Shown: piece after piece, positions 1 to 64,000 of the stretch
How positions within the stretch are numbered: the stretch's first letter is position 1
Layout: every line of letters begins with the position of its first letter
Assembly: GCA_900696495.1 (NCBI GenBank)
Contig: CAADGI010000021.1
Span: 43,614-107,613 of the forward strand
Direction of reading: 5' to 3'
DNA from: an uncultured Alphaproteobacteria bacterium
GTDB taxonomy: Bacteria > Pseudomonadota > Alphaproteobacteria > Micavibrionales > Micavibrionaceae
DNA: 64,000 nucleotides
Program-made: the position numbers and the translations under genes
Notes under the pieces: generated by a model
Databases searched by the model: none
The model's input: only the letters and a program-made list of their open reading frames with translations
Told to the model about the DNA's origin: nothing

Positions 1-23
1 ACAAAAAACTGGGAGCGAAAAAT

Positions 24-338
24 ATGCCTGCACAATCTATCAAGAAACACGACATCGATGTGGAATATACCCCCGACGATAAAAGCTTCCATGTCCTGCG
101 CGATCTGAATGAAGTTTTTGTTGCCAGCGCGGACATGCTGAAAACGATCGGCGTACGCGTTCACCCGGACGCGATGTATGGTTTTGGCGAAAAGATTTTG
201 AAGCCTTCCTTCATCCGCGCCGCCTCCAAAACAGACGACTTGAAAACGATGATCGAACTGGCCCTCATTGACGTGGCAGGCCCTAAGGCCCGGGAAAACC
301 ACAAAACAGAATTTGACAGCCTCGTGGCAAGAGTTTAA
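24..338 (+). CDS. hypothetical protein (104 aa)
   Basis: ATG ORF with balanced non-repetitive composition; no family recognised. Confidence 0.4.
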   Translation: MPAQSIKKHDIDVEYTPDDKSFHVLRDLNEVFVASADMLKTIGVRVHPDAMYGFGEKILKPSFIRAASKTDDLKTMIELALIDVAGPKARENHKTEFDSLVARV

Positions 339-550
339 TAGATTAATTGTCACTTTTTAGTGACCGCGGCATTTGATGGACTCAGCTTGCACCGCGACAA
401 CAAAGCTAAAGCGCCACAGCTCCCGGACAATATGACATGGGCGCCGTGGTTCTCCAAGAACCCGGCGGGCGCGCATGCGTTTTTCACATCACTCCCGCAG
501 GATTTTTTAACCGCGCCCTCGGGCGCAGAACCTATGGGAGTAACCAGACC

Positions 551-853
551 ATGACTGAACAAACCAGGCCCAACATCCGGGCCGACTACGACGCAAGCGC
601 CTTCAGAATCCATATCGTTTCTGACAATAAACTGATCGAGGAAATTCCTGTTACCAGGATTTTGTTCCAGGCGGAGATTTCGGGTGTGCGCACCGGCCCG
701 CTCAGTGAATTTGCGGCCGGACCCCTGACGAGAGCATTGCAGAACTTTCCCCTTGATAAGGCGCTCACACAAGCGCTGGTCGAAGCGGAAGCCAGCCAGC
801 AAGGATACAGCATGCCCGTTTATACCGGCCCGGACGCACAGGCATATGAGTAA
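551..853 (+). CDS. hypothetical protein, copy A of a tandem paralogue pair (100 aa, start moved to MTEQ)
   Basis: ATG at 551 preceded by GGGAG at 536-540. The N-terminus MTEQ..P..RA.Y and about 47 nt of 5' leader recur exactly 350 bp downstream. Confidence 0.45.
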   Translation: MTEQTRPNIRADYDASAFRIHIVSDNKLIEEIPVTRILFQAEISGVRTGPLSEFAAGPLTRALQNFPLDKALTQALVEAEASQQGYSMPVYTGPDAQAYE

Positions 854-900
854 TTTTTAACCGCGCCCTCGTGCGCATAACCTATAGGAGTAAATTGACT

Positions 901-1368
901 ATGACTGAACAAAACAAACCCGTCGTTAGAGCCACCTATCGCCCTACCACGCATTCCATCGGGGTAAGGGTTAATTATCAGCAGGTCGCCGATATTCCGG
1001 TCGCGCACCTGACAGCCATAGGCGCGATTAAAGATGGAAGCGACCTGAACGAGATCAGGGGAGCGGCAAGCACGTTGCGACACGGCTTCAAAGCCGCTTA
1101 TAAAGACATTGATGCTGCCGCCATCGCGCAAGAATATTCAGGCTTAACCACCATTTCTTACGACGACTATAACAAGGAAGGCGGCCGCAACGCGCGCCAC
1201 ACTTTCGAGGACCCTTTCTCGGGAGTCAGCCTGAAAGACACATTCGCCCGGTTTAATGAGAGGGCAATCGCAAGGGTACTGCCGCAGCAGAAAGAATCCC
1301 GGCCTGCCCTGCCTCAGACTCAAATAGACCCCGTTGTTACCGGCGTCCTGACGGCTCACCTCCGCTAA
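901..1368 (+). CDS. hypothetical protein, copy B of the tandem paralogue pair (155 aa)
   Basis: ATG at 901 preceded by AGGAG at 886-890. Leader and N-terminus are paralogous to 504-565, and a terminator hairpin follows. Confidence 0.5.
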   Translation: MTEQNKPVVRATYRPTTHSIGVRVNYQQVADIPVAHLTAIGAIKDGSDLNEIRGAASTLRHGFKAAYKDIDAAAIAQEYSGLTTISYDDYNKEGGRNARHTFEDPFSGVSLKDTFARFNERAIARVLPQQKESRPALPQTQIDPVVTGVLTAHLR

Positions 1369-1383
1369 GCCTTCTCGAACGCC

Positions 1384-1416
1384 AAAAAGCCGCCCTCTGG
1401 ACGGGGCGGCTTTTTA
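1384..1416 (+). terminator. rho-independent terminator
   Basis: Stem GCCGCCC (1389-1395) pairs with GGGCGGC (1404-1410), followed by TTTTT, immediately after the 1368 stop. Confidence 0.6.
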
Positions 1417-1445
1417 TTTCTGCGCGACTCATTTAATATCGCGCC

Positions 1446-2465
1446 ATGAAACTCAACTTCCGCAATATTGAGTCCTTCCTCAAAAAACCGGACCCCGCCG
1501 CGCGCGTCATCCTCGTCTACGGCCCCGACAACGGCCTGATGCGCGAGCGCGCCAAAGCCCTCGCCCTCACCGTGGTGAAGGATTTCTCCGACCCCTTCAA
1601 CGTCGCCGTCCTCTCCACCGACATCCTCATCGACGACCCCGCCCGCCTCGCCGACGAAGCCGGCGCGATTTCCATGATGGGCGGCGACCGCGTCATCCGC
1701 GTGGAAGAAGCCGCCGACAAGCTCACCCCGCTCATCAAATCCTACCTCGCCAATCCCTCGCCCTCCTCCCTCGTCATTCTCGAGGCCGGCGAGCTGACGA
1801 CGAAATCATCCCTCCGCCGCCTGTGCGAAACCGCCGCCAACGCCGCCGCCATGCCCTGCTATGTCGAGGAGGAACGCGACCTCGCCCGCCTCATCCGCGA
1901 AACCATGCAATCGCATAATTTACAAATCGACAACGACGCCGTCGCCTGGCTCGCCGCCGGCATCTCGGGCGATCGGCTAAAGGCCCGCGGCGAACTTGAA
2001 AAACTCGCAACCTATAAAGGCGAGGAAAATTCACCCGTCTCTCTGGCCGACGCGCAGGCCGCCTGCGGCGAAAGCGGCGCCCGCTCGCTCGACGACCTCA
2101 TCTTCAGCGTCGGCAACAGGCAAAGCGAAAAATCGCTGCAGGTCTACACCCAGCTTCAGGAAGAAGGCGTGCCCTTCATCGTCGTCCTGCGCGCCCTGCA
2201 AAATCATTTCCGCCGCCTGCATCTCGTGAAAGCCGGAATGGACGGCGGCGACAATCCGCAAAGCGCCATGACCGGCCTTTCGCCGCCCGTCTTTTTCAAA
2301 TACGAAAACGCCTTCCGCGATCAGGTCAATACATGGTCGTTGAATGCGCTGGGCCGCGTCATGACCCGCCTCGCCGACGTCGAGGCCTCCTGCAAAAAAA
2401 CAGGCGCCCCGGTCGAAACCCTCTGCGCCCAGGCCGTTCTCGGCATTTCAGCAATGCGGGGATAA
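1446..2465 (+). CDS. holA: DNA polymerase III delta subunit
   Basis: 339 aa; N-terminal ILVYGPDNGL, overall HolA-like layout, and position next to parB as in other alphaproteobacteria. Confidence 0.75.
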   Translation: MKLNFRNIESFLKKPDPAARVILVYGPDNGLMRERAKALALTVVKDFSDPFNVAVLSTDILIDDPARLADEAGAISMMGGDRVIRVEEAADKLTPLIKSYLANPSPSSLVILEAGELTTKSSLRRLCETAANAAAMPCYVEEERDLARLIRETMQSHNLQIDNDAVAWLAAGISGDRLKARGELEKLATYKGEENSPVSLADAQAACGESGARSLDDLIFSVGNRQSEKSLQVYTQLQEEGVPFIVVLRALQNHFRRLHLVKAGMDGGDNPQSAMTGLSPPVFFKYENAFRDQVNTWSLNALGRVMTRLADVEASCKKTGAPVETLCAQAVLGISAMRG

Positions 2466-2474
2466 CCCCACGAC

Positions 2475-2630
2475 GTCATCCCGGCGCAAGCCGGGATCCA
2501 TTAAAATAATTTACCACAGCGATCACAGCGAATGCACAGGAGCCTGATACTCGAAACACGCTGTGATTTCGTCTGTGGCCGCTGTGGTAAATAAAATGGA
2601 TTGCTTCGTCGCTGCGCTCCTCGCAATGAC
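2475..2630. repeat. composite palindromic repeat element between convergent holA and parB
   Basis: Left end GTCATCCCGGCGCAAGCCGGGATCCA (itself a hairpin). Nested inverted repeats TTTACCACAGCG / CGCTGTGGTAAA. Right end TGGATTGCTTCGTCGCTGCGCTCCTCGCAATGAC. Confidence 0.8.
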
Positions 2631-2636
2631 GGAAAA

Positions 2637-3596
2637 CTAATCCGAAAGCGCAACCTTCGGAATTTTGCTCAACCTGTGAATCAGCTCATCCAGCTGGTCG
2701 AGCGATTTGAACTGCACGCGCAGCTTGCCCGATTTACCGTCGCGCGTCTCGATCCCGACCTTCATGCCGAGCAAATTCGACAGGTCGTTCTCGAGCGCGA
2801 TCGTATCGACATCCTTGCGCGCGGTATTAAGTTTCTTGCGCAGCGTGCCGCCCTTCTCCGCCGTCAGCGCTTCCGCCTGCCGTACGTTCAGGTTCTTGGT
2901 CACGATCTCGTCCGCCAGAACTTGCGGATTGCTCACCGTCACCAGCGCCCGCGCGTGACCGATCGTCAGCTTCCCTTCACGCAGGTAATCCTGCACACGC
3001 TCGGGCAAAGTCAGCAGACGCACCATGTTGGCGATATGGCTGCGGCTCTTGCCGAGCACCTTGGAAACCTCTTCCTGCGTGCGGTCGAATTCATTCATCA
3101 GGCGGCTGTAACCCATCGCTTCGTCGACGGGGTTGAGGTCCTCGCGCTGCAAATTTTCAACAAGCCCGACTTCCAGCGCCTGCGAATCGTCCAGCGTCGA
3201 GATGATCACCGGCACCTTGTACAAATTCGCCCTCTGCGATGCGCGCCAGCGGCGTTCGCCCGCGATGATTTCGTACTTGCCCGGCTCGCCCTTAAGCGCG
3301 CGCACCAGGATCGGCTGCAACAGCCCATGTTCCTTGATCGAATCCGCCAGCGTGTTCAGCGGCTCTTCCTCGAATGTCATCCGCGGTTGGAACGTACCGG
3401 GCTGAAGCTGGTCGATATCCAGTTCGACGCGGCCCGGCGCGTTGCTGCGCGGCGCAGGCGCGGCGGGCGCCGCGTCATCGTCATTCGCGCGCGGCGCGTT
3501 CTTCTGCTGCGCCAGCGGCTGGTAATCCTCTTCGTCGTCGTCGAACAACGCCGAAAGCCCGCGCCCCAAACCTCTTTTTGTTTCAGTCTTTGCCAT
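2637..3596 (-). CDS. parB: chromosome partitioning protein ParB
   Basis: 319 aa; ParB box IIAGERRWRAS, an HTH region, and position next to parA. Confidence 0.9.
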   Translation of the reverse strand: MAKTETKRGLGRGLSALFDDDEEDYQPLAQQKNAPRANDDDAAPAAPAPRSNAPGRVELDIDQLQPGTFQPRMTFEEEPLNTLADSIKEHGLLQPILVRALKGEPGKYEIIAGERRWRASQRANLYKVPVIISTLDDSQALEVGLVENLQREDLNPVDEAMGYSRLMNEFDRTQEEVSKVLGKSRSHIANMVRLLTLPERVQDYLREGKLTIGHARALVTVSNPQVLADEIVTKNLNVRQAEALTAEKGGTLRKKLNTARKDVDTIALENDLSNLLGMKVGIETRDGKSGKLRVQFKSLDQLDELIHRLSKIPKVALSD

Positions 3597-3626
3597 TTTT
3601 ATTTTCCTTCTAAAATTTTATTTTTC

Positions 3627-3709
3627 GTCATTGCGAGAGGCTCTTGCCGACGAAGCAATCCATTTTTCCTCAGCGGAGAACTGGATTGCTTCGCTTCGCT
3701 CGCAATGAC
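3627..3709. repeat. inverted pair of GTCATTGCGAG...GAAGCAATCCA repeat units in the parA-parB spacer
   Basis: 3627-3662 GTCATTGCGAGAGGCTCTTGCCGACGAAGCAATCCA and 3682-3709 TGGATTGCTTCGCTTCGCTCGCAATGAC share identical 11-nt termini in opposite orientation. Same family as 2597-2630. Confidence 0.8.
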
Positions 3710-3723
3710 GAGCCAAAAATTCC

Positions 3724-5136
3724 TTACGCCACTTGCGCTGAATCGTCGGCACCTTCATTGGCGGCGGCGATGCTGCGCTCGCGCAAAATCACTTCCTTCG
3801 CCAGCTTGATATAGGCCTGCGCCCCCGCGCATTTCATGTCGTAAACGATCGCGGGCAATCCGAACGACGGCGCTTCCGAAAGCCGGACGTTGCGCGGAAT
3901 GACCGTCTTGTAAACCTTGTCGCCGAAATGGCCGCGTACATCTTCCTCGACCTGCGCCGACAATTTATTTCTGAGGTCGAACATCGTGAGAATGATGCCG
4001 TGAATATCCAGGCCGGGATTGAACGATTTCTGCACGCGCTCGATCGTCTTTACAAGATGGCTCAATCCTTCCAGCGCATAAAACTCGCATTGCAGCGGCA
4101 CCAGGATCGAATCCGCCGCCACCAGCGCATTCAGCGTCAGGAGATTGAGCGACGGCGGGCAGTCGATAATCACATAGTCATAGGGCAGCGGGCGGTGCAG
4201 CGCTTTTTTCAATCTGAATTCGCGGTTGTCGGCGGTGACCAGTTCGATCTCCGCGCCCGACAAATGAATCGATGACGGGATGACCGACAAATTCGGAACG
4301 CGCGTGGTGACGGCGGCCTCGACCATGTCCGCGCCTTCGAACAGCACGTCATATACACTCGTGCGGATCGCGCTGCGGCGGATGCCGAGGCCCGTGCTCG
4401 CATTGCCCTGCGGATCCATGTCGATGATCGCGACGCTTTTGCCGATCGCCGCCAGCGCTGTCGCCAGGTTCACGGCCGTCGTCGTTTTGCCGACGCCGCC
4501 TTTCTGGTTGCAGATGCCGATCAGGCGCGGGCGCTGCTGCGCTCCCGTTTTTTCCGTCGGCGTTTTTCCGGTCAGCGGTTTCTTCGTATAGGTCTTCTGT
4601 CCCGCACCTGCCGCGCCCGTCTTCATCGACAGCGGCGCATCCTGTTTCGCTTCGGCGCGGAAAGTCTCTTCACCCTGCCCCGATGCTTCTTGCTTCGCGA
4701 GTCCTTGTCTTCCCCGCGAGGCGTCCGCTGAAACCCCTTGCCCCGCACGCTCTTCTTGCCTTCCCCGCTCCTCCTCTTGTCTTTCCCGTGCCTCCTCTTG
4801 TCTTCCCCGCGCAGGCGGGGATCCGGCATCTTCTTGTCTCGCGAACCCCTCTTGCTTTCCCCGCACAAACGGGGACCTTAAAACCTCATCCCGGTCCGAA
4901 CCCTCATACATCATCCGCTCCCGCGCGGCCTGGTCGAACGCCGTATTATCAACCTGCCCCTCCAAACCTCTCGCACTCGAAGCACCCTGGGAAGCACCCT
5001 CGGGAGCGCCCTGAGAAGCAGCAACCCCGCCCTCCACATACAATTTTCCATATTGTCCGTCATCCGGATTCCGGCTTTTCTCTGCTTTCGAAAGAAATTC
5101 TTTGAAGGAATATTTTTGAACTGGCTGGTCGCTCAT
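3724..5136 (-). CDS. parA: chromosome partitioning ATPase ParA with a long low-complexity N-terminal extension (start uncertain)
   Basis: C-terminal ~265 aa is canonical ParA/Soj (ICNQKGGVGKTTTAVNLA). MSDQ start at 5136 has GGGGAAG upstream. Alternative starts are 5187 and 4626 (MKTG), the last giving a normal-length ParA. Confidence 0.8.
   Translation of the reverse strand: MSDQPVQKYSFKEFLSKAEKSRNPDDGQYGKLYVEGGVAASQGAPEGASQGASSARGLEGQVDNTAFDQAARERMMYEGSDRDEVLRSPFVRGKQEGFARQEDAGSPPARGRQEEARERQEEERGRQEERAGQGVSADASRGRQGLAKQEASGQGEETFRAEAKQDAPLSMKTGAAGAGQKTYTKKPLTGKTPTEKTGAQQRPRLIGICNQKGGVGKTTTAVNLATALAAIGKSVAIIDMDPQGNASTGLGIRRSAIRTSVYDVLFEGADMVEAAVTTRVPNLSVIPSSIHLSGAEIELVTADNREFRLKKALHRPLPYDYVIIDCPPSLNLLTLNALVAADSILVPLQCEFYALEGLSHLVKTIERVQKSFNPGLDIHGIILTMFDLRNKLSAQVEEDVRGHFGDKVYKTVIPRNVRLSEAPSFGLPAIVYDMKCAGAQAYIKLAKEVILRERSIAAANEGADDSAQVA
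4800..4826. repeat. hairpin repeat unit GTCTTCCCCGCGCAGGCGGGGATCCGG inside the parA 5' extension
   Basis: Matches 9423-9449 at 23 of 27 positions and resembles 2475-2500. Degenerate CTCTTGTCTTCCCCG copies lie around it across 4680-4880. Confidence 0.65.
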
Positions 5137-5229
5137 TGGCTTCCCCACGTGACAGAATTTATATTTGTTATGGTCCCGATACTGCAACGGCTGGAATATA
5201 TCGTCAAGAAAATCTGAAAATTTTTTGAA

Positions 5230-5862
5230 CTAACCGCGGCGGGAAATTTCTAAAATCTTTGCGCCCTCTTCCGTCCGGCTCGGAAAATCCGCGTATTCGA
5301 AACTGAATTTCTTCCGCGCCTCCTCCACTTCCTCCAGCGCCATCCGGCCCTTTAAAAGCAGCAGCGGAACCCCCGGAATAGGCTGGGTCATCTCCAGAAT
5401 TTCGACCAGCGGCGCGAACGCCCGGGCGGTAATAATGTCCGGCCCGATAGACGCCAGAGCATTCTCCGCCCGGTCGTTATGAACCCGGACGACCGACTTT
5501 GTTTCACGTGAAACATTTTTCAGGAACTCGGATTTCCTCAAATCCGATTCGACCAGGTGCATTTCCAGATCGGGCCGCATAATCGCAAGAACCAGCCCCG
5601 GGAACCCGCCCCCGCTTCCCAGATCGGCGACTTTTGCGTTCCGGGGAATACGCTCCGCCAGTTGCGCCGAATCGGCGAAATGCCGCGCCCAGATATCGTC
5701 CAAAGTCCTGGGACTGACGATATTGATTGCCTTCTGCCATTTCACCAGAAGATCATGATAAGCCTGCAAACGCGAAATTGTTTCACGTGAAACACCGAAC
5801 GCCTTGGCGAATTCCTCAGGCGACATTTTTCTTCGGCTGGGCTCTTTTGCCCTTTTTGACAT
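5230..5862 (-). CDS. rsmG: 16S rRNA (guanine527-N7)-methyltransferase RsmG (GidB)
   Basis: SAM motif [12 protein letters not shown]-terminal VSRET..L..Y, and position between mnmG and parA. Start could be 5826 (MSPEEF). Confidence 0.85.
5500..5515. repeat. perfect 16-bp palindrome TGTTTCACGTGAAACA (copy 1, in rsmG)
   Basis: Read directly; encodes VSRET in the rsmG frame. Confidence 0.95.
5779..5794. repeat. perfect 16-bp palindrome TGTTTCACGTGAAACA (copy 2, in rsmG 5' end)
   Basis: Read directly. The 21-nt stretch GAAATTGTTTCACGTGAAACA is identical to copy 3. Confidence 0.95.
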
Positions 5863-7930
5863 GCTTCAGAAGCGCGACCATGGCCGCCGGGGTCACGCCG
5901 GGAATACGCGACGCCGCACCCAAAGTCGCCGGTTGCGCCTGCTGGAGTTTTTGACGGATCTCGTTGGAAAGGCTCCCCACCGCCCCGTAATCCAGATCTT
6001 CCGGAAGCTCCAAGGCCTCATCTTTCCTGAAGGCGATAATATCCGAATCGTGCCGTTCCATATATCCCGAATATAGCGCGTCATATTCCATCTGCTCCCG
6101 GATTTCCGGACGGATGGAATTCAGCTCCGGCCAGACCCCGGAGAGCTGGTCCCAGTCGATATCCGGGTAACCCAAAAGCGCCCCGGCCGAGCGGCGGACC
6201 CCATCTTTATTGACCCCGATCCCATAGTTTTCAAGTTCGTTGGGCGTGGCCCGCAAACCCGCCATAAGCGCCCGCGCCCGCTCCAACGCCTCCGACTTTT
6301 TACCCCAGGCGGCGACCCGGCCGGAACCGACAAACCCGGCCTCGATTCCCCTGCCCGTCAGGCGCTGGTCGGCATTGTCGGCCCGGAGCCGGAGACGGTA
6401 TTCCGCCCGGCTGGTGAACATCCGGTACGGCTCCGGCGCGCCCCTGGTAATAAGGTCGTCGACCAGAACCCCGATATAGGCCTCGGCCCGGTCCAGCGTG
6501 AACGGCGAAATTGTTTCACGTGAAACATCCGACCCCGCCCCGGCCGATTGGCGGGCGGCGTTAAGGCCGGCCATCAACCCCTGGGCGGCAGCCTCCTCAT
6601 ACCCCGTGGTCCCATTGATCTGGCCCGCCAGAAACAGCCCCGGCAACCGGCGGCTTTCCAAAGTCGGCCTCAGGTCGCGCGGATCGCAATAGTCATATTC
6701 AATAGCATATGCCCATTCCCTAATATTTACATATTCCAAACCGGGAATGGTCCGTATGTATGCCTCTTGTACCTCGATGGGCAGCGACGTCGAAATCCCG
6801 TTCGGGTAGACGGTATCATCATCCAGCCCTTCCGGCTCCAGAAAAACCTGGTGCCGCGACTTGTCGGCGAAGCGCGTCACCTTGTCCTCGATCGACGGAC
6901 AATAGCGCGGCCCCGTCCCCGAAATCTGACCGGAATACATGGCCGACCTGTGGATATTATCGCGGATAATTTTATGAGTGTTTTCGTTCGTGTAAGTGAT
7001 ATGGCAGGATATCTGCGGCACACGGATTTTATCGGTCATATAGGAAAACGGCACCGGCGGGTCGTCGCCTTTCTGCTCCTCGAGCGCCGCCCAGTTGATC
7101 GTAGAACCGTCCAGTCGGGCTGGCGTCCCGGTTTTGAGCCGCCCAAGCGGAAATCTAAATCTTTCAAGCGTTAAAGCCATACCGACAGCCGGGGCTTCCC
7201 CAACCCGACCAGCCGGAATCTTTTCCTGTCCGCGGTGGATGACACCCCTCAAAAAAGTGCCCGTTGTCAACACCACAGTCCCACATCTCATGGTACTAAT
7301 TATTTTACATAATGCTTCACCGGGGGCGGGCGGGTTAGGTTGGCCTGGGGGTGAGCCTGAGGGCGAGATAGAGGTGCGAATAGGGCTGCCAGCGCTGTGC
7401 ATAGCTGCGCCGGATTTACCCCCATCCTGTGCATAACTGCCGGGGCCCGCGGAATCGCTGGCGCTGGCACCCGGCGGCCTAGCGCCGGGGAGGGCGGTGA
7501 GAATAGCCGAAAGCCCCTGTACGCGCCCGTCCGCGCCGATCACGATATCTTCGGCGGAGCCTTCCAGAAGCGTCAGATTGGGGTAATCCGCCAGCATCGC
7601 CTGCATGGCGTTGCGGTATAATTTGCGGTCGGCCTGCGCCCGGGGGCCGCGTACGGCCGGGCCTTTCGAGGCATTCAGCATGCGGAACTGTATGCCCGCC
7701 TGGTCGATGATGCGGCCCATGACGCCGTCGAGCGCGTCGATCTCGCGCACCAGATGGCCCTTGCCAAGCCCGCCGATCGCCGGGTTGCAGGACATCGCGC
7801 CGATCGTGGCGAGCTTGTGGGTGAGGAGGGCGGTTTTCGCGCCCGCGCGCGCGGCCGCCGCCGCGGCCTCGCACCCCGCATGCCCGCCGCCCACGACAAT
7901 CACGTCAAAACTGAGCTTTTCCATGTCCAT
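5816..7930 (-). CDS. mnmG: tRNA uridine 5-carboxymethylaminomethyl modification enzyme MnmG (GidA), with an in-frame insertion
   Basis: FAD motif [22 protein letters not shown], and IEYDY. At 704 aa it is about 70-80 aa longer than the usual ~620-630 aa. Confidence 0.9.
6512..6527. repeat. perfect 16-bp palindrome TGTTTCACGTGAAACA (copy 3, in mnmG)
   Basis: Read directly; encodes VSRET within [15 protein letters not shown]. Confidence 0.95.
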
Positions 7931-8228
7931 GGGGCGGTTTATACGCTCAAAACACGCAAGAATTCCAGAAATTTAATAAGGCTACAAAAAGGGCAATAAG
8001 GCGCCGACCGGATCGCCCATGATCCGCCAGAACGCATTTCGCGGGTGCGCATAATATTGCCCGGCGGCGAGGGAGGCGAGTCCGGCGATCCCGCCAATAC
8101 CGGCTTGAGCCTGAAAATGCTGATATTTGATGCTGGCTGGAGGGCACACGGATTTTTCTTGCACAAAGACATAATTCCTGCATAAATTGCCATAATTAAT
8201 AACATCATTATGAATAGAGGAGATCGCT

Positions 8229-9119
8229 ATGGGCGGCAGAAAAAAGAACCCGGACCTCAAAATAGATATGACAGAGCCTGTCGCGCTGACGGCATTCAAC
8301 CAACACTCCGCCGCGCTGAGGGAGCGCCTGGAAAATCACCGGATCTGGATTGAGAGCAACGGCCTTGCGGGAAGAAATTTCAACGGCACTGACGATAGAG
8401 TTATCGCGAGCCTCGATCTGAACGGCGTTGATTTAAGACGCATGAGGCTTGCCGGAATGGTTTTCGAAAAATGCGACTTCAGAAAAATCAGGCTGGATGA
8501 CGGAAACATCGATGACGCGGTTTTCAGGCACTGCACATTTCGTGATTTCGATGAAAGCCAGAAAAATGCAAAAATTGTCAGCATTAACCGCGTGCGCGCG
8601 AAGCGGGCCCAATTCTTTGGCTGCGACCTGCGCGGCATAAAAGTCAATGACTGCGATTTAGAAGCGGCAAGAATAACAGACTGCCAGTACAACAAGGAGC
8701 AATTCAAATTTTCCTACATCGTCGGCATGCGTGCCGACGGCGTTACCCTGAAGGAAGCGGCGCCTGACAATCTTATGCTTGGCTATAGCGCAAAGCCGGA
8801 ATATCCGTCACTGACCCCGGATAAAAAACTGGTGACGCTTGATTATAAGGGGCGCGGCAACTGCGGGTCCGTATCCGCGGGCCCCGACCATGAACAGCTC
8901 TGCGACATTTCTGCCGAAAAAGCGGCCCCCGAAAAGAAAACCCGCAAAAGCCGTACGCCTCGTGCGGCAGATCCTCTTGCAATGCCTGAAGAAGGCCGCC
9001 GGGCGACGCTCGAACTCGCAGACTGGGAAGATGAACAAGACGTAAGTGAAATCGTAAGCCGTGGACCTCGCCGTGAAGAAGAATTCGGCGATCAGGGTAT
9101 ATCGCTTACGCTGGAATAA
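8229..9119 (+). CDS. pentapeptide-repeat protein (296 aa)
   Basis: GAGGAG RBS at 8217-8222. Central run of A(D/N)LXX-type repeats (LNGVDLRRMRLAGMVFEKCDFRKIRLDDGNIDDAVFRHCTFRDF...). Visibly AT-richer than its neighbours. Confidence 0.7.
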   Translation: MGGRKKNPDLKIDMTEPVALTAFNQHSAALRERLENHRIWIESNGLAGRNFNGTDDRVIASLDLNGVDLRRMRLAGMVFEKCDFRKIRLDDGNIDDAVFRHCTFRDFDESQKNAKIVSINRVRAKRAQFFGCDLRGIKVNDCDLEAARITDCQYNKEQFKFSYIVGMRADGVTLKEAAPDNLMLGYSAKPEYPSLTPDKKLVTLDYKGRGNCGSVSAGPDHEQLCDISAEKAAPEKKTRKSRTPRAADPLAMPEEGRRATLELADWEDEQDVSEIVSRGPRREEEFGDQGISLTLE

Positions 9120-9125
9120 ACGTCG

Positions 9126-10505
9126 TCATTTCCCGATACAGAAATCCTTGAAAATGACGTCGAGCAGATCCTCGACATCGACGCGGCCCGTGATGCGCCC
9201 GACCGCGCGCACCGCAAGGCGAACGTCCTCGGCAGCCAGCTCGGGCAGCGCGGCGGTCTTTGCCCGCATGAGCGAGGCCAGCGCGTCTTCCAGCGCGGCG
9301 CGGTGACGCGCGCGGGTGAGAGACGGCGTCTCACCGGGCTTCAGCAGATTTTGAATTTTTACTGTCAAAGAAGAAACAAGCGTATCAAGATTTATTTCGT
9401 CTTGAACGGAAACATATAAAATGTCATGCCCGCGCAGGCGGACATCCGGTTCTTCTTTTTTTGCCGGACCCCCGCCTGCGCGGGGGCGACGTGTGACCAG
9501 GTCTGATTTATTGACGACGATCAAAGAATTTTCATCGGCGAGTTTGAGCGTCGCGTCGTCGAAATTTTTCGCCGTGCCGTCGAACAGCAGGATTTTGATA
9601 TCGGCCTCGCGCGCGCGGGATAACGCGCGGCGTATGCCTTCCGACTCGATTTTATCGTGACCTTTTTCATTGAGCTGCGCCGGGCGGAGGCCAGCCGTGT
9701 CGGCGAGAACGACGGGATATCCCGCAATATCGAGATGCGCCTCGATCACATCGCGCGTCGTGCCGGCAACGTCTGAGACGATCGCGATGTCGCGCTGCGC
9801 CAGCGCATTGACCAAAGAAGATTTCCCCGCATTCGGCGCGCCGATCACCGCGACATGCACGCCGCCGCGCAATCTCTCGCCGCGCCGGTTGTCGTTCAGG
9901 TGCGCGGAAATTTCCGACGCAATTTGTTCGATGGCGGGCGACGCGCGCAGGGCGATGCCGCCGGGCAAATCGTCATCGGGAAATTCAATTTCCGCCTCAA
10001 GATGCGCGAGAAGTTTTTTGAGTTCGTCCGTCCAGCGCGCATACAAACGCGAAAGCGAACCTTCCATTTGCGCCAGCGCCTGGATTTTCTGCGCGGACGT
10101 TTCGGCGTTGATGAGGTCGGCAACCGCCTCGGCCTCGGTCAGATCCATCTTGCCGTTTTCGAACGCGCGGCGCGTGAATTCGCCGGGCTCCGCGAGGCGG
10201 TGGTTTTTTTGACCGCCCAGCGCCGCGACAAGTGAATCGATCACCGCCCGCCCGCCATGCACGTGATACTCGACGACATCCTCGCCGGTGAAACTTTCCG
10301 GGCCTCTGAACGGCAAAACGACCGCGCGGTCGATGACCGCTTTTGTTTCCGGATCGCGCAAAACGGCCAGAGAGGCCGTACGCGCTACGAATTCTTTTCC
10401 GCTCAATGCTTTAAGTCCAGACCAGGCGTCCTTCCCGGAGACCCTTACAACGGCAATTCCAGACCGCCCGGTCGGTGTCGAAAGCGCGAAAATCGTCTCA
10501 CTCAC
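9126..10505 (-). CDS. mnmE: tRNA modification GTPase MnmE (TrmE)
   Basis: G-domain GAPNAGKSSL and DTAG, NKSDL, and the C-terminal FCIGK signature. Confidence 0.9.
   Translation of the reverse strand: MSETIFALSTPTGRSGIAVVRVSGKDAWSGLKALSGKEFVARTASLAVLRDPETKAVIDRAVVLPFRGPESFTGEDVVEYHVHGGRAVIDSLVAALGGQKNHRLAEPGEFTRRAFENGKMDLTEAEAVADLINAETSAQKIQALAQMEGSLSRLYARWTDELKKLLAHLEAEIEFPDDDLPGGIALRASPAIEQIASEISAHLNDNRRGERLRGGVHVAVIGAPNAGKSSLVNALAQRDIAIVSDVAGTTRDVIEAHLDIAGYPVVLADTAGLRPAQLNEKGHDKIESEGIRRALSRAREADIKILLFDGTAKNFDDATLKLADENSLIVVNKSDLVTRRPRAGGGPAKKEEPDVRLRGHDILYVSVQDEINLDTLVSSLTVKIQNLLKPGETPSLTRARHRAALEDALASLMRAKTAALPELAAEDVRLAVRAVGRITGRVDVEDLLDVIFKDFCIGK
9423..9497. repeat. 75-bp palindromic repeat element inserted in frame in mnmE
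   Basis: Arms GTCATGCCCGCGCAGGCGGACATCCGG and CCGGACCCCCGCCTGCGCGGGGGCGACGTGTGAC, of the same family as 2475-2500 and 4800-4826. Encodes VTRRPRAGGGPAKKEEPDVRLRGHD. Confidence 0.7.
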
Positions 10506-10617
10506 AACCGCACCATTCGGAGTAGAGAGAGACTAACATAATATATTTTACATAATGCATCTTGTGTTTATATCCGGGTCATGCTGAACAGGAGACTGGT
10601 GGAAATAGTCCCGCCCC

Positions 10618-10890
10618 CTATACCTTCTTCTTCGAAGGCGGTGCCGACGCGGCCGCAGAACCCGGCATCCCCATCTGCTCCCAAAACATTTTCTGCACCT
10701 CGCCCCAGCCCTGGATGGTGGCGGGAAGCCATGTGCGCAGCATCGTCTCGGGGTCGAGCGAGCGGATATTGTCGCGCATGCGCGTCTCCAGCTCTTTCAT
10801 CAAAGCCGCCTGCATCGGCTCGACGTCCGGCAGTCCGAAAAAAGCCCGCGCTTCCTGCGGCGTGCACTCAATGTCGAATTTCACTTTCAT
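10618..10890 (-). CDS. small conserved-looking hypothetical protein (90 aa, start moved to MKVKFDIE)
   Basis: ORF with good coding-like composition. The internal ATG at 10890 removes an unlikely N-terminal tail. Confidence 0.5.
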   Translation of the reverse strand: MKVKFDIECTPQEARAFFGLPDVEPMQAALMKELETRMRDNIRSLDPETMLRTWLPATIQGWGEVQKMFWEQMGMPGSAAASAPPSKKKV

Positions 10891-11028
10891 CGCGCTATCT
10901 TTCTCTATTTGGAGTTGCCCCAGCCTATGAAAAAATCGCATGCGGTTCAATGTATCATTGAAGGGGCGGGTTACTCTTGCTAGGGTCGTTAATCCTGTGA
11001 ATCCGGATTAAACCACGCGGAAAAACAA

Positions 11029-12705
11029 GTGGAAAAAGACAATCCCCAGAACCCCGACAAAGCCGCCCAGCATGCCGCGCCTTTAGAAAAAGGAGCGCTG
11101 TCCGGTAATTACGCGAACCCCGCGCTCGAGGAGATACGCGCCGCGGTGCGCGGCAACGGTTTAAATCCGCGCATGGTCACGGCCAAGAAAATCGAGGGCA
11201 AGGTCGTTGAATTCGACGCCGTGCTCTCGCTGCAGCTACACCAGCGCACGATGGAAAAAATCATCGGCGGCAAAAGAACGGAAGGCGAGAAGGTCGACGG
11301 ACCGCAAGGCATGCGCGAAGCGCTCGACCGCGACCGCCTGAAAACTTTAAGCAGCGATGAAGCCAGAAAAAAAATCGCCGCGCAGATCAATGCGCGCAAG
11401 GATCGCGGTTTTGGCACGCGCAACGAGATCATCAAGTTGCCGTTCCTGACGAAAGAATATGTGCATCACCAGGCCTGCCGCACCTGCAGCGCGCATGGCG
11501 AATTGAAATGCCAGCGCTGCAACGGAAAAGGGTCTGAATTATGCCCGCGCTGCAACGGCCAGAGCATGGAAATCTGCTCGCAATGCCGCGGCGCGCAGTT
11601 GATCTTCAACGGCAACGAAAAAATACCGTGCCCGAGATGCAACGGGCAGGGACGCACGCCGTGCATGATGTGCCACCAGACGCGCAAAATTCAATGCAGC
11701 GTCTGCCGCGGCCGCGGCGCGACGCAGTGCCAGAACTGCAACGGCATGGCATGGCATTCCTATATCACCACCGCGGAAATGGACGTGATCTGCACCTTCG
11801 ATTTCGACCGCCAGAATCTTCCTCCAAAACTGCTGCAAATGGTGGAAACCAAAGCCAAGGAAATATCGCAATATGCCGAGATCAGCGCCGTGCCCGCAAA
11901 GCCGCCGGAGAACGAGGGCGAGGCGCCGAAATCCGATATCATACCGCTGCGTTATCACGTCAAGCTGCCATACGCGGAAACCGAATTCGCGCTCGGCAAA
12001 AATTCAAGCGTCAGCGCATTCCTGCTGGGCAAAAGGGCAAGCATCGCCGAGATTCCATCCTTTCTTGAAATATTGCTCAAGGACGGCATAAGGATGCTGA
12101 AAGAAGCAGGCGAAGGACGCGGCAACGTCGCGGAAAAAATCCAGCAGGCAGGACAATACCGCACCATCCGCCATGCGATCGTCGCCAGCGCGAAATACTC
12201 AAAAGCCAAGGCGTTCAAGCTCGTGATGCGCAATTACCCGCTCGGCATCAGCGAAGGGGCGGTCAAGACTCTCGTGCTCAGCGCCGACAACGCGCTCAAA
12301 AACATCACGGCCAAGCCGCGCGTGCATGGCATGATCGCGGGGACGGCGCTGGCTTTCATATTTTACCTGGGCTATATGCTGGCGGGCCTGCGCGCCATGT
12401 TCGCGAACAGCATTCAGAATAAAATGTTTCATATTCCTATCGACGGCATCGCGCTCGGCGCAGGCATGATGTTCGCGCTGCTCGCGCTGCAGTTCTTCGG
12501 CGCGCATGCCATTAAAAAGGCGCTTGGAAAATTGCTGCCTGAAGACCAGAAAAACACGATCATGTCGAAATCCGGCCATACAGGCCCGTGGTCCGCGGTC
12601 ATCTGTTTCGTGCTGTTTTTCATTGCCTGTGAAATCGCCGTGCAGGCCGGGGGATCGGCGCCCGACTGGTATCTTATGATCCGCTCCGCGGCGGCGAACC
12701 CCTGA
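11029..12705 (+). CDS. membrane protein with eight CxxC (DnaJ-type zinc-finger-like) motifs
   Basis: 558 aa. CRTC, CQRC, CPRC, CSQC, CPRC, CMMC, CSVC and CQNC fall within about 100 aa. C-terminal hydrophobic helices present. GTG start uncertain. Confidence 0.6.
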   Translation: MEKDNPQNPDKAAQHAAPLEKGALSGNYANPALEEIRAAVRGNGLNPRMVTAKKIEGKVVEFDAVLSLQLHQRTMEKIIGGKRTEGEKVDGPQGMREALDRDRLKTLSSDEARKKIAAQINARKDRGFGTRNEIIKLPFLTKEYVHHQACRTCSAHGELKCQRCNGKGSELCPRCNGQSMEICSQCRGAQLIFNGNEKIPCPRCNGQGRTPCMMCHQTRKIQCSVCRGRGATQCQNCNGMAWHSYITTAEMDVICTFDFDRQNLPPKLLQMVETKAKEISQYAEISAVPAKPPENEGEAPKSDIIPLRYHVKLPYAETEFALGKNSSVSAFLLGKRASIAEIPSFLEILLKDGIRMLKEAGEGRGNVAEKIQQAGQYRTIRHAIVASAKYSKAKAFKLVMRNYPLGISEGAVKTLVLSADNALKNITAKPRVHGMIAGTALAFIFYLGYMLAGLRAMFANSIQNKMFHIPIDGIALGAGMMFALLALQFFGAHAIKKALGKLLPEDQKNTIMSKSGHTGPWSAVICFVLFFIACEIAVQAGGSAPDWYLMIRSAAANP

Positions 12706-12850
12706 AAATATGATCGCCCCCGAAAGCGTTGAAGCTTTGCGGAGGCGACCAGCGACGCGAGGGACACATCGTTATTGCGGTTCCTGCTGCAACACTGACT
12801 TCAAACGCGCATAAACTCTCTCTTCCGGCAAAAACGATTGGCGGCGGCCG

Positions 12851-13231
12851 CTAGGGCGAAGCGGCCGTCGGCATCGCCGGCATGGCGGAGATCAACGAGA
12901 GTTCGGGTTCGAGGATGTGTTGCGGTGACCCCAGGGAATCGAGGGCAAGACGAACCCCGAAGTCCGGATCAAGAGCCGCTAGAGTACCAGCCGGGCGCTG
13001 GGTTTTGTCCGTTACGGTCTGGGGAGCATGACAGATGGATGGAGGGGGGAGGCACGTATCCGTCACGGACAAGGGAAGAGACATGGACGCCGGGGCGGCC
13101 GCGACATTTTCGCGCGACCAGGCCGTACCGGCTGAAACTGCGATGAAGAGAAGGGCGGCAAGACAGATCTTCGTGTTGCGCTGTTTGCGCGCAAGCCTGT
13201 CGGAAAAATAATAACGTTGTCGTGCCATCAC
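12851..13231 (-). CDS. possible small secreted protein (126 aa)
   Basis: Basic N-terminus followed by the hydrophobic stretch ICLAALLFIAVSAGTAWS. Competes with an antisense ORF at 12838-13146. Confidence 0.3.
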   Translation of the reverse strand: MMARQRYYFSDRLARKQRNTKICLAALLFIAVSAGTAWSRENVAAAPASMSLPLSVTDTCLPPPSICHAPQTVTDKTQRPAGTLAALDPDFGVRLALDSLGSPQHILEPELSLISAMPAMPTAASP

Positions 13232-13413
13232 CTAAATCCCACCTGGAAAGCGCTGCCGGTTTTTTTTCGCGTTCTCCGCGCCGGCGATTTTTTAAAACGG
13301 GATTGTCCCGCCCTTTCTATTATTGCAACATGGAAGCGACATTATGGCAAACACTTTCGTTTCGAATTTGGGTAAAATTTTAGGCAATGAAGGTGTGCGC
13401 GGCACAAAACATG

Positions 13414-13436
13414 AAAAAAGCGGCCTCTGGGGCCGC
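13414..13436 (-). terminator. rho-independent terminator downstream of rho
   Basis: Minus strand reads GCGGCC-CCAGA-GGCCGC followed by TTTTTT, about 30 nt after the rho stop. Confidence 0.6.
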
Positions 13437-13468
13437 TTTCTCTAAATACACCCGGATGGGTGAAACTC

Positions 13469-14725
13469 TTATTGATTCATCGAGGTGAAGAACTCGTCGT
13501 TGGTCTTGGTCGTCTTCATCTTGTCGAGCAGGAATTCGACGGCGTCGACCGTGCCCATCGGGTTGAGGATGCGGCGAAGCACCCACATTTTCTGAAGGAC
13601 GTCCTTGTCGACCAGCAGTTCTTCTTTCCGGGTTCCGGATTTCTGGATGTCGATGGCCGGGAAAACGCGCTTGTCGGCGATCTTGCGGTCGAGAACGATT
13701 TCGCTGTTACCCGTGCCTTTGAATTCTTCGAAGATGACCTCGTCCATCCGCGAGCCGGTGTCGATCAGCGCCGTGGCGATGATCGTGAGCGAGCCGCCCT
13801 GTTCGATGTTACGCGCCGCGCCGAAGAAACGTTTCGGGCGCTGGAGCGCGTTGGCATCGACGCCGCCCGTCAGGACTTTACCGGACGAGGGAACGACCGT
13901 GTTGTAGGCACGCGCAAGGCGCGTGATGGAGTCGAGCAGGATGATGACGTCGCGCTTGTGTTCAACGAGGCGCTTGGCTTTTTCCATGACCATTTCGGCA
14001 ACCTGCACGTGGCGCGTCGCCGGTTCGTCGAACGTGGATGAAACCACTTCGCCGCGCACGGAGCGCGCCATGTCGGTGACTTCCTCGGGGCGTTCGTCGA
14101 TGAGAAGAACGATGAGGTAAGCATCCGGGTGGTTGGCCGCGATGGATGACGCGATATTCTGCAACATCACGGTTTTACCGGTACGCGGCGGCGCGACGAT
14201 CAGCGCGCGCTGGCCGAAACCGATCGGCGCTGTGAGTTCGATAACACGCTGGACGTTGTTCTTTTTCGTCGGGTCCGGAATCTCGAGCTTGATCTTGCGG
14301 TCCGGATAAAGCGGCGTGAGGTTGTCGAAATTGATGCGGTGACGGACCTTGTCGGGGCCCTCATTGTTGATCGAGCCGACTTTCAGCAGCGCGAAATAAC
14401 GCTCGGAATCTTTCGGGGCGCGGATCTCGCCCTCGACGATGTCGCCGGTGCGCAGGCTGAAGCGGCGGACCTGGCTGGGGGAGACGTAAATGTCGTCCGG
14501 GCCGGGCAGGTAGTTTTCTTCGGGGCTGCGCAGGAAGCCGAAGCCGTCCTGCAGCACTTCGAGCACGCCGGTGCCGGAGATCGGCACGCCCTCTTCAGCC
14601 AATTGTTTGAGGATCGCGAACATCATGTCCTGCTTGCGCATGGCGCTGCAGTTCTCAATCTTCAGCTCCTCGGCGAACGCGAGAAGCTCGGCGGGTGAGC
14701 GAACCTTCAATTCCTGTAAATTCAT
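13469..14725 (-). CDS. rho: transcription termination factor Rho
   Basis: 418 aa; RNA-binding N-terminal domain, Walker A APPRTGKT, canonical length. Confidence 0.95.
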
Positions 14726-15001
14726 GAATTTCTCTTAATTTTGTTTTTTATAAATCCCCGGAGTACGTCCACAATGGCCGGAAATATCCTTGTTCTTCGT
14801 TCAATCCTTGGCCTTAAAACAGTTGAGTGCTTTTGAGGGGGATTTTGCGGCGCCTGCAGGAGAGAAAATACTATAAAACTTCGCTTCCTGTGGCCGCGCG
14901 AACGGCGATAACGTCCAGTAATTCCTAGTGTTTTTTTGGATTTATCACAAAGATGTCTAACCTATAACCGGGCCATCCATGAGAGTCAAGGGATTATGTT
15001 C

Positions 15002-15029
15002 ATTATAGCACCCGCCCGGTCGATGTCCA
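15002..15029 (-). promoter_or_regulatory. candidate sigma70 promoter for rho (long leader)
   Basis: Minus strand reads TGGACA-N16-TATAAT with TGC immediately 5' of the -10 box. Lies about 280 nt upstream of the rho ATG. Confidence 0.4.
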
Positions 15030-15099
15030 TAAAATTTTACATAATGAATACAGAGGGGGGCCCATGATCGGGCCTCAGGGGAGGGCTGAAGGAGCGCCT

Positions 15100-15543
15100 C
15101 TAGAACGGCCGGACGATCACCATGATGACGATGATCGCCATCAGGACGGCGGGGACTTCGTTGATGATGCGGTAGAATTTCGCGGGCCGCGTGTTTTCGT
15201 CGCGGGCGAAGATTTTCACCGTTTTGGCGAAAAATCCGTGCAGGCCCGAGAGCAAAATCACCGAGGCCAGTTTCATATGCATCCACGGCTCCTGCAATAA
15301 TGCCGGGTTGGCAATCAGCATAAGGATGCCGAACAGGAAGGCCGCGATCATCGCCGGGTTGATGATCAGGCGCAGAAGTTTTTTCTCCATGATCTTGAAC
15401 GTTTCCGATTGTTGCGAGCCTTTCGGCGCATCCACGTGATAAACGAACAGGCGCGGCAAATAGAGCATGCCGGCCATCCAGGCGATGACGGAGATGACAT
15501 GAAAGGCGAGCAGCCAGCGATAATGTTCCGTGAGAAAACCCAT
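15100..15543 (-). CDS. hemJ: protoporphyrinogen IX oxidase HemJ-type membrane protein
   Basis: 147 aa, 4-5 TM helices, N-terminal HVISVIAWMAGMLYLPRLFVYH motif, adjacent to hemH and hemE. Confidence 0.7.
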   Translation of the reverse strand: MGFLTEHYRWLLAFHVISVIAWMAGMLYLPRLFVYHVDAPKGSQQSETFKIMEKKLLRLIINPAMIAAFLFGILMLIANPALLQEPWMHMKLASVILLSGLHGFFAKTVKIFARDENTRPAKFYRIINEVPAVLMAIIVIMVIVRPF

Positions 15544-15546
15544 ACG

Positions 15547-16647
15547 CTATGATTCCACAGCGGCGGCGCGCATACAACAGCGCGTAAAATGTTCGGGGCA
15601 GATGATTTTGCCGCCCTCGGCTTTGACGCCCTCCTGAACCGAGCCGCGCGAGAGGCGCTCCAGCACGATCGCGGCAAGGCCCTCGATGAAATCCGGATGG
15701 GTGGAAACGGTCGGCACGCGGTAAAAACCGGGAAGGCCAAGCGCGTGCGCCAGTTCGCGGTATTCGATTTCGATTTCTACAAGCGTCTCGACATGTTCCT
15801 GCGTGAAGGCATGCGGGTAGATGACCACGGCCTTGTTATCGGCGGCGGCGCGGCGAAGCTCTTCTTCCGTTGACGGGCCGATCCATTTTTTCGGACCGAC
15901 GCGGGATTGGTAGCAGATAGACCAGTCGAGATTTTCAATGCCGGTCGCGCGCGCGATTTTTTCAGCGCTCTGCTGGCACTGCCACTGATACGGGTCGCCA
16001 TCGGCGATGACGGATTCAGGGAGGCCGTGCGCGGAGAAAAGAACGCGCGGGGTTTCATGGCCGTCCTTGCGCGCCTGATCGTACACGGCGCGGATATTGG
16101 CGGCGGAGGCGCGGGCGAAGCCGTCATTGAACGGGTAGCAACAGACGCTGGCGGTCGGCGGATGGAAACCGAGCTTTTGCGCGGCCCTTTGCCATACCCC
16201 GAACGAGGAGCGCGTCGTCGTCGTCGAGAATTGCGGGTAAAGCGGGAGGAGAACTACTTCATCCGCGTACCAGTTGCGCACATCGCTCATGACTTCATCG
16301 GCCAGCGGGTGCCAGTAGCGCATCGAGACGAAGATTTTGAAATTGGCGATGCCTTTGGCGTTCAGGGATTTTTCAAGCGCATCAGCCTGTGCTCGCGAAT
16401 TTTCCAGCAGCGGGGATTTATTCCCGAGCGCGGCGTAGCTGTTCCCCGCTTCCTTCTTCGTGCGGCGGCGCGAAATCATTTCGGCCACCAGCCAGCGCAC
16501 CAGCAGCGGCGCGCGGATGATGTTTTTGTCCATGAAGAAATTGAACAGGAACGGACGGATGGCCGCTTTCGAATCCGGCCCGCCGAGATTGAACAGGACG
16601 ACCGCGATTTTTCTCACGAAGCCCGCCAGTTTCTGAGTATGTCGCAA
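15547..16647 (-). CDS. hemH: ferrochelatase
   Basis: KIAVVLFNLGGPD, LPLYPQFSTTT and SAHGLPE motifs. The start overlaps the hemE end and may lie further downstream. Confidence 0.85.
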   Translation of the reverse strand: MRHTQKLAGFVRKIAVVLFNLGGPDSKAAIRPFLFNFFMDKNIIRAPLLVRWLVAEMISRRRTKKEAGNSYAALGNKSPLLENSRAQADALEKSLNAKGIANFKIFVSMRYWHPLADEVMSDVRNWYADEVVLLPLYPQFSTTTTRSSFGVWQRAAQKLGFHPPTASVCCYPFNDGFARASAANIRAVYDQARKDGHETPRVLFSAHGLPESVIADGDPYQWQCQQSAEKIARATGIENLDWSICYQSRVGPKKWIGPSTEEELRRAAADNKAVVIYPHAFTQEHVETLVEIEIEYRELAHALGLPGFYRVPTVSTHPDFIEGLAAIVLERLSRGSVQEGVKAEGGKIICPEHFTRCCMRAAAVES

Positions 16648-17711
16648 AGCGCCGCGACATGTTCGGGCGGCGTATCCTTGTGCACGCCGTGGCCGAGATT
16701 GAACACAAAGCCCCCGCGCGTCAGATCCGCGAGTATCCGCTCCGCCGCCATCGCCATGGCATCACCCCCGACCAGCAGCGCCGCCGGATCGAGATTGCCC
16801 TGTACGGGCATCAGGGGCTGCAGCGTCTTCGCCGCCCATTGCGTGGGCACGGACTGATCCAGCCCGATCGCGGTGACACCGGTATTCTGGGCGTAGGAAA
16901 AATAATTGCTCCCCGCGCAACGCGGAAAACCGATGATCGGGATGTGCGGGTAAACCTCGCGCACCATGCCGACAATCGCGCGCGTCGGCTTGACCACCCA
17001 TTGCTGGAAGGACGCGTCATCCAGAATCCCCGCCCAGGAATCGAAAATCTGCAACGCCTCGGCGCCCGCGCCGGCCTGGCGGATCAGGTAGGAGGCGGTG
17101 GATTCAACCAAGAGCTCGATCAGCGCCGCGAAATTTTTGGAATCGCCCAGCGCCATTTTTTTCGCATACAGAAAATCGCGGCTGCCTTCGCCCTCCACCA
17201 TGTAGGCGGCAACCGTCCACGGCGCGCCGGCGAAGCCGATCAGGGCGGTATTGGAAAAACCTTCCGTCTTCAACGCGGCGCTGGTTTTTTTAATCGCCTC
17301 GAAAACGGGAGCGAGGTTTTTTTCAAAATCGGTGAAAGACAGCGCGGCAATTTCAGAGCCGCTCCGCACCGGCTCCAGCTTAGGCCCTTCATTCTGGACG
17401 AACTCCAGCTTCTGCCCCAGCGCCTGCGGCACCACGAGAATATCCGAGAAAATAATCGCCGCATCCATCCCGAACCGCCGCACGGGCTGCATCGTGATCT
17501 CGCACGCCGCGTCCGGATCCGTCGCCATCGCGAGGAAGCCGCCCTTCTTCCCGCGCAGTTCGCGGTACTCAGGCAGATATCTTCCCGCCTGCCGCATGAA
17601 CCAGAACGGTGCGCGCTCCCCGATATGTCCATCCAGGGCATCCAGGAACAGCTTCCCCGTCCTGATCGCCGACGCTTTCGGTCTTTTCGATTCGTAACTC
17701 ATGTCCCGCAT
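16614..17711 (-). CDS. hemE: uroporphyrinogen decarboxylase
   Basis: PFWFMRQAGRYLPEY signature; 365 aa. Confidence 0.9.
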   Translation of the reverse strand: MRDMSYESKRPKASAIRTGKLFLDALDGHIGERAPFWFMRQAGRYLPEYRELRGKKGGFLAMATDPDAACEITMQPVRRFGMDAAIIFSDILVVPQALGQKLEFVQNEGPKLEPVRSGSEIAALSFTDFEKNLAPVFEAIKKTSAALKTEGFSNTALIGFAGAPWTVAAYMVEGEGSRDFLYAKKMALGDSKNFAALIELLVESTASYLIRQAGAGAEALQIFDSWAGILDDASFQQWVVKPTRAIVGMVREVYPHIPIIGFPRCAGSNYFSYAQNTGVTAIGLDQSVPTQWAAKTLQPLMPVQGNLDPAALLVGGDAMAMAAERILADLTRGGFVFNLGHGVHKDTPPEHVAALCDILRNWRAS

Positions 17712-18046
17712 ACTAATTAGAAATAGATTTAAAAAAAGGTATTAGATGATAGTAGGCGGTGTGAGTCATGGGGATTGATTCAATCCCGGATTCAGTACAC
17801 AGAATCGCCTGCCAGGAAAGCCACGGATTCCCGGCGATTCCCCGGATTCCATCCCTGATTCCAGACCTTGCCCATTTTTACTTTTGAACAGGGGGATGAC
17901 TGCCCCCGGCCGGCCTGCATGATTTGTTCGTATCTTTATACGTCTCTTTATACCGCCCTGCAGCCTCGATTCCCCCACAGGATTGGGCACAGGGCTATGA
18001 CCCCGATTCATTTTATGTTAGCTATGAAGAGGAAATATAAGGCCGC
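17712..18046. other. candidate chromosomal replication origin (oriC/Cori-like) next to hemE
   Basis: 335-bp intergenic region. AT-rich tract at 17711-17757. Ten GANTC sites in 17763-18009, including four GATTCC at 17826, 17836, 17845 and 17857. 8-1-8 palindrome GGGATTGATTCAATCCC at 17771-17787. Confidence 0.5.
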
Positions 18047-18664
18047 ATGTACCAGGAAGCTTTTGAAAAACTCGAACTCGATGAGACGGCCCAGATCCTG
18101 GACCGGATTTCGCCGCTGCTGGACGGCGTGAATTTCGATCCCGTCGAAACAACCGCGCTCGCCGCCGAGATCCCGTTCTACCCGGGCTGCAAGCTCCTCG
18201 ACATCGCCAACCATACGAGCATGCCCCCCCAGCGCCGCTTCGTGATTTACAGCCCGAAACTGAGCACCGTCCTTAATTTTCAAAATGAATGTATCTATAA
18301 ATTCAACGACGAACTGCCGATCAAGCTTGATGAAAACAATGTCGGCACCTATGTGCGTTTCTTCTTCAGTTACGTGCGCGGCAAGCACGGGCGCTTTATC
18401 GTCGTCGAAAATATCGACGACATCAACTGGAAGGAAGACCCGCCGCCTTCCGTCCGTCAGGCGATCGGCCGCATGATCAAGCCGGTGACGATTGTAAAAG
18501 AAATCGGCAAGGACGGCGTGTTTCATCTCGAGGCCCGCATCGTTTTCAAGGACTCGCTGTTCAAAAGCAAGGTCGCGGTGAAACCGAACGGCCTGGTCAC
18601 GCTCAGCGACGAGGAACTGCTGGTCGAGGACATGCCGGTCCTGGACGATACGTTCGGGCAATAA
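18047..18664 (+). CDS. hypothetical protein (205 aa) at the position of the conserved origin-flanking ORF
   Basis: ATG ORF with good composition. Opposite hemE across the putative origin, which is where the RP001/CC0001-type ORF sits in other alphaproteobacteria (from memory). Confidence 0.5.
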   Translation: MYQEAFEKLELDETAQILDRISPLLDGVNFDPVETTALAAEIPFYPGCKLLDIANHTSMPPQRRFVIYSPKLSTVLNFQNECIYKFNDELPIKLDENNVGTYVRFFFSYVRGKHGRFIVVENIDDINWKEDPPPSVRQAIGRMIKPVTIVKEIGKDGVFHLEARIVFKDSLFKSKVAVKPNGLVTLSDEELLVEDMPVLDDTFGQ

Positions 18665-18932
18665 TCCCTTTAACCCCCTGATTCGCCAAATCTTAACGGG
18701 ACCTGAATTTTTGGCCTCAATATGTTAAAAGAGGCCTGAAAACCCCTGTTTTTTTGCCATAAACCCCGTTTTTTCTTCGATTTTTCCGCTTCTTGGAAAG
18801 GAAGCCTTAAGAACTGACCCGCCATAATAAACCATAGCCGGCGTTCTGCCGGTTCGCCCCGGGGGCGGGGGTTCATGGGAGTTCTTCCCGTGGGGCCCTT
18901 CAGGGACAAAGAAGAAAAAAATTGGTTGGGCT

Positions 18933-20288
18933 ATGAGCGACACATTTAACGAGATTACTTCCCTTCAGGCGCAGCAGCGCCGCGCGCCCTGCCGCGTGGC
19001 CTATACGCTGAACAACACGCAGCCCGTGAGCTGCACCATCATCGGCACGCAGCCGCTTTTCTACATGGATGTTGAAACAGATATCGAGGATGTCGATCTG
19101 ATGTTCGATGACGCCGAGCTGCGCGTTCTTGAAAATGAAATCGTCAGCCTGAAAAAAGAGATCGACATATTCGAGCGCTTCTCCGGCAATTTCGTGCGCG
19201 AGGACAGCAGGACGCGCGAACTGATGCAAGGCGACCTGGATTTCGTGACCAGGCGCCAGGAAACAAAAAACCAGATCACGATCGGGCAGATCGAGGACAT
19301 ACTCGGCAAAAGCCGCATGGCCGCCGCCTATATCGATTTCGCGAAAACGAACAATGTCTCGATGGCGCACAGCACGCAGGTTGAAGATGCGTTCTATGAC
19401 CGTCAGCGCGGCATCATTCTCATTCACCCGCGCTTCGATCTCGGCGATCAATTACTGTTAGCGTCGCGCGAACTGCGCCGCCACTGGCAGCACCGCCACG
19501 GCGCATTGATTCACCCGCTTCTTTTCCATCCCGACAGCGCCGTTCTCGTTAACCGCGCGCAGGTTGCGGATTTAACCGTCTCGATGATCCGCGTCGGCTG
19601 GGAATTGCAGCTCTCCGGTATCAAGGATGCGTGGGAACGTCTCGAGAATTCACCGATGGCCGACCTCGGCCGCGCCTTCGCTTACGAAGCGTTCCTGGAT
19701 TTCCGCACGCTGAATAACGGCCAGGCCGCGGCGGCGGTGTTCGAGTGCTGGTTCATGTCCGAGCGTTGCCGGATCGAGGATAAAAACCTCATTAGACAAA
19801 TGCTGGCCGACAACCAGGGCTATGTGTTCGATGAGGAACAATCTGGAAAAACCCTGACACCGGCGCTTATTTCCGCGCTGGGTAGTATGCCCTACGGCAA
19901 AAATTACCTGAGCGGCCATTCGCAGACCATCATTGCCGACCCTCTTTTCAACGAGGTGCGCGACCGTTCGAATGCGAATTTCCTTTGGTTTATTAAGTTT
20001 GAGCGCTCTTTCCGCGAAACGGAACGCGAGTTGCACAATGAGTTCGAAACCGCTGTTACCGGCGTCCGCCGGAACATTTCCAGAATTCAGGATTCGAACA
20101 ATGAACGCGCCAAAAACGCAGAGATCGTCGAGCTATTCCCGGGCCAAAATCATGGCGCGGATGAAGGCTCTGGGGATAAGTCCCGCAAATCCGGGAACCT
20201 CCTCGCTCCAAAACCGTCTGCCAAACGTAACAAAAGCAAGGCCGGCAGCGGAAACGTCGTTTACTTGCGCCGCTGGTCGGGAGACTGA
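18933..20288 (+). CDS. hypothetical protein (451 aa), paralogue of 20326-21291
   Basis: Shares about 250 aa with the next gene (RELRRHWQHRHG vs RALRDAWQEKRHG; VGWELQL vs VAWELNG; ADPLF vs SDPLF). Confidence 0.6.
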   Translation: MSDTFNEITSLQAQQRRAPCRVAYTLNNTQPVSCTIIGTQPLFYMDVETDIEDVDLMFDDAELRVLENEIVSLKKEIDIFERFSGNFVREDSRTRELMQGDLDFVTRRQETKNQITIGQIEDILGKSRMAAAYIDFAKTNNVSMAHSTQVEDAFYDRQRGIILIHPRFDLGDQLLLASRELRRHWQHRHGALIHPLLFHPDSAVLVNRAQVADLTVSMIRVGWELQLSGIKDAWERLENSPMADLGRAFAYEAFLDFRTLNNGQAAAAVFECWFMSERCRIEDKNLIRQMLADNQGYVFDEEQSGKTLTPALISALGSMPYGKNYLSGHSQTIIADPLFNEVRDRSNANFLWFIKFERSFRETERELHNEFETAVTGVRRNISRIQDSNNERAKNAEIVELFPGQNHGADEGSGDKSRKSGNLLAPKPSAKRNKSKAGSGNVVYLRRWSGD

Positions 20289-20325
20289 TCCGCCGCAAAA
20301 CACCAACCCTGCTGAGTTTCTGCTT

Positions 20326-21291
20326 ATGAAGTCCGATAAACATCACCGCAGTAAAGACAAGATCAACGCCCTCGAAGGCATCAGCTGGGCTATCGCCGAT
20401 CTTTCTTTTGCTTCGGGCGAGGCGGGCAACGACCGGGAATTTCTCGCGCACAATCTGAAACAGCTTTCGCAAAGCAACGCCGCGCGCCTGCTGATCAAGG
20501 AGGCCGCCGAGCAGGGCTGGCGCATCGGCCTTTCGCATCTTGAAAATCATGATTTCCATCTCGATGTTCCGGCGAAGACGATCGTGCTCGACAATCACGG
20601 GCTGGACGCCGAAGGTTTTGCGCGCGCGCCGTATTTCTATCACGCCGTTCAGGCATCGTTGATCCGCGCGCTGCGCGACGCGTGGCAGGAAAAACGCCAT
20701 GGCGGTTTCGATGAAAACTACACGCCGGAATCGGTGCTGCTGCTCGAGCGCATCCGCGCCGCCGACAGCGATGTGATGGCGGTCATGGTCGCCTGGGAAC
20801 TGAACGGCGATTTATGGCGCCATATGATCGGCGCCGAGGACAGCGACATCGCGCTGAGCTTTTCGAATGCGCTGGAGAAGGACCCGGTTTCGACGGCCAA
20901 GGCGCTCACGGCCGCCTTCCGCCAGTGGTTCCGCAATGTCAGCCGCGTGAACACATGCGATCACGAAACGCTGGAATATATGGATGAAGTGATGAATGCA
21001 AATGGCGGCCCGTCCTTCGGCAAAAAACGCGCGGGCAAAATCTGCGTCGAGGTTCTTTCATGCCTTCCCGACAAGACCGCCTATTTGCGCGGGGCCGGCG
21101 AGGATATCCTCAGCGACCCGCTTTTCGCAGGCCTGTCGGACCCGATCAACCAGGCGCATTTCATGCATGTGATGCGCGATGCTTCCGTTCACTATGTTCA
21201 GAACGTGCCGTTCCGCGACGCGGCGCTTGCCGCGAAAATCTTCCCGAACGGCGAAATGACGCCCGAGCGCGAAGAAGTGAGACAGAGATAG
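20326..21291 (+). CDS. hypothetical protein (321 aa), paralogue of 18933-20288
   Basis: Start moved to the ATG at 20326 (MKSDKHH), just after the upstream stop. Paralogy as described for the previous gene. Confidence 0.6.
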   Translation: MKSDKHHRSKDKINALEGISWAIADLSFASGEAGNDREFLAHNLKQLSQSNAARLLIKEAAEQGWRIGLSHLENHDFHLDVPAKTIVLDNHGLDAEGFARAPYFYHAVQASLIRALRDAWQEKRHGGFDENYTPESVLLLERIRAADSDVMAVMVAWELNGDLWRHMIGAEDSDIALSFSNALEKDPVSTAKALTAAFRQWFRNVSRVNTCDHETLEYMDEVMNANGGPSFGKKRAGKICVEVLSCLPDKTAYLRGAGEDILSDPLFAGLSDPINQAHFMHVMRDASVHYVQNVPFRDAALAAKIFPNGEMTPEREEVRQR

Positions 21292-21304
21292 ATCTGCAAT
21301 TTCA

Positions 21305-22063
21305 TTAATTACAAGCCGGATCGGCCGGGCCGTCCAATACTTCGCGTAACAATCGCTTGTTTTTTTCCATGACCTCTATGATGTAGGTGACATTTATTTC
21401 ATCACAGTTCATCTGCGCAATCGGCAAGGCTTTTGAAAATAGATCCAGGGATTTTTTAAGATTTTCCGCGGTTTCAGTTTGACTCAAAGTGCCGGGTTCA
21501 ATTTCAGCAAGAGCGCTCGCATAATTCATAAGATCGACGTAGGTATGATCGTGACCGAAAAGTTCAACCTTTTTGCCGAAATACTCCGCCGCCTTGGTAA
21601 AATTTTTCATCAAAAAATAAACATGCCCGAGATTGTAATAGATCTTCTGGCTGTACGGATAGAGTTTTAACGCTTTCTCTGAACAGCTTATGATTTCCTC
21701 CCAGCGCTCGGTCGGCACCGCGAACCCGGCGCTATATTTAGGAAACGCCTCGTTAAAAAGGACATTCGCCAGCGTCAGATGAAAATTGCTGAGAAGAGGG
21801 TGTCCCGGATCGAGCGCGACGCTTTCGCGCAAATAGGGAATGGCCTCGTCTGCTTTTTCAAGCCGTATCAATGCGGCGGCCTTAAAGCCAAGGAGCATCG
21901 ATTTTTCCACCTTGGGATGATTGTCCGCAAGAAATGAATCGGCAACGTTTAAAACGACGTTGAGAGTATCGCGATTCTGGGACATCAGATTTTCTCTGAA
22001 CCACGCGTCAGTGTTCGTCAATTCCGCCTCGCGCCGTATATAACTATTTCCACTGTCAGTCAT
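21305..22063 (-). CDS. TPR-repeat protein (252 aa)
   Basis: Helical repeats with an A/Y/L/G spacing pattern (YYNLGHVYFLMKNFTKAAEYF...). Confidence 0.6.
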   Translation of the reverse strand: MTDSGNSYIRREAELTNTDAWFRENLMSQNRDTLNVVLNVADSFLADNHPKVEKSMLLGFKAAALIRLEKADEAIPYLRESVALDPGHPLLSNFHLTLANVLFNEAFPKYSAGFAVPTERWEEIISCSEKALKLYPYSQKIYYNLGHVYFLMKNFTKAAEYFGKKVELFGHDHTYVDLMNYASALAEIEPGTLSQTETAENLKKSLDLFSKALPIAQMNCDEINVTYIIEVMEKNKRLLREVLDGPADPACN

Positions 22064-22125
22064 GAGAATTCCATTTTTTCTTGATAATCCGATACTAAGT
22101 CTACAGAAATTAATATGCCAATATA

Positions 22126-22809
22126 TTAAGCGGAGGGCGGCAAGGGTGGCGGCCCGCCCTGGGCGGTTTGCAGCGAGCGAGCGAGGGGCCGGGCATATTC
22201 GATGGCCGCGTCGTCGCCCTGGGCCGCCTGCCGGAACGCTTCAAGGTAATGCAGCGCCCTTTCTTTTGCCCCGCCGCTATGTTCGGCGAGCTTCGCGAAC
22301 ATCGCCGTCAGGTTGAAATAAACTTTTTTCCTGTCGGCGCCGTAATTCATGGCCTTGATAAAATTATTCTCGGCCCCGGCCAGGTCTTCCGCCAGCATAA
22401 GTATTTCGGCATAGGTCATGAGCAGGTCGGCGTGTTTCGCGGGCCCTTCGCCCAGTTTTTCCAGATCGCTCATCGCGCTTCTCGCGGTTGAAAGAGCGTT
22501 TTGAATGTCCGGCGTTTCGCTTATTTTTGTTTTTGCCGTCTGCAGCACCAGGCTGGCCAGCGCCTTATTCAACGCTATGGATGCGGTTTTTTTCTTTGCC
22601 CCGGTGAAGGTCGAAGATTTCATCTGCGTGCGGGCATATGAAGTCGCAAGCTTCAGGAACGCATCGTGCATTTTCTGTTGATCAAGAGGCGGGAAGATAT
22701 CCATGGCTTTTCTATACAGCTCCATGGCTTCCAGGGAATGCCCGGCCTCGGCTTGCCTGTCCGCTTCTTCCAGCATCAGTTCGGCTTCGGATTTGTTTTC
22801 AGGGTTCAT
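22126..22809 (-). CDS. TPR-like repeat protein (227 aa)
   Basis: Helical repeat composition (EAMELYRKAMDIF, VYFNLTAMFAKLAEH). Confidence 0.55.
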   Translation of the reverse strand: MNPENKSEAELMLEEADRQAEAGHSLEAMELYRKAMDIFPPLDQQKMHDAFLKLATSYARTQMKSSTFTGAKKKTASIALNKALASLVLQTAKTKISETPDIQNALSTARSAMSDLEKLGEGPAKHADLLMTYAEILMLAEDLAGAENNFIKAMNYGADRKKVYFNLTAMFAKLAEHSGGAKERALHYLEAFRQAAQGDDAAIEYARPLARSLQTAQGGPPPLPPSA

Positions 22810-22822
22810 AAAGGCCGCGCTT

Positions 22823-23461
22823 TCAGTTCATGAGAGGTAAAGGTTTGGCCCATATCGTGGCCTGGGGCGGGGGCGTATTATCGATGCATCTCAGGCGCTG
22901 CCTCGCGAGCTTTGCCATGTCATCGTCATCTCCGCCGTTTAAAATTTTCCGCGCATAGAGGCGGGAATTCTGAGGATCGTTCTTCAGGCCCTGCAGGTAC
23001 ATCAGGAAAGAATATATTTTGCGGGGAGTCCCGCCATTGTCCATGGCGGCATGGCAATATTCTTCCGCGCGCTCCAGTTGCGCGCGTTTTTTGTGACGCG
23101 GGCCATCCATCGCATCCGCCATCAACACGGAGGCGAAATCCAGAAACAGGTCCGCGCGCGCCTTGCCGCCGGGCGAAGCGTAAAGAGCCTCCCTGAGCGC
23201 AGCGAGGGCGTCGTTATATCGGGCCTGGAACAAATAATATTCGCCCAGGATTTTATTGCCTCCGGCCTTGTCTTTGCCCGCCGCGCCGCGCAGCATTTTT
23301 TCCGCTTTTTTACGGCGGGCGTCGTTTTCAGGCAGGGCGCGCAGGGCCGTGAAAGCCAGTTCCGCGCATTTCAGGTAATCGCGTTTTTTGAAAAAATCCG
23401 CCGCCTGTTGCAACGTCGCCTCGATTTCATCCGGGAAATGTTTAATCAATTTTGTTTTCAC
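22823..23461 (-). CDS. TPR/Sel1-like repeat protein (212 aa), paralogue of 23470-24096
   Basis: Collinear similarity with the next gene (RAEEYCHAAMDNGGTPRKIYSFLMYL vs QAEDYFHSALDYGANPPRIYSSLMYL). Confidence 0.6.
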   Translation of the reverse strand: MKTKLIKHFPDEIEATLQQAADFFKKRDYLKCAELAFTALRALPENDARRKKAEKMLRGAAGKDKAGGNKILGEYYLFQARYNDALAALREALYASPGGKARADLFLDFASVLMADAMDGPRHKKRAQLERAEEYCHAAMDNGGTPRKIYSFLMYLQGLKNDPQNSRLYARKILNGGDDDDMAKLARQRLRCIDNTPPPQATIWAKPLPLMN

Positions 23462-23469
23462 ACGGGCAC

Positions 23470-24096
23470 CTAATGTGGACGGGGCGGCCTGAATCCGCCG
23501 GATTGGTCAAAGCCCGCCGCTTCTTGCAGAAATTTTCTGGCGACGAGCGCGCGATCGTCACCGTAACCGGCCGCGTCGACAAGTTTTTGCGCATAAAACA
23601 GGGCTTTCCGCTCATCTCCCTTGAGCGCGCATAAATACATCAGGGATGAATAAATCCGGGGCGGATTCGCGCCATAATCCAGCGCGGAGTGGAAATAGTC
23701 TTCGGCCTGTTCCAGCCTCCTGTTTTTATCGGCTTCGTTTCTGAAACGGTTTTCATTGACGCTTGTCATCAACGCGGACGCGCATTCGATGGCAAATTCT
23801 GCGCGGCCCTTGTCGGATTTGCAAATGCGCAGGCCCGTTTGAAAGCTGCTGACGGCGTCGTCGTAATTGCCGCGAAGGGAGTAATAGCGGCCCAGCGTTT
23901 TCAAGCCGGTAAGGCTGTTTGGCGACCGCTCGGCCGCGTTGAATAATATGTCCCGCACTTTTGCATGGCGCGGATCGTCTTCAGCCATCGCCGATGCGGC
24001 CTGGAACGCCGCGCCGATGCTTTCCGCGTATTTGGATTTTTTAAGGTAAGTCGCGGCCTCAACGATCAGGCCTTCAATGTCTATTTCATCGCTCAC
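23470..24096 (-). CDS. TPR/Sel1-like repeat protein (208 aa), paralogue of 22823-23461
   Basis: As for the previous gene. Confidence 0.6.
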   Translation of the reverse strand: MSDEIDIEGLIVEAATYLKKSKYAESIGAAFQAASAMAEDDPRHAKVRDILFNAAERSPNSLTGLKTLGRYYSLRGNYDDAVSSFQTGLRICKSDKGRAEFAIECASALMTSVNENRFRNEADKNRRLEQAEDYFHSALDYGANPPRIYSSLMYLCALKGDERKALFYAQKLVDAAGYGDDRALVARKFLQEAAGFDQSGGFRPPRPH

Positions 24097-24247
24097 GCAA
24101 CTCGCCTCCTTAAGAGAGGGCCAATAAAAGGGAACAGCCGGGATATTAGGACAAATATCTATAATATGTCAATAAGAACGGGCCGGGATCGCTTGCGCAA
24201 GGGGTGGCGGGGCCCTAGGATAAGCCCATGAATAAAGGATTATTTCC

Positions 24248-25114
24248 ATGAGCGACCTGCCCGGCCCGCCCTCCGGCCGCCAGTTTCACCTGCACCTCAT
24301 TTCAGACGCCACCGGCACGACCCTGCTGGGCCTCGCCCGCGCCTGCCTCGCCCAGTTCGAGGGGGTGGAGCCGGTGCAGAAATTCTGGCCGCTGGTGCGG
24401 ACGCAGCAGCAACTGGAGCGGATTATTTCCAAGATGGAACAAAATCCGGGCCCGGTGATTTTCACGCTGGTCGATGAGAAGATGCGCAAGCGTCTGCAGG
24501 AGCGCTGCGACGAGCTGAACATTCCGTGCGTCTCGGTGCTCGACCCGATCATCCGCAGTCTCTCGTCTTATCTCGGCATGCATGCGAAAGGCGTGCCCGG
24601 CCTGCAGCATCAGATGGACGACGCCTATTTCCGGCGCGTCGCCGCGATCGATTTCACCATGCGCCATGATGACGGCAAAAAACTGGAAGATCTGAAAGAG
24701 GCGGATGTGATTCTGGTCGGCGTCTCGCGCACCTCGAAAACGCCGACCAGCGTTTTCCTCGCGCGGCGCGGGCTCAAGGTCGCAAACATTCCGCTCGCGC
24801 CCGGCGTTGAAGTGCCGAAAGCGAAATTCGAGCTGCAGGGCCCGATGTATGTCGGCCTCACCGCCTCGCCGGACCGGCTCGTGCATATCAGGAGAAGCCG
24901 CCTCAAGGCTGACGGGCTGGATTCGAAAGCGCTCGAGGAAAACACGTATCTGCACGGCGATAAAATCGAGGACGAGGTGCGCAACGCGCGCAAATTATTT
25001 TCGAAGTATGGCTGGCCGGTGATCGACGTGACCAAGCGCTCGGTCGAGGAAACGTCGGCGGAAATCATGGCGCTGTACCAGTCCCATCAGGAAAGCCTGA
25101 ATGCTCCTAAGTGA
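24248..25114 (+). CDS. ppsR: PEP synthase / pyruvate phosphate dikinase regulatory kinase-phosphorylase (PpsR/PDRP family)
   Basis: HLISDATGTT N-terminus and the P-loop-like VILVGVSRTSKTPTSVFLA. Confidence 0.75.
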   Translation: MSDLPGPPSGRQFHLHLISDATGTTLLGLARACLAQFEGVEPVQKFWPLVRTQQQLERIISKMEQNPGPVIFTLVDEKMRKRLQERCDELNIPCVSVLDPIIRSLSSYLGMHAKGVPGLQHQMDDAYFRRVAAIDFTMRHDDGKKLEDLKEADVILVGVSRTSKTPTSVFLARRGLKVANIPLAPGVEVPKAKFELQGPMYVGLTASPDRLVHIRRSRLKADGLDSKALEENTYLHGDKIEDEVRNARKLFSKYGWPVIDVTKRSVEETSAEIMALYQSHQESLNAPK

Positions 25115-25733
25115 TACGCATCGCGGCGTGAAAATCATCCTCGCCTCGCAAAGCAAGGCGCGTTACGCGATGCTGAAAAACGCAGGGCTGAACTTCAAGG
25201 TGATCAGGCCTGTCGTCGACGAAATGGCGATGGTTCATGAATTGATGCGCGCCAGCGGCAAGGAAAAAATCACGCCGGAGAAAATCGCGATGGACCTCGC
25301 CAGGAAAAAGGCGTTGGCGGTGGCGGGGAAAAACCCGGACGCGCTGGTGATCGGCAGCGACCAGATCCTGGTTCTGGAAGGCAAGATGATGTCGAAGGCC
25401 AAAACCAGAGACGAGGCAAAGGAAAAGCTGCGCCATTTGCGGGGGAAAACGCACAGGCTGATTTCCGCGGTGGCGGTCGCGAAGGGCGGCACGGTTTTCT
25501 GGAGCCACGAGGAAGAGGCCAGCCTGACCATGCGCGAGTTCAGCGATGAATTTTTGGAATCCTATTGCGCGCACGCGGGCGATGCGCTGACCAAGGCCGT
25601 GGGGGCCTACGCGATCGAGGGCGCGGGCGCGTGGCTGTTCTCGGACATTCAGGGCGATCATTTCACCATTCTCGGCATGCCGCTGCGGCCGTTGCTGGCA
25701 TATTTGCATGAATATCACGCGGTGAAGCCATGA
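25101..25733 (+). CDS. maf: Maf-like nucleoside triphosphate pyrophosphatase
   Basis: IILASQSKAR N-terminus, AYAIEG motif, 210 aa. Confidence 0.8.
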   Translation: MLLSDTHRGVKIILASQSKARYAMLKNAGLNFKVIRPVVDEMAMVHELMRASGKEKITPEKIAMDLARKKALAVAGKNPDALVIGSDQILVLEGKMMSKAKTRDEAKEKLRHLRGKTHRLISAVAVAKGGTVFWSHEEEASLTMREFSDEFLESYCAHAGDALTKAVGAYAIEGAGAWLFSDIQGDHFTILGMPLRPLLAYLHEYHAVKP

Positions 25734-26542
25734 TGAAGGCGGCAGTCATCGGTCATCCCGTCGGGCACAGCAAATCGCCGCTGATTCACAATTACTGGAT
25801 CGAAAAGCACGGCATCGACGCGTCGTACGAGGCCATCGACATCGCGCCGGAGAACTTGGAAAAAGAATTGATCCGTCTTGTCGAGGAGGGTTATGCGGGC
25901 TTCAACGTCACCCGCCCGCACAAGGAAAAAGTTTTCGCGGTTTGCGATTCGCTGGATGAACTGGCGCAGGCGGTCGGCGCGGTGAACACCGTGGTGATTA
26001 AAAACGGCAAGATGAACGGCACCAACACCGATGTTTTCGGCTTCACCGAGAATATCCGCGCGGTCCGGCCCGGCTTCGATTTCACGGCAGGCCCGGCGAC
26101 AGTGCTCGGCGCGGGCGGCGCGGCGCGCGCCGTGATTTACGCGCTGCTGAAAGAGGGCGTGCCGGAAGTGCGCGTCGTCAACCGCACGAAGAACAAGGCG
26201 CAGACGCTGGCGCGGGATTTCAAGAGATTGCGCGTGCATGATTGGGAAAAACGCTCGGAAGTGCTGGCGGAAAACAATTTGCTGGTGAACACGACGTCGA
26301 TGGGCCAGTCCGGCCAGCCGAAGCTCGAGATTGATTTAACCGCGCTGCCTAAAAACGCCGTGGTGAACGATATCGTCTATGCGCCGCTGATGACCGACCT
26401 GCTGCGCGATTGCGAGGATAGAGGAAATCAAATTGTCACCGGCATCGGCATGCTGCTGCATCAGGCGCGGCCCGCCTTCGAGGCGTGGTTCGGCGTGCCG
26501 CCGAATGTCGATGCCGGGCTCGAAAAACGCGTGCTGGCATGA
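25730..26542 (+). CDS. aroE: shikimate dehydrogenase
   Basis: GHPVGHSKSPLIHN, NVT.P.K and GAGGAARAV motifs. Confidence 0.85.
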   Translation: MMKAAVIGHPVGHSKSPLIHNYWIEKHGIDASYEAIDIAPENLEKELIRLVEEGYAGFNVTRPHKEKVFAVCDSLDELAQAVGAVNTVVIKNGKMNGTNTDVFGFTENIRAVRPGFDFTAGPATVLGAGGAARAVIYALLKEGVPEVRVVNRTKNKAQTLARDFKRLRVHDWEKRSEVLAENNLLVNTTSMGQSGQPKLEIDLTALPKNAVVNDIVYAPLMTDLLRDCEDRGNQIVTGIGMLLHQARPAFEAWFGVPPNVDAGLEKRVLA

Positions 26543-27168
26543 TCGTCATCGGCCTCACAGGATCGATCGGGATGGGCAAGAGCACCGCCGCCGCGATGTT
26601 TGAATCGCTGCGCATCCCTGTGCACGAGGCCGACGACGAGGTGCATAAATTGCTCAGCCCCGGCGGCAAGGGGGCGCGGGCGGTCGGCGCGGCGTTTCCC
26701 TATTTCCAGTTCCCGCAGATTTACGGGCGAAAGACCAAAAGCGGCGTGCGCGCGATCAAGCGCAAGGAGCTTGGCAAGATCGTTTTTCACGACGAGAAGC
26801 AGCGCAAGAAACTTGAGAAAATTCTCCATCCGCTGGTGCGCGCGGCGCAGGCCGATTTCATTCGCAAGCATAAAATCAATGGCACGAAGATCGTCGTGCT
26901 CGATATCCCGCTGCTGTTCGAAACCGGCGGTGAAAACAGGGTTGATTACACGCTGGTCGTCACCGCGCCGCGCGCGGTCCAGCGCCGCCGCGTGCTGGAA
27001 CGTCCCGGCATGGACGAAAAAAGATTCCGCGCGATTCTAAAGCAGCAAATGCCGGACGGCGAAAAACGCGCGCGCGCCGATTACGTGGCGCATACGGGCC
27101 TTGGCCGCGCGCAGACGATGAAGGAAATCAAGGCCGCGCTGGCCGATATTAAAAAGAGGGAACAATGA
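26539..27168 (+). CDS. coaE: dephospho-CoA kinase
   Basis: Start moved to the ATG at 26539 (ATGA overlap with the aroE stop). MIVIGLTGSIGMGKST P-loop. Confidence 0.85.
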   Translation: MIVIGLTGSIGMGKSTAAAMFESLRIPVHEADDEVHKLLSPGGKGARAVGAAFPYFQFPQIYGRKTKSGVRAIKRKELGKIVFHDEKQRKKLEKILHPLVRAAQADFIRKHKINGTKIVVLDIPLLFETGGENRVDYTLVVTAPRAVQRRRVLERPGMDEKRFRAILKQQMPDGEKRARADYVAHTGLGRAQTMKEIKAALADIKKREQ

Positions 27169-27872
27169 AGACGGCGCTGATCCTCGCGCATGAGAAACAC
27201 GAAGGGCCGGGCCAGTTCGGCGACATTCTTGCCGCGCGAGGGTTTGGCTGCCGGACGATTTTCACGCCGCAGGAAAGCGTGAATGAATTCGACCCGTTGA
27301 CGCCGGACCTGGTCCTTGTCATGGGCGGGCCGATGGGCGTTTATGAAAGCGATATCTATCCCTTTCTGAAAGAAGAGATAAAATTCCTGACGAAACGGGC
27401 GAAGGCCGACAGGCCGACGCTGGGGATTTGCCTGGGGTCGCAACTCCTCGCCGCCGCGCTGGGCGCGGAAGTTTATAAGGGCAAGGCCGGGCAGGAAATC
27501 GGCTGGAACCCGATGAAAATCAAAAATCCCGCGCATCCGGTGCGGCATCTCGGCGGCGACAAAACCAATATGTTTCACTGGCACGGCGATACGTTCGACC
27601 TGCCGGAAGGCGCGGAATTGCTGGCTTCGACAAATATGTACGAAAACCAGGCCTTCGGGTTCGGGAAGAATGTCCTCGCCCTGCAATGCCACCCGGAAGT
27701 GACGCCCGCGCAGGCCGACGAATGGACGGATGTGATGGGCGCGGAGATTGTCCGTTCGAAAATCGCGGGGAGCGCCGAAGAATTAAGGGCGCAGAACGCG
27801 CAGAATGTTGATACAATGAACACACAGGCGAAAATATTTTTTGAAGAGTGGCTGGAGAGCATAGGCCTATGA
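27165..27872 (+). CDS. class I glutamine amidotransferase-like protein
   Basis: LGICLGSQLL nucleophile elbow and HPE near the C-terminus; 235 aa. Confidence 0.7.
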   Translation: MKTALILAHEKHEGPGQFGDILAARGFGCRTIFTPQESVNEFDPLTPDLVLVMGGPMGVYESDIYPFLKEEIKFLTKRAKADRPTLGICLGSQLLAAALGAEVYKGKAGQEIGWNPMKIKNPAHPVRHLGGDKTNMFHWHGDTFDLPEGAELLASTNMYENQAFGFGKNVLALQCHPEVTPAQADEWTDVMGAEIVRSKIAGSAEELRAQNAQNVDTMNTQAKIFFEEWLESIGL

Positions 27873-28555
27873 GAGAGATTGTCCTCGATACCGAAACCAC
27901 CGGCATGTTCCCGGATGACGGCGACAAGATCGTCGAGATCGGTTGCCTCGAGCTGGCCAATCACATTCCCACCGGCAAGACATTGCAGATTTATCTGAAT
28001 CCCGAGCGCGACATCCCGCCCGAGGCGGTCGCGGTTCACGGCCTGACGCGGGAATTTCTGAAAGACAAACCGGTTTTCTCGCAGGTCTATACCGACCTGC
28101 TCGACTTCATCGGCGATGCGAAACTCGTCATTCACAATGCCGAGTTCGACATGAAATTCCTGAACGCCGAGCTGCGCGCGGTCGGCCACCCGCCGCTGCA
28201 ATGGAACCGCGTGGTCGATACCGTGACCATGGCGCGGCAAAAATATCCCGGCCAGCCGGCGAACCTCGACGCGCTCTGCCGACGTTTTGGAATAGACAAC
28301 ACCGAGCGCACGCTGCACGGCGCGCTGCTCGACTCCGAATTGCTGGCCGAGGTTTACATGGAGCTGCTGGGCGGGCGTCAACACGGATTGCTGACAATTG
28401 GCGCCGATGCGGCGGGCACAAGGCATGTCGCCGCAAAAATCGATCGCCCCTACCGTGAGCCGCGCGTTTTTACCGCCAGCAAAAAAGAACTGGCTGCGCA
28501 CGCGGAGATGCTGCAAAAGCTGGCAAACGCGCTCTGGCTTAGAAAAACAGGGTAA
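27869..28555 (+). CDS. dnaQ: DNA polymerase III epsilon subunit (3'-5' exonuclease)
   Basis: Start moved to the ATG at 27869 (ATGA overlap). ExoI VLDTETTG, ExoII HNAEFD, ExoIII HGALLDSELLAEVY. Confidence 0.9.
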   Translation: MREIVLDTETTGMFPDDGDKIVEIGCLELANHIPTGKTLQIYLNPERDIPPEAVAVHGLTREFLKDKPVFSQVYTDLLDFIGDAKLVIHNAEFDMKFLNAELRAVGHPPLQWNRVVDTVTMARQKYPGQPANLDALCRRFGIDNTERTLHGALLDSELLAEVYMELLGGRQHGLLTIGADAAGTRHVAAKIDRPYREPRVFTASKKELAAHAEMLQKLANALWLRKTG

Positions 28556-28639
28556 ATCCACATATTTACATATTGCTATTAAGCCCATGGTTGTGCTATA
28601 AATTACGCATTTCGTAAAATATAGGGGCTTCGAAAGCAA

Positions 28640-28855
28640 TTGGGCATGGAAAAATCCAGTCTTTTCAATGGTGTAGGAAAATACCTCCTCGGCCCCGGCT
28701 TTGCCGCGCTGCTGACCGCCGCGCCCGTTTTGGCCGGTGATGGCGCGCCTGCACCCGGCGATGCCAAGGCCGGAAATGCGCATCCCGAAATAACGCTGTC
28801 AGAGGTCAGGGAACTGACTCACAAATTCGACCACGCGCGCAAAGGAGATCGATAG
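28640..28855 (+). CDS. possible small signal-peptide ORF (71 aa), perhaps the frameshifted 5' end of the next gene
   Basis: Hydrophobic LLGPGFAALLTAAPVLAG. The +1 frame is open from 28818 and runs into the 28920 ORF. Confidence 0.3.
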   Translation: MGMEKSSLFNGVGKYLLGPGFAALLTAAPVLAGDGAPAPGDAKAGNAHPEITLSEVRELTHKFDHARKGDR

Positions 28856-28919
28856 CCATTTCGGCGATCTGCTGAAAACCGGCGCATTATCCGCCGAGGA
28901 AAAAGAACTGATTACGTCG

Positions 28920-30380
28920 ATGAGGAATGATGTTGCGGCGATAAAAGAAAAAGCATTGAGCGGCATATTTAAAGATCCGAATTTTTACATCGGGCTTTCT
29001 TTTTTTCTTATTCCTCTAATTTTGAACGGTATTGTCTACCGAAAGCAAAAAGCGGCTGCCGACAAAACGGACGGAGCGGTGGGAGAGATCAAAAAAGCTG
29101 CTGACAGGGCAGAAAAGCTCAACATCGAAACCAATGAGACAATGGAAAAACTTAAACGGTTTGCCGAAAAAGGCGCAGTCGTTGACGATATGATAACCCG
29201 CAACGCGCAATACCAAAAAGCAAAAGATGAGGTCGACCGTACGATGGATGTCTTGCGAGGCGTCACGAAAACCCCCCATAGCAGGAGGATGGTCGATATT
29301 TTCCCGGAAATGTATGAGTACATCATCCAGCGTATCCGGAACACACAAAAGCTGGCTATTGTGACCATGCCATTTTATCAATTCGGGCTTGAGGGTAATC
29401 CGCACGGGCTTCACGACTTCCATCACGCATTATACAATATGTTCCGGAATACTGTTCAGCGTGACGACATCCCGCACCTTGTATTCGTGACTTACGATGA
29501 TGAAAGTCGTTATGCCATGGCCCGTAAACGCTATGGCCGTTCAATCCACGCCTTGCACATGTTGGATAATGCGTCACAGACGAACAAACTGAAGGATATT
29601 TTCAGCGAGGAGGTGTGGAGAAGTGTTGAGATGGAACTGGAATATTTTCAAGAAGAGCTAAGCATGTATAAAGGGGCTCGCTCGCGTCTTGCGATGCTGG
29701 CAGAACGGCAACAAGAATGGTGGAAGAGGAATCTACGTATTGACGAAGGCGCGCCGTTTATACGCGAAATCAATGATTTTATAAAACATAAAAAGAAAAT
29801 CTTTGGACGAATAATCAGCGATAAGGAAGCTATGGACTTGATGTTTATTAAGCTTCTGCGTGCAGAAGGCCGTAAACAGGATGCGGATATTTTCTCGGAC
29901 TTTAACGATGCGCGCAATGCGCTCGGCGAGGCCGTCGAAAAGCAGGAAAGGATATATTTTAATCCGGATATGGGATGGGAAGGTATGGGAACGCCATGGC
30001 CGCATGGCGCGACGATTATCAGGGTCCCACGCGACAAAGTGATATCCAGACAATGGGGAGAGATACCCAACATAGGTTTTGATAACGAAATGAGCGTTTG
30101 TATTGATGGCGTCGAGGTTATGTACGCTGATTACTCACTCAACCAAGGCCTCGACCGATACGATGCTTTTCGTGAAAACAGGATAGTTAGCGAGAGCGGG
30201 GAATTAAGCCTTGATTATTATAAAACAAATCTCTCGATGGTTTTAGAAGCCGGAAAGGGGCAGATGCCCTTCGCTGTCATGCAAAAGGTGAATGAGGTTT
30301 TACCGGGCATCCCGGTCATCGAACATTGGTTAGACTCGCCCGAGCCCGAACCGCAGGGCCCCTCAGAGCCGCAGGCGTAA
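28920..30380 (+). CDS. hypothetical protein (486 aa), AT-rich orphan
   Basis: Long ORF with non-repetitive Lys/Glu/Asp/Ile-rich composition and one N-terminal TM helix (FYIGLSFFLIPLILNGIVY). Visibly lower GC than the flanks. Confidence 0.6.
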   Translation: MRNDVAAIKEKALSGIFKDPNFYIGLSFFLIPLILNGIVYRKQKAAADKTDGAVGEIKKAADRAEKLNIETNETMEKLKRFAEKGAVVDDMITRNAQYQKAKDEVDRTMDVLRGVTKTPHSRRMVDIFPEMYEYIIQRIRNTQKLAIVTMPFYQFGLEGNPHGLHDFHHALYNMFRNTVQRDDIPHLVFVTYDDESRYAMARKRYGRSIHALHMLDNASQTNKLKDIFSEEVWRSVEMELEYFQEELSMYKGARSRLAMLAERQQEWWKRNLRIDEGAPFIREINDFIKHKKKIFGRIISDKEAMDLMFIKLLRAEGRKQDADIFSDFNDARNALGEAVEKQERIYFNPDMGWEGMGTPWPHGATIIRVPRDKVISRQWGEIPNIGFDNEMSVCIDGVEVMYADYSLNQGLDRYDAFRENRIVSESGELSLDYYKTNLSMVLEAGKGQMPFAVMQKVNEVLPGIPVIEHWLDSPEPEPQGPSEPQA

Positions 30381-30396
30381 GTAATTTAAGCAAAAA

Positions 30397-30960
30397 CTAA
30401 TCCGCTTTTTCTTCTTCACCCGCCTTGGGCGCTTCACGGTCCTTCGCCATCTCGGCGGCGAAGCGCTGGGTGTAGAGCGCGTGGAAATCAACCGGGTTCA
30501 GAAGCAGCGGCGGATAGCCGCCCTGCATGGTCAGGTCGCTGAGGATCTGGCGCACATGCGGGAAGGCCTGGTGCGGAATTTCGATCAGCAGCAACGGATG
30601 ATGATTTTCCTCCGGCACTTTTTCATTGATCGACACCGTCACGCCGTAAAGAATTTCGGCGATGAAAACCGGCTGGTCCTTGCGCGCGGCCTCGGCGCGC
30701 GCGTTCAGAACCACTTCGTATAAATTCGGAATGGCCGCGTCCTCGATCTTGCGGGCGTCCATGCCGATATGGATGTTCATCTCGGGCGCGCCCTGGCCGG
30801 CGCGGAGCGAGGCGGGCGTATTCGGATTTTCAAAGGACAAATCCCGCACATATTGCGCGAGAATGGTCACCGGCATGTCGCTCTGGTTCATCTGCGCGGT
30901 GCCCGCTTTCGGGGCCGCCGCCGCGCCTTCTTCCGGCTGCCTGTTCTTTTTCTCGGCCAT
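30397..30960 (-). CDS. secB: protein-export chaperone SecB
   Basis: ILAQYVRDLSFENP and LLLIEIPHQAFPHVRQIL motifs; alphaproteobacterial dnaQ-secB neighbourhood. Confidence 0.85.
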   Translation of the reverse strand: MAEKKNRQPEEGAAAAPKAGTAQMNQSDMPVTILAQYVRDLSFENPNTPASLRAGQGAPEMNIHIGMDARKIEDAAIPNLYEVVLNARAEAARKDQPVFIAEILYGVTVSINEKVPEENHHPLLLIEIPHQAFPHVRQILSDLTMQGGYPPLLLNPVDFHALYTQRFAAEMAKDREAPKAGEEEKAD

Positions 30961-31020
30961 AATTAAGAATCCCTGCTTTTTTATTAGCTTACGCTGATTA
31001 TCACCAATTTTCCTAAACTC

Positions 31021-31464
31021 TCAAGAACGATTTGAGGATTCAGGGTCTCTGAGGGCCGGGGGTTCGTCTTCAATGCGCTCGTATTCGCCTTCGATGATGC
31101 CTGAATCGGCGGTTGTCCAGCCGGGCTGGCGGCGGAGGAACGATTTCAAAAGGCCCCGGAGGCGCGGCACGAGCAGCAGCACGGCCAGAATATCGGTTAT
31201 GAAGCCCGGCGCAATCAGGAGCACTCCGGCCGCGACGATGCAGAACCCGTCAAACAATTCGCCCGCCGGGATCCGGCCCCGGTCGAAAGAGTCGTGCATG
31301 GCAAGGACGGTCTGGAAACCCTGGTAACGGACCAGCGCGCCGCCGATCAGGGCGCTGGCGATCAAAAGCAGCACGGCGGTGATAAAGCCGATTTCACCGC
31401 AGACTTCGACAAAAGCCCAGAGTTCCATCAGCGGGAAGATAATAAACAGAACGTAAAACGGCAT
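31021..31464 (-). CDS. fxsA: FxsA family membrane protein
   Basis: Start moved to the ATG at 31464 (MPFYVLFIIFPLMELWAFVEV...). PGFITD motif present. Confidence 0.75.
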   Translation of the reverse strand: MPFYVLFIIFPLMELWAFVEVCGEIGFITAVLLLIASALIGGALVRYQGFQTVLAMHDSFDRGRIPAGELFDGFCIVAAGVLLIAPGFITDILAVLLLVPRLRGLLKSFLRRQPGWTTADSGIIEGEYERIEDEPPALRDPESSNRS

Positions 31465-31574
31465 AAAACCCTTGTCCTTTGCGCTCCGGGCATTAATGTA
31501 GATACGGAATATGGTAGAATAGTTATATAAAGTCAAAGAACCGGAAAACCAATAAAGCGGAAAAACAGGACAAT

Positions 31575-32309
31575 ATGACAGCAGATCTCCTGGTTTATGC
31601 CCTGGTGGCCGCGGGCCTCGTCTTCTGGCTGCGCAGCATTCTCGGCACCCGTCACGGCGACGAGCGCCAGCGCGAAAATCCGCTGACCCGTCCGCCCCTT
31701 GAGGCAAATCCCGACAATATGAATCCCTTCGCCGATGAAGACCGCGAAATGACCGGCGAGGACCGCGTCAAGAAACTGGCGGCCGAATCTTCGGGCCGGG
31801 TGTCCATCGACGGCGCCACTGTCGAGGCGGGGCTGATCGAAATCGCCCGCGCCGACCGCGAATTCGACGTTGCGTTCTTCATGGATGGCGCGCAGGAAGC
31901 CTTCGCGATCATCGTCGAGGCCTTTGCCTCCGGCGACCGCGAGACGCTCAAGGATTTGCTGGCGCCTGCCGTTTATCATGCCTTCGAGGCCGCCATTACC
32001 GCGCGCGAGCAGCGCGGCGAAAAGCAAGAAACGCAGATCCGCGCCATCCGCAAGGCCGAGGCGATCGAGGCGAATGTCAGCGGGCGCAACAAGGCGAATA
32101 TCACCGTGCGCTTCACTGCCGACGAGGTTTCAGTGACGCGCGATTCAGCCGGCGAGATCATCGACGGCCACCCGGAAAAACTGACCGCGATGCGCGCTGT
32201 GTGGACGTTCAGCCGCGATGTGAAATCGCGCGACCCGCGCTGGCTGGTGACCGAAACGCGCGGCGATTTCGAGGACGACAATAAAATCCTGCCGAACACG
32301 ATTCAATAA
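31575..32309 (+). CDS. Tim44-like domain protein
   Basis: N-terminal TM helix then a C-terminal Tim44-like fold region (WTFSRDVKSRDPRWLV). Usual neighbour of secB and mltA in alphaproteobacteria. Confidence 0.65.
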   Translation: MTADLLVYALVAAGLVFWLRSILGTRHGDERQRENPLTRPPLEANPDNMNPFADEDREMTGEDRVKKLAAESSGRVSIDGATVEAGLIEIARADREFDVAFFMDGAQEAFAIIVEAFASGDRETLKDLLAPAVYHAFEAAITAREQRGEKQETQIRAIRKAEAIEANVSGRNKANITVRFTADEVSVTRDSAGEIIDGHPEKLTAMRAVWTFSRDVKSRDPRWLVTETRGDFEDDNKILPNTIQ

Positions 32310-32312
32310 TCG

Positions 32313-33479
32313 ATGCGCTTCGTTTTCATCATTTCACTTTTGTTTCTTGCGTCCTGCGCAGGTCCGGCCAAGCCGCCCGCGGAGGAAAAACCGCCGCGCG
32401 TTTTGAAAGCGGCGGAATTCAATACGCTGCCTGCGTGGGGCGATTCATCCCTTTATATCCGCGCCGCCGAGGCGTTCGGAAACTCCTGCGCCCGTATCGC
32501 CAAGGCCGACCCGGCGAAGAATTTCAGCGAAATTCCCGAGGCGAAAACATATGGCGACTGGCAGAGAATTTGCGCGGGGTTGGCGGGCGTGCCGAAAGAC
32601 GATGCGAAGGCGCTGCGCCGGTTTTTTGAATCGAATTTCCGCCCCTTTGCGGTTTCGGCGGGCGCGGAGCCGGAAGGATTATTCACCGGTTATTACGAGG
32701 CCTCATTGCGTGGCTCACTCACGCGCGACGCGGTCAATAACATCCCGCTTTATGCAAGGCCGGATGATCTGGTGATGGTCGATCTCGGCCAGTTCCGCGA
32801 CGAGCTGAAAGGCCAGCGCATCGCGGGCCGCGTCGTCGAGGGAAATTTAAAACCTTACGAAGACCGCGCGAAAATCGTCGCCGGGCAATGGCCGCATAAC
32901 GACAGGGTGCTGGTCTGGGTGGACGATTCCGTAGACGCGTTCTTCGTGCAGATCCAGGGCTCGGGCGTCGTGCGGCTGAAGGAAGGCGGCGTGATGCGTA
33001 TCGGTTATGCGGGGCAGAACGGGCATATCTATACGGCGATCGGCAAGGAGCTGATCGCGCGCGGCGAGCTGACCAAAGAAAATGTTTCGATGCAGGCGAT
33101 CCGCGACTGGCTGGCCGCGCACCCGCAGCAGGCCGATGAGATCATGAACACCAACCGCTCTTACGTGTTCTTCAAGACGCTGGAAAAAGACGGACCAAGC
33201 GATGGTCCTTTGGGCGGCGAGGGCGTGACCCTGACGCCGGTTCATTCGCTGGCCGTCGACCATTCGCTTTTCCCCTACGGCGCGCCTGTCTGGGTGGATA
33301 TCGATTACCCCGTTGGCGGCCAGAGCCGTTTGCGCAACCTCATGGTCATGCAGGATACCGGCGGCGCGATCCGCGGACCGGTGCGCGGCGATGTGTTCTG
33401 GGGCTACGGCGAATATGCCGAATCCATGGCCGGACCCATGAAGGCCAGGGGCCGGTACTGGATATTGCTGCCTCGATAG
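32313..33479 (+). CDS. mltA: membrane-bound lytic murein transglycosylase A
   Basis: Lipoprotein-type signal (LLFLASCAG), MltA core, and C-terminal 3D domain (MQDTGGAIRGPVRGDVFWG). Confidence 0.85.
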   Translation: MRFVFIISLLFLASCAGPAKPPAEEKPPRVLKAAEFNTLPAWGDSSLYIRAAEAFGNSCARIAKADPAKNFSEIPEAKTYGDWQRICAGLAGVPKDDAKALRRFFESNFRPFAVSAGAEPEGLFTGYYEASLRGSLTRDAVNNIPLYARPDDLVMVDLGQFRDELKGQRIAGRVVEGNLKPYEDRAKIVAGQWPHNDRVLVWVDDSVDAFFVQIQGSGVVRLKEGGVMRIGYAGQNGHIYTAIGKELIARGELTKENVSMQAIRDWLAAHPQQADEIMNTNRSYVFFKTLEKDGPSDGPLGGEGVTLTPVHSLAVDHSLFPYGAPVWVDIDYPVGGQSRLRNLMVMQDTGGAIRGPVRGDVFWGYGEYAESMAGPMKARGRYWILLPR

Positions 33480-33652
33480 CCTTAAAACGTCATTTTGAGA
33501 GACGTACATCCCCGTACGTTCAAAATTATCATTTATAATCAACTAGTTAACAATTTTGATTATATTAGAAATATTTGACATAAGATAATAGATATGTTTA
33601 ATTGGTATATTGGGGCCTTTTAACATATTAAGCGCATTGCGTTGGGCAAATT

Positions 33653-34609
33653 ATGTCGTTTATGCCGGGTAAAATCGTATCCAGCCAGTCGCTCGAAAAC
33701 GGTGATATTTCCTATGAAGGAAATTTTTACGACGCCAAGAGCAGGCCCGCGCCCGATTTCCGGTCCCTATCCGGTCAATTAAAGACAGGCGGTGAAATTT
33801 CCTACGATACCGGCGCGCGCAGGGAGGTAAAGACCGGGCCCGCCGCCGAAACCCAGGGACCGTTATCGGCGGCTCTTTATCGGGATGCGTATGATTTCAA
33901 AAGCGGGCCGGCCGGCAATGCCGGGGCGTCTGCTCCCTCTTTCGCCGCTTTGAACGCGGCTTTGCGGAATGAAGAGACATCCGCCGGGGAAGACCATGGC
34001 CCCTCTTTCAAATTCATACATAACCTGGCCGCCGCGAATAACCCGCAAGGCTATGACGGCACCGTGCTGCTGGCCACGAACTATTTTTTCTGGCCGGGCA
34101 GCCAGATGAATCAGGATGGTTCCATAAACGTAGCCTATTTCAAGACCATGCTCGCGAGCGTTCCCGTGGGCACAACGCTGGTGCTGGATATCGAGCACTG
34201 GCATTTGAGAACGTCCCAGACCTATCAGCAGAACCAGGATTCCATAGACAAATATATCGCCGTGGCGGAAATCGTGAATGAGGTGCGCCCCGATCTTGAA
34301 TTCGGCTTTTACGGCGTCATGCCTGTGCGCGATTACTGGACTCCCGTTCTGAACAACCCGGCGAACATGGCCGCGTGGCAGGCGCTGAACGATCAGGCCG
34401 GGCAGATCGCCGAACATGTCGATATGATTTTCCCGTCGATCTATACGTTCTACGACGACCTGGCGGGCTGGAAAAAATATGCAGAGGCCAATCTTCTCGA
34501 AGCGCTTCAACACGGCAAGCCGGTTTATCCTTATATGTGGTCGCAATACCACGACAGCAACCAGGCGCTGGGCGGTCAGAAACTGCCGCTCGAAGACTGG
34601 TTCGAGTAG
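33653..34609 (+). CDS. hypothetical protein, possibly glycoside-hydrolase-like; ends at an in-frame TAG
   Basis: 318 aa; LVLDIEHW, GFYGVMP and IFPSIYTFYDD read like alternating barrel strands. The same frame continues open after the TAG at 34607-34609. Confidence 0.5.
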   Translation: MSFMPGKIVSSQSLENGDISYEGNFYDAKSRPAPDFRSLSGQLKTGGEISYDTGARREVKTGPAAETQGPLSAALYRDAYDFKSGPAGNAGASAPSFAALNAALRNEETSAGEDHGPSFKFIHNLAAANNPQGYDGTVLLATNYFFWPGSQMNQDGSINVAYFKTMLASVPVGTTLVLDIEHWHLRTSQTYQQNQDSIDKYIAVAEIVNEVRPDLEFGFYGVMPVRDYWTPVLNNPANMAAWQALNDQAGQIAEHVDMIFPSIYTFYDDLAGWKKYAEANLLEALQHGKPVYPYMWSQYHDSNQALGGQKLPLEDWFE

Positions 34610-34666
34610 CTGAAATTTGTCGCCGAGTTTAACGAGAAACACGGGACGGACCTGGTCAAGGGCCTC

Positions 34667-35056
34667 GTGGACTGGGGTTTTTTCGACGCGGATTATAATT
34701 CTATAAACGCGGATATCATGAACCTCGTGCGCGATACGGTTCTGCATGAAGGCGGCAGCGGTTTATACAACCTGATCGGCGATGTGAACGGCGACGGTCA
34801 TGTCGATTATGCCGATCTCGTGCAATATGCAGCCACGTTCGATCCGAATAATCCTGTTCCTTTCGTGGCGCCCATCCAAAATCCAATCGGGAATATCGTC
34901 GATCAGGGCGACGCCAATCAGGCGGCAATCGACGCTTTTCTGGCCGCGACGGATAACAGCATTCCTGCGGGGCGTTACGCAGGCGGCGCCAATGCGGGCG
35001 GACCTTCATATAGTGTGGATCCAGAGCTCGTTCACCCTCAAAGCTTTTTAATTTAA
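34667..35056 (+). CDS. in-frame continuation of the preceding ORF, with a dockerin/EF-hand-like DVNGDGHVDYADL motif
   Basis: Same frame as 33653-34609 and open from 34610. No convincing start or RBS of its own. Confidence 0.35.
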   Translation: MDWGFFDADYNSINADIMNLVRDTVLHEGGSGLYNLIGDVNGDGHVDYADLVQYAATFDPNNPVPFVAPIQNPIGNIVDQGDANQAAIDAFLAATDNSIPAGRYAGGANAGGPSYSVDPELVHPQSFLI

Positions 35057-36093
35057 TATGGAACCGGATTCAGGCGGCGGACGGATTCGATATCGGCGAG
35101 CACGTCGTTCGAGAGTTTCAATTTTATGGAATCGATATTGGTCTTGAGCTGTTCCATCGTCGTGGCGCCGATGAGCGTGGAAGTGACAAACGGCTTCTGG
35201 TTCACAAAGGCGAGCGCCATCTGGCAGACATCGAGCCCGTGCTTTTTCGCAACACCCATATAGGATTTTACAGCGTCATTGGTTTTGACGCCGTCGCGGT
35301 GTTCATGCCGGGTCTCCAGCGAGAGCCGCGCGCCGGGCGGGCGTGCGCCGTCGAGATATTTTCCGCTCAGGATGCCGCGGCTGAGCGGCGACCAGGCGAG
35401 CAGCCCGCAATCCTCGTGCATCGCGACCTCGGCAAGGTCGTGATCGAAACGGCGGCAGATCAACGAATATTCATTTTGAATGGATTGCATACGCGGCAGG
35501 TTATGCTTCTCGGCGAGTTTGAGATATTTGAGCGTGCCCCACGCCGTTTCATTCGATAGTCCCACGTAACGGATTTTGCCGGATTTAACGAGGCCATTCA
35601 GCGTTTCGAGAACTTCGAGGAAATTGTCTTCGACATCCTTTGTGTCGAAATCGGGCGAATAATTCCAGTAATTGCCGAAATGGTAATCCTCGCGGTTCGG
35701 CCAATGCAGTTGATAGAGGTCGATGTAATCGGTCTGGAGTCTTTTCAGTGAATCCTCGATCGCTTTCAGGATGTTTTCGCGATCGATGCGCGCCTTGCCG
35801 CCGCGCACCCAGGACAGGCCCGGCCCGGCGATCTTGCTGGCGAGGATGATTTTATCCCGGTTTTTGCGGGCCCTGAACCATGTGCCGATGATCTCTTCTG
35901 TCTTGCCGTAGGTTTGTGCGCTCGGCGGCACGGCGTACATCTCGGCGGTATCGAAGAAATTGATTCCCTGCGTGATGGCGTAATCCATCTGCGCGTGGCC
36001 GTCGGTTTCGGTGTTCTGGTTGCCCCATGTCATGGTGCCAAGGCCGATGAGGCTGACCTTGAGGCCTGTGCGGCCGAGAGTCCTGTATTCCAT
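35053..36093 (-). CDS. NAD(P)H-dependent aldo/keto reductase
   Basis: MEYRTLGRTGLKVSLIGLGTMTWG N-terminus; 346 aa. ATGA overlap with the upstream gene. Confidence 0.85.
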   Translation of the reverse strand: MEYRTLGRTGLKVSLIGLGTMTWGNQNTETDGHAQMDYAITQGINFFDTAEMYAVPPSAQTYGKTEEIIGTWFRARKNRDKIILASKIAGPGLSWVRGGKARIDRENILKAIEDSLKRLQTDYIDLYQLHWPNREDYHFGNYWNYSPDFDTKDVEDNFLEVLETLNGLVKSGKIRYVGLSNETAWGTLKYLKLAEKHNLPRMQSIQNEYSLICRRFDHDLAEVAMHEDCGLLAWSPLSRGILSGKYLDGARPPGARLSLETRHEHRDGVKTNDAVKSYMGVAKKHGLDVCQMALAFVNQKPFVTSTLIGATTMEQLKTNIDSIKLKLSNDVLADIESVRRLNPVPY

Positions 36094-36821
36094 CAGAGTA
36101 TCGGCTTCCTGAATTTCTGCGTATCGATCTGCAGATCCTGCAGGCTGTCGGGCAGCGGCGCAGGAATGTCCATGTTAATGGGGAAAGCGGAAATCGACGG
36201 AAGGGCGCGGTTGAAATTGTCGACCAGCCTGGGGTCCACCTCGCGGCGGTTGATCGTGATTTTTTCGACCAACGTGCCGCGCTCGGGATCGTTCTTGTAA
36301 TAGCACTGGATCGGTTCCATGCGGTATTCTCCGAACGAATCCACCTGCGTGTACCAGATGCGGACCGAGGTTTCGAACTCCTCAACCGTGCTGAGGCGCA
36401 AATGATCCGGGTAGCGCGTAACGCCCTCGAGAAAAACCTTGCAGATGCCGAAGGCCAGCCCGCCCTGATAAGGCTTCATCAGCCAGTGAACGCTGTAGGA
36501 AAGAAGCGCTATCACGCCCAGGCCGATAGCGAAGTAAAATTTTGCCTTCCGCTGCGCCCGTTTCTTTTCCTGGACGCTGCTTTGCGCGATCGCGGCGTCG
36601 ATCTGCTCGTCGACCTGTGTTTTGACGGGTTTTTGTTTCTTGCTTTTCTTTCTTTTGCCGACGATCTCGCGGCCCCTGAATTCGTTGTCGGGCGGCGGCT
36701 TGAGAGGCCCTTGCGCGGCGGAAGAAGGTGTGGGAGGCGCAGCCGGTTGCTGCTGCGGAGCGGATGTCTCTTGCGGCGCGGCTTCAGGCCTGGGGCCGCC
36801 CGGTCCTTTTTCCTCGGTCAT
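36093..36821 (-). CDS. hypothetical single-pass membrane protein (242 aa) downstream of icmB
   Basis: Start moved to the ATG at 36821 (ATGA overlap with the icmB stop). Pro-rich and basic N-terminus, TM helix FYFAIGLGVIALLSYSVHWLM, then a globular C-terminal domain. Confidence 0.6.
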   Translation of the reverse strand: MTEEKGPGGPRPEAAPQETSAPQQQPAAPPTPSSAAQGPLKPPPDNEFRGREIVGKRKKSKKQKPVKTQVDEQIDAAIAQSSVQEKKRAQRKAKFYFAIGLGVIALLSYSVHWLMKPYQGGLAFGICKVFLEGVTRYPDHLRLSTVEEFETSVRIWYTQVDSFGEYRMEPIQCYYKNDPERGTLVEKITINRREVDPRLVDNFNRALPSISAFPINMDIPAPLPDSLQDLQIDTQKFRKPIL

Positions 36822-39800
36822 GCTGCGATCCTGACTCGCCCTGTTCCTTCCTCTTTGGAAGCTGTCTTGCTGGCGACGATGATTTCGTCGACGATTTCCT
36901 CGATGACGGCGCTGATCATCGCGCCGCGCGTTTCGCCGCTCTCGGTTTTGGCGAGAACGCGGCGGCGAAGCTCCGTGCGGGCGCTGCCGCCGGGGAAGGT
37001 AACGGCGAGCATCTGCCGCGCGCGGCCGGCGCCCAGTTTCAGGTACAGGCGGTTGCGGATGGCGACGTCTTCGCTCGATGTTGAAAGCGCCCACAGCTCG
37101 ATGGGGCCGAGCGTGTTGAACAGGTGCTGTTCGTAACGGCCTTCGACTGTGCCGAGAACCAGCAGCGCCGGGGCGCCGATCGATTTCGGGCCGGTCAGTT
37201 TGTTGCGGATGATGTAGCGCGCGGTCTCGGACAGGCCGAAACGCTCCTGCACGTCGTCGACGGCGCGGTCGGAAATCGCCGTGCCGAGAATCCACACGCC
37301 CGTCGCCAGGTCGACCATGTCCTTCGAGAAGTCGTCGAGAAGCTGCGAGGACAGGATGATCTGCACGCCGCGCTTACGTCCTTCGCGGACGTCGCGCACG
37401 ACCTGGTTCCGGACCGAGTGTGATCGGCTCGTGCGGTGGAATTCGTCGTAGCAAAGCCTTTTCGGAATTTCGCTGATCTCCTGCAGGCGCAGTTCGTGAT
37501 ACGGCCTGAATTTTTCAGGGATGTGAACCAGCGCCTCCTTGCCCAGCCACCAGCTCCGCACCAGCGCGTGGCGGGCCAGCATGTACATGATCGCCGTCTG
37601 GCGGTCGGCGGATTCATCGCCCTGCGGCGCGACGTCCATGAGGTCCAGCGAGCAGACGCGGGCGTTGGCGATGTCGAACTGCGTGACCGATGAGAGGATC
37701 GGGAATTCGCGGATCGCCGAGGTGACCATGCGCTCGAACGCGGCGATGACGGTCTCGAAGCTGAAACCGACGGAGGTTTGTTCAAGCAGCGAGTGAATCT
37801 GCGGGCGGCGCGACGCGGTGATGGAATCGTTCAGCGTCGGCACGGCGTGGCGCTGGGCGATGTGCGCGACATGGTACTGCTCAAGCTCGTACATCTTGTC
37901 GACGACATCCCACCAGTAAGGGTCGGCCGGCAGGTGCACGTTGAAGCGGGCCAGCGCCTCGTCGACTTCGGAATCGAGGCGCGGCAAATACGGGCGCGCT
38001 TCGGCGTTGGCGGCGCGATCGTCGCGCCAGCGGTACATTTCATCGACGACAAGGCCGCAAAGCTGTTGCATGCCGTCATAGGGTTTTTCGAAGCCCGGCG
38101 GCGTGCAAAGCAGGGTCAGAAGTTCGACGAGGTAGCTGCGTTCATCGGGCAGCGGCGCGCGGCAGCCGAGCTGCGTGTCGAACGGGTTGATCGCGAAACG
38201 GTGCGCCATTTGCAGGCGGTAATAGGCGGCCTCCTGCTGGCGGTTGAGCGGCAGCGCCTCGCGGATCATGGAGATGAGCCCCGAGGAAGACGGACCGATA
38301 TCGATGACCGCGACATAAGGGAGTTTCGAAAGGCCGGGGCCCACGCAGGTGCTTAAGTTGAGTGAATTCAGCAGAACCGATTTACCGGCGCCCGGCTGCG
38401 CGAAGATCAGGTCGAACCATGTCGTGGTGAGGTTGGTGCCGGTCTGGTAAGGCCAGACCTTGCCGTCAGGCGTGCGGAAAATCATCGAGCCGGCGCTGAA
38501 CGGGCTTGAAGGCCGCTGCCAGGGCATGAGTTTCATCATCTCGGTCATGGGCGCGATGCCGGTCGGCGCGGTGCCGCCGCAATGAATGCCCATGGCGGAC
38601 GACATCACGCAATCGAGCGGGTCGCCCGAGAATTCGCTGACCTGGCAGTAACCCCAGGATTCAACCGCCTGCAGCAGCACCGAGAGCTGGTCCATGATGT
38701 CGTTACGCTGGTCGTAGGTGCACCACGTCGCGAACGACATGCGGATACGCACGACGGGCTCGTTACGCGCCATCGCCTGCAGGCCCTCGAGCGAATATTT
38801 GATCTGCTTGTTGTAGGAGTTCGTCGGGCCGAGAATTGTCGCGATGAAGGCGCGGAATGATGTGGCGTAAACGCCGCCGCCTTCAAGCAGGAACGCGATG
38901 CGGAACGGGATGTCGGCTTCGACGAGACGGTTGAGAAGAACCGGGAAGGCCGTCGCGTCCATCGGGCCGAGCGTCATGTCGGCGCCGGACCAGAATGTGT
39001 TGCCGATACGCACCAGCGATTTGCCAAGCGTGCGCGCATCGGCGGCGGAAATCTGGTTGGCGAGGCTCGGCCAGAGCAGATCGGATAAATCGACCTTGCT
39101 GGTCGGCGTGCGCGGCGGGATCGGGTCGCCCGGCAGGCACGGCCGCCATTTATTATGGCCGTGATCGGGGAAAAGGTTATTCCGCACGGCGCGCACCGCG
39201 TCATGCACCTCGAGAATGTTGCAGCGTATGCCAAGCTCGTCCATCGCCGACGTGATGGCGGTCACGAAGCTGCGGTGACGCGTGCGCAGCGGCTCGAGCG
39301 CTGCATTCGGATACTGTGCGAAGGGCGCGTTGATCCAGTCTTTGGCTTTTTGCTTGGCGTCTTTCGAGGATCTCTGGAATTCGGTTTTGGTCAGGACGCT
39401 GGGCCTCGTCCACAGCACGAAATAGGATTCTTCATGCGTGCAGAAACGCTGGAGGTGGCGGAGGCGCTCCTCGAACAGGTCGTCGAGATCGATGCCGATA
39501 TTGTTGGCGGAGATGCGGCTCGGGCGCATCAGCTCCTCAAGCTCCTCGCGGATGCGGTTCGGGTCGCGGGCGAAATAAACCTGCATGGCGTGGCCCTGGC
39601 GGTCGAAACGCGAGCCGACCTTGATCGTCGCGCCCTCGACGATTTTCTTGAACTCCTCTTCGCCGATGATCTGCCGGCTGCCTTCGACTTTCAGATAAGT
39701 GACCAGCGACCCGTCGGTCGAGACCAGCGTGATCTCGTCGTCAGCCGTTTCGAGCTGAATGAACGACGAAACCGACTGCCGGAAAGCTTTTTGAAAAGGC

Positions 39801-39826
39801 GCCAGTAATTTTTGAAGAACATTCAT
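36818..39826 (-). CDS. icmB: type IVB secretion ATPase IcmB/DotO (TraU-like)
   Basis: 1002 aa (L. pneumophila IcmB is about 1000 aa, from memory). Walker A FAQPGAGKSVLLN. Position after icmJ. Confidence 0.85.
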   Translation of the reverse strand: MNVLQKLLAPFQKAFRQSVSSFIQLETADDEITLVSTDGSLVTYLKVEGSRQIIGEEEFKKIVEGATIKVGSRFDRQGHAMQVYFARDPNRIREELEELMRPSRISANNIGIDLDDLFEERLRHLQRFCTHEESYFVLWTRPSVLTKTEFQRSSKDAKQKAKDWINAPFAQYPNAALEPLRTRHRSFVTAITSAMDELGIRCNILEVHDAVRAVRNNLFPDHGHNKWRPCLPGDPIPPRTPTSKVDLSDLLWPSLANQISAADARTLGKSLVRIGNTFWSGADMTLGPMDATAFPVLLNRLVEADIPFRIAFLLEGGGVYATSFRAFIATILGPTNSYNKQIKYSLEGLQAMARNEPVVRIRMSFATWCTYDQRNDIMDQLSVLLQAVESWGYCQVSEFSGDPLDCVMSSAMGIHCGGTAPTGIAPMTEMMKLMPWQRPSSPFSAGSMIFRTPDGKVWPYQTGTNLTTTWFDLIFAQPGAGKSVLLNSLNLSTCVGPGLSKLPYVAVIDIGPSSSGLISMIREALPLNRQQEAAYYRLQMAHRFAINPFDTQLGCRAPLPDERSYLVELLTLLCTPPGFEKPYDGMQQLCGLVVDEMYRWRDDRAANAEARPYLPRLDSEVDEALARFNVHLPADPYWWDVVDKMYELEQYHVAHIAQRHAVPTLNDSITASRRPQIHSLLEQTSVGFSFETVIAAFERMVTSAIREFPILSSVTQFDIANARVCSLDLMDVAPQGDESADRQTAIMYMLARHALVRSWWLGKEALVHIPEKFRPYHELRLQEISEIPKRLCYDEFHRTSRSHSVRNQVVRDVREGRKRGVQIILSSQLLDDFSKDMVDLATGVWILGTAISDRAVDDVQERFGLSETARYIIRNKLTGPKSIGAPALLVLGTVEGRYEQHLFNTLGPIELWALSTSSEDVAIRNRLYLKLGAGRARQMLAVTFPGGSARTELRRRVLAKTESGETRGAMISAVIEEIVDEIIVASKTASKEEGTGRVRIAA

Positions 39827-39966
39827 GCCGGGTCTTTAACTGAATATATAAATCAACGTTCTAATATATCTTACCATAGGCGCGGCGCATAGGCCGCAAA
39901 GACTAATTACCCATATTTTTCACGGCTTTGAGAGCGATTCCTGCCGCGCTTGCCGGCCGGCCGGGA

Positions 39967-40677
39967 TCAGGCGGCCTTGCTGATGATTTCTTTATAGAGG
40001 GAAATCCACTGGAGGGGCGCCTTGCCGCCAAACGGTCCGTCTTTGGAGCGCCAGTAGGCCAGGATCTGGGGGAACTGGTTAAATTCAAGGTCCGCTTCCT
40101 TGATGATGCGGCGGTCCAGGGGAAAAACCCGGACGCCTTTGAGCTTCCTGGCGCGCATTTCGTAATGTTTCGGCCCGAGATAATCGCGCAGCACCGTCGA
40201 AAGGATATAGGGATTGTCGGTGCTGATACGCTTTTTGGCCTCTTCGCGGCGGGTCATCAGGGAATCCAGCGCCTTGCGGGCGGCGTCGGCCACCGGTCCC
40301 TGCGAAATGCGGGCGACATAAATGGCGCGGGCGATATGGTGCAGTTCATGCTGCTCGATCTCCGGCAGCCAGAGAAGGACGCCCGAGCGCATGGCGCTGA
40401 TCTCGTCCATGATGAAGCATTGCTGGCAGAAGATGCAGGCGGTGACGAGGTTTTTCTCCGACCAGTCGTCGCGGTCGCCGTTCAGGAAATTGACCTCCTG
40501 GTATTTGCGCGACAAAAACCCGCAATAACGGCAGGTATGGCCGTCGCGCTCGAATATCTTGGTCTTGAGGGCGGCCGGCATTTTTTTATCAGCAGGCGCC
40601 GCGCCGGCGGCCTGTTTGGCGGCCTTGGACGGGGGACGGGGGCGCGTGGTGCCCAGAATGATCGGCAAAAGATCCAT
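39967..40677 (-). CDS. icmJ: IcmJ/DotN-like zinc-binding T4BSS protein
   Basis: 236 aa; paired Cys motifs CRYCGF and CIFCQQC; located between icmD and icmB. Confidence 0.7.
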   Translation of the reverse strand: MDLLPIILGTTRPRPPSKAAKQAAGAAPADKKMPAALKTKIFERDGHTCRYCGFLSRKYQEVNFLNGDRDDWSEKNLVTACIFCQQCFIMDEISAMRSGVLLWLPEIEQHELHHIARAIYVARISQGPVADAARKALDSLMTRREEAKKRISTDNPYILSTVLRDYLGPKHYEMRARKLKGVRVFPLDRRIIKEADLEFNQFPQILAYWRSKDGPFGGKAPLQWISLYKEIISKAA

Positions 40678-40779
40678 TTGATGTCCGGTTCGCGCAGAAT
40701 GCGGAAATTAGAAATAAATTTTTAGAAATACCGGCCGCCATGCGGTGAAGCAGGCGGCCGGCTGTAAGTCAGACTGGTA

Positions 40780-41163
40780 TTAGTTCGTCGTGAAGGTGAC
40801 TTTCTTCAGCGTTGCGGCCTGCGATGCAGTACCCGCACCGACGGTTGAGAACATCGCTTCGCTGACGATCGGAATCGCGAACAGCGCGCCGCCGGCCAGA
40901 AGACGGATTGCGCCGTCCTTCAGGTGCGTCTGCGAGGGGTTTTCAACGTGGTCCTTGATCTTCATGATGCCGAGAACGGCAAGCAGAATACCAAAGAGGT
41001 ATGACAACGCAGCCAGAAGACCAGGCAGGTCTTCGATAGATGTCGAGATGTTCTTCGAGATCTTGCTGAAGTTGTTGGCGGCGTGCGCTGCATCGGGGGC
41101 CATGCCCACGAGGCCGAGCGTCATTGCCGCGCCCATTACGTAGTATGATTTTCTAATAGACAT
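40780..41163 (-). CDS. icmD: IcmD/DotP-like small inner-membrane protein
   Basis: 127 aa; signal/TM region, then LAVLGIMKIKDHVENPSQTHLKDGAIRLLAGGALFAIP. Position upstream of icmJ. Confidence 0.6.
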   Translation of the reverse strand: MSIRKSYYVMGAAMTLGLVGMAPDAAHAANNFSKISKNISTSIEDLPGLLAALSYLFGILLAVLGIMKIKDHVENPSQTHLKDGAIRLLAGGALFAIPIVSEAMFSTVGAGTASQAATLKKVTFTTN

Positions 41164-41233
41164 TTTTAGGTTCCTTCTCTAGCGAAGTAGTTGCTCACAT
41201 TAAAACAACGCCTACACTCACCGCCATCCGGCG

Positions 41234-42940
41234 CTAAGTGAACGCGATACCATATTGCGCTACCCCCAACGTGTTTTGCACGAGGTTGATAAGCGGTCCC
41301 AAATTCACAGCCAGCGCACCCCCTACCATGTGGGTGACGCCCGCCATGAGCGAGGCCTGGGAGTTTCCTTCCGCGACGCTTCGGACAATGAAGATGCCGC
41401 GGACGAAACTTATAAGTCCGACAATGATCATAAACTTGATGATGGCGCTGATGACCGTGTGAATATGCTGGGCTTCCGCGGCGCTCAGGCCTTTCGTGTA
41501 TTGCATGTTCGCGCGCGTCGCCGTGAGGCTGGCGCCCGGCGCGCTCAGGGAAAGGGTGACCGTCGCAGCCCGCACGAGGCTGTTATAGGAAAGCAATGCG
41601 CCCGCTGCGGCGAAGGTCATCACCGTGCCGAGGCCGCCCGGACCGCGCGCGCCGTCCTGCGCCGTTTTCATCAGGCGCGAAATGCCGATCATCGCGAACA
41701 CAAACGCCGCGCAGGTCGTGAAGAAGTTTATCGCGACGTGTACGGGCGTCAGCAGGTCGGCCATCGCGCAATACAGCGCGCCGTCAAGGCCGCTGGTGCC
41801 GTTGCAGGCCAGGGCCGCTTCGTTGAACGTGGTGCGCTGGGCGACCGCGGCAATGGCAGCCGTTGTCGCCGGCGAGACAGTATTGCGCACGACCTCGATA
41901 ACGACGGGAAGCGAGAAGAACGCACCGCCCGCAGCGAGACGCGAAACGCCTTCCCACAGCGATGTCTGTTGCGGGTTCAGAACGTGCGATTTGATTTTCA
42001 GGATGCCCCAGACGCCAAGGATCAGGCCGATAAGATATGAAACGGCGGTAAGGAATGCGGGGAATGCGCCCGCGTTGAAGAACAGGCCGCAGAAAGAATT
42101 GCCGAGCGTTGCGCCGTTGCCGAAACCAAAAAGCCCGCTGATTGCACCGAACAGACCGCCGACCGGGTTGCAGACATTCATCCCGTACGATGAATAGATA
42201 AGGCCTGCCGCGCCGAATGCAGACGTGATCTGGCCCCAGAGGTTGGCCGCGCCGATCAATTCCATCATGCCCTGATAAACGATCGGGATCGCGAACAAGG
42301 CGCCGCCCGCAAGCAGGCGGATGACGGATTCGCGCAGGTGAACCTGTTCGGGGTTTTCGACATGCTCTTTCAGTTTCAGCAGGCCGCTGATGCCAAGGAT
42401 CAGGGCCAGCAGATACGCAACGGCGGAAACAAGCGCCGGCGTCTCCTCGATCGAATCGATGATGCTGTCCATGATGGCGTTGGCGTTGCTCATCGGTATG
42501 ATGGCCGCGAGGCTGCCAAGCAGTTGGGCGAGGAAACTTATGGCGGTGTTGTTGCCGTCGAAATCCGGGTTCACGCCCGCGTTGAACGTGACCATCATCG
42601 CCTGGTAGATGATCGGGAGCGCCAGCAGCGCGCCGCCGACCAGGAAACGAATCAGCGAACTGCGCAGCGGTGTCTGCTGCGGGTTGCTGACATGCTCTTT
42701 AAGCTTGAGAACGCCGGTGACGGCGAACAGCAGGGCCAGCAGATAAGCGATGCCGGAGAGCAGCGCGGGCACCTGGTCGCTGGATTCGACCATATTGCGG
42801 GCGATGCCGTCGATCTCGGCGCCGGCGAAAGCGGGCGAAGTGGAAATCAGCCCTGCGGCCAAAAATACGGAAGCGAGCGCATATCTCCAAGAATATGCCC
42901 CGATCTTATTGTTTTTATATTTATTAAAAAACACCGCCAT
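41234..42940 (-). CDS. polytopic membrane protein built from about five IcmD/IcmC-like repeat units
   Basis: 568 aa. The unit (hydrophobic helix)-LK(L/I)K(E/S)HV.NP(Q/E)Q-...-(L/F).(A/V)GGA(L/F)-helix occurs three times, followed by two degenerate units. Occupies the icmC/dotE slot. Confidence 0.6.
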   Translation of the reverse strand: MAVFFNKYKNNKIGAYSWRYALASVFLAAGLISTSPAFAGAEIDGIARNMVESSDQVPALLSGIAYLLALLFAVTGVLKLKEHVSNPQQTPLRSSLIRFLVGGALLALPIIYQAMMVTFNAGVNPDFDGNNTAISFLAQLLGSLAAIIPMSNANAIMDSIIDSIEETPALVSAVAYLLALILGISGLLKLKEHVENPEQVHLRESVIRLLAGGALFAIPIVYQGMMELIGAANLWGQITSAFGAAGLIYSSYGMNVCNPVGGLFGAISGLFGFGNGATLGNSFCGLFFNAGAFPAFLTAVSYLIGLILGVWGILKIKSHVLNPQQTSLWEGVSRLAAGGAFFSLPVVIEVVRNTVSPATTAAIAAVAQRTTFNEAALACNGTSGLDGALYCAMADLLTPVHVAINFFTTCAAFVFAMIGISRLMKTAQDGARGPGGLGTVMTFAAAGALLSYNSLVRAATVTLSLSAPGASLTATRANMQYTKGLSAAEAQHIHTVISAIIKFMIIVGLISFVRGIFIVRSVAEGNSQASLMAGVTHMVGGALAVNLGPLINLVQNTLGVAQYGIAFT

Positions 42941-43100
42941 ATATAGTATTTAACCACATTTTCAATGGTTCCGGCAAATTCAATCCGGCCGGCAAACCGG
43001 TCCACTTCCCTAATTCATTAATTTTGACGGATAAAAATTAAATAAAATTTAAGATAAAATTTTATCTTTTGAAATCAATGGCTTATATAGAAAACGGGAG

Positions 43101-44408
43101 CTAGCGAATCACCTGGCCCTTGGTTCCGCGAACGGTCCAGCGACCGGTTTCGTTCGAAATGGCGGTAATTTTCCCCAATCCATCCACAGTGTCACCCACA
43201 GAAACATTCCGTGTGTCGCCCGTGGAGCGGGATTCGAGGACGGCCTTGCCCGGCTGGGCGGCTTTGAGCTCCCAGGAGACCACTCTTGCGGGCGCGGCCG
43301 GGGCCTTCGCCTGTTGGGGTGCGGGCGACGCGGTTTGCTTCGCTGCGGGTTTTTCGGCGGCGGGCGCGGAAGCGGGCTTCGCCGCTTTCGGTGCGGATGC
43401 CTGCTTTTCCGGGGCTGGCGCGCGTTCGGCGCTGGCGAGTTTCTGTTCAAGCTCCTCGATCTTTTTCGAAAGCGCGGCGATTTCCTCGTCTTTCGATTTC
43501 AGCGAATCTTCGAGGGCTTTTGTCGCTTTTTCAGCCTCGGCGGCCCGGCTTTCCTGGGTCGTAAGCTGCGATTGCAGCGATTCAATCCGGGTGTTCTGGG
43601 CTTCGAGTTGCGGCGAAGGTGCGGACGCCTGAAGTGTCGGGGCAGGCTCCGCGGCGGCGGGCGCGGGCTGTTGCTGCTGCCCGGCCTTATTTTCCTCGGG
43701 AATGACCGGCGCCGGCATGGCGATGATGTTGCCTTCGCCGTCGATCAGCGTTTCGCTTGGCGTGTGCACCGGCGCAACCGGATCGGTTTCCGTGCGGTTT
43801 TTGAATTCGGCGCTCAGTTTTTCCGCCGCGTTTTTCGGTGCGGGCTCGTCCGAGCCTTCGCGCTGCTCGGTCGATCTGTAATCAAAAGGCTCTTCACCCT
43901 GCGGCACGGTGCCGCTCGGGGGCTGCGCGGGAACTTCATCGACATCCAGCTCGGCGAGCTGGGTATCCTGCAGGTCGCCCGGCATCGGCATCGGCGTCAG
44001 CGCGCCGTCGGCCTGCTGGGGATTGATCGGCGCGGGCATCGGCGGCATGTCGGCGCCGTCTTCATACGCGGTTGCCGCGGGAGCATCGGGCAGCGCATCG
44101 CCCGGCGCGGCGGCCTGTTCATCGGGCAGGGGCGAAGGCGATCCGCCGCCCATGAAGGCAACGGCGATCAGGCCGCCGAATACGACGACAACGGCGCCCA
44201 CGATGAGCATGAAATTTTTCTGAACGAAAGTTTTTTCGCCCGGCGCGCGCGGTTCATCATCGTCACCGCCGCCGGCATCGTCAGCGGCATCGGCTCCGCC
44301 AAGGTCGTCGTCCCAGGTCTCATCGCCCAGATCATCATCCTCGAGGGCGTCCAGGTCCTCGAAATCGGCATCTTCAAAAGCGTTATCGTCCTTGGGCTTG
44401 TCAACCAT
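43101..44408 (-). CDS. icmG: IcmG/DotF-like protein
   Basis: Acidic N-terminus, one TM helix (FMLIVGAVVVVFGGLIAVAF), Pro/Ala-rich linker, coiled coil, then a small C-terminal beta domain (VSVGDTVDGLGKITAI). Position between icmE and icmC. Confidence 0.55.
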   Translation of the reverse strand: MVDKPKDDNAFEDADFEDLDALEDDDLGDETWDDDLGGADAADDAGGGDDDEPRAPGEKTFVQKNFMLIVGAVVVVFGGLIAVAFMGGGSPSPLPDEQAAAPGDALPDAPAATAYEDGADMPPMPAPINPQQADGALTPMPMPGDLQDTQLAELDVDEVPAQPPSGTVPQGEEPFDYRSTEQREGSDEPAPKNAAEKLSAEFKNRTETDPVAPVHTPSETLIDGEGNIIAMPAPVIPEENKAGQQQQPAPAAAEPAPTLQASAPSPQLEAQNTRIESLQSQLTTQESRAAEAEKATKALEDSLKSKDEEIAALSKKIEELEQKLASAERAPAPEKQASAPKAAKPASAPAAEKPAAKQTASPAPQQAKAPAAPARVVSWELKAAQPGKAVLESRSTGDTRNVSVGDTVDGLGKITAISNETGRWTVRGTKGQVIR

Positions 44409-44446
44409 GATCTGATCCTGCGATTTTTTTTGCTGTTAAATTAAAA

Positions 44447-45694
44447 CTAAATCTCAGCGGGTTTAATGACCGGCTCGAGAAACAATATCCCAACAGGGGT
44501 GCCCGCTTCAACACGAACCGTAACCTCGATTTCGTCAGCGGTTTCATCAAGAATTTCACGCAGTTTCTGGCCTGCTTCCTCGATACCGGAGGCGACTTCC
44601 TGCTCGGTGCTGGTGTCCTCGCTTTCCTCGGCTACGACGTCGCCCTCGACGGTGACGGTGGTCAGGCCCGACTCGCTGATCGCCGAGGCCAGGCCCTCGA
44701 CGAACGCCGCGGCCATCGGCAGCGCGACGCGCATCAGATAGTGGTGGTCGACGTCGGTGGCAAGGGCCGGAAGCGTGGTTTTCGGATCGACCGCCACGGC
44801 GTCGATATCGATGCTGACGCCGTCGACGATGACGGTCTGGAATTTAATCGTCAGCAGTTCTTTTTGCTTGGAGAAAGTGCCAAGCACGCGGCTGCCGGAC
44901 AGCGGCCCGGAGGCGATCTGCGCCAGCACGGGGCCGGGCACGTCGGAATTGGCTTCGGTCAAAATCTGCGCGTAGGCGATACGGCCGGCCGGGTAGAGAA
45001 CGATCTCGATATTTTCCTCGATTTGCTCGTCGTCGCCCGACGCTGCGGCCTCTTCTTCTTCCTGCTGCGAGCGCAGCTCGTTCAGCCAGTCGTCGCTCGT
45101 CATGCCGCGATATTGCAGCGGGCTGACGGTGGCGCGTTTTTCAAGAATGGATTGCATCTGCGTGGCCATGGCTTCGGCCAGCGCCTGGATCGCTTCGCTG
45201 CGCGCCGCATCGGCATCGGCATCGGGCGCAACCGTCTGCGAGCGCAGCATTTCACGCTGCAGGCGTTCTTCCTGGAGCTTGCGCCAGCGTTGCAGCGGGT
45301 CTTCTTCCGGCGCTTCGTTTTCCGTGACGGTCAGGCGCCCGACGGGCGGGTCGATCGGGGTGGGCAGCACGCTGCCGCTTTCCTTGATGGCCTGTTCGGT
45401 CCGCGCCTCGTTTTCTTCCTCGATGGCGGCGACGTATGAAGGGCTGGTTTCCTCGGTGCCGGGCGGGGCGGAAATGTCGGAGCCGCCGGAAACATAGGAC
45501 GGATCGATCGGCATGTCCTTGCCGCCGAAAAGAATGATGGTGGCGAAAATGGCGACAGCCGCCGCCACGACGACGCCGACCTTGACCATGGCGTTTTCCC
45601 GCCAGAGCTCGCCCAGCGTGCCTTTTTTCTTCTCAAAATCGTCGAAACTGGCTTCGTCGAGTTCGAGGCCGTCGTCATTTACATCATCGGCCAT
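44447..45694 (-). CDS. icmE: IcmE/DotG (VirB10/TrbI-like) core protein, short form
   Basis: N-terminal TM helix and a C-terminal VirB10-like domain (YAQILTEANSDVPGPVLAQIASGPLSGSRVLGTF...). 415 aa, without a long repeat region. Confidence 0.7.
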   Translation of the reverse strand: MADDVNDDGLELDEASFDDFEKKKGTLGELWRENAMVKVGVVVAAAVAIFATIILFGGKDMPIDPSYVSGGSDISAPPGTEETSPSYVAAIEEENEARTEQAIKESGSVLPTPIDPPVGRLTVTENEAPEEDPLQRWRKLQEERLQREMLRSQTVAPDADADAARSEAIQALAEAMATQMQSILEKRATVSPLQYRGMTSDDWLNELRSQQEEEEAAASGDDEQIEENIEIVLYPAGRIAYAQILTEANSDVPGPVLAQIASGPLSGSRVLGTFSKQKELLTIKFQTVIVDGVSIDIDAVAVDPKTTLPALATDVDHHYLMRVALPMAAAFVEGLASAISESGLTTVTVEGDVVAEESEDTSTEQEVASGIEEAGQKLREILDETADEIEVTVRVEAGTPVGILFLEPVIKPAEI

Positions 45695-46847
45695 GGATCA
45701 TATCTCCTATGACATCCTCGCGCTGCGAAACGCGTGCGCGGACCATCTTACCCTTATCGGACAGAAGCAGAACAGGGGCTTCCGAAATCGCATAAACGCG
45801 CATCCCGTCGGCGGATGCGACCGAAGCCGACCATGCGGGCGAAAGCAGCGTCAAGGGCGTGCGCACATAGGTCCCGCCCTTGAAGGCATAGGCCGTCGTG
45901 CGGCCATCGACGCCGGAAACATCGAGCTTTCTCGCGCCGGCGGGCGGCACGCCCTGCAGCACGGAAGCGATATCGGCATCGCCCGCGGCCGTGGTTATTC
46001 CCTTGTCGATCAGCGGCGCCTGCGCCATCGGGCCGTATTCCGGAATGATCGCGTCGAAGCGGTAGTGAACGGTTTCGCGGCTGGTTTGCAGCGAGATGAT
46101 GACCGGCGTTTTCAGCGTCAGAAGCCGGATCGACATGTTGCCGGTGGCGAATTCGGATTGCGGCGAAATGCGGATGATGTGCGAGCCCTGCGTCGACGAA
46201 GCCTCGACCACTTCGAAATTCCCGGCCCAGCTGATGTCCTGGATCGGCCACGGCGCGCCGGTCATGTCAAGGACGTTGAACGTCGAGACATGGCCGTAAG
46301 CGGTTTTTACCACAAGGGGCGTCGCGCCCGGATCGAGCGAAACGGTTTCGACGGTGACTTCGGGTTTTGGCGTGGCGTAAACCGGCAGCTCCACGGATTC
46401 CTGCGTGCGGTCGAAATGCTCGAGCAGCGTGCGGATTTCATCGGGACGGAGCGGCAAAACGCCCTGCAGGGCCGAGCTGAAAGCTTCTTTTCTCGCTTCT
46501 TCCTCAAGCTCGTCTTCGGATTTTTCGAACTGAAAATCCTCGCCGCCGTCGAGATTGGGCTCAGGCGCGAGAATGCCGTTCGCGCCGAAAAAATCGGGCG
46601 TTGCAGGCGCGGCGGGGCGCGGCGAGGAAGGCGGGGGCGTGGCCCCCGGCAAAAGAGGCGCCGCGCTTGGCGTCGGCGCCGCGTCGCCCGGCAATTCCTG
46701 CGGGGCTCCTAGCTGCGGCGGCGTAAATGCGGGAACGTCATTCTGCGCGTTTACAGGCGCAGACGATAAAGCGAGCAGCCCTATAAAAAGCGCGCCGGCG
46801 AGAATGGATTTTTCAAAAGAACGGTTACACATCGAGAGCTGCGGCAA
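45684..46847 (-). CDS. icmK: IcmK/DotH outer-membrane core protein
   Basis: Signal peptide (LLALSSAPVNAQ), 387 aa, position between icmL and icmE. Confidence 0.65.
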   Translation of the reverse strand: MPQLSMCNRSFEKSILAGALFIGLLALSSAPVNAQNDVPAFTPPQLGAPQELPGDAAPTPSAAPLLPGATPPPSSPRPAAPATPDFFGANGILAPEPNLDGGEDFQFEKSEDELEEEARKEAFSSALQGVLPLRPDEIRTLLEHFDRTQESVELPVYATPKPEVTVETVSLDPGATPLVVKTAYGHVSTFNVLDMTGAPWPIQDISWAGNFEVVEASSTQGSHIIRISPQSEFATGNMSIRLLTLKTPVIISLQTSRETVHYRFDAIIPEYGPMAQAPLIDKGITTAAGDADIASVLQGVPPAGARKLDVSGVDGRTTAYAFKGGTYVRTPLTLLSPAWSASVASADGMRVYAISEAPVLLLSDKGKMVRARVSQREDVIGDMIHGR

Positions 46848-46996
46848 AACGGTCAGGGTTGCAAATATAAAGGCCTGACAAGGATATATGCTTAAAAAAC
46901 CAGTGTCACCTGTGAATTGCTTCTAATTTACAAAAAAACACATAAATCATTTTCAAAAAACAGGCGGTTAAGTCTGAAAAGAAAAGTGCGGCGTGC

Positions 46997-47674
46997 TTAG
47001 CGCGGCACGGCGATCCACTGTTCGATGCCGACGCCGTTCGAGCTTTCAAGGCGCGGCACGCGGACGACGACGACCGTGACCAGCAGCGTGTCCGATTTCG
47101 TACGCGATCCCGATTGATAGGTCAGGACCAGCGGCAGCTGGATAATCCACTGGTAACGGCCCGCGACGACACCCTCGGATTCCAGGATCGGCGCGCCTGC
47201 CGGGGCGGCGGTGACGACCTGCTGGTTGGCCTCGACCATTTCTATAATACGGGATTTCTGGAGGGCCTGCGTGAAGCTTTCCCAGCCCCGGCGGGTGAAA
47301 TTTCGCGAGGATTCCTGCAATCTGCGGCGGTAATCGTTGAATCCGAAGGTCATGACCTCGGTCGAGGCCTGCGCCACCCAGGACATCAGGGCTGGGGTGC
47401 TCAAATTGGGTTCGTGCAGGGCGACCATGGGGATCAGGCGGCCGTCCTCGGTCGTGGCGAAATAACGGTCCTGCGGCTGGTGGACATGGATGACGAAATA
47501 CATCGCCCCCAGCAGGATCATGATGATCACGCCCTCGAGCAGGCATAGCCTGAGGAGATTGCGGTAGCCGTCCCGGTAGAATTCATTGCGGATAACGACC
47601 GTGCCAAGGCCGCTCGCGTCCTCGGTTGACTCGCCGGCGCCAGCCGTTGTTGATTTTACGTTCTTAAGGACCAT
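46997..47674 (-). CDS. icmL: IcmL/DotI inner-membrane protein
   Basis: 225 aa; RNEFYRDGYRNLL followed by a TM helix, then the periplasmic domain typical of IcmL/TraM. Confidence 0.75.
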   Translation of the reverse strand: MVLKNVKSTTAGAGESTEDASGLGTVVIRNEFYRDGYRNLLRLCLLEGVIIMILLGAMYFVIHVHQPQDRYFATTEDGRLIPMVALHEPNLSTPALMSWVAQASTEVMTFGFNDYRRRLQESSRNFTRRGWESFTQALQKSRIIEMVEANQQVVTAAPAGAPILESEGVVAGRYQWIIQLPLVLTYQSGSRTKSDTLLVTVVVVRVPRLESSNGVGIEQWIAVPR

Positions 47675-47915
47675 AAACTCTAAGGTAACACGCGTTGACG
47701 ATATTGCAAAAATCTGACGTTTTGCAGCTATTTATCTTGGCTTAAAATCCGCAGCTTCTCAAGCCGTGAAATGCACTGGGGCAAAATATCCTTAATTTTG
47801 GAGCGTGCACTCCCTGCCAAGGCTGTGATAAAATAGAAATAATTTGGGCAGGTTGGGGCGATTTCTCTGGAATCGCCTCGGGGGTCTTTGAGGTTTGGTC
47901 TTTAACCGGTTTGAG

Positions 47916-49271
47916 ATGTTAACGCAGGGCAGCTCCGCGACGCAGGTGAAGAGGAAGCGCTTTTCTTTCAGAAAAGCGCGCCGCTTTTCACTTATTTTTC
48001 TTTTCCTGATCTCCTTCGTCACGGCTTTTGTCGCACAGCCGCGCCCCGCGCAGGCGATCTGCGTCATATGTAACGCGGCCGACGTGGTGCTGGCGCAGAC
48101 CGCGATCCAGCTTTTCCACGAGACCTTTGAAATGCTGATGCTGCAATATATTTCCTCGGAATTCGTGCTGCACAGATTCTGGCTGACGCAAACATTCTTC
48201 ACCGCGGAAGTTTTGCCGGCGCTCATGATGTTCACCGAGCAGATGTCGGCGGTCGGCATGCACCAGGTTTTTATCTTCGGCACGTTCCTCGACGCGAAGC
48301 ATCAGCTTGAGACCCAGCGCCTGTTCCAGGAGCTGCAATTCGAGGCGCAAAGGGATTACCAGCCCAGCGAGGATTTCTGCTGGTTCGGCACCAACGTGCG
48401 CAGCATGGCCGCGACGGAAGCGCTGGGCCTGGCCAGCGCCGACTCGCTGAACGCGCTGCAGATGAAGCGCCATCTCGGCAACATCAATATGGGCGCTTCG
48501 GAATCGCGCGACCAGGACAAGGCCAACCGCTGGCAGCAATTCACGCGGCTTTACTGCGATGTCGACGACAACAACAGGCTGATGAACAAGCCCGGCACCG
48601 GTTTGCAGCTCGTCTGCCAGGGCGGTGAAAAACGCGTCAACAACGATATCGATTACACGCGCGTGATCGACGAGCCGCGTTCTTTCGAACTCTGGTTCGA
48701 TGACCCCACTATGACGGATGATGAAGAAGACATTATCGCCATGGGCAACAATCTGTACGGCCATGACGTCCTGACGCGCGAGGCGGACAACGAATATCTC
48801 AAGGAGCCGAAATACCAGCATCTCTATCTGGCGCTCCGCTCCGTCGCCGCAAAGCGTAACGTCGCGCAAAACTCCTTCAATGCGCTTGTCGCCCTGAAAG
48901 GCGGCGGCACCTGGGGAATGTGGCATGAGTCGAACACGCGCGAGTTCCTGGAGGCCGTTATGATGGAGCTTGGTTTCGGCGCGGGCGAAGCGAGAGCGTA
49001 TCTGGGGCCGGTGCCGAGCTACTATGCGCAGCTCGAGGTTCTCGCCAAAAAAATATATCAGAACCCCGATTTCTTCGCCGGGCTTTACGACTCGCCGGCC
49101 AACGTCGCGCGCAAAGGCGTCGCAATGAAAGCGATCGAGCTTATGCTCGACCGCGCGATTTATGAAAGCCAGGTCAGGCAGGAAATGCTGACATCCGTCC
49201 TGCTCTCGGCCAAGCTCCGCCCTGCGATCCGCCAGGTGAACAGAGACCTTGTAGGCTCAGGCAGCGAATAA
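47916..49271 (+). CDS. secreted Cys-containing protein, paralogue P1 of an unrecognised family
   Basis: Signal/anchor LIFLFLISFVTAFVAQPRPAQA, CxxC, and the conserved core ..MF.EQM.AV....IFGTFLDAKHQLETQ... Alternative starts are TTG at 47895 and GTG at 47946. Confidence 0.7.
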   Translation: MLTQGSSATQVKRKRFSFRKARRFSLIFLFLISFVTAFVAQPRPAQAICVICNAADVVLAQTAIQLFHETFEMLMLQYISSEFVLHRFWLTQTFFTAEVLPALMMFTEQMSAVGMHQVFIFGTFLDAKHQLETQRLFQELQFEAQRDYQPSEDFCWFGTNVRSMAATEALGLASADSLNALQMKRHLGNINMGASESRDQDKANRWQQFTRLYCDVDDNNRLMNKPGTGLQLVCQGGEKRVNNDIDYTRVIDEPRSFELWFDDPTMTDDEEDIIAMGNNLYGHDVLTREADNEYLKEPKYQHLYLALRSVAAKRNVAQNSFNALVALKGGGTWGMWHESNTREFLEAVMMELGFGAGEARAYLGPVPSYYAQLEVLAKKIYQNPDFFAGLYDSPANVARKGVAMKAIELMLDRAIYESQVRQEMLTSVLLSAKLRPAIRQVNRDLVGSGSE

Positions 49272-50638
49272 TGAAAAAAATTCGCAAGCCACGCTTCCTT
49301 CTCGTCGCCGGCTCGCTGCTTGTACTGGGTCTCCTTGCAGTCATTACATTGCCGCCGCGCCCGGCCAGCGCCGCGTTCAGTCCCTGCGAATTCTGCGTGG
49401 ATGGAGTCGTGGAGACCGAGCTCGAGCAATGGATCACCGACTATATAGGCGGCACGTACTGGCGCATGTCGCGCCATATACGCAGCGAAATGGTCGCGCA
49501 GAAGGTCTGGATGGTTTCGGTTTTCTGGGAAGACAATCTCCTGCCGGCCCTGATGCTGATGGCCAACCAGCTGACGGCGGTCGCCACGCAGCAGATGCAG
49601 ATCGTCGGCGCGTTCATGGATGCCAAGCAACAGCTCGAAACGCAGCAGACGCTCCAGAGAATAGCCGCGCGCACGCACAAGGATTATCATACGACCGTGG
49701 GGCTTTGCGAAATCGCCTCGAGTCTGAAATCCCTGGCCGGGTCGGACCGCAACACGGAAATGCACGCCCTGATGCTTTCCCAGCGTTCGCAGGACCGCCT
49801 GCTGGGCGCGGTCAACACCGCGGCGTCGCTGGGCGAGCATGGCGACAAGGGAAACCGCCTCAAGCAGTACCGCGAAAAATTCTGCGACCCCCGCGACAAC
49901 AATAACGGTCTGAATTTTCTGTGCGACTGGGACCAGGACGGCATTCCGGGTCCTGTTGTCGGCGGCGGCGATCCCATGCGTTTTAACAAGGACATCGATT
50001 TTCGCCGGACGGTCGACACGCCCTGGACGCTGGCGCAGTTCGATATGATTTACCCGATCGGCCGCGTAAACCTGTCGGACAGCGAGGAAGAGATTTTCGC
50101 GCTGGCAAGCAATCTGTACGGCAACGAAGTCTTTCTCCGCCCGCCCAACGTCGAGCTGCGGTCTCTTCCGACCGAGCGCATCACGAACATGCAGAAGGTT
50201 TACCTCGATATGCGGGCGGTCGCCGCCAAGCTGGCGGTCGCCGAAAATTCCTTCAACGAGATCGTGGGGCAGAAAGCGGAAGGCCTGACCGGCGCGTTCC
50301 CGTATCTGCGGGAAATGCTGGTGGAGCTGGGCCTGGGCCCGGGCGAGGCGACGGAGCTGCTCGGCAGCGAGGCGCCGAGCTATAACGCCGCGATGGAAAT
50401 TCTGACGAAGAAGGTTTATCAGAACCCGGATTTCTACACGAACCTTTATGACACGCCGGCCAACGTCGCCCGTAAAAAAGTCGCGATGCAGGCGATCGGC
50501 CTGATGCAGAAATTCGACCTGTTCAAAAGCCATTTGCGCGCCGAGGCATCGCTTTCGGTGATTCTGGAACTGGCGGTTGTCGATCTTCAGAATGAAATAG
50601 AAAACGAGATCAACCAGGCGGTCGGCGAGGGCGATTAG
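49271..50638 (+). CDS. secreted Cys-containing protein, paralogue P2
   Basis: 455 aa; signal peptide ending ASA; roughly three quarters identical to P3 by eye; TAATG overlap with P1. Confidence 0.75.
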   Translation: MKKIRKPRFLLVAGSLLVLGLLAVITLPPRPASAAFSPCEFCVDGVVETELEQWITDYIGGTYWRMSRHIRSEMVAQKVWMVSVFWEDNLLPALMLMANQLTAVATQQMQIVGAFMDAKQQLETQQTLQRIAARTHKDYHTTVGLCEIASSLKSLAGSDRNTEMHALMLSQRSQDRLLGAVNTAASLGEHGDKGNRLKQYREKFCDPRDNNNGLNFLCDWDQDGIPGPVVGGGDPMRFNKDIDFRRTVDTPWTLAQFDMIYPIGRVNLSDSEEEIFALASNLYGNEVFLRPPNVELRSLPTERITNMQKVYLDMRAVAAKLAVAENSFNEIVGQKAEGLTGAFPYLREMLVELGLGPGEATELLGSEAPSYNAAMEILTKKVYQNPDFYTNLYDTPANVARKKVAMQAIGLMQKFDLFKSHLRAEASLSVILELAVVDLQNEIENEINQAVGEGD

Positions 50639-50664
50639 GCGGCCGGGGATTTTTTGAAAGTTAT

Positions 50665-52011
50665 ATGAGAAAATTGTTTAGAAAAAGAAACTTGATCCTT
50701 CCGGTGTTCGTAATGGTCCTGGCCATTACGGTCATCATGCCGCGCCCGGCGAACGCGCTTTGCGAATTCTGCGTGAAGGGCGTGGTGGAGAGCGAGCTTC
50801 AGCAATGGGCTACCGACATCCAGGGCGGCACCTACTGGCGGCTCACGCGTTTCGTGCGCAGCGAAATGACGGCGCAGAAAATCTGGCTGGTTTCGATTTT
50901 GTGGGAGGACAACCTCCTGCCCGCGATGATGCTGATGGCCGACCAGTTGACCGCCGTGGCGATGCAGCAGATGCAGATTATCGGCACGTTCATGGATGCC
51001 AAGCATCAGCTCGAGACGCAGCAGGTGCTCCAGAAGATCGCTGCCCGCACGCACAAGGATTATCATCCGAGCATCGGGCTTTGCGACTTCGGCACCGCCG
51101 CCAAAAGCCTGGCCATGTCCGAGCGCAAGGCGGATTTGACCTCCGTTCTTTTTGCGCAGCGCTCGCAGGACCGTCAACTGGGCGCCGTCAACACGGCGTC
51201 GGCTCTCGGCGAGGACAGCGACAAGGAAAGCCGTATCAGGCAGTTCCGCGAAAAATTCTGCCAGCGCCATGATAACAATGACGGGCTCAATATACTTTGC
51301 GACTGGGACCAGGACGGCGTTCCGGGCCCCATGATCGGCGGCCAGGAACCCGAGCGCCTTAACAAAGATATTGATTTCGTGCGCGTGGTCGACAAGCCGT
51401 GGACGATAAAGATAGATATGCTCTACCCGTCGCTGCGCGAAGTGCTGACCGACGAAGAGGAAGAGATTTTCGCGCTGGCAGGCAATCTCTACGCTCACCA
51501 GCTCTTCATCCGCCCGCCCGCGCGCGCGCTGCAGTCTCTTCCTGGCGAACGCATTACGAACATGCAGAAGATTTACCTGGATATGCGCTCGGTTATCGCC
51601 AAACGCTCCGTCGCGGAAAATTCATTCAATGCGATCGTAGGGTTGAAGGCCGAAGGCTCAGGCGGCTCGACCGATTATCTCATCGCGATGCTGCAGGAGC
51701 TTGGCGTCAGCTACGACGTGGCGACATCCATGCTTCGCACGATCTTGCCCAGCTATTACGCCCAGATGGAAGTGATGACCAAGAAAATTTATCAGAAGCC
51801 TGATTTTTACACGAATCTTTATGACACGCCGGCCAACGTCGACCGCAAAGAGGTCGCGATGCAGGCGATCGGCCTGATGCAGAAATTCGACATCTTCAAA
51901 TCCTATCTGCGCAACGAGGCATCGCTTTCGGTGCTGCTCGAGATGGAAGTTGTCCAGCTTCAGAACGAAATTGAAAACGAACTGAACCAGATGGTAGGCG
52001 AAGGGGATTAG
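50665..52011 (+). CDS. secreted Cys-containing protein, paralogue P3
   Basis: 448 aa; collinear with P2; the 3' end and intergenic junction are duplicated at P3/P4. Confidence 0.75.
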   Translation: MRKLFRKRNLILPVFVMVLAITVIMPRPANALCEFCVKGVVESELQQWATDIQGGTYWRLTRFVRSEMTAQKIWLVSILWEDNLLPAMMLMADQLTAVAMQQMQIIGTFMDAKHQLETQQVLQKIAARTHKDYHPSIGLCDFGTAAKSLAMSERKADLTSVLFAQRSQDRQLGAVNTASALGEDSDKESRIRQFREKFCQRHDNNDGLNILCDWDQDGVPGPMIGGQEPERLNKDIDFVRVVDKPWTIKIDMLYPSLREVLTDEEEEIFALAGNLYAHQLFIRPPARALQSLPGERITNMQKIYLDMRSVIAKRSVAENSFNAIVGLKAEGSGGSTDYLIAMLQELGVSYDVATSMLRTILPSYYAQMEVMTKKIYQKPDFYTNLYDTPANVDRKEVAMQAIGLMQKFDIFKSYLRNEASLSVLLEMEVVQLQNEIENELNQMVGEGD

Positions 52012-52045
52012 GCGGAAGGCCGGAAATTTTTGATTTGGAAACTGT

Positions 52046-53881
52046 ATGAGAAAGTTTTTTAGAAAAAGAAATCTTGTTATTGCGGGCCTGGCCCTGGCGG
52101 GCTTGACCGCGGGGCTGCTGGTTGCGGGCGCTGTAACGGGAAAATCCTGGCAGCCGCTGGCGTCCTTAAGCGGCAAAAGCAAGACGCTGGCCCTGATGGG
52201 CACGCTCGAAGGCTTCGAGCCGGGCGCGAAGGTCAGCTACAGCATCATGCCCGACGAGGGCCGCCCCGCGCACGGCGAGGCCAAGGTCGACGCGGCGGGC
52301 AAACTGGATATCCCGGCCTATAACCTTTTCAACGCGGCCGGACGCAATCTTTCCTACGCGATCGAGGTCAATGAAAAAGAAAAGCCGTTGAACCTTGCGT
52401 TCACGTTCGATGCCAAGGAAGGCAAGATCGCGGTGCAGGGCAGGGGGCTGGATCCTTCCGCCGAGATCAGTCTGGGCGGCGAAAAGACGCGCACCGACTG
52501 GGCCGGCCTCATTCGCGAGAATATCGCGGGCGATCTCAATCAGCTCGGCCGGGAGGAGGGGTTCAAGGTCGCGATGCTGGGCAACGTCGCCAGTGACGCC
52601 GACAACCGCGCGCGCGACAAAATTATCAAGGTTCTCGCCGCGCCCGGCGGCGGTTTGTATGAGGACCCGCTGCTGAATGTCTATGTTTTCCCCTATGGCT
52701 GCAACGACGGGCAGGGCGGCGCGGTGATGTACAGCTTCTGCATTCCCGGCAGCATGATGACGCCGCTGATCGTTCACAACTATGTGAAGGCGCTCATGCT
52801 GATGACCGAGCAGCTCACGGCGGTGATGGCTTCCATGATGCTGCATGTCGGGGCGATGATCGACGCGAAGTTCCAGCTCGAGACCCAGCGCGAAATGCAG
52901 CGGCTGGTCGCGCAGGCGCACAAGGATTATCACCCGAGCGAGATGATGTGCGAATACGGCTCTTTCATGAGAAGCATTTACTCGTCCGAAGAAAAATCCA
53001 TGACCGAGAAAATGACGATGAGCTCGCTTCTCACACAGTTCTATGTCGGGACGGCGCATAACAGCAGCTCGGAAAGTTTTACAAGCGACTTTAATTCCCG
53101 CGGGCAGCAGTTCCGCACGGTGTATTGCGATACCAACGACAATAACAACGGCCTGAATTTCATGTGCGATCACGACCAGGTCTTCAATGCCGGCGCTGCG
53201 GGCAGCACAAACCCCGGAGATATAAACAAGGATATCGATTTCCGCCGCACCATAGACCAGAAATTGACGGTCAATATCGATTTCACCAGCACGCATACCG
53301 GCGGCGTTCCGGTGCGCCCCCCCGAACCGGATGAGCCGGAAGTCCTTGCGCTGGCCAAAAATCTTTACTGGCCGCGGCCTCTGCCGCCGGGCGTGCCCGA
53401 AACCATCAATGATGACTTTTTCAAATATATAAACGCGCGCCATATCTATGCCGCGATGAACGTGGCGCACAACAGCTATGTCACCATCGCCGGCATGAAA
53501 AGCAAGTCGCACCCCACCATGGGCCCCCGCTCCGGCTGGGCCTACATGCAGGCGATGATGCGCAATTTCGGCATGGACGAACAGACGATCTATGGATGGA
53601 TGGACCAGCACCCGAGCTATTACGCGCAGATGGAAATCCTGACCAAAAAAATCTACCAGCACCCGGATTTTTACACGAACCTCTACGACAAGCCCGCCAA
53701 CGTGAAACGTATCGGCGTGACGCTGGAAGCCATCAAGCTGATGCAGCAGCAGGATTTCTATGATTCCATGCTCCGGCGTGAAATGATGACCTCGCTCCTG
53801 CTGGAAGAAGCCCTCCAGCCCGAGGTGCAGCGCCTCAACGCGGCCGTGGTCCAGGACGCCCGCAACCTCCAGCGCCGTTAA
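52046..53881 (+). CDS. secreted Cys-containing protein, paralogue P4, with an extra ~190-aa N-terminal domain
   Basis: 611 aa. The C-terminal ~420 aa are collinear with P1-P3 (LMTEQLTAVMASMMLHVGAMIDAKFQLETQ, NKDIDFRRTID, PSYYAQMEILTKKIYQHPDFYTNLYD). Confidence 0.75.
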   Translation: MRKFFRKRNLVIAGLALAGLTAGLLVAGAVTGKSWQPLASLSGKSKTLALMGTLEGFEPGAKVSYSIMPDEGRPAHGEAKVDAAGKLDIPAYNLFNAAGRNLSYAIEVNEKEKPLNLAFTFDAKEGKIAVQGRGLDPSAEISLGGEKTRTDWAGLIRENIAGDLNQLGREEGFKVAMLGNVASDADNRARDKIIKVLAAPGGGLYEDPLLNVYVFPYGCNDGQGGAVMYSFCIPGSMMTPLIVHNYVKALMLMTEQLTAVMASMMLHVGAMIDAKFQLETQREMQRLVAQAHKDYHPSEMMCEYGSFMRSIYSSEEKSMTEKMTMSSLLTQFYVGTAHNSSSESFTSDFNSRGQQFRTVYCDTNDNNNGLNFMCDHDQVFNAGAAGSTNPGDINKDIDFRRTIDQKLTVNIDFTSTHTGGVPVRPPEPDEPEVLALAKNLYWPRPLPPGVPETINDDFFKYINARHIYAAMNVAHNSYVTIAGMKSKSHPTMGPRSGWAYMQAMMRNFGMDEQTIYGWMDQHPSYYAQMEILTKKIYQHPDFYTNLYDKPANVKRIGVTLEAIKLMQQQDFYDSMLRREMMTSLLLEEALQPEVQRLNAAVVQDARNLQRR

Positions 53882-53992
53882 ACCCCTCCGGGGCCTGAAA
53901 ACTGGCATTTTCCTTGCAAGATAATCCACAGGACTGAATTCGGCGCCAATTCTGGCAAATATTGCCCCTGGCGCCCCTGATAGGGATTGAAA

Positions 53993-56389
53993 ATGTCGCT
54001 CACGGCTTTGAATGCCGCCCTGACGGGCCTGCGGATCGCGCAGCAGCAGATCGGAGTGATCTCGAACAACGTGGCTAACGTCGGCACCCCCGGCTTTACC
54101 CGGAAAATTTTGCCGCAACAGGCCCAGGTCATTAATGGCGCGGGGGTAGGGGTCCTGGCCGACAAAATTATACGTAACGTGGACCTGAACCTCTCCCGCG
54201 ATCTCTGGACCCAGATCAGCAACACCTCGCTTCTCGACGTCAAGGAATCCTATCTCGGCCGCATCCAGCAGTTCCACGGCCCGCCGGACAAGGAATTGTC
54301 GATCGCCGCCGAACTGGCCCGTTTGCATGACAGTTTCTCGGCGCTGGCCGACAGTCCCGAGGACCGTTTCCTGCAATCCGCCACGGTCAACCAGGCCGTC
54401 GACACCGCCAACAAGATCAACGGCCTGTCGCGCCTGATCACGACGCTGCGTAATGACGCGCAGGGTCAGATCGAGGGCACGGTCGCGCGCGTCAATGATT
54501 TGCTCGGGCAGATCGCCGAACTGAACGTCGATATTTCGAACAGCACCGGCGTCGGCCGCAGCACCGCCGCGCTCGAGGACAAGCGCGACGACGCCATCAA
54601 GGAACTGTCCGGGATGATGGACCTGACCTGCTTCACGCGCGGCGACGGCGCGATCGTCGTCCAGACCAGCCAGGGCGTCGAACTGGCCTCGACCCGCGCG
54701 ACATTGCTGACCTTCCGCGCCACGCCGCAATCGGCATCGACTTATTATCCTGCATCGGCCGCGGGCGTTTATGTCGGTAATCCGCTCACCGATCCGGGCG
54801 CGGTCGACATCACGGAAGACGCGCCGGGCGGCAAGCTGGGCGGGCTGCTCGAACTTCGCGATGAAATCTTTCCGAAGCAGATGGCGCAGCTCGACGAACT
54901 CGCGCACAAGATGGCGCTGCGCTTCGAAGCGCAGGGTTTGCGCCTGTTCACCGACGGCTCCGGCAATATCCCGCCCGATACCGCGCCCAATTCGAGCGTC
55001 CCGACGCCGGTGGGTTATGTCGGTTTTTCCAGTGTCATCCAGGTCAATGAAAACATTCTCGCCGACAACACGATCCTGCAGAGCGGCACATACGGCGCCT
55101 CGATCGCCACGGGCTCGAACGAAATCATTCGCCGCGTGCTGCAATTCTCGTTCGGCGACGTCGATTTCCAGCAGGCGGTCGGCGCCATCGACATGCGGGT
55201 TTCCGCCAACGCCGCGCCCAACGACACGTTGCAGGAATTTTTAGGCATCCGTTCTGAAAACGAAGTCAGGGGCACGCGGAACCTCAGCAGCTTCCTGGCG
55301 CCCGCCGATTTTATCACTGCCGCCAACGGCGCTCTCGATCCCGGCAGCGACACGTTCAGGATGACATTCGAAGAGGCTTCCCTCGGCCTCGGCCCGGTCA
55401 ATATCGACGTGTCGCTCAGCGCGATTCCCAACACCGGCGGCAACTTCGTGCAGGACCTGATTGCCTATATCAACGGCACGGTCATCCCGGCGCTCGGCGC
55501 GGGCGACCAGGCGGATCTGACGGCGATGGGCGTGACGTTTGCCCAGGGCGCCAATGGCCAGTTCACGGTTGAATCGACCGGCGATATCACGTTCGACGCC
55601 GGCCTTGCGAACGGCATGGGCGCGGCCGGCCTTGCGCTGCTTGGCTTTGCCGAAGATACGTTCGAGGCGACGGATCCGTATTTCGACGTTCAGGTCGGCA
55701 ACAACCCGCCGGTGCGTATCACGATTGCGCCTGACGACGACGAGGTCGATTTGCAGGCGAAACTGCTCGCCGTGCCCGGCCTTGCGATGGAAGACCTTGT
55801 TACTTCTACGGACGGATTCCTGCGCCTGCGTCCCGGCAACGATTACAACAACCCGGATTTCGGCGGCGACATCAGGATCATATCCGGCCCGTTCACGGCG
55901 AACGGCGCGGGCGCCAACGCGGTGTTCGGCGCGGGTACGATCCAGAACGGCGTCAATATCGTCTCGGCGCTGTTCGGCAGTTTCTCGGCAAGCCCGCTGC
56001 AGGATCTCTCGCCGGTCGGTAATGTTTCCTACGGCTCGGAAACGGACGCATCGCTCGCGCCGCCGCTCCCGACGATTGCATTCCGCAACCAGTATCTCGG
56101 CCCCGGCGCGAATATTTCTGCGAATATCGTCGGCTCGAGCGCGCTGATCGATTACGCGCAGAAAATCGTCAACGAGCAGACGCAGGAAACAATTCTTGTC
56201 CAGGCGCGCAAAGTCGACGAGGAAACCCTGAAAGAAACATTGCAGCGCCAGTTGCTCGACCAGTCTGGCGTCAATATCGACGAGGAACTTGGCACGCTGA
56301 TTCAGGTGCAGACGGCCTATGCGGCGTCGGCGCGCGTGATCACGGCTGTAAACCAGTTGTTTGACGAGCTGCTGAACGCAATTCGCTAA
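53993..56389 (+). CDS. flgK: flagellar hook-associated protein 1 (FlgK)
   Basis: N-terminus MSLTALNAALTGLRIAQQQIGVISNNVANVGTPGFTRK and C-terminus DEELGTLIQVQTAYAASARVITAVNQLFDELL are canonical FlgK termini. Confidence 0.85.
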   Translation: MSLTALNAALTGLRIAQQQIGVISNNVANVGTPGFTRKILPQQAQVINGAGVGVLADKIIRNVDLNLSRDLWTQISNTSLLDVKESYLGRIQQFHGPPDKELSIAAELARLHDSFSALADSPEDRFLQSATVNQAVDTANKINGLSRLITTLRNDAQGQIEGTVARVNDLLGQIAELNVDISNSTGVGRSTAALEDKRDDAIKELSGMMDLTCFTRGDGAIVVQTSQGVELASTRATLLTFRATPQSASTYYPASAAGVYVGNPLTDPGAVDITEDAPGGKLGGLLELRDEIFPKQMAQLDELAHKMALRFEAQGLRLFTDGSGNIPPDTAPNSSVPTPVGYVGFSSVIQVNENILADNTILQSGTYGASIATGSNEIIRRVLQFSFGDVDFQQAVGAIDMRVSANAAPNDTLQEFLGIRSENEVRGTRNLSSFLAPADFITAANGALDPGSDTFRMTFEEASLGLGPVNIDVSLSAIPNTGGNFVQDLIAYINGTVIPALGAGDQADLTAMGVTFAQGANGQFTVESTGDITFDAGLANGMGAAGLALLGFAEDTFEATDPYFDVQVGNNPPVRITIAPDDDEVDLQAKLLAVPGLAMEDLVTSTDGFLRLRPGNDYNNPDFGGDIRIISGPFTANGAGANAVFGAGTIQNGVNIVSALFGSFSASPLQDLSPVGNVSYGSETDASLAPPLPTIAFRNQYLGPGANISANIVGSSALIDYAQKIVNEQTQETILVQARKVDEETLKETLQRQLLDQSGVNIDEELGTLIQVQTAYAASARVITAVNQLFDELLNAIR

Positions 56390-56413
56390 AGGAATAACGA
56401 AAGGACCTAGATT

Positions 56414-57619
56414 ATGACCGGCATTTCAACTTTGGGACAGGCTTTGGACCAGATCGAGCGCATCAAGGAGCAGCAATCGCTCTTCTCGACGCTTTCGACA
56501 CAACTGACGACCGGCAAGAAAACGCAGACTTTCACGGGTCTTGGCACCGATGTCATGCTCTCGAAGCGCGCGCGCACGGAATTCAATTCGTTCAATCAAT
56601 ATATCAAGAACATCACCAACAGCGACCGCCGGATAAAATTGATGCTGACCGCGATCGAGGAATTCAAGGCGCAGGCCGAGAATTTCGCCGACGTGCTTGT
56701 GAATTTCTCGCAGGAAAGCGAACACCAGAAAGGCGACATCATTTATTACGACGATCCGCTGACGACGGAAATTGAAAACATCCCGGTCGGCATGACATCG
56801 TCCGAGCCCGGCGTTGATTTCTCGACTGTGCGCGAATTCGCGGCCAGCGTGCTGAGCTTCCTGAAGGATCTCGTGAACGCGAAGGAAAACGACCGTTACC
56901 TGCTCGGCGGCGCCGACACGCTGACCAAGCCGCTGGGCGACACCGGCACGCTGGATTCCGCGCTCAGCGTTTTGATCACGTCATGGAAGACGGGAACGAT
57001 TTCGACCGACGACCTGCTGGCCGATTTGCGCGACCGCACGGCGACCGGCGGCAACCCGAACGCCCTCACCGATACGGTCGTGGGTTATTCCGCCGCGCTC
57101 AGCGCCGGGACGGTGGGCAAGGTTTTCGTGCGCGTCGATGACGTTTCCGAGATCGATTTTACGGTGCTCGGCAACGACAAGGCCTTCCGCGACATCATCG
57201 TGGCGGCGAGCGCGATCATGAATGCCGAACTGCCGCCGATGATCGATACATACGGGCCGCCGAATACTTACCCCGGTGTGCCGGACGCGCAGGGCGCTCC
57301 CGGCGATACCGTCCAGGAAATGAAGGATAATTTCTTCAAGATGTTCAACAGCCTGACCGCCATGGTCAACAACGCGATCGACGACATCGACAAGCTGCGC
57401 TTCAAGCTCGAGGGCGTGCGCGCCCGCATCGACGACGTGAAGAAAAGCCATGTCGAACAGAAAAACCTGCTGCTCAATACGATCGGCGATGTCGAGGATG
57501 TCGATATCAACGAGGTTGCCGTGCGCATCCAGCAGTTGCAGATCCAGCTCGACGCGTCATTCCGCGTCACCGCCAAGATGCAGGACCTGACGCTGGCGAA
57601 TTTCCTTCTGATTGGATAA
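56414..57619 (+). CDS. flgL: flagellar hook-associated protein 3 (FlgL), alphaproteobacterial type
   Basis: N-terminal helical segment with QLTTGKK...GLG, and a flagellin-like C-terminal helix (VAVRIQQLQIQLDASFRVTAKMQDLTLANFL). Follows flgK. Confidence 0.7.
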   Translation: MTGISTLGQALDQIERIKEQQSLFSTLSTQLTTGKKTQTFTGLGTDVMLSKRARTEFNSFNQYIKNITNSDRRIKLMLTAIEEFKAQAENFADVLVNFSQESEHQKGDIIYYDDPLTTEIENIPVGMTSSEPGVDFSTVREFAASVLSFLKDLVNAKENDRYLLGGADTLTKPLGDTGTLDSALSVLITSWKTGTISTDDLLADLRDRTATGGNPNALTDTVVGYSAALSAGTVGKVFVRVDDVSEIDFTVLGNDKAFRDIIVAASAIMNAELPPMIDTYGPPNTYPGVPDAQGAPGDTVQEMKDNFFKMFNSLTAMVNNAIDDIDKLRFKLEGVRARIDDVKKSHVEQKNLLLNTIGDVEDVDINEVAVRIQQLQIQLDASFRVTAKMQDLTLANFLLIG

Positions 57620-57627
57620 TTGATTTC

Positions 57628-59229
57628 TTAAGCGCGCTTGTCGCGGATCAGGATGCCGCCGGGCTCATGCGCGCCGGGCTTTTGCATGACCTGCAGTTCG
57701 GGCGTGGCGCTGGGTTCGGCCTCAAGGCCCGTGGCAATCACGGATTCGACCGCGCCGGTGAAATCATCTTTCAGCGCGACGTCTTCCTTGATCTTGTAAT
57801 CATACGACGCCATCCAGACCAGCTCGATGCCGGCTTTCTCGCTCCAGCGCGTGAGAATGTCGCGGAGGCTTTCGCCTGCCTTTGCTTCCCAGGGTTCCGA
57901 AGGTGTTTTTCCCGCTGCGGGGGCTTCGGCCAGAAGCGGCAGCGCGGGTTTTTCCGCCGTATTCTGAACATCCTGCTGCGCTTCCGGCGCTTGATCCGGG
58001 GTTTTGGTGTTCAGCTGCTCGGGCGTCGGCAATGTTTCGGTTTCAGCGGGCTCTGCTTTAGAGGCGGCGTGGTCTTTCGCGGGTGAAATTTTTTCAGGGC
58101 CGCCCGACGCGGTAGCGATGTCGGATAATTCATTGGCGGCTTGTTGCTGTAAGCTTTCACCCGGATCATTGATGTTCGCGCGGCGCAGGCCGTCACGCGC
58201 TGCCGCCGGCTTTGTCTCAACAAGCGCAGCATCGCCCTGGCGCCAGCCGCCCGGCGAGCGGACATGAACTGTTTTATTGACGATAACAGCCTGGAGCTGC
58301 AGCGGCGCCAGCATGTCGTTGATCACCTGGTCCCACGGCTTGCCGCCATCCCATGAAACCGTCTGGCCGACATTGACGCCGGACTCGAAGGAGGTCGCGT
58401 AATCCGAAGGGACGATCTGCTGCAGCGCCAGCGCGAGGGGCATGTCGCTGCCGAAGCCTTCAAGCACGGGCTTGTCGGACGGTTGTTGCGCCGCTGCGGA
58501 GGCGACGACGGAATCGAAGCCCAGGGCAGGAGCCGGTACGGCATCGCCATACGGGCGCGGATTGATGACCAGCTTCTGGCTGTTGGGCGTATTGTCGAGA
58601 GCGGCCTGCGGCGCGTCCTCGGGCATGAAAACCCGCGGCTGTTGCGCAACAACGGGCGGCGCCATCTCGGCAGGTTCGTAAGCGGGACGTTCAAAGGCAG
58701 GCGGCGGCGCGATTTGCTGCGTCGTCACAGGCTCCGGCAGAACAGGGCGCGAGTCCGTAATCGAGAGAGGCGCGTTTCCGGCAGCGGGGGGCGGGCTGAC
58801 TTCACGGACTTTCATCGCGGTGTTTTCCTCGGGCGGCAGCAGCGGCTGGGCCTGGTAACCGGACGGCGCATCCAGCAATGTGTTGACTGGCACATCGTTG
58901 TTGGCGGCGGTTGCATCAAAAGGTCTGAGCTGCGGCGTCACGGGAATAGGCGAGACGGGAGCGGGCGCGGTTTCTGCGCCCGGGAGGGGCAGCACGGCAT
59001 CGGACGGTCCTGCCGGGGGAATGCCGGGCGCAACAGTCACGTTCGGCGCGGCAGGCGTTACTTCGGGCGCGGCGGCGGGCTGGGTCGGGGGAACCCATTC
59101 AAATCCGGCATGCGTGACAGTCGCTCCCAGGGTTATTGCGGCGCCAAAAGCAGCCAGCAAAATAAAGGATTTTCCACCCAGGTTTGTGTTGATACGCATA
59201 CGGCCTCTCATGAATCGGTGTGAAATCAA
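57628..59229 (-). CDS. secreted proline-rich protein with two C-terminal TcpQ/PilL-like beta domains
   Basis: Signal peptide (LLAAFGAAITLGATVTHA) and a long Pro/Ala linker. Motifs QTVSWDGGKPWDQVINDML and WEAKAGESLRDILTRWSEKAGIELVW...DFTGAVESVI. Start uncertain. Confidence 0.55.
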   Translation of the reverse strand: MISHRFMRGRMRINTNLGGKSFILLAAFGAAITLGATVTHAGFEWVPPTQPAAAPEVTPAAPNVTVAPGIPPAGPSDAVLPLPGAETAPAPVSPIPVTPQLRPFDATAANNDVPVNTLLDAPSGYQAQPLLPPEENTAMKVREVSPPPAAGNAPLSITDSRPVLPEPVTTQQIAPPPAFERPAYEPAEMAPPVVAQQPRVFMPEDAPQAALDNTPNSQKLVINPRPYGDAVPAPALGFDSVVASAAAQQPSDKPVLEGFGSDMPLALALQQIVPSDYATSFESGVNVGQTVSWDGGKPWDQVINDMLAPLQLQAVIVNKTVHVRSPGGWRQGDAALVETKPAAARDGLRRANINDPGESLQQQAANELSDIATASGGPEKISPAKDHAASKAEPAETETLPTPEQLNTKTPDQAPEAQQDVQNTAEKPALPLLAEAPAAGKTPSEPWEAKAGESLRDILTRWSEKAGIELVWMASYDYKIKEDVALKDDFTGAVESVIATGLEAEPSATPELQVMQKPGAHEPGGILIRDKRA

Positions 59230-59308
59230 GAGTTGACCATAATGCCCCGCCAGTCAAAAAACAAGCGGGAGGGCCCGAAAAAGCCCAAAAAATAAGGAGA
59301 AAGAGGGC

Positions 59309-59611
59309 CTAGCCGTAATCCGTAAATTTCTTGTGCTGGACGCCGATCCAGCCGGGCCGGTTGCTGCCCACGACCCAGGAACGGAAGTTGCGGATGGCCG
59401 CCGGGAAGGTCAGGCCCTTGCGCTCGAGGAAACGGAAAAACAGCAGCGAGGTAATGAGCAGTAAAAGCGTGGAAAGGCGCGCGTAAACCAGCAATAGCGG
59501 CAAGGGCAGCGCGGCGCGCGCGTCGAAAGCCAGGAATCGCACGGTGCGCATGGAATTGCGCCAGTGCCAGTTCATCTTTTCCTGAAGATTCTCAATCTGC
59601 TGTGCAGCCAT
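59309..59611 (-). CDS. icmT: IcmT/TraK-like small membrane protein
   Basis: 100 aa; HWRNSMRTVRFLAFDARAALPLPLLL followed by a hydrophobic helix and FLERKGLT, as remembered for IcmT. Confidence 0.7.
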   Translation of the reverse strand: MAAQQIENLQEKMNWHWRNSMRTVRFLAFDARAALPLPLLLVYARLSTLLLLITSLLFFRFLERKGLTFPAAIRNFRSWVVGSNRPGWIGVQHKKFTDYG

Positions 59612-59667
59612 GACACGTCCCCGCCGTTTATATGACTATCTTACCAGATTTTTATGCGGAAAGGGAA

Positions 59668-60828
59668 TTATTGCGAGCCGGTGCTGGCGGCGAGCAGGAG
59701 ATATTGGCGGCGGTCGATAATCCCGGCCTCGAAGACGATCTCCGCCGAGCGTTGCATCGTGCGGCCGTACTGGTTGATCATGCGCTGGATTTCGGCAGGC
59801 CATTTCGTGAAATGCATATCCATTAATTTCTCGCGCACTTCCTCGGGGAATTTCATCCATTCGCGCACGCCGATCCGTCCGCCCTGCACGCGTGGCACCA
59901 GCGCCTGCGTGACGACAAGGCGCAGCGTTTCCATGAGTGCCACCGCGCGTTCCTCGCGCTCGTTCATTTCGTAGGTCGAGAGCATACGCTGGACGGTGTT
60001 CGCGACGCCGAGCGTGTGCGTCGTGGTGTAGACGGCGTGGCCGGTCTGCGCCGCTTCGATTGACGCGTTGATCGTTTCACGGTCGCGCGCCTCGCCGACG
60101 AGAATGACTTCGGGCTTGCGGCGGAGCGAGTTCCTGATACCGGCGGCGAAGCTCGGCAGGTGACGGGGAATTTCCGATTGCGCGACCAGCGAGCGCGGGC
60201 TGTTGATCGCGTCGTAAACATATTCGATCGGCGATTCATAGGTCAGCATCTTGCCGCAGCCTTGCGGGCGCTCGAGCAGCAACCTGTTGCCCGCCGCGAG
60301 CAGCGTGGTTTTACCGGAACCTGTCGGGCCGGTGATGATGACGATGCCCTGGCGCGGCGCCCACGCATCGATGATTTCGCGCTCGATCTTGAGGTCTTTC
60401 ATCGTCGGCGGTTCGCTTGGCAGAACCCGCATCGTGATCTGCGCCGCGTCGCGGCCCTTGGACAGAATGGCGGTGATGTTGACGCGGAAACGGATGCGCG
60501 TGTAGCGGTCCGGGCGGATTTCGTAGGAAACGTCGAGGTCCTTGCCCGCGGCGAGGCGTGCGAGCGCTTCGGGCCCGTAAATGCGCGTCAGGAACACGGC
60601 CATGTCGGCGGCGTCGATCTTGCGGATCGTGCCGGGATAAAGATGGCCGTGAATTTCGTTGTAGGGCTGGCGGTCGGACTGGATGGAGATATCGGAAGCG
60701 CCTTGCTTGACGCACCATAAAAGAAACGGATCGACTGCGTCTTCGGTGAACCGGTTTGGCTCGTCGGGCCAGGTTTGCGCCGAAGTGTCTTCTTTTTTGA
60801 TAAGGCTTATCGGTTTGCGGGCTGCCAT
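59668..60828 (-). CDS. dotB: DotB secretion ATPase (PilT/VirB11 superfamily)
   Basis: 386 aa; PDEPNRF N-terminus, Walker A GPTGSGKTT, GEARD, His box TTHT. Confidence 0.85.
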   Translation of the reverse strand: MAARKPISLIKKEDTSAQTWPDEPNRFTEDAVDPFLLWCVKQGASDISIQSDRQPYNEIHGHLYPGTIRKIDAADMAVFLTRIYGPEALARLAAGKDLDVSYEIRPDRYTRIRFRVNITAILSKGRDAAQITMRVLPSEPPTMKDLKIEREIIDAWAPRQGIVIITGPTGSGKTTLLAAGNRLLLERPQGCGKMLTYESPIEYVYDAINSPRSLVAQSEIPRHLPSFAAGIRNSLRRKPEVILVGEARDRETINASIEAAQTGHAVYTTTHTLGVANTVQRMLSTYEMNEREERAVALMETLRLVVTQALVPRVQGGRIGVREWMKFPEEVREKLMDMHFTKWPAEIQRMINQYGRTMQRSAEIVFEAGIIDRRQYLLLAASTGSQ

Positions 60829-61895
60829 TGCTCCGATCCGGTTATGAGTTCCGATGCGCCGGTGATCTGTACGGCGCGGTCGCCGACCCGCATTTGATTG
60901 CCATCGCCCGTGACGCCGCGGTCAACCTGCAACGCGTAGGGCGGCGAAACCATGCCCTGCGTCAGCAGGATGCGGTAGCGCACCATGCCCTGAAAATCCG
61001 CCTGCAGGAGATTGAGGTCGTCCTGGAAAATCTCATCGGCCTGCTTCACGCCTTCGTCCCAGCCCTTGGCGACAAGCTCCCGCCAGATCTGGCGCTCCTC
61101 GTCGTTTTCGGGGCGCAGGATATCCGGCGGCGGCTCGACCTCGCCCCATTCCCGCTCGAGATAGGTCCGCCATGTCCGCGCGCTGGAGACGATTTTCGCG
61201 TTGTTGACGATGTTATAAAGCGCATCGGAAACGGCCGCCTGCTGCCCGCCATCCTCGATCAGCATCGCGTTCAGCGATTCATTGATGATCGGCGGCTCGA
61301 TTAAAAATCCCGAAGGGGCCGGAATCAAAAGCTGGCGGAAATTGTAAACCTTGTCCATCGCGCGCGCGCTTTTTTCAAGGTCGCCCCGGATGTAATAAGT
61401 GCGCCAGGCCAGGCCGCCGCGCGCGCCATAGGAAATCGCGGCTTCGCGCAGGGCATCGCGGCGGATGTCGAATGTCATACCGGTTTCACCTTCGACGATC
61501 GTGTTCTCGCGCTCGAGATTTTTCAGATCATCAAGACGCGGCGGCGCCGCGTTGGTGCCGACGGTTTCCTTCTCGAGATCTTCGTACATCACGCGCTTGG
61601 TTTTTACCTTTGGCTCCTCGGGTTCTCCGGGCATGCCTGGCATGCCGGGATAGTAAGGCGTGTAAGGCTGCTGGTATCCGTAAGGCTGGGGCTGGCCCGA
61701 CGTCGGGACCGTGGCAAGCTGCTGGAAGGGATTGATCTGCGCCTGCGCGGCGGTCTGGGTTTGCTGCTGCTGCGCGGTTTCGTTGGCTTCGGCCTTGATG
61801 TCCTGCGCAAAAGCGGGCGTCACGGCAAGCGCAAGCAACGCGGCGAAAATGGCCGGGATTTTTATCCTGCTTGTGTTCATCGTTTTACGCGGCAT
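60807..61895 (-). CDS. dotC: DotC/TraI-like outer-membrane T4BSS protein
   Basis: Signal peptide, Gln/Pro-rich linker, then a conserved core (REAAISYGARGGLAWRTYYI...MDKVYNFRQLLIP). Located between dotD and dotB. Confidence 0.7.
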   Translation of the reverse strand: MPRKTMNTSRIKIPAIFAALLALAVTPAFAQDIKAEANETAQQQQTQTAAQAQINPFQQLATVPTSGQPQPYGYQQPYTPYYPGMPGMPGEPEEPKVKTKRVMYEDLEKETVGTNAAPPRLDDLKNLERENTIVEGETGMTFDIRRDALREAAISYGARGGLAWRTYYIRGDLEKSARAMDKVYNFRQLLIPAPSGFLIEPPIINESLNAMLIEDGGQQAAVSDALYNIVNNAKIVSSARTWRTYLEREWGEVEPPPDILRPENDEERQIWRELVAKGWDEGVKQADEIFQDDLNLLQADFQGMVRYRILLTQGMVSPPYALQVDRGVTGDGNQMRVGDRAVQITGASELITGSEQWQPANR

Positions 61896-61918
61896 TTAAA
61901 AACCCAAAATCAGAAAAA

Positions 61919-62428
61919 TTATTGGCCGACACCGGAGTTGGGCGGATAGTGAAGCTCGACAACCCGGGACGAACCGTCAACCTTGATATCCCCGCGCATG
62001 CCGAGCTGAAGCCCGATATTGCGCAGAACATCGATGACCGGCATGTTTTCGACATCGAGAGAGATGACAACCGGCACGACCGGAGGCCCGCCGACAGTGA
62101 GGAAATTATAACCGGCGCGCTCGGCCAGCGATTTGGCGATCGGCTCGACCGGGCCGACCCAGTTGACGGTGACGGCGCGGCGCAGTTCGGTGGGCGCGTT
62201 GCCTACAGGGCCGACGGCGATGCCGGGGGCGCGCGCGGTTTCAACGGCGGCGAGTGTTTCGAGAGAGTTGGCGGCGCGATCGGCGGCGTCGGCCAGCATG
62301 GCGGTGACGCTGTCGGGTTCGGCGACGAGTTGCGGATGCGCGTTGCTGAATTCACGGGCCGGCGTATCGCAGGCAGCCAGCAGCATCAGGCTTGAAAACA
62401 ATACGACGAGAGCGGAAAACCGGGCCAT
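61919..62428 (-). CDS. dotD: DotD/TraH-like lipoprotein
   Basis: Lipobox LLAAC; 169 aa; C-terminal secretin-N0-like domain; first gene of the dotDCB order. Confidence 0.7.
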   Translation of the reverse strand: MARFSALVVLFSSLMLLAACDTPAREFSNAHPQLVAEPDSVTAMLADAADRAANSLETLAAVETARAPGIAVGPVGNAPTELRRAVTVNWVGPVEPIAKSLAERAGYNFLTVGGPPVVPVVISLDVENMPVIDVLRNIGLQLGMRGDIKVDGSSRVVELHYPPNSGVGQ

Positions 62429-62580
62429 TAACCTATTACCTTACAAAAAAACAAACGTCTTCACTCTAAGTCCGGAAGCAGGGCTTATAATTTAAGCTTA
62501 ACGGTTCATATATGCATCCGCAAGATGCGTTTCCAATCTGTCCCGCGTCAAAAAGGCTGTTTCAGGGCGATTTTGGAAGG

Positions 62581-63003
62581 TCAGCGGCTGGTCCGGACCA
62601 GGCCGTTTTCATGCAGCACGCTGATGACTTTTTTCTTGTACGACGTGCCGAAAAGCGGCGTGCGGGAGTGATAATGCGCGATGGCCTGCGAGAGGCTGCC
62701 GGTTTCATCGATGTGGCCCCGCAAAATCCATGCCGCGACGCTGACATTCGTGCAGGCATCGTCGCGCACCCATTTGCGGGCGGTGGTTTCGCTGACCCCC
62801 CAGTTTCCGGCCAGTTCCGGCATCCAGATCGTGTTGATCTGCATGGGGCCGAGGTCATAGGTGCCGTTGTCGTTCCGGACTTCCTGGCCGACCTTGCCGC
62901 CCTCGACCTTGTAGATCCCCACCAGCACGGCCGGGGGGACGGAATAGGTCTGGGAAGCGAGCATCAGACAGGCTGCGAGAACTTTGCTGGACGCGGCGAT
63001 CAT
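62581..63003 (-). CDS. lytic transglycosylase (SLT domain, VirB1/IagB-like)
   Basis: Signal peptide, catalytic-region E in YKVEGG, and YDLGPMQIN motif; 140 aa. Confidence 0.75.
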   Translation of the reverse strand: MIAASSKVLAACLMLASQTYSVPPAVLVGIYKVEGGKVGQEVRNDNGTYDLGPMQINTIWMPELAGNWGVSETTARKWVRDDACTNVSVAAWILRGHIDETGSLSQAIAHYHSRTPLFGTSYKKKVISVLHENGLVRTSR

Positions 63004-63056
63004 AGCGAATTTACTCCATTAACCGGGGTCTATTTTAAGGGGAAATTTCGATTCCG

Positions 63057-64000
63057 TCACTCTTTTTTAGGAGGCGCCTTGAAGAAGGACATAGGATTGG
63101 ATTCCCCGGAACCCTGCGCTGGCGGCGGGTTTGAAGGGGGAGGAGCGGCGGGCGGAGGGGGCGCTGCGGGCGTGGGCGTGTAGGGTGCGGCCGCGGGCGG
63201 CGGGGCCGGGGCCCTCGAGTTGCTGGAGGAGCCGGCGGACGATGAACCGGCCGGCACCATGGTTTTGGCAAGGGTTTCGAGGATACCGGCGCGCATATCG
63301 AAGGCTTTCCAGACGGATTCCATCCCCACGCCGCCCATCATGCGCTGTTCTTCCGTAAGGGACATCATGCGCGCGGTTTCGGCATCGTGGCAGGCCGCGT
63401 AGATTTTTGCCAATACGCCGAGGAGGGAAAGCTCGGCGCGTTTTTGCTCGTCGTCCTGTAGGCCGGGCAGTAGCGTTTCACGCATTTCCATGGCTCTTTG
63501 CGTCAGCCGCGCCGCGACGTCCATCGCGAGTTTCTGCTCGGGCTGGCCGAAGGGGAAGGACGTCACCGCGCCCACTACAGGAATAAGGGCATGAATATAT
63601 TGCAGGCTGGTTTGCTGCGGGTCCGCAGACTGGCCGAGCGGCTCGAGATGGGTCAGCCGGGCGGCGACATCGGCGCCGGGCATGAAATTTCCGGAATAAG
63701 TCAGGACCGTCTGCAGCGCCGCCGTCATTTTGCGAAGGTCATTGTCGCCGGGCGCCTTGCCTGTCTGCCGGTAATGCGTGCCGATCAGCCCGCCCGCCAG
63801 CGCGGCAAGGGCCACGCGGACGGAATCGCCGCCGTCCGGCAGCGCGCCGAGATCGATGGCCTGGCCCATTTCGATGCTGGCCTGCGTTGTGCGCGCCAGA
63901 AGTTCTGCCATGCGCTGGGCGTCCTTGTGGGTTTCATCGGCCGCGCCGCGCCCCGGCGCCTGAAGAATCGAGGCCATCAGCGGCGTGCCAATTTTTTCAA
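63057..64000 (-). CDS. hypothetical protein with a Pro/Ala-rich C-terminal tail (5' end may lie outside the window)
   Basis: Frame is open to the window edge upstream of the ATG at 63977. Helical body, then an APAPPPAAAPYTPTPAAPPPPAAPPPSNPPP tail. Confidence 0.45.
   Translation of the reverse strand, partial: EKIGTPLMASILQAPGRGAADETHKDAQRMAELLARTTQASIEMGQAIDLGALPDGGDSVRVALAALAGGLIGTHYRQTGKAPGDNDLRKMTAALQTVLTYSGNFMPGADVAARLTHLEPLGQSADPQQTSLQYIHALIPVVGAVTSFPFGQPEQKLAMDVAARLTQRAMEMRETLLPGLQDDEQKRAELSLLGVLAKIYAACHDAETARMMSLTEEQRMMGGVGMESVWKAFDMRAGILETLAKTMVPAGSSSAGSSSNSRAPAPPPAAAPYTPTPAAPPPPAAPPPSNPPPAQGSGESNPMSFFKAPPKKE

Follow-up and report, generated by a model that had tools for sequence, protein, structure and literature searches.

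Why does one perfect 16-bp palindrome, TGTTTCACGTGAAACA, recur three times within 1 kb in the genes of two housekeeping proteins, RsmG and MnmG, and why is it read as VSRET each time? An earlier note on this DNA had described identical palindromes at 5500, 5779, and 6512, and all three were found again as exact copies in the window, that is, the whole 64-kb stretch of DNA analyzed. The note had also placed every copy in a minus-strand coding frame that encodes VSRET, and the ORF translations agreed. The two host ORFs, both on the minus strand, overlap each other. Copies and hosts are as follows.

5500..5515, unstranded: predicted parS site 1, exact match inside rsmG; VSRET is RsmG residues 117-121 (NVSRETKS)
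5779..5794, unstranded: predicted parS site 2, exact match in the 5' part of rsmG; VSRET is RsmG residues 24-28 (GVSRETIS)
6512..6527, unstranded: predicted parS site 3, exact match inside mnmG; VSRET lies in a variable loop (DVSRETIS)
5230..5862, minus strand: rsmG (gidB), 16S rRNA m7G methyltransferase; Pfam GidB, E = 3e-42; PDB 7CFE, 1JSX, 1XDZ; host of sites 1 and 2
5816..7930, minus strand: mnmG (gidA), tRNA modification enzyme; Pfam GIDA, E = 1.6e-160; PDB 3CES/3CP2, E = 4e-188; host of site 3

Occurrence of the palindrome in the window and in the genome

The window contained no further match to TGTTTCACGTGAAACA, even when two mismatches were allowed. Dinucleotide-preserving shuffles put the chance expectation at 0.01 matches, and three copies were reached in none of 100 of them, in line with the earlier statement that the recurrence is not accidental. 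The genome-wide count that had been proposed (2.04 Mb, 25-contig draft) returned the three window copies of the 16-mer and no others. The 14-bp core GTTTCACGTGAAAC occurred five times, at the three window sites and at two extra sites on contigs C8 and C14, and six additional 16-mers in the genome differed from TGTTTCACGTGAAACA by one or two mismatches. Copies 2 and 3 share a longer stretch, as had been noticed, but it comprises 23 identical nucleotides (GCGAAATTGTTTCACGTGAAACA) and not 21; this 23-nt identity is limited to the genus.

The palindrome fits the parS consensus and adjoins parAB

The consensus of chromosomal parS, the centromere-like site at which ParB/Spo0J nucleates, is TGTTNCACGTGAAACA (PMC2346475, PMC7022226), and the review among these sources gives the same consensus for most chromosomes (PMC7022226). 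The three exact copies of TGTTTCACGTGAAACA are 16-bp palindromes that fit it, and crystallographic work on ParB-parS used the consensus site TGTTTCAC-GTGAAACA. Genes for the partner proteins are encoded in the same cluster, in which Pfam domains gave the order mnmE-mnmG-rsmG-parA-parB on one strand.

2637..3596, minus strand: parB; Pfam ParB_N, HTH_ParB, and ParB_C; predicted binder of the three sites
3724..5187, minus strand: parA; Pfam AAA_31/CbiA/MipZ from residue 221; deviant Walker A motif KGGVGKTT
9126-10505, same strand as mnmG, rsmG, parA, and parB: mnmE

The parB gene is located ~2 kb from the three palindromes, and parA, which encodes a partner ParA of the deviant Walker A type, lies directly upstream of it. 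Within the parA ORF the core is formed by the last ~270 codons, and a low-complexity N-terminal extension of ~215 amino acids stays open. The best PDB match of the window ParB was the Caulobacter ParB chain 6T1F (E = 8.5e-63, over 208 residues), and the CTP-binding motif GERRWRA is intact. The parS-contacting residues were taken from Jalal et al. (Caulobacter ParB-parS structure) and mapped onto the window protein. All mapped contacts are retained, namely Q162, G170, K171, S172, R173, N178, G201, and R204, as would be expected of a cognate chromosomal ParB with its helix-turn-helix domain. The Noc binding site (NBS, TATTTCCCGGGAAATA) is likewise palindromic, 16 bp long, and a target of a ParB-family protein, but each of its half-sites departs from parS at two positions, and the window sequence is that of parS. 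The window ParB is also of the parS type and unlike Noc: it carries R173 and G201, and at the two variable specificity positions it has M (179) and T (184), without the Noc lysines that would mark a Noc/NBS-type pattern. The genome encodes a single canonical ParB; a second, weaker ParB_N match lies on contig C14. A search of the genome for the SMC hinge gave no match; the same search also missed the control, Caulobacter.

We conclude that the three palindromes are almost certainly parS sites of the chromosome and serve this Micavibrio-like alphaproteobacterium as its centromere. This sequence-based assignment draws on consensus identity, the cognate ParAB genes, the retained DNA-contact residues, proximity to the likely origin, rarity in the genome, and conservation at the DNA level at orthologous positions, the last of which are taken up below. 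A protein-binding site was among the options of the earlier note, and the parS consensus and the presence of parB in the same cluster support it, although the sequence had not been recognized there as a ParB-bound parS. As a kind of element it is already known: a canonical origin-proximal parS cluster beside parAB. A literature search combining parS, ParB, and Micavibrio returned no paper.

By analogy with Caulobacter, Bacillus, and others, ParB would bind, spread, and support segregation from these sites. ParB dimers would recognize each 16-bp site through the helix-turn-helix domain, and once CTP is bound at the GERRxRA N-domain, ParB would close as a clamp and slide from the site along the adjacent DNA. 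With three such loading sites in 1 kb, successive clamps would build up a partition complex over the origin-proximal region. The ParA ATPase encoded by the neighboring gene would carry this complex into the daughter cell, and with it the origin region that has just been replicated.

The sites lie near a candidate origin

The genes rho, hemH, and hemE occupy 13.5-17.7 kb of the window and are followed by an intergenic gap.

17712..18046, unstranded: candidate replication origin, a 335-bp hemE-adjacent intergenic gap ~11 kb from the predicted parS cluster

The rho-hemH-hemE arrangement is known from Caulobacter as an origin neighborhood. Cumulative GC skew over the 119-kb contig falls to ~10-12 kb of the window, stays flat to ~22 kb, and then rises. 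The skew minimum and the hemE-adjacent gap, both 5-12 kb from the three palindromes, mark the origin neighborhood, and the parS cluster is therefore likely to lie ~11 kb from the origin, the latter being placed by skew and synteny only. Few copies per chromosome near the origin are typical of parS, and the three 16-mers and five cores in 2.04 Mb follow this pattern with respect to the origin so placed.

Closeness to a skew minimum is also what would be seen if the half-site TGTTTCACG were a lineage-specific DnaA box, so that the palindromes belonged to a replication origin and not to a centromere. The Ori-Finder paper (PMC2275245) did propose TGTTTCACG as the DnaA box of Bradyrhizobiaceae, for a palindrome beside gidA at the skew switch. 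However, TGTTTCACG fits the consensus TTATCCACA at only five of nine positions, the window copies lie within coding sequence, and none occurs in the hemE-adjacent candidate origin gap; apart from these copies, TGTTTCAC occurs once on the contig, at ~27.6 kb of the window. Moreover, the identical sequence has been co-crystallized with ParB as its consensus site. The palindromes were accordingly not assigned to the DnaA box class, membership in which we consider extremely improbable, and for Bradyrhizobiaceae the simplest explanation is that a parS was misread.

Conservation of the sites in the order and the class

Of 41 genomes from the same order, 39 had the 14-bp core, in 1-14 copies each, and a reversed control pattern had no occurrence in any of the 41. 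Among the sites listed, most were situated within a few kb of rsmG, and in the single-contig genome G019 all three core sites were <4 kb from this gene. The synteny of mnmG and rsmG was kept in all 29 complete loci of relatives. Site positions were measured from the equivalent of RsmG residue 1. On this scale, the position of site 1 (+347/350 nt) was occupied in 29 of 30 relatives, and that of site 2 carried a parS-like match with no more than two mismatches at ~+68 nt (+62 to +77) in 21 of 30. Site 3 had a counterpart inside mnmG, at -608 to -686, in about half of the relatives. The three sites were thus inherited at orthologous positions and did not arise in three independent events. An N-terminal VSRET in RsmG, which the earlier note had described as common in alphaproteobacteria, was seen in about half of the 30 order relatives and also outside the order, in one or more further families of the class.

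In a sample of 300 other alphaproteobacterial genomes, 31 had a core site with a Phe codon four codons upstream. Twelve such loci were examined, and rsmG lay alongside in 10. The site was found at the homologous mid-RsmG position in four of the 12, one had the N-terminal RsmG site as well (LTDVSRETLERL), and two had a site at a third RsmG position. Embedding of parS in rsmG therefore recurs across the class, by common ancestry or by convergence.

A flank logo of 117 distinct sites showed 85% A at the 16th position and no preference past it. A site longer than 16 bp was rejected on this basis; the conserved unit is a 16-bp DNA site.

The same set of sites bears on the RNA hairpin within the mnmG-rsmG-parAB transcript that the earlier note had suggested; such hairpins might, for instance, affect processing or stability of the transcript. 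A stem of 6 bp closed by a 4-nt loop is possible in each copy, and local folding energies range from -8 to -14.5 kcal/mol. Yet a stem of 6 bp is short, and the z-scores are only -1.5 to -2.4. The sequence is invariant over the 117 distinct sites, with no compensatory changes, where a hairpin would call for covariation. In Caulobacterales the same 16-mer probably lies in intergenic DNA upstream of mnmG, and it is used on either strand relative to genes. The hairpin proposal was abandoned as very unlikely.

Constraint on DNA and the VSRET reading

At the mid-RsmG column, VSRET was present in 28 of 30 relatives. This would also fit a peptide motif with a function in RsmG and MnmG, in which case the DNA would be identical only because the protein is conserved. 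The codons speak against this. Exactly GTT TCA CGT GAA ACA was used in 24 of the 28, although the five codons have 2- to 6-fold degeneracy, and the codon frequencies elsewhere in these genes would give this series in 0.16% of VSRET peptides. In addition, the equivalent residues are VQHEL in RsmG of Escherichia coli and LSEAL in that of Bacillus subtilis, and the MnmG site is missing in half of the relatives. At the 3' end of folK and the 5' end of cca, VSRET occurs only where the core palindrome does. A peptide motif is thus scarcely credible as the cause of the conservation, and the parS reading accounts for it.

Codons flanking the site drift freely among relatives (e.g. AAA AAT, CGC ACT, TTG GTG), and where a site has been lost its codons have drifted as well, to GTC TCT CCT GAA ATT in one relative and GTT TCT GAG GAG ACG in another. 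Because the site codons are invariant while the flanking codons drift, the constraint lies on the DNA and not on the protein. The earlier note had held that its proposals would fail if VSRET were ancestral at all three positions with unrelated codon usage in relatives, and if the palindrome were not enriched genome-wide. VSRET is indeed ancestral at the RsmG positions, but the codons of the relatives are identical and not unrelated, which indicates a function at the DNA level. Conservation as DNA whatever the coding context, as expected of parS, is likewise reflected in the 16-bp limit of the site and in its positions outside rsmG in Caulobacterales.

The uniform reading as VSRET follows from the palindrome itself and from descent. 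The frame from the first base (TGT TTC ACG TGA) contains a stop and, because the sequence is palindromic, is stopped on both strands. Two open frames are left, VSRET and FHVK, and both are used among relatives. Across the loci, 90 sites read VSRET, 17 read FHVK, and 9 lie outside long ORFs, counts that are biased by orthology and by the VSRET-compatible pattern used at the class level and that serve here only as proof that either open frame occurs. Thus, the copies always read VSRET because one frame holds TGA and because the sites were inherited and are not independent. Both extra core sites of the genome also read VSRET, one at the 3' end of folK (…EKVSRETGAHG*) and the other at the 5' end of cca, a gene of the CCA-adding/poly(A)-polymerase family (MVSRETSK…).

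Accommodation of the sites in RsmG and MnmG

The two RsmG copies fall on surface helices and the MnmG copy falls in a variable loop, and VSRET is tolerated at all three places. Alignment of orthologues, which had been proposed along with the genome-wide count, gave different results for the two proteins. In RsmG, site 1 aligned without gaps (NVSRET versus QVQHEL in E. coli and KLSEAL in B. subtilis), as did the N-terminal site with ISLSPRQL of B. subtilis RsmG. Because of this gap-free alignment to solved RsmG proteins, both RsmG copies are substitutions at tolerant positions and not insertions. The MnmG segment, which had been described as slightly longer than in the E. coli enzyme, is indeed longer by 9 residues (SAD------KEGWAP---ARSQAY in E. 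coli), the difference being split over two gaps that surround the site. In relatives without site 3 the loop has 4-5 fewer residues, and locus L016, from a relative in another family of the order, carries four in-frame parS-like sites there (MVSRESIEGSTGGSVSRESIGEVKPVSRESNSEVRSRLVSRETAKTF). The loop is thus a permissive, indel-prone place where sites were added.

The longer MnmG loop, the four copies in one relative, and the 23 nt common to copies 2 and 3 could also be taken as signs that the copies belong to a small REP- or MITE-like palindrome that is mobile, inserts in frame, and is tolerated; the earlier note had suggested a mobile palindrome of this kind. Such an element is hard to reconcile with three exact copies (five of the core) in the genome at positions fixed across the order, with gap-free RsmG copies, and with flanks that show neither conserved sequence past 16 bp nor a target-site duplication. 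Of that suggestion, in-frame tolerance was retained for MnmG and mobility was dropped; the REP/MITE-like class was rejected, and we assign it next to no probability. The preferred reading remains that of parS sites, some of them added in the MnmG loop.

Comparison with known ParABS systems

The closest counterpart is the ParABS system of Caulobacter crescentus (Toro 2008, Tran 2017, Jalal 2020), with which the window shares the 16-bp consensus. In both, several parS sites (predicted ones in the window) lie within a few kb of each other, ~8-11 kb from a hemE-adjacent origin (~8 kb from ori in Caulobacter), and adjoin the mnmG-rsmG-parAB cluster; the DNA-contact residues of ParB are identical. 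The window differs from this system in that all three sites match the consensus perfectly and all lie within the coding sequences of rsmG and mnmG. In the Caulobacterales loci sampled, parS lay upstream of rsmG, at ~1.9-2.4 kb from its start and thus close to the 5' end of mnmG or beyond it, and none of these loci had parS inside rsmG.

The palindrome is also that of parS/Spo0J of B. subtilis (Lin and Grossman 1998) and of mycobacterial parS. B. subtilis has 10 parS sites over a larger ori domain. Intragenic parS has been documented at the 5' end of gidB in Mycobacterium smegmatis and within parA in Mycobacterium bovis BCG, but the intragenic positions of the B. subtilis and mycobacterial sites are not homologous to those in the window.

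Implications for the organism and its order

The cluster mainly aids annotation: in this uncultured, predatory alphaproteobacterium it would mark the centromere and, in combination with GC skew and the hemE gap, also the origin region. The parS reading also explains a "conserved motif," VSRET, that might have passed for a functional signature of RsmG. The mildly new aspect is the imprint of a centromere on two housekeeping proteins, RsmG and MnmG; a literature search on VSRET gave nothing relevant and no description of such an imprint. Synonymous recoding of the sites would offer a simple separation-of-function route to ParB nucleation or to the interplay of ParB with transcription.

We consider it rather probable that the Micavibrio-like order, like some other families of alphaproteobacteria, has its centromere embedded in the coding sequence of housekeeping proteins, so that selection on the number and position of parS sites shapes the sequence and length of RsmG and MnmG. 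If so, two parS sites would have held the same RsmG codon positions through the history of the order, fixing VSRET, and the MnmG surface loop would be an expandable in-frame landing pad that holds 0, 1, or up to 4 parS-like sites depending on the lineage. ParB clamps that load within the operon could then also couple assembly of the partition complex to transcription of mnmG-rsmG-parAB. As a side result, the sites are a clear example of overlapping codes: five RsmG codons are fixed across the order by a DNA-binding site, and additional copies of this site are accommodated in a permissive loop of MnmG.

Identity between the parS copies in rsmG and mnmG

Comparison of parS copy 2 in rsmG (window 5772-5794) with copy 3 in mnmG (6505-6527) revealed 23 identical nucleotides, consisting of GCGAAATT plus the parS site, and the shared stretch was translated as VSRETIS in both RsmG and MnmG. 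The identity extending beyond the site was restricted to this genus, where four genomes carried it, and was absent from other genera. It may represent a short gene-conversion tract between both sites, or it may be due to chance (about 4e-4 post hoc).

Copy 3 lies in a variable loop of MnmG. In G034, a relative from the same order and another family, this loop (locus L016:2730-2880) harbored four in-frame parS-like sites, compared with one in the window. These were spaced 33-39 nt apart; three were of the TGATTCACGTGAAAC type and read as VSRES, and one was read as VSRET. The four sites made the MnmG of G034 ~30 residues longer.

Other features of the par locus and the genome

Three further features were recorded in the window:
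4540-5187, minus strand, extension of the parA open reading frame
7290-7510, minus strand, insertion in MnmG
8229-9119, plus strand, gene for a pentapeptide-repeat protein

The parA frame was open across ~215 codons upstream of the ATPase core, encoding low-complexity charged repeats of the RGRQEE/GKQEG type; without this open extension, the gap between rsmG and parA would be 650 bp. The MnmG insertion comprised ~74 residues rich in Pro, Gly, Ser, and Ala (amino acids ~140-213) and was located between two blocks aligning to residues 157 and 166 of E. coli MnmG. The genes mnmG and mnmE are neighbors as a rule; here, the pentapeptide-repeat protein gene was situated between them on the opposite strand.

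Elsewhere in the draft genome, the perfect 14-bp parS core occurred at two additional places, on contigs C8 (36621-36636) and C14 (353833-353848). One was found within the final codons of folK (HPPK), directly ahead of folP, and the other in a gene for a PolyA_pol/CCA-adding enzyme, where it probably coincides with the gene start (ATG GTT TCA CGT GAA ACG). The genome contained five core sites, as did each of three genomes of the same genus. A second protein with a ParB_N domain was encoded on contig C14 (3593-3847), outside the par locus, in a 476-amino acid open frame with a weaker match (44.6 bits).

Relation to a proposed DnaA box

The Ori-Finder study of 2008 (PMC2275245) noted that the palindrome TGTTTCACGTGAAACA adjoins gidA (mnmG) and on that basis put forward TGTTTCACG as a species-specific DnaA box for Bradyrhizobiaceae. 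The DnaA box proposed for this family looks like parS taken for DnaA boxes.

Follow-up and report, generated by a model that had tools for sequence, protein, structure and literature searches.

How does the gene of a tRNA modification GTPase come to carry, within its G domain, a 75-nt palindromic segment that is read as protein? The question is raised by mnmE in a 64,000-nt stretch of DNA (C21:43614-107613, hereafter the window) from a 2.04-Mb genome of 25 contigs and 55.6% GC, the closest relatives of which are metagenome-assembled, Micavibrio-like alphaproteobacterial genomes. The host frame is open and intact over its 1380 nt, and the encoded protein of 459 aa keeps all invariant MnmE residues. 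The MnmE fold is supported by Foldseek on an AlphaFold model, and the top matches among solved structures (9hip, 3geh, and 1xzp) are MnmE entries. A search of the genome returned no second mnmE copy. An earlier sequence-only reading of this DNA described mnmE as an essential GTPase gene; a tRNA modification GTPase gene it is, but essentiality is not universal among bacteria, MnmE being dispensable in some. The features of the window that bear on the question are the following.

2474-2501, plus strand: intergenic unit of a sister sub-family, stem ATCCCGGC; matches the SRM motif (defined below).
4799-4826, plus strand: single unit of the same repeat class in the N-terminal extension of the parA frame, read as QEDAGSPPARGRQ; found by the SRM motif and nhmmer.
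9126-10505, minus strand: mnmE (tRNA modification GTPase); Pfam TrmE_N, MMR_HSR1, and MnmE_helical, and structure matches.
9340-9422, minus strand: AT-rich diverged mnmE tract encoding ILYVSVQDEINLDTLVSSLTVKIQNLL (beta6, G5 region, and next helix); adjoins unit A.
9423-9497, no strand assigned: REP dimer of CGTC-1 type, tags outward, read in frame as V337-D361; nhmmer 60.8 bits, E = 2e-16.
9422-9449, plus strand: unit A, TGTC + ATGCCCGC + GCAG + GCGGACAT + CCGG (tag, stem, loop, stem, tail).
9450-9463, no strand assigned: T-rich spacer of 14 nt, AKKEE on the gene strand.
9464-9497, minus strand: unit B, inverted, ending at 9491 or 9497: CCGG + ACCCCCGC + CTGC + GCGGGGGC + GACGTGTGAC.

The segment matches the sequence quoted for it earlier, lies in the frame of mnmE, and reads without a stop codon as the 25 residues VTRRPRAGGGPAKKEEPDVRLRGHD. 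It had been described as two inverted arms, each of them a hairpin, and this holds: the arms (9429-9449 and 9464-9484; 21 nt) are 86% complementary, and the transcript strand of 9423-9497 folds at -50 kcal/mol (z = -6.2), with none of 200 shuffled sequences as stable. The stem of unit A, ATGCCCGC paired with GCGGACAT, has a single C.A mismatch and follows a TGTC tag at 9422-9425. Unit A is identical at 26 of 27 nt to the commonest unit of the genome, GTCATGCCCGCGCAGGCGGGCATCCGG. Unit B carries a different stem, ACCCCCGC, so that the dimer joins two unlike halves, and it ends in GACGTGTGAC where the family consensus is GACA. A canonical dimer with a spacer of 14 nt measures 68 nt; at one end the mnmE segment is 6-7 bases longer, which brings it to 75 nt, a multiple of three, and thereby keeps the frame. 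The AKK within the spacer was considered as a remnant of the native loop, in which same-genus species also read AKK. This was rejected, as A/T-rich spacers (6-17 nt) are usual in the repeat family. An Rfam scan of the window at gathering thresholds gave no match.

The segment belongs to a dispersed family. With a unit defined structurally as GTC, a perfectly paired 8-bp stem, and a 4-nt loop, the genome contains 140 units, compared with 4 in the reversed-genome control. They occupy 99 loci, 62 with a single unit and 37 with a dimer, and the tags point outward in all 37 dimers. Of the 140 units, 81 have T and 55 have C before GTC, and the commonest tails are CCAT (54 units) and CCGG (34 units). 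Stems include ATGCCCGC, ACCCCCGC, and ATCCCGGC, the last being the commonest genome-wide (31 units), combined with the loops GAAA, GAAG, or GCAG; the consensus unit is TGTCATGCCCGCGCAGGCGGGCATCCGG. The sub-family found in mnmE is present at about 60 loci according to blastn and nhmmer. In what follows, G000 denotes the genome of the window, G001-G004 denote four species of the same genus, and L030, L032, L041, and L047 denote genomes of other genera. Allowing at most 3 mismatches, there are 28 matches to the unit A master sequence in G000 and 3-15 in each of G001-G004; the sequence is rare elsewhere in the bacterial family and has zero matches in the reversed control of every genome. Two further copies in the window had been pointed out from the sequence, and both are genuine: the left arm agrees with 4800-4826 in the parA extension (GTCTTCCCCGCGCAGGCGGGGATCCGG) at 23 of 27 positions, and the intergenic unit it was said to resemble at 2475-2500 is a unit at 2474-2501 (CGTCATCCCGGCGCAAGCCGGGATCCAT) that matches the SRM motif. 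The sequence-only reading would have been undermined by a genome with no further copies, and the count of 140 against 4 speaks for it here. Set against the terminal inverted repeats and target-site duplication of MITEs, dimer ends are inverted (TGTCA...TGACA) and the flanks are usually TT...AA, and no such duplication is visible at the mnmE copy or at the copy in argC.

Repeats of this kind are known. CGTC-1 repeats have an unpaired terminal tag (CGTC or TGTC), an 8-bp stem that begins with AT, a loop of 4 nt, and a short unpaired tail resembling CCA, and dimers whose tags lie outside prevail among them (Di Nocera, De Gregorio & Rocco 2013, BMC Genomics 14:522, PMC3733652). The same study equates CGTC-1 with Neisseria dRS3 and Rickettsia RPE-6, and describes CGTC REPs as lacking a dedicated transposase (PMC3733652). 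The units of this genome agree with that description in their TGTC/CGTC tag, 8-bp stem (first bases AT or AC), and 4-nt loop, as well as in outward-tag dimers, dispersal in many copies, an alphaproteobacterial host, and the absence of a RAYT; their tail is short too, but in the sub-family found in mnmE it is CCGG. The high-GC setting had been contrasted with that of Rickettsia, but it is not new. Intragenic REP dimers are published for several GC-rich species, and in several species they encode 20-30 residues (PMC3733652). CGTC-1 itself occurs in Micavibrio aeruginosavorus, where an intragenic dimer in PolA (MICA_2230) is read as the 22 residues SIPAKAGIQTGPSMDSRLRGNA (PMC3733652). Moreover, at 55.6% GC the present genome is only moderately GC-rich. 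The type of event is thus already published for the Micavibrio lineage; mnmE is missing from the published table of intragenic REPs (PMC3733652), and the mnmE instance is new. Compared with the published CGTC-1 cases, the host gene and the species are new, the stems of the dimer are mixed, and the copy looks slightly decayed by its sequence, with a length adjusted by 6-7 nt.

The comparison with Rickettsia palindromic elements, made in the sequence-only reading, also stands. As summarized in PMC3733652 from Ogata et al. (2000), these elements are palindromic, lie in frame in housekeeping genes, and are translated. The repeat studied here is likewise palindromic and in frame in an intact mnmE, as it is in at least 12 other real genes of the genome. 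The classic RPE-1 is longer, at about 100-150 nt. The hosts differ, Rickettsia being AT-rich and obligately intracellular, whereas the present host is a free-living predatory bacterium. By the equation of the two families in PMC3733652, the likeness is supported as something closer than analogy, and the repeat would belong with RPE-6.

The state of the site in relatives shows that the insert is recent. In an alignment of MnmE with 19 relatives, the insert is missing from all four same-genus species (70-83% identical), which read NKSD-AGAKKNPSAHMET-VLISAQ where the window's MnmE reads NKSD-L-VTRRPRAGGGPAKKEEPDVRLRGHD-ILYVSVQ. The segment had been placed between NKSDL and the C-terminal part of the G domain, at a point where MnmE normally has a short loop, and this is correct, the loop being 13 residues in G001-G004. 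The further claim that exactly 25 codons were added holds for the 75 nt in frame but not for the outcome; the native 13-residue loop is gone, the insert stands in its place, and the net gain is 14 residues. The span NKxD-PSLTR was measured in 100 genes of the order; with seven exceptions it comprises 38-49 residues, and in the window's MnmE it comprises 58. In a region-restricted search of 5.8 billion proteins, the sole match was the protein of the organism itself, and no other MnmE shared the segment.

The insert occupies a variable loop, with the G4 motif NKSD (residues 332-335) before it and strand beta6/G5 (S366) after it. The AlphaFold model (64-sequence alignment; mean pLDDT 82.8) places the insert between the strands at 327-332 and 362-364, and pLDDT falls below 50 at residues 340-347. 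The insert is therefore predicted to be a disordered loop, for which low pLDDT is expected. From known G-domain structures, we take the G4-G5 loop of MnmE to lie on the guanine-base side, away from the dimerizing switch regions.

MnmE is one of at least 13 Pfam-confirmed proteins with in-frame copies in this genome. The others are ArgC, an ELM1-family protein, a MidA-like methyltransferase, a DinG-like helicase, AnmK, Dxs, a YgfZ-like protein, LeuRS, DusA, TruB, CobT, and ParA (in its N-terminal extension). These copies differ in age. The Dxs insert is common to all five species of the genus and is thus old, while the ArgC insert, which interrupts the dimerization domain, is species-specific, being missing from all four same-genus species. 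The C-terminal tails of a HAD hydrolase and an Rrf2 regulator are also derived from the repeat.

A candidate for the enzyme that spreads the repeat is encoded in the same genome. Ssn proteins are single-strand-specific nucleases that cut beside their cognate hairpin, and their genes are paired with hairpin repeats, which go by the general name of Ssn-related motifs (SRM) and, in Neisseria, by that of NTS (Chenal et al. 2025, Nat Commun 16:2388, PMC11893778). Spread of such repeats as an IS-like repeat-gene-repeat unit was offered there as a hypothesis only (PMC11893778). When the genome was searched for pairs of units that have outward tags and a long spacer, one such pair was located at C14:267955-268371, which encloses an intact GIY-YIG gene of 97 aa (C14:268047-268337; PF01541, E = 6e-17). 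The gene is flanked by a unit at a distance of 12 nt on one side and by a dimer at 31/70 nt on the other, and all of these units belong to the ATGCCCGC/ACCCCCGC sub-family, as in mnmE. The four other GIY-YIG copies of the genome have stops or a frameshift or are without flanking units, and those that are flanked have other sub-families. The only intact repeat-flanked copy bears the mnmE sub-family on both sides, and this Ssn is the likely spreader. Among relatives, 9 of 27 homologous ssn genes have units of their own genome within about 30 nt of both ends, with the tags outward and stems that vary by genome. The organization resembles that of Ssn systems (a single-domain GIY-YIG gene, about 95 aa long, between CGTC-type hairpins of its own genome, with a family consensus that fits SRM), and Neisseria NTS/dRS3 and the repeats of this genome form one repeat class. 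The pairing of GIY-YIG genes with REPs is itself already published (Chenal et al. 2025, PMC11893778). That work concerned cleavage of single-stranded DNA and transformation in Neisseria, whereas the present case concerns in-frame copies. The genome also recalls REPIN/RAYT systems, in which two REP hairpins in inverted orientation fold into one larger hairpin and the enzyme gene is flanked by its repeats (PMC3116915). However, REPINs are GTAG-tagged and depend on a Y1 (HUH) transposase (Bertels & Rainey 2011, PMC3116915). The RAYT model was rejected for the present repeats, which carry a TGTC/CGTC tag and no GTAG, and Y1_Tnp (PF01797) is absent from G000 and the four same-genus species. Natural transformability is not known in Micavibrio-like bacteria.

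The published SRM motif, HGTCWYN(0-2)YYVSBRHN(0-5)WNVSBRGN(0-2)RNCYNB (Chenal et al. 2025), has 138 matches in the genome and 13 in the control. Neither unit of the mnmE copy matches, because the stem has a G-to-A change and the tag of unit B is altered. By this criterion of sequence, the mnmE copy looks decayed and may have ceased to serve the nuclease as a substrate.

The gain of a repeat is only part of what happened at this site. Adjoining unit A, the 83 nt at 9340-9422 have 27-33% GC, compared with 56-76% in same-genus species, and are 33-56% identical to them at the nucleotide level, compared with 80-96% in the rest of mnmE. The tract nevertheless codes for a homologous strand and helix, and numerous synonymous changes in it run towards A/T. 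It was considered as part of a larger mobile unit, a possibility rejected because the tract has no other copy in the genome. A like one-sided diverged tract lies 3' of the ArgC insert. As a general rule the diverged AT-rich flank was discarded, since it is clear only at mnmE and ArgC and absent at Dxs, TruB, and most other copies. Read from the alignments, the mnmE event is a loop replacement beside a diverged tract and no clean addition of 25 codons; simple transposition does not account for it, because the native loop was lost and the diverged tract adjoins the insert. The composition and divergence of the tract suggest an import by recombination that ended at the repeat, for which no donor was found among the 5.8 billion proteins.

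The site has also been used more than once. The mnmE genes of L030, L032, L041, and L047 carry another palindrome, TGTCATCCTGAAGG...CTCAGGATGACA, at exactly the same position, right after NKxD and right before I-x-x-I-S, which is read as CHPEGAxRLKD...FAQDD. This family has 11-47 copies in those genomes and 0 in G000. A quick MnmE tree puts these genes at three positions (L041 and L047 form one clade), next to close relatives whose site is empty. Similar re-use is seen elsewhere. At TruB, one codon holds different repeat families in G000 and G004, which share derived flanks, while the site is empty in G001-G003, G001 being the sister species of G004; the ELM1-like site is variably occupied within the genus. 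Few permissive sites, an attraction of repeats to occupied sites, or recombination among repeat-bearing alleles are the three candidate causes. The occupancy of the same mnmE codon by a different REP family in other genera and the tract adjoining the insert are what goes beyond the known picture.

The reading that best fits these observations, to which we assign a probability of roughly 85%, is that a selfish REP dimer of the CGTC-1/SRM type entered mnmE after the species split from its same-genus relatives and is translated as a tolerated loop, with Ssn as its likely spreader. Under this reading, a non-coding hairpin dimer would have entered the loop, and a copy that was free of stops and a multiple of three in length would have become a disordered loop of 25 residues, leaving mnmE intact. 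The insert would be tolerated selfish DNA and no functional module, and the resident Ssn-type GIY-YIG single-strand nuclease, rather than a RAYT transposase, would have spread it. That Ssn moves the repeat is our inference from the flanking units, along the lines of the hypothesis of Chenal et al. (PMC11893778). MnmE with the insert is presumably made and active, and the insert presumably neutral.

The most serious competitor concerns how the repeat arrived. A patch of about 150-200 nt comprising the repeat and the beta6/G5 region might have been brought in by homologous recombination from an AT-richer relative, or the repeat might mark the endpoint of such an import. An old diverged allele explains a tract of this composition, diverged yet homologous, better than local mutation does; the flank of the ArgC insert and the derived TruB flanks that G000 and G004 share around different repeats point the same way, as does the raised diversity of Neisseria genes beside dRS3, which has been ascribed to recombination at the repeats (PMC11893778). 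Against this, the region search that might have revealed a donor returned only the organism's own protein, the repeat is of the host's own sub-family with a single mismatch to the master copy, and most other in-frame copies lack such a tract. Import of the whole patch is thus possible, though unlikely. A related and still more doubtful conjecture would join the two processes: Ssn would nick the DNA at a hairpin or close to one, and in the repair or recombination that follows a repeat would be installed or exchanged, at times with import of diverged DNA, so that intragenic sites are re-used.

The insert might alternatively be kept for a function, either as an mRNA hairpin that tunes mnmE or as a loop that alters GTPase cycling or partner binding. 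The stability of the hairpin, the open frame kept in a gene that is identical in several samples, and the presence of repeats in the same MnmE loop in other genera could be read in this way. However, the insert is recent and species-specific, its peptide is the translation of a repeat, predicted to be disordered and wholly unlike the peptides of the other genera, and the same repeats lie in at least 12 unrelated proteins, which together render a function improbable. Even less probable is an error of a metagenome-assembled genome or a decaying pseudogene. The assembly is in 25 contigs and repeats at times mislead assemblers, but the 1380-nt gene is 100% identical in two independent Logan assemblies (SRR31091721 and SRR12262945), the 459-aa protein is recorded from 16 contigs, and an intact frame with its invariant residues in the sole mnmE of the genome speaks against a pseudogene. 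Nor is this an ordinary lineage-specific expansion of the loop that resembles the repeat by chance. Loop length does vary across the order, from 38 to 58 residues, but chance resemblance is excluded at the level of sequence by the family match (26 of 27 nt of unit A with the master copy; nhmmer E = 2e-16), and same-genus species at 82-83% protein identity are without the insert.

The mnmE case adds one more documented protein, with the insert in a GTPase G domain, to those that tolerate translated REP hairpins, in a Micavibrio-like genome with at least 13 such genes. For annotation, the odd 25 residues of this MnmE are repeat-derived and do not represent a new MnmE feature. The MnmE G4-G5 loop is a permissive site and might be of use for tag insertion. 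If Ssn nicking and subsequent repair do install or swap repeats, these would be local drivers of allele replacement in essential genes, beyond passive passengers. The occupancy of the same codon, the one-sided tracts, and the match between the Ssn flanks and the youngest copy may provide a handle on how CGTC repeats move and on the role of Ssn, both of which were left open by the studies of 2013 and 2025 (PMC3733652, PMC11893778).

The repeat in mnmE (9126-10505, minus strand), an in-frame dimer of two inverted REP units at 9423-9497, is directly adjoined by a strongly diverged, AT-rich tract (9340-9422; 27-33% GC), which occurs only once within the genome and may be a recombination import. 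Between mnmE and mnmG lies a further gene, whose position is the same in both independent run assemblies:

8229-9119, convergent with mnmE: pentapeptide-repeat gene, 296 aa

In-frame repeats are also found in TruB and Dxs. At one TruB codon, the species under study (contig C23:223865-223966) and its congener G004 (locus L155) carry repeats of different families, and the flanks of the two repeats have derived states in common (EII ... TSFR); the site is empty in the three other species. The Dxs element is the following:

C20:13999-14082: REP dimer read in frame, separating the transketolase pyrimidine-binding domain from the C-terminal domain

Decayed forms of this dimer are present in 5/5 species of the genus; the insertion is therefore old and has been kept since. 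In-frame inserts of a second kind, rich in P/G/E (e.g., LPLPEGEGDPSDKRGSGEG, HRGEGRGEGG, and PLREREGPAKQEGEGQ), resemble translated repeats of a further family, and are found in three host genes:

C23:212012 region: DusA
C5:139913 region: AnmK
C21:42658 region: LeuRS

The genome also has genes of the Ssn type, a GIY-YIG single-strand nuclease family paired with CGTC-type hairpin repeats (Chenal et al., 2025). The intact gene, outside the window, has repeat units on either side that belong to the mnmE sub-family:

C14:268047-268337: Ssn-type GIY-YIG nuclease gene, 97 aa

Of four further copies (C14:283497, C23:60948, C13:48153, and C14:243821), most are disrupted, and the repeats associated with them are of other sub-families. 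Repeat density is high in C14:267600-269760 (outside the window), where REP dimers stand on both sides of a 420-aa gene, read from its translation as a putative argininosuccinate synthase, with the Ssn gene adjacent.

Three perfect parS sites (TGTTTCACGTGAAACA) are located in the rsmG/mnmG region, vs. 0.14 expected by chance:

5500-5515: parS site
5779-5794: parS site
6512-6527: parS site

Among other Micavibrionales (loci L021-L100), parS-like sites with at most 1 mismatch were found within the mnmE coding sequence, in 47/100 genes. Most of these intragenic sites are at codon ~53, where they are translated as VSRET. In 9 genes, a site translated as FHVKQ falls in the G4-G5 loop, the same loop that carries the repeat in the genome under study, and several genes have a site ~36 codons beyond it, again translated as VSRET. 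Besides the REP repeat, the loop is thus host to a second DNA-level element.

Follow-up and report, generated by a model that had tools for sequence, protein, structure and literature searches.

Gene content of the locus

[quoted passage not shown] A sequence-only reading had proposed such a system, and profile searches supported its calls. These were IcmL, IcmK, IcmE, IcmG, an IcmC/D-like protein, IcmD, IcmJ and IcmB in block 1, the IcmG match being weak, and SLT, DotD, DotC, DotB and IcmT in block 2. IcmB was supported by phmmer and not by Pfam, where it had no match. The range given in that reading began too early, its first gene at 35053-36093 being an aldo/keto reductase that lies outside the secretion system.

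Table 1. Coordinates and assignments of the genes at the T4BSS locus
Feature	Position	Strand	Description
p243	36093..36821	-	242 aa, one predicted TM helix; conserved IcmB partner
IcmB/DotO (TraU)	36818..39826	-	VirB4-class ATPase, 1002 aa
IcmJ/DotN (TraT)	39967..40677	-	Coupling-complex subunit; NCBIfam NF038221 4.4e-27
IcmD/DotP-like	40780..41163	-	Small inner-membrane protein, 127 aa, 2 TM segments (TM scan)
p568	41234..42940	-	Polytopic membrane protein at IcmC/IcmD position, 568 aa
IcmG/DotF-like (TraP position)	43101..44408	-	Weak NCBIfam IcmG_DotF match, NF038218 1.3e-4
IcmE/DotG	44447..45694	-	VirB10-like, 415 aa (TraO length); Pfam TrbI 1.4e-13
IcmK/DotH (TraN)	45684..46847	-	Outer-membrane core protein; Pfam T4BSS_DotH_IcmK 1.8e-77
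IcmL/DotI (TraM)	46997..47674	-	Inner-membrane component; Pfam T4BSS_DotI_IcmL 7.4e-66
m1	47916..49271	+	Predicted TraW/IcmX-family paralog 1
m2	49271..50638	+	Predicted TraW/IcmX-family paralog 2; GC3 0.77, coding-type
m3	50665..52011	+	Predicted TraW/IcmX-family paralog 3
m4	52046..53881	+	Predicted TraW/IcmX-family paralog 4; extra N-terminal region of ~230 aa
TcpQ/PilL-domain protein	57628..59199	-	523 aa; Pfam TcpQ 4.5e-15
IcmT (TraK)	59309..59611	-	NCBIfam IcmT_TraK 9.9e-23, 80 bits, above 40-bit cut-off
DotB (TraJ)	59668..60828	-	PilT-like hexameric ATPase; TIGR02524 2.6e-117
DotC (TraI)	60807..61895	-	Outer-membrane core lipoprotein; Pfam T4SS_TraI 6.8e-80
DotD (TraH)	61919..62428	-	Lipoprotein; Pfam DotD 3.1e-36; NCBIfam 2.6e-30
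SLT/TrbN-like	62581..63003	-	Lytic transglycosylase; NCBIfam TrbN 2.8e-27
x325	63057..64000	-	Conserved, proline-rich C-terminus; runs off window, 325 aa in full

In block 1 IcmB aligned to R64 TraU (phmmer 2e-95) and to the IcmB of a Gluconobacter plasmid (3.4e-198). It had 1876 homologs, many labelled IcmB by NCBI or JGI. Its stop codon is overlapped by 4 nt by p243, which had no match in Pfam, NCBIfam or hhalign and is the immediate downstream neighbor of IcmB in almost every one of 80 related loci, even where the flanks differ. IcmJ scored 94.9 bits against NF038221, slightly below the 100-bit cut-off, and aligned to R64 TraT at 3.5e-5. The IcmD-like protein matched Pfam DUF6750 at 8.8e-4, below the cut-off. 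p568 also matched DUF6750 and comprises at least three fused IcmD-like repeats and a hydrophobic C-terminal part, with eight hydrophobic segments. The repeats (BLASTP; residues 30-122, 151-231 and 269-372) were each 43-51% identical to the IcmD-like protein (E 1e-20 to 1e-26), and some relatives have several separate IcmD-like genes in place of p568.

The IcmG-like protein combines a single TM segment with a proline-rich, acidic linker, a coiled coil and a C-terminal domain. It aligned (hhalign 93.5%, 2.3e-7) with a Gluconobacter MPF_I plasmid protein of 394 aa whose gene occupies the corresponding position. IcmE aligned to TraO across its full length (8e-25) and to the NCBIfam DotG model at 1e-52, covering only C-terminal positions 733-1004 of 1008. 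As had been noted from the sequence, it is short and lacks the Legionella repeat region. IcmK aligned to Legionella DotH in the PDB (6x62) at 3e-47. IcmL scored 205 bits against the NCBIfam equivalog IcmL_DotI_only, above its 175-bit cut-off.

In block 2 DotB scored 392 bits against TIGR02524 (cut-off 463) and 245 bits against the plasmid TraJ model, and matched Pfam T2SSE at 1.3e-34. DotC aligned to Legionella DotC at 1.8e-44, and SLT at 1.7e-33 to the TrbN/BfpH-like muramidase that the Gluconobacter T4BSS plasmid encodes. In the TcpQ/PilL-domain protein a long linker rich in proline lies between a signal peptide or TM segment and the TcpQ domain at the C-terminus; hhalign matched it (98.6%) to the first gene, of 72 aa, in the TraW/DotA operon of the Gluconobacter plasmid. 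In most related loci its gene comes after IcmT, while x325 and a TrbB-like thioredoxin-fold (disulfide isomerase, Dsb) gene come before SLT-DotD. The Dsb gene lies upstream of x325 in the same block, outside the window, and its product aligned at 2e-15 to the TrbB-like protein that the Gluconobacter DotA operon encodes. The full x325 and its neighbors are visible in the relative L001. The suggestion that missing genes might lie beyond 64000 was not borne out: the next ~6 kb hold the end of x325 and the Dsb gene, then housekeeping genes (LemA, M48 peptidase, Bax1-I, MscL).

Paralogs between the blocks

m1 encodes a signal peptide, a CxxC motif and all-helical ends flanking a loop-rich middle. 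It is 33-37% identical to m2, m3 and m4; m2 and m3 are 65% identical, and residues 227-602 of m4 are 33-39% identical to the other three. m3 had 1668 homologs, called 'hypothetical' wherever a source named one, and the sole precomputed Pfam match among them was one PF03448 on a 774-aa homolog.

The m family aligned to the TraW alignment with hhalign probabilities of 97-98% (E 7e-11 to 1.4e-13, 300 columns), the best being the m3 family (98.1, E 1.4e-13) with three cysteines aligned. Six negative controls each gave less than 1%. The probability fell to 6.8% with a less diverse alignment (A1) and was 16% against gamma-proteobacterial TraW alone (R64 and Serratia). A bridging plasmid family matches genes annotated TraW. 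Among 350,542 PDB chains, the top match of the m1 AF2 model (pLDDT 68.5) was a 417-residue chain of the DotA-IcmX protochannel 9ngy, although weak (E 0.55). The m3 model (pLDDT 70.7) also had its top match, a weak one, in this structure (9ngy_AP1). All observed arrangements show linkage of the m genes to the T4BSS, and the four copies act as positional orthologs in a divergent clade, the paralog set being conserved. Because of the hhalign match with its aligned cysteines and clean controls, the plasmid bridge, the weak structural matches and the T4BSS linkage, m1-m4 are predicted to be four previously unrecognised copies of the TraW/IcmX family of tip/channel proteins. Legionella IcmX is VirB5-like and, as a pentamer, caps the DotA channel (Legionella in-situ structure paper).

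The earlier list of missing genes therefore stands for dotA, dotL, dotM, icmQ/R/S/W and icmF/H, which were undetected, but not for icmX, present as four divergent paralogs at 47.9-53.9 kb. Both gene sets of the described two blocks are real, but the gap holds m1-m4 and the TcpQ protein. Since the four paralogs occupy most of this gap, the locus is one region of ~29 kb broken by flgK-flgL and not two separate islands. In the relative L104 both blocks are contiguous with four genes of paralog size at the m position, forming a single cluster; one of the four matches the m family directly. The flgK-flgL pair are the sole interlopers in the gap between the blocks.

Chromosomal setting and conservation

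holA, parB, parA, gidB, gidA, mnmE, rho, hemH and hemE sit at 1.4-17.7 kb of the window, and the GC skew turns at ~11-24 kb. There was no enrichment of the DnaA-box consensus. The authors of the Micavibrio aeruginosavorus ARL-13 genome start gene numbering at hemE. An origin-proximal setting of the hemE type is plausible, and the hemE-to-holA gene set and the skew turn agree with the alphaproteobacterial chromosome near the origin that had been proposed.

IcmB relatives were found in 249 GTDB species genomes, whose labels are almost without exception Micavibrio, Alphaproteobacteria or 'Pseudobdellovibrionaceae', NCBI's family for Micavibrio. IcmB is 99% identical to that of Micavibrio sp. UBA7657, to which the window is assigned, and 61-99% identical at full length among 80 listed species genomes. 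Block 1 synteny is retained in ~45 loci. In divergent genomes pieces of the T4BSS are flanked by accC, argS, secY, alaS, clpB-like, fabF and trpS. The GC content of the locus (0.57-0.63) is that of the backbone, and all 20 of its 20 genes read intact with coding-type GC3. This intactness, the conservation of IcmB and that of the paralog set make it hardly credible that the locus is a functionless, decaying relic of an element integrated long ago, even though searches around the blocks did not locate dotA, dotL and dotM and flagellar genes interrupt the locus.

A Pfam scan of the non-shadow window ORFs of at least 150 aa detected no relaxase, integrase or transposase domain, in agreement with the sequence-only reading. 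Neither the 64-kb window nor the 10 kb around either block in 164 related loci held a relaxase, T4CP, oriT-type accessory gene, integrase or tRNA gene. The conserved order, the housekeeping neighbors, the lack of relaxase, integrase and transposase, the backbone-like GC and the spread over 249 species genomes together argue that this is a chromosomal, vertically inherited, non-mobile type IVB (MPF_I class) apparatus of the Micavibrio lineage.

DotA, DotL and DotM were found neither in the window nor in the 164 related loci (each up to 23 kb) with R64 and Gluconobacter queries. The ARL-13 gene table lists GMV_383 as 'icmO' (2583 bp, beside gyrB-argS; annotation only). The same paper asserts that a type IV system is absent, against which its icmO entry stands. 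ARL-13 was absent among the matches listed for related genomes.

Comparison with known systems

The locus resembles Legionella Dot/Icm in its homologs of DotB, DotC, DotD, DotG, DotH, DotI, DotN, DotO, IcmT and IcmX, its DotP-like and DotF-like proteins, the block 1 order icmL-K-E-G-C/D-D-J-B, and a chromosomal, vertical location with no adjacent relaxase. In contrast, the Legionellales-specific IcmS, IcmW, IcmQ, IcmR, IcmN, IcmF and IcmH were not detected in the region, nor were IcmV and DotJ at the Micavibrio locus. DotG is short and repeat-free, icmT follows dotB, the IcmC/D units are fused (568 aa) and there are four IcmX-family paralogs compared to one. The locus also has a TcpQ-domain and a TrbB-like Dsb protein, and its host belongs to an alphaproteobacterial lineage whose cultured members are predators of bacteria.

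The gene order had been taken as a mark of Legionella and Coxiella, but that of R64 is identical, traM-N-O-P-Q-R-(S)-T-U corresponding to icmL-K-E-G-C-D-J-B and traH-I-J-K to dotD-C-B-icmT. icmT comes immediately behind dotB, as it does in the plasmids. TraW, a TrbB-type Dsb protein and a short, TraO-length DotG also recall the R64-type repertoire, which includes a PilL/TcpQ-type protein, the thin-pilus PilL. Judged from these comparisons, the locus content is a generic I-type (IncI-like) core. R64 differs in being a plasmid, in low sequence identity and in having beside its apparatus the NikAB relaxosome, TrbC (DotL), TrbA (DotM), TraY (DotA) and exclusion and primase genes, none of which lie near the Micavibrio blocks.

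The nearest plasmid relatives are alphaproteobacterial MPF_I megaplasmids (38-44% IcmB identity), such as that of Gluconobacter oxydans H24 and those of Acetobacter, Komagataeibacter, Methylorubrum and Bosea. They share the TcpQ-like first gene, a TraW-like gene, the TrbB-like Dsb, a TrbN-type muramidase and the IcmG-like protein, and their TraW-like family is the bridge identifying m1-m4. They are mobile and carry DotA, DotL (traGD), a MOBF relaxase and a single TraW-like gene, whereas the Micavibrio locus is chromosomal with this gene quadruplicated and no relaxase nearby. A domesticated MPF_I conjugation apparatus still moving DNA, with its relaxase and oriT elsewhere, for example in genomic islands, would fit the core shared with R64, the conjugative plasmid relatives and the mobA/mobL genes on ARL-13 genomic islands. 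We consider this quite improbable given the absence of relaxase, T4CP, oriT accessory, integrase and tRNA genes noted above and a fixed chromosomal position, native GC and order-wide vertical conservation, which are atypical of conjugative elements. The non-conjugative role already preferred in the sequence-only reading is the better one.

The Rickettsiales rvh T4SS is likewise vertically inherited, and its genes, some of them duplicated, are dispersed among several loci of the chromosome. It is type IVA, with VirB4/6/8/9 duplicated and no VirB5, whereas Micavibrio multiplies a VirB5-like component. The bacteria-killing X-type T4SSs (Xanthomonas, Stenotrophomonas, Lysobacter) offer a functional analogy in their contact-dependent transfer of proteins into rival or prey bacteria. 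They are type IVA (VirB/D4) with no homologous accessory set, and killing by the Micavibrio system is hypothetical. The locus also fits the pT4SSi class (VirB4/IcmB plus more than six I-type components, no relaxase nearby), which Needham et al. (2022) found with TXSScan/MacSyFinder in Comchoanobacterales and seven marine Micavibrionales MAGs. Their mention is one sentence and a supplementary table, and the literature searched yielded no description of a Micavibrio T4BSS at gene level, no analysis of its paralogs and no proposal for its function.

Proposed function

To our knowledge every characterised effector-translocating T4BSS acts on eukaryotic cells, and we know of none aimed at bacteria. 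A Legionella-style effector system aimed at protists or algae would agree with this and with the higher scores of DotB, IcmE and IcmL on Dot/Icm than on IncI1 models; many 'Micavibrio' MAG lineages would then live in association with eukaryotes instead of preying on bacteria. Needham et al. also list pT4SSi-bearing Micavibrionales beside host-associated lineages. Such a target is nonetheless unlikely, as IcmS, IcmW, IcmQ and IcmN, gained in Legionellales, were undetected in the region, the neighboring genes showed no eukaryote-like domains and the representatives of the genus in culture are predators of bacteria.

On balance we lean towards a chromosomal, vertically inherited T4BSS acting as a contact-dependent protein translocator, perhaps into prey, and not as a conjugation module. 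DotC, DotD, DotH, DotG and the DotF-like protein make up the outer-membrane/periplasmic core, and DotI, IcmT, the IcmD-like protein and the fused multi-IcmD protein the inner-membrane parts. DotN is the coupling-complex subunit, and the lytic transglycosylase and the TrbB-like disulfide isomerase are periplasmic helpers, alongside the PilL/TcpQ-domain protein. The DotO and DotB ATPases would energise the machine. Substrates would be supplied by a DotL-type coupling protein with its gene elsewhere (icmO by annotation in ARL-13) and would leave through a DotA/IcmX-type channel whose outward IcmX-like subunit has four variants. In culture, Micavibrio live as obligate predators, attached externally to Gram-negative prey, and for this reason the prey envelope or cytoplasm is the likeliest target. 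If so, Micavibrio may use the T4BSS to inject proteins into attacked cells, and contact with the target or prey range are roles for which the four IcmX-like paralogs are candidates.

Apparatus genes in the two blocks

By ORF listing and third-position GC, a minus-strand gene run (block 1) was followed by four plus-strand genes at 47.9-53.9 kb (the tandem paralogs m1-m4), two more plus-strand genes and a second minus-strand run (block 2) reaching the window end. The sequence-only reading of a Dot/Icm-type system in two blocks held overall. [quoted passage not shown] Corrections concerned icmX, the missing genes expected beyond 64000 and the start of the range, where the gene at 35053-36093 is an aldo/keto reductase outside the system.

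Features of the window, with block genes in gene order
Feature	Coordinates	Strand	Evidence or description
ParA-type ORF	3724-5187	-	487 aa; ATPase domain from residue 221 only
MnmG/GidA ORF	5816-7930	-	704 aa; GIDA domain matched in two stretches
Pentapeptide-repeat protein	8229-9119	+	
558-aa ORF	11029-12705	+	no Pfam match
Lower-GC stretch	18933-24096		GC 0.52-0.55
DUF6782 putative metallopeptidases (two paralogs)	18933-20288, 19933-21291		ORF calls overlap
Four small genes	21305-24096	-	two TPR-repeat proteins, two without Pfam match
Orphan, 486 aa	28920-30380	+	AT-rich (GC ~0.505); no Pfam match
Aldo/keto reductase	35053-36093		
Block 1	36093-47674	-	
IcmL/DotI (TraM)	block 1	-	Pfam 7e-66; NCBIfam equivalog above cut-off
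IcmK/DotH (TraN)	block 1	-	Pfam 1.8e-77, above gathering score; PDB match Legionella DotH 3e-47
IcmE/DotG (TraO)	block 1	-	Pfam TrbI 1.4e-13, above gathering score
IcmG/DotF-like protein	block 1	-	weak match
p568, membrane protein, 568 aa	block 1	-	at least three repeats of an IcmD-like unit; eight hydrophobic segments
IcmD-like protein, 127 aa	block 1	-	
IcmJ/DotN	block 1	-	NCBIfam 4e-27; DotN is the DotL partner
IcmB/DotO (TraU), VirB4-class ATPase	block 1	-	R64 TraU 2e-95; plasmid IcmB 3.4e-198
p243, IcmB partner, 242 aa	block 1	-	single TM; overlaps icmB stop codon
m1-m4	47916-53881	+	paralogs, 33-65% identical; each with a signal peptide (Sec) then CxxC
flgK	53987-56389	+	
flgL	56414-57619	+	
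Block 2	57628 to window end	-	
x325, 325 aa	upstream of SLT	-	proline-rich, conserved; runs off window end
SLT/TrbN	block 2	-	profile match
DotD (TraH)	block 2	-	Pfam 3.1e-36, above gathering score
DotC (TraI)	block 2	-	Pfam 6.8e-80, above gathering score; PDB match Legionella DotC
DotB (TraJ) ATPase	block 2	-	TIGR02524 2.6e-117, below curated cut-off
IcmT (TraK)	block 2	-	above NCBIfam equivalog cut-off
TcpQ-domain protein, 523 aa	after IcmT	-	C-terminal TcpQ domain (Pfam)

The blocks and the genes between them encode an intact, conserved I-type/T4BSS apparatus comprising both ATPases, the core complex, DotN, helper enzymes and four IcmX-like proteins. The TXSScan class pT4SSi is defined by a VirB4, six or more I-type accessory genes and the lack of a relaxase; judged by proxy HMMs (Pfam, NCBIfam, hhalign) instead of TXSScan, the system fits this class with at least 12 I-type genes. 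The NCBIfam match of IcmE/DotG was confined to the C-terminal quarter of the DotG model, which has Legionella length, but TraO was matched over its full length. IcmB had no Pfam domain; its homologs carry the name IcmB at NCBI and JGI. In some relatives p568 was swapped for separate IcmD-like genes. The p243 gene was kept with IcmB across the order. Neither p243 nor x325 had a homolog by hhalign against the proteins of the IncI1 plasmid R64 and the MPF_I megaplasmid of G. oxydans H24 (the Gluconobacter plasmid).

The TcpQ domain of the 523-aa protein resembled that of the first gene of the Gluconobacter plasmid TraW/DotA operon (hhalign 98.6%). A PDB match of this domain to 9u5s ("Lipoprotein") was considered as a DotC-type entry and rejected, as 9u5s does not contain DotC. 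Past the window end, upstream of SLT, lies a thioredoxin-fold (Dsb) gene whose product matched (2e-15) the TrbB-like protein encoded in the DotA operon of the plasmid. Such a TrbB-like protein is in keeping with the conserved cysteines of the IcmX-like proteins. When the central region was scanned for promoters and terminators, matches were no more frequent than expected by chance.

Identity of m1-m4

Direct sequence searches with m1-m4 found nothing in Pfam, NCBIfam, PDB sequences (single sequence or profile) or by plasmid tblastn. The family has 1668 homologs, for which all source-given names were "hypothetical" and the sole precomputed Pfam match was one PF03448 on one 774-aa homolog. Only a bridging alignment, built from TraW-like proteins of alphaproteobacterial plasmids, led to an identification. 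TraW is the accepted IncI counterpart of IcmX. Against R64 TraW alone the hhalign comparison was insignificant, and a less diverse alignment (A1) reached a probability of only 6.8% against TraW. A 64-sequence m-family alignment matched the TraW-like alignment from alphaproteobacterial MPF_I plasmids at Prob 97.1 and E 7e-11. When R64 and Serratia TraW were added to the latter, this rose to Prob 98.1 and E 1.4e-13; the match spans 300 columns and aligns three conserved cysteines. The plasmid TraW-like family itself matched bona fide TraW at Prob 98.1, and all six control families in the TraW comparisons fell below 1%. On the plasmid, the TraW-like protein is flanked by a TcpQ-like gene on one side and DotA on the other, and genes annotated TraW were among its tblastn matches.

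Linkage pointed the same way. The m genes adjoin IcmL in most genome loci. In a divergent clade, TrbB-like, SLT, DotD, DotC, DotB, IcmT, TcpQ and exactly four m genes lie on the same strand with flagellar genes absent, and the four copies are positional orthologs there. In the related locus L104 the two blocks run together with four minus-strand genes at the m position into a single cluster, and one of the four matches the m family directly.

In AF2 models of m3 (pLDDT 70.7) and m1 (pLDDT 68.5), a loop-rich middle separates a long N-terminal helix from long C-terminal helices. Compared with 350,542 PDB chains, both had their top match, a weak one (E ~0.5, TM 0.21-0.24), in the chain of 417 residues from 9ngy, the Legionella DotA-IcmX protochannel. 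The Legionella in-situ structure paper describes IcmX as a VirB5-like protein that sits as a pentamer atop DotA; its signal peptide and N-terminal helix are followed by an extended domain and then by C-terminal helices. From linkage, profile-profile comparison and structure, m1-m4 were concluded to be four IcmX/TraW-family paralogs. The earlier statement that icmX was not seen was therefore wrong.

A flagellar role was suggested for m1-m4 by their place upstream of flgK-flgL on the same strand and by weak Foldseek matches to hook-junction proteins. It was ruled out by the paralogs of relatives, which follow TcpQ or lie beside IcmL without flgKL, and by the Sec signal peptides, conserved cysteines and TraW alignment.

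The flgK-flgL pair (53987-57619) is isolated between the IcmX-like paralogs and the TcpQ gene, with no other flagellar gene near it in the window, and its two members are the only genes between the blocks foreign to the system. The arrangement is common to close relatives and absent in more distant ones. In locus L069 FlgK lies beside IcmL.

Comparison with known systems

The gene set is the core common to Dot/Icm and R64. The gene order fits R64 no less than Legionella, and icmT after dotB is the plasmid arrangement. DotB, IcmE and IcmL scored higher with Dot/Icm models than with IncI1 models. None of the Legionellales additions listed by Hugoson et al. (IcmS, IcmW, IcmQ, IcmN, IcmV) was detected here. 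IcmX, which the same authors treated as Legionella-specific, is present in divergent form. The IcmX/TraW family is far wider and more diverse than would be expected from sequence searches. Alphaproteobacterial MPF_I megaplasmids are the closest relatives on plasmids (IcmB identity 38-44%); the IcmB context on the Bosea megaplasmid was atypical.

In seven metagenomic loci of 12-20 kb (L114, L119, L128-L130, L136 and L138) four or five genes in the same direction come after the TcpQ gene, among them one for a second T2SSE-type ATPase of 520-695 aa. The thin-pilus operon of R64 is led by PilL. The genes after TcpQ in these relatives resemble the PilL-led type IVb thin-pilus operon of IncI plasmids, while the window has the TcpQ gene only.

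Six other loci (L031, L033, L038, L039, L043 and L062) were without the aldo/keto reductase, and the gene after p243 encoded a variable protein of 400-560 aa. These proteins had no match to window proteins and fell into small or single-member clusters, and that of L062 had no Pfam match. These genes may encode cargo or effectors.

Needham et al. (2022) reported pT4SSi in seven marine Micavibrionales MAGs in one sentence. No description or interpretation of the Micavibrio system was found in the literature searched, nor does the system appear in a 2025 review of contact-dependent predation.

Components outside the two blocks

DotA/TraY, DotL/TrbC and DotM/TrbA gave no match with R64 or Gluconobacter queries in the window or in 164 related loci (84 genome or assembly and 80 metagenome), and TraX/TraV likewise gave none with the proteins of both plasmids. 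No Pfam or NCBIfam match to IcmS, IcmW, IcmQ/R, IcmN or DotU/IcmF was found among ORFs in and around the two blocks; these proteins could be encoded elsewhere in the genome. The suggestion that the missing genes may lie beyond 64000 was not upheld. Over the next 6 kb the contig goes on with the 325-aa gene, the Dsb gene, LemA, an M48 peptidase, Bax1-I and MscL. Large unmatched ORFs near IcmB were also rejected as missing components, being PriA, AlaRS, AccC, ArgRS, SecY, GroEL and ClpB-like proteins.

The gene table of the cultured Micavibrio aeruginosavorus strain ARL-13 (PMC3189940, Additional file 4) lists GMV_383 as "icmO" (2583 bp), beside dnaA-dnaN-recF-gyrB-argS and small hypothetical genes. 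This locus lies about 400 kb from hemE by gene number, so a coupling protein probably exists at a third locus. The text of that paper states that there was no evidence for a type III or IV system, despite the "icmO" of its table. Three tandem "putative membrane proteins" of ~900 aa in ARL-13, GMV_196-198 (PMC3189940), might be DotA candidates. In ARL-13 the isolated FlgK gene (GMV2433) is numbered close to the end, on the T4BSS side of hemE and outside the main flagellar clusters (PMC3189940), which fits the layout of the window. IcmB of ARL-13 was absent among the top 80 genome loci, the 90% clusters listed and the best 120 matches of the IcmB of a "M. aeruginosavorus" MAG.

Mobility and inheritance

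No relaxase, integrase or transposase was found by Pfam in the scanned non-shadow ORFs of at least 150 aa, in agreement with the sequence-only reading, and the coupling-protein domain was likewise absent. No relaxase or T4CP lay within 10 kb of either block in the 164 related loci. The window contained no tRNA genes and gave zero Rfam matches. The GC content of the blocks was 0.57-0.63, like the backbone. Marks of an I-type conjugative element were lacking: no linked relaxase or T4CP was found and no integrase or tRNA gene, GC did not deviate, and the position was conserved across the order. Residual DNA transfer is possible.

IcmB relatives were present in 249 GTDB species genomes. The order m genes, IcmL-K-E-G-(p568)-IcmD-IcmJ-IcmB-p243 was kept in about 45 of the 80 loci listed. 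In more distant genomes the pieces were further apart, among accC, argS, secY, alaS, groEL, a clpB-like gene, fabF and trpS. This conserved order, together with scattered pieces among housekeeping genes, indicates long vertical inheritance and not a recent island.

Possible function

The machine would be a contact-dependent protein translocator and not a conjugation apparatus. A distant DotL would feed it, with the IcmX-like paralogs as the outward-facing part of its channel. The lifestyle of cultured Micavibrio makes bacterial prey, tentatively, the most attractive target; a eukaryotic target is possible. The more specific proposal is doubtful: that the system is a predatory injection or feeding device against Gram-negative prey, in which the four ancient IcmX/TraW (VirB5-like) paralogs cap the channel in alternative or mixed form, touch the prey envelope and contribute to prey range. 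If true, this would make it the first T4BSS with a known bacterial target. A conserved chromosomal T4BSS is a concrete candidate for the machine with which epibiotic predators such as Micavibrio kill and drain prey from outside. A T4BSS without an adjacent relaxase is not confined to intracellular parasites of eukaryotes. The protein capping the DotA channel can be multiplied, which bears on target recognition by these machines. A culturable relative would be usable for tests if it carries the system, and the icmO entry of ARL-13 suggests that it does.

Host genome and origin setting

A 430-kb contig of Micavibrio sp. UBA7657 carries an IcmB 99% identical to that of the window. On its left side the window contains holA, parB, parA, gidB, gidA, mnmE, rho, hemH and hemE, and beyond a low-GC stretch maf, aroE, coaE, secB, a Tim44-like gene and mltA. 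This gene neighbourhood is that of alphaproteobacterial (Caulobacter-type) origins. The cumulative GC skew turned at ~11-24 kb. The start of block 1 is 18.4 kb from hemE, the gene at which the authors of the ARL-13 genome begin their numbering (PMC3189940). The DnaA-box consensus was not enriched in the origin test, so an origin near hemE is plausible but not demonstrated.

NCBI taxonomy (taxid 213485) places Micavibrio under Bdellovibrionota/Pseudobdellovibrionaceae, while the gene context and MAG labels here are alphaproteobacterial. The "Pseudobdellovibrionaceae" or "Bdellovibrionales" labels on many related MAGs stem from that placement. Taxon labels of related MAGs were misleading, and a few MAGs carrying the system were labelled Patescibacteria or Gemmobacter.

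Among the origin-proximal housekeeping genes lie a pentapeptide-repeat protein and a 558-aa ORF. The long MnmG and ParA ORFs may reflect over-long start calls or lineage-specific insertions or extensions. The lower-GC stretch adjoins hemE and the putative origin, and its genes are possible secreted factors. The 486-aa orphan had a homolog only in the two closest genomes (L005 and L006); other relatives with the flanking secB and o402 genes lack it. The gene seems to have been inserted recently and may be a strain-specific factor.

Follow-up and report, generated by a model that had tools for sequence, protein, structure and literature searches.

Organization of the locus

The window (the whole 64-kb stretch of DNA that was analysed) contains six genes on the plus strand, encoding the paralogous proteins P1 to P4 followed by FlgK and FlgL. 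These genes are located between two minus-strand arms of a Dot/Icm-type (type IVB) secretion system (T4BSS), dotI-dotH-dotG...dotO on the one side and dotD-dotC-dotB-icmT on the other (Table 1). The Pfam and NCBIfam assignments of the flanking genes confirmed this placement, which had been proposed in the original prediction, and recovered the T4BSS core set of dotC, dotD, dotH, dotG, dotI, dotB, dotO, icmT and icmJ. Similarity to TraU, TraN, TraJ and TraI was detected among the T4BSS genes of the window as well, and the gene order of the right arm is also found in related loci. Genes for the coupling protein DotL and the channel protein DotA/TraY were not found in the 64-kb window or up to 10 kb beyond the ends of the locus in the relatives, and may be located elsewhere in the genome.

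The six genes are tightly packed, and the ORF calls reproduced the predicted positions and spacing: a TAATG overlap, followed by gaps of 26, 34, 111 and 24 bp, where the 111-bp gap between P4 and flgK is measured up to the ATG at 53993. For P1 three start codons are available (TTG 47895, ATG 47916 and GTG 47946). Since the alignments with homologues begin around residue 18-22 of P1, the GTG is favoured and is probably the true start.

Table 1. Position of the genes and promoters in the window, ordered along the sequence
Feature	Position	Strand	Evidence
T4BSS left arm, whole	36818..47674	-	Pfam; NCBIfam; tblastn with R64 TraU/TraN
dotO/icmB	36818-39826	-	left arm
icmJ/dotN	39967-40677	-	left arm
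127-aa protein	40780-41163	-	left arm
568-aa repeat membrane protein	41234-42940	-	left arm
dotF-like	43101-44408	-	left arm
dotG/icmE	44447-45694	-	left arm
dotH/icmK	45684-46847	-	left arm
dotI/icmL	46997-47674	-	left arm
Candidate sigma-70-type promoter of the P genes, TGTGATAAAAT	47822..47843	+	consensus scan; weak evidence
P1, first IcmX/TraW-like paralogue ('P1 type')	47895..49271	+	ORF; alignment
P2, IcmX/TraW-like paralogue	49271..50638	+	ORF; alignment
P3, IcmX/TraW-like paralogue, the modelled copy	50665..52011	+	ORF; AF2; Foldseek; hhalign
P4, last paralogue ('P4 type')	52046..53881	+	ORF; alignment
Sigma-54 (RpoN) type promoter, TGGCATTTTCCTTGCA	53903..53918	+	sequence motif
flgK, hook-associated protein 1	53993..56389 (alternative start 53987)	+	TIGR02492; Pfam FlgK_D1, Flg_bb_rod, Flg_bbr_C
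flgL-like, hook-associated protein 3 / flagellin family	56414..57619	+	Flagellin_C; position after flgK
T4BSS right arm, whole	57628..63977	-	Pfam; NCBIfam; order as in related loci
TcpQ-domain protein	57628-59229	-	right arm
icmT	59309-59611	-	right arm
dotB	59668-60828	-	right arm
dotC	60807-61895	-	right arm
dotD	61919-62428	-	right arm
SLT transglycosylase	62581-63003	-	right arm
Conserved 306-aa protein	63057-63977	-	right arm

Sequence features of the paralogues

The four P proteins align over their full length, with 35-40% identity to P1, and the sequence motifs that had been recognized in them are conserved across the whole family. P1, P2 and P3 each begin with basic residues, continue into a hydrophobic segment and carry a PRPAxA site. 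In P1 the Sec-type signal peptide is followed by CVIC. In P3 it is followed by CEFC; a long helix then leads into a loop-rich middle that contains Cys residues, and the protein ends in further helices. A CxxC directly behind the signal or anchor had been predicted for each of the four proteins, which holds for P1 to P3 but not for P4, where a C-x12-C pair is found after an insert of ~190 aa. This extra N-terminal domain of P4, which the ORF and the alignment bear out, is located between an N-terminal anchor or signal and the IcmX-like core. We regard the P proteins as Sec-exported and probably disulfide-bonded. Long N-terminal extensions are carried by many members of the family, and in one relative a GDSL lipase domain is found at the N-terminus.

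The predicted duplication of the stop-to-start junctions was confirmed for P2/P3 as well as P3/P4. P2 and P3 represent lineage-specific duplicates, but with an amino-acid identity of 65% the duplication was not very recent, and neither was the suggested crossing-over.

Distribution and synteny in Micavibrio-like genomes

The relatives of the locus were surveyed in ~80 Micavibrio-like genomes, in which the P block comprises 2-6 copies. The block adjoins dotI in 71 of the 72 evaluable loci, and in 64 of 76 a co-oriented flgK comes directly after it. In at least four species (L039, L068, L079 and L082) the block is found between dotI and the TcpQ gene without flgKL. In one genome (L021) three P genes, flgK and flgL form a cluster that has no dot gene in the 10 kb around it, and dotD-dotC-dotB, the TcpQ gene and icmT are present on another contig. 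The order P-flgK-flgL within the T4BSS locus is kept down to relatives with ~40% identity to P3 of the window.

The paralogue types also occur in a fixed order: among 70 complete blocks the first copy is of the P1 type in 63 and the last copy of the P4 type in 64, and the full P1-P2-P3-P4 pattern was limited, among the blocks compared, to the clade of the window itself. The core of the proteins is strongly conserved over ~80 species. Judged by the best 78 of the 303 genomic matches, the family is confined to the Micavibrio-like alphaproteobacteria. It is large, with ~1,270 clusters at 50% identity, and every member that bears a source name is annotated as hypothetical.

Probable kinship of the paralogues with IcmX and TraW

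No Pfam or NCBIfam family was matched by P1 to P4. In the high-confidence AF2 model of P3, built from 125 sequences (pLDDT 88.5, pTM 0.73), the signal peptide is succeeded by a helix of ~78 residues, and a middle part rich in loops separates this helix from the long helices of the C-terminus. The same helix/loop/helix layout has been described for IcmX (bioRxiv 10.1101/2025.06.23.660953). In a Foldseek search of the PDB the model matched 9ngy_AP1, a chain of the DotA-IcmX protochannel (E 2.6e-3, probability 1.00, 306 columns), which was taken to be IcmX by its length (417 residues) and the title of the entry, not by molecule name. It was the sole significant match and the only one below an E-value of 1 (runner-up 1.2), and it had likewise ranked first with an earlier, poorer P model. 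The TM-score is low (0.32-0.34, with an rmsd of 11 Å), and the likeness is therefore one of architecture rather than of tight superposition.

An hhalign comparison of the P family with an IcmX-like/TraW alignment gave a moderate probability of 59% (E 9.2e-5) over 248 colinear columns, in which C140, C199 and C212 of the P family pair with C131, C185 and C195 of the IcmX-like/TraW proteins. An independent profile run scored 35.9 (E 8.9e-4), a value reached by none of 79 column shuffles. The colinear match and the aligned Cys triad suggest common descent with the IcmX-like/TraW proteins. The P family matched neither the NCBIfam conj_TraW model nor profiles of R64-type TraW alone, and an HMM search of the PDB sequences, IcmX included, detected no sequence similarity; accepted members of the IcmX-like/TraW group likewise fail to reach the Legionella IcmX by HMM. 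Besides P1 to P4, no TraW or IcmX candidate was found in the 64-kb window.

The P proteins and IcmX of Legionella pneumophila (PDB 9ngy) share the signal peptide, a similar size (~450 versus 466 aa), a loop-rich middle domain that is placed between a long N-terminal helix and the helices of the C-terminus, and the location of their genes within a Dot/Icm-type locus. In the Micavibrio-like genomes, however, a tandem set of 2-6 paralogues, one of which bears an additional N-terminal domain, takes the place of a single icmX, and the genes adjoin dotI, whereas the Legionella gene adjoins icmW/dotA; no dotA was seen near the P genes. [quoted passage not shown] With TraW of R64 (IncI) and the IcmX1/IcmX2-like proteins of T4BSS plasmids of Yersinia (pVM82), Pseudomonas and Xanthomonas, the family shares a similar C-terminal helix and the Cys triad, in which a single Cys behind the region of the N-terminal helix precedes a (F/Y)C-x9-13-C pair, and P1 to P3 have the Sec signal peptide and the mature size (~380-470 aa) of the IcmX/TraW class. 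It differs from these proteins in the extra CxxC right behind the signal peptide and in family-specific motifs that are strongly conserved (PSYYAQME..KKIYQNPDFY). The tandem icmX1 and icmX2 genes of pVM82 provide a two-copy precedent for the duplication. According to the paper on the IcmX structure, the helices at both termini of IcmX have counterparts in VirB5, which is seated on VirB6 and at the tip of the pilus. By analogy the P proteins would belong to the same functional class as this type IVA protein. VirB5 is, however, a far smaller protein in which the large middle domain is missing.

Alternatively, the paralogues could be secreted predation factors or effectors, such as pore-forming or membrane-active helical proteins, encoded beside the T4BSS without being structural parts of it, with a likeness to IcmX that is convergent or too weak to be meaningful. 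The low TM-score, the ClyA-type pore formers among the non-significant Foldseek matches, the variable copy number (2-6), the widely variable N-terminal extensions and the lipase domain of the one relative would all be compatible with such a role. We nevertheless consider it rather unlikely. The kept order of the paralogue types and the conserved core would be expected of a machine part rather than of a toxin under diversification, the colinear match with its Cys triad suggests common descent, and the Sec signal peptide directs the proteins to the periplasm, the site where IcmX acts.

Identity and regulation of flgK-flgL

FlgK was identified by its models (TIGR02492, 280 bits against a cut-off of 171; Flg_bb_rod, FlgK_D1 and Flg_bbr_C above cut-off). 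For FlgL, predicted to be equally canonical, the equivalog models for flgL and flagellin stayed below cut-off (46-82 bits against 127-230) and Flagellin_N fell just short, but Flagellin_C was matched (34 bits, cut-off 23) and the position directly after flgK is conserved in the related loci. As predicted, the scanned ORFs of the window included no other flagellar gene.

A sigma-54 motif (TGGCAY-N5-TTGCA) was identified upstream of flgK in all 65 related loci, at a distance of 52-132 nt, where 0.007 matches per 220 nt are expected by chance; in the window the distance between TGGCATTTTCCTTGCA and the ATG of flgK, which lies downstream of it, is 75 nt. Over all loci 67 of the 98 matches are upstream of flgK, and the first paralogue is preceded by the motif in one locus only. 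The divergent spacer between dotI and P1 of the window contains no match to a sigma-54 or sigma-28 motif. It does contain TGTGATAAAAT, which resembles an extended -10 element and recurs as a word in ~10 related dotI-P1 spacers. Since no convincing terminator was found between P4 and flgK, read-through from P4 into flgK is still possible.

The hook-class flagellar genes of Caulobacter have sigma-54 promoters. The flgK-flgL unit resembles such alphaproteobacterial operons in its GG-N10-GC promoter with canonical spacing; it differs from them in its location inside a secretion locus. In the flagellated M. aeruginosavorus ARL-13, which contains rpoN, a single flgK is annotated, distant from the main flagellar clusters. 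With its conserved promoter and this only annotated flgK, flgKL behaves as a flagellar unit. The original prediction had left the choice between a stray flagellar fragment trapped in the T4BSS locus and paralogues that form a new accessory module of one of the two machines. A flagellar unit appears indeed to be lodged in the locus and the paralogues probably go with the secretion system, but the unit is not stray, because its position is conserved over the whole Micavibrio-like clade.

The P proteins could also constitute a flagellar accessory module, periplasmic or secreted, that acts with the hook-filament junction and is co-inherited and co-expressed with flgKL, the secretion genes being mere neighbours. 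The frequent co-oriented flgK behind the block, the P-P-P-flgK-flgL cluster of L021 and the lack of a strong terminator after P4 would be in line with this, but we regard it as very unlikely: the sigma-54 promoter belongs to flgK and hardly ever to P1, at least four species have the block in the T4BSS locus without flgKL, and L021 does retain T4BSS genes on another contig. Flagellar axial proteins are exported without Sec signal peptides, whereas the P proteins bear them. Moreover, the structural matches to hook-junction proteins were non-significant (E ~5) and vanished with the better model, which left IcmX as the only significant one. Finally, recruitment of FlgK and FlgL by the secretion system, as an extracellular appendage of axial proteins and paralogues, would fit the far-reaching conservation of the P-flgK-flgL order but is hardly credible, given the flagellar type of the flgK promoter, the single annotated flgK of the flagellated ARL-13, the species that lack flgKL and keep the remainder of the locus, the normal rod-family N- and C-terminal domains of FlgK, as needed for flagellar type III export, and the absence of a flagellar export gate gene nearby.

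Proposed role

We thus favour, with a probability of roughly 70%, the reading in which P1 to P4 represent very divergent, multi-copy versions of IcmX/TraW, the protein at the tip of the central channel of Dot/Icm-type machines, and flgKL a separately regulated flagellar unit within the locus. The first part had been offered as a guess (an amplified periplasmic component) and is supported by the Foldseek match, the remote profile match and the adjacency to dotI. A single IcmX-like gene would have multiplied into an ordered array, with the P1 type first, then the P2/P3 type and the P4 type last, transcribed divergently from dotI, apparently via a sigma-70-type promoter. The chromosomal type IVB system may thus carry a periplasmic or distal cap that is assembled from all the paralogues together. 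The flgK-flgL genes would form a separate transcription unit under their own sigma-54 promoter and encode the hook-filament junction of the polar flagellum; their place in the secretion locus would be inherited synteny, which does not argue for a shared machine.

A more specific possibility, which we put forward tentatively, is that the three to five distinct paralogues of the ordered array assemble into a hetero-oligomer, perhaps a hetero-pentamer, which caps a T4BSS that an obligate bacterial predator uses against its prey. In the last paralogue the variable N-terminal domain would then be the tip that contacts or recognizes the prey, and the placement of flgKL directly behind the array might help to time the expression of both to the motile attack phase.

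Significance

The flagellar side of these results is unremarkable. That IcmX and DotA jointly make up the gated channel at the centre of the Legionella machine was shown only in 2025, and the members of the P family appear to be IcmX relatives that were missed by the standard models. All the Micavibrio-like genomes sampled contained ordered multi-copy arrays of such genes. For M. aeruginosavorus, the genome paper of 2011 had reported no type IV system. The present results show that the Micavibrio-like obligate bacterial predators constantly possess a Dot/Icm-type system, which makes a role of type IVB secretion in the predation of bacteria on bacteria directly testable.

The plus-strand block between the two secretion arms

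An ORF call placed the six plus-strand genes exactly where the original prediction had them, wedged between two minus-strand arms of a Dot/Icm-type (type IVB) secretion system (T4BSS) and with the same spacing: a TAATG overlap, followed by gaps of 26, 34, 111 (to the ATG at 53993) and 24 bp. The P1 reading frame indeed opens at 47895, but its start codon is probably the GTG at 47946. The four paralogues P1 to P4 belong to one family (the P family), as they align end to end with 35-40% identity to P1; P2 and P3 share 65% identity. The junction between P2 and P3 is repeated between P3 and P4, and the duplicated stretch takes in the spacer as well as the opening codons of the gene behind it. The duplication that gave rise to P2 and P3 thus stands, but not the suggestion that it was recent, and the CxxC proposed directly behind the N-terminal hydrophobic segment is absent from P4. 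Whereas the first of the two downstream genes encodes a canonical FlgK (280 bits against an equivalog cut-off of 171), the supposedly canonical FlgL has flagellin-family ends and remains below the flgL cut-offs.

Coordinates of features in the window and in related loci
Feature	Sequence	Position	Strand	Content
Housekeeping genes	window	first 35 kb		holA, parAB, gidA, mnmE, rho, hemH/hemE, secB, tim44, mltA
Origin-type cluster	window	1446-14725		holA, parB, parA, gidA/mnmG, mnmE, rho
DUF6782 ORFs	window	18933-21291	+	two neighbouring ORFs, putative metallopeptidase
Left T4BSS arm	window	from 36.8 kb	-	dotO, icmJ/dotN, two membrane proteins, dotF-like, dotG, dotH, dotI
Sigma-54-like word	window	40993	-	TGGTATTCTGCTTGCC
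568-aa membrane protein	window	41234-42940	-	between dotF-like and 127-aa genes
Paralogues P1-P4	window	47895-53881	+	followed by flgK, flgL
TcpQ-domain protein	window	57628-59229	-	constant member of right arm
Right T4BSS arm	window	after the + strand block	-	TcpQ-domain gene, icmT, dotB, dotC, dotD, SLT transglycosylase, conserved unknown
652-aa gene	L001	19315-21273		between dotB and icmT, opposite strand
652-aa gene	L092	14404-16362		between dotB and icmT, opposite strand
Thioredoxin-fold gene	L091	8996-9865		Thioredoxin_2/4
Thioredoxin-fold gene	L092	9053-9904		Thioredoxin_2/4
Complete locus of HCB189	NZ_CP195303.1 (L085)	2008182-2029270		dotO...dotI / P / flgKL / TcpQ-icmT-dotB-dotC-dotD

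Relation of the paralogues to IcmX and TraW

P1-P4 had no match in Pfam or NCBIfam, nor did the P-family profiles when PDB sequences were searched with them by HMM. A first AF2 model of P3, built from 39 sequences, was poor (pLDDT 68.6), with chain 9ngy_AP1 already as the top Foldseek match (E 0.26). A second model, based on 125 diverse sequences, reached a pLDDT of 88.5 and a pTM of 0.73, and 9ngy_AP1 was its sole match in the PDB below E 1 (E 2.6e-3, probability 1.00, 306 columns, at a TM-score of only 0.32-0.34); the next match had an E-value of 1.2. Entry 9ngy is the Legionella DotA-IcmX protochannel, and we take chain AP1 to be IcmX from the entry title and from its length, as 417 residues fit IcmX (466 aa with signal peptide) and not DotA. 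IcmX has been described as a larger relative of VirB5, in which an extended domain lies between N- and C-terminal helices (bioRxiv 10.1101/2025.06.23.660953). For P3 the AF2 model predicts a signal peptide followed by a helix of about 78 residues, then a middle part rich in loops and containing cysteines, and finally long C-terminal helices, a layout that matches this arrangement.

Remote sequence similarity points in the same direction. Two tandem hypothetical genes lie beside the type IV pilus cluster on the 153-kb plasmid of Yersinia pseudotuberculosis; their position and size mark them as the icmX1 and icmX2 that were identified with MacSyFinder in a 2024 preprint. The IcmX-like family to which they belong shows clear homology to TraW (hhalign probability 97%, E 1.5e-11). 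Against the combined IcmX-like and TraW profile the P family scored 35.9 (E 8.9e-4), a value reached by none of 79 column-shuffled controls (maximum 30.7). Alignment of the curated profiles gave a probability of 59% (E 9.2e-5) over 248 colinear columns, in which the three invariant P-family cysteines C140, C199 and C212 coincide with C131, C185 and C195 of the Yersinia protein. The signal was obtained only with this broader profile: R64 TraW alone, or six plasmid TraW sequences, gave nothing beyond spurious short matches (probability at most 2%), and a motif resemblance to TraW seen by eye was dropped for that reason. The accepted IcmX-like/TraW profile itself did not find any PDB chain, which places Legionella IcmX out of HMM reach even for its recognised relatives; the absence of a direct match between the P family and IcmX is therefore not evidence against homology. 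No icmX is annotated in the T4BSS of the Vibrio megaplasmid.

The guess of an IcmX/TraW-like component is thus supported by fold, colinear remote similarity, size, export signal and gene context, and membership of P1-P4 in the IcmX/TraW class is the best reading, with a probability of roughly 0.7.

Distribution and gene context of the P family

The P family comprises 1,668 matches in 90% clusters; an exhaustive profile search returned 1,267 representative clusters, 807 of them below 1e-30. All matches with a source name are annotated as hypothetical, and many members carry long N-terminal extensions. Among ten such relatives searched against Pfam, a domain was found in P0170 (920 aa), where an N-terminal GDSL-like lipase domain (38 bits, cut-off 32.9) is fused to an IcmX-like core; the other nine had none. 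The window stems from an alphaproteobacterium of the Micavibrio type, and the best P3 homologues (83-88% identical) stem from Micavibrio and Alphaproteobacteria MAGs. A tblastn search with P3 against 72,556 plasmids gave no match.

When a single genome of each species was scanned, 303 stretches with a P-family match were found, and the window proteins were mapped by tblastn onto the best 78 of these. All 78 are Micavibrio-like, though a few come from bins that evidently bear a wrong label. One lies in the complete genome of M. aeruginosavorus HCB189, which has the whole locus with only two P copies. The blocks contain two to six copies (three in 25 loci, four in 14, five in 29). The first copy was of the P1 type in 63 and the last of the P4 type in 64 of the 70 complete blocks. 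On the left the block borders dotI in 71 of the 72 evaluable loci, and on the right flgK in 64 of 76. In four loci (L039, L068, L079 and L082) the block directly adjoins the TcpQ gene, without flgKL, and in L050 an inverted dotE-like...dotO arm comes after it. Locus L021 has P-P-P-flgK-flgL beside secB, tim44 and mltA with no dot genes nearby. It was considered as a case of P genes working without a T4BSS, and rejected: dotD-dotC-dotB, TcpQ and icmT lie on another contig of that genome, which indicates that the system is retained but scattered.

The P proteins may instead be secreted toxins or effectors, in view of the low TM-score and of the variable copy number and N-termini. We consider this less likely, since the strongly conserved core and the fixed order of the paralogues look like those of a machine part.

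Promoters and the flgK-flgL unit

The P4-flgK spacer contains TGGCATTTTCCTTGCA, a putative sigma-54 promoter with canonical GG-N10-GC spacing. Each of the 65 related loci has the motif TGGCAY-N5-TTGCA at 52-132 nt upstream of flgK, against a background of 0.007 per 220 nt. Of 98 sigma-54 motif matches over all loci, 67 lie upstream of flgK and a single one upstream of P1. In the dotI-P1 spacer no sigma-54 or sigma-28 match was found; it has an AT-rich stretch with the word TGTGATAAAAT, which resembles an extended -10. The P4-flgK spacer has no convincing terminator, and read-through from P4 into flgK is therefore possible. A looser sigma-54-like word within the coding strand of the 127-aa T4BSS gene occurs at the same position in six related loci, which may reflect conservation of the coding sequence and not a promoter.

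M. aeruginosavorus ARL-13 is motile by one polar flagellum and has rpoN. Its single listed FlgK (GMV2433) is encoded far from the main flagellar clusters (GMV0749-0775 and GMV1696-1727). Together with the promoter this identifies flgKL as a predicted flagellar hook-class unit, with its own putative promoter, that became established here in the clade's common ancestor and has disappeared from this site in several lineages. That the P proteins are instead flagellar accessory proteins, as their position before flgK might suggest, is improbable: the sigma-54 motif accompanies flgK and not P1, four species have the block without flgKL, the P proteins carry Sec signals and their structural match is IcmX. 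Co-option of FlgK and FlgL by the secretion system is unlikely, given the flagellar type of the promoter and the single flgK listed for a flagellated species.

Other genes of the locus

In Legionella the operon order is icmL-K-E-G-C-D-J-B, and the left arm of the window has the same gene order. Its 568-aa membrane protein combines a signal peptide with four internal repeats, all of them hydrophobic modules of two helices (...AYLLALLF..G.LKLKEHV.NPQQ..L......L.GGAL...P..Y...). Both this protein and the adjacent 127-aa protein match DUF6750 weakly. Since the 568-aa protein occupies the place of icmC/dotE and icmD/dotP in Legionella, it looks like a fused and multiplied version of these small proteins.

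TcpQ-family genes adjoin dotB or type IVb pilus genes on Vibrio and Yersinia T4BSS plasmids (L093, L097), whereas the TcpQ gene of the window lacks accompanying pilus genes. L001 and L092, the closest relatives of the window, have an extra 652-aa gene without a Pfam family, which is missing from the window itself. DotA/TraY, TraW and DotL were not found in the 64 kb. A search for dotA or icmX past the locus ends in relatives met only housekeeping genes, which there follow a thioredoxin-fold gene. This gene adjoins a conserved 306-aa unknown; in L091 and L092 its position corresponds to just past the right end of the window. R64 (TrbB) and the Vibrio megaplasmid similarly have thioredoxin-fold genes near their T4BSS, and the gene may encode a disulfide oxidoreductase for cysteine-rich periplasmic parts.

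The gene set holA, parB, parA, gidA, mnmE and rho usually lies near the chromosomal replication origin, which would put the T4BSS locus less than about 40 kb from the likely origin region. The two DUF6782 ORFs seem to be a further tandem duplication. Their listed coordinates share about 350 bp, and one of the two starts has therefore probably been misplaced.

Implications for the Micavibrio-like T4BSS

The P proteins have export signals, conserved cysteines and an IcmX-like fold, and their genes form ordered paralogue types, tightly linked to dotI and with promoters separate from that of flgKL. An oxidation step for the cysteines would fit the thioredoxin-fold gene bordering the locus in relatives. 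Each distinct paralogue would have a place of its own, with the long N-terminal domain of the final copy pointing outward.

Automated screening had already found a Type I (Dot/Icm-like) T4SS in seven marine MAGs of the Micavibrionales (PMC9418006). The 2011 genome paper on ARL-13 stated that there is no type IV system; the HCB189 locus contradicts that statement for M. aeruginosavorus. In the literature searched we found no description of the P family or of the P-flgKL arrangement. The tandem icmX1/icmX2 of Yersinia provide a precedent for duplication, with two copies. The ordered arrays of three to six copies with a long-N-terminus variant, of a family missed by standard models, are a new form of a known component.
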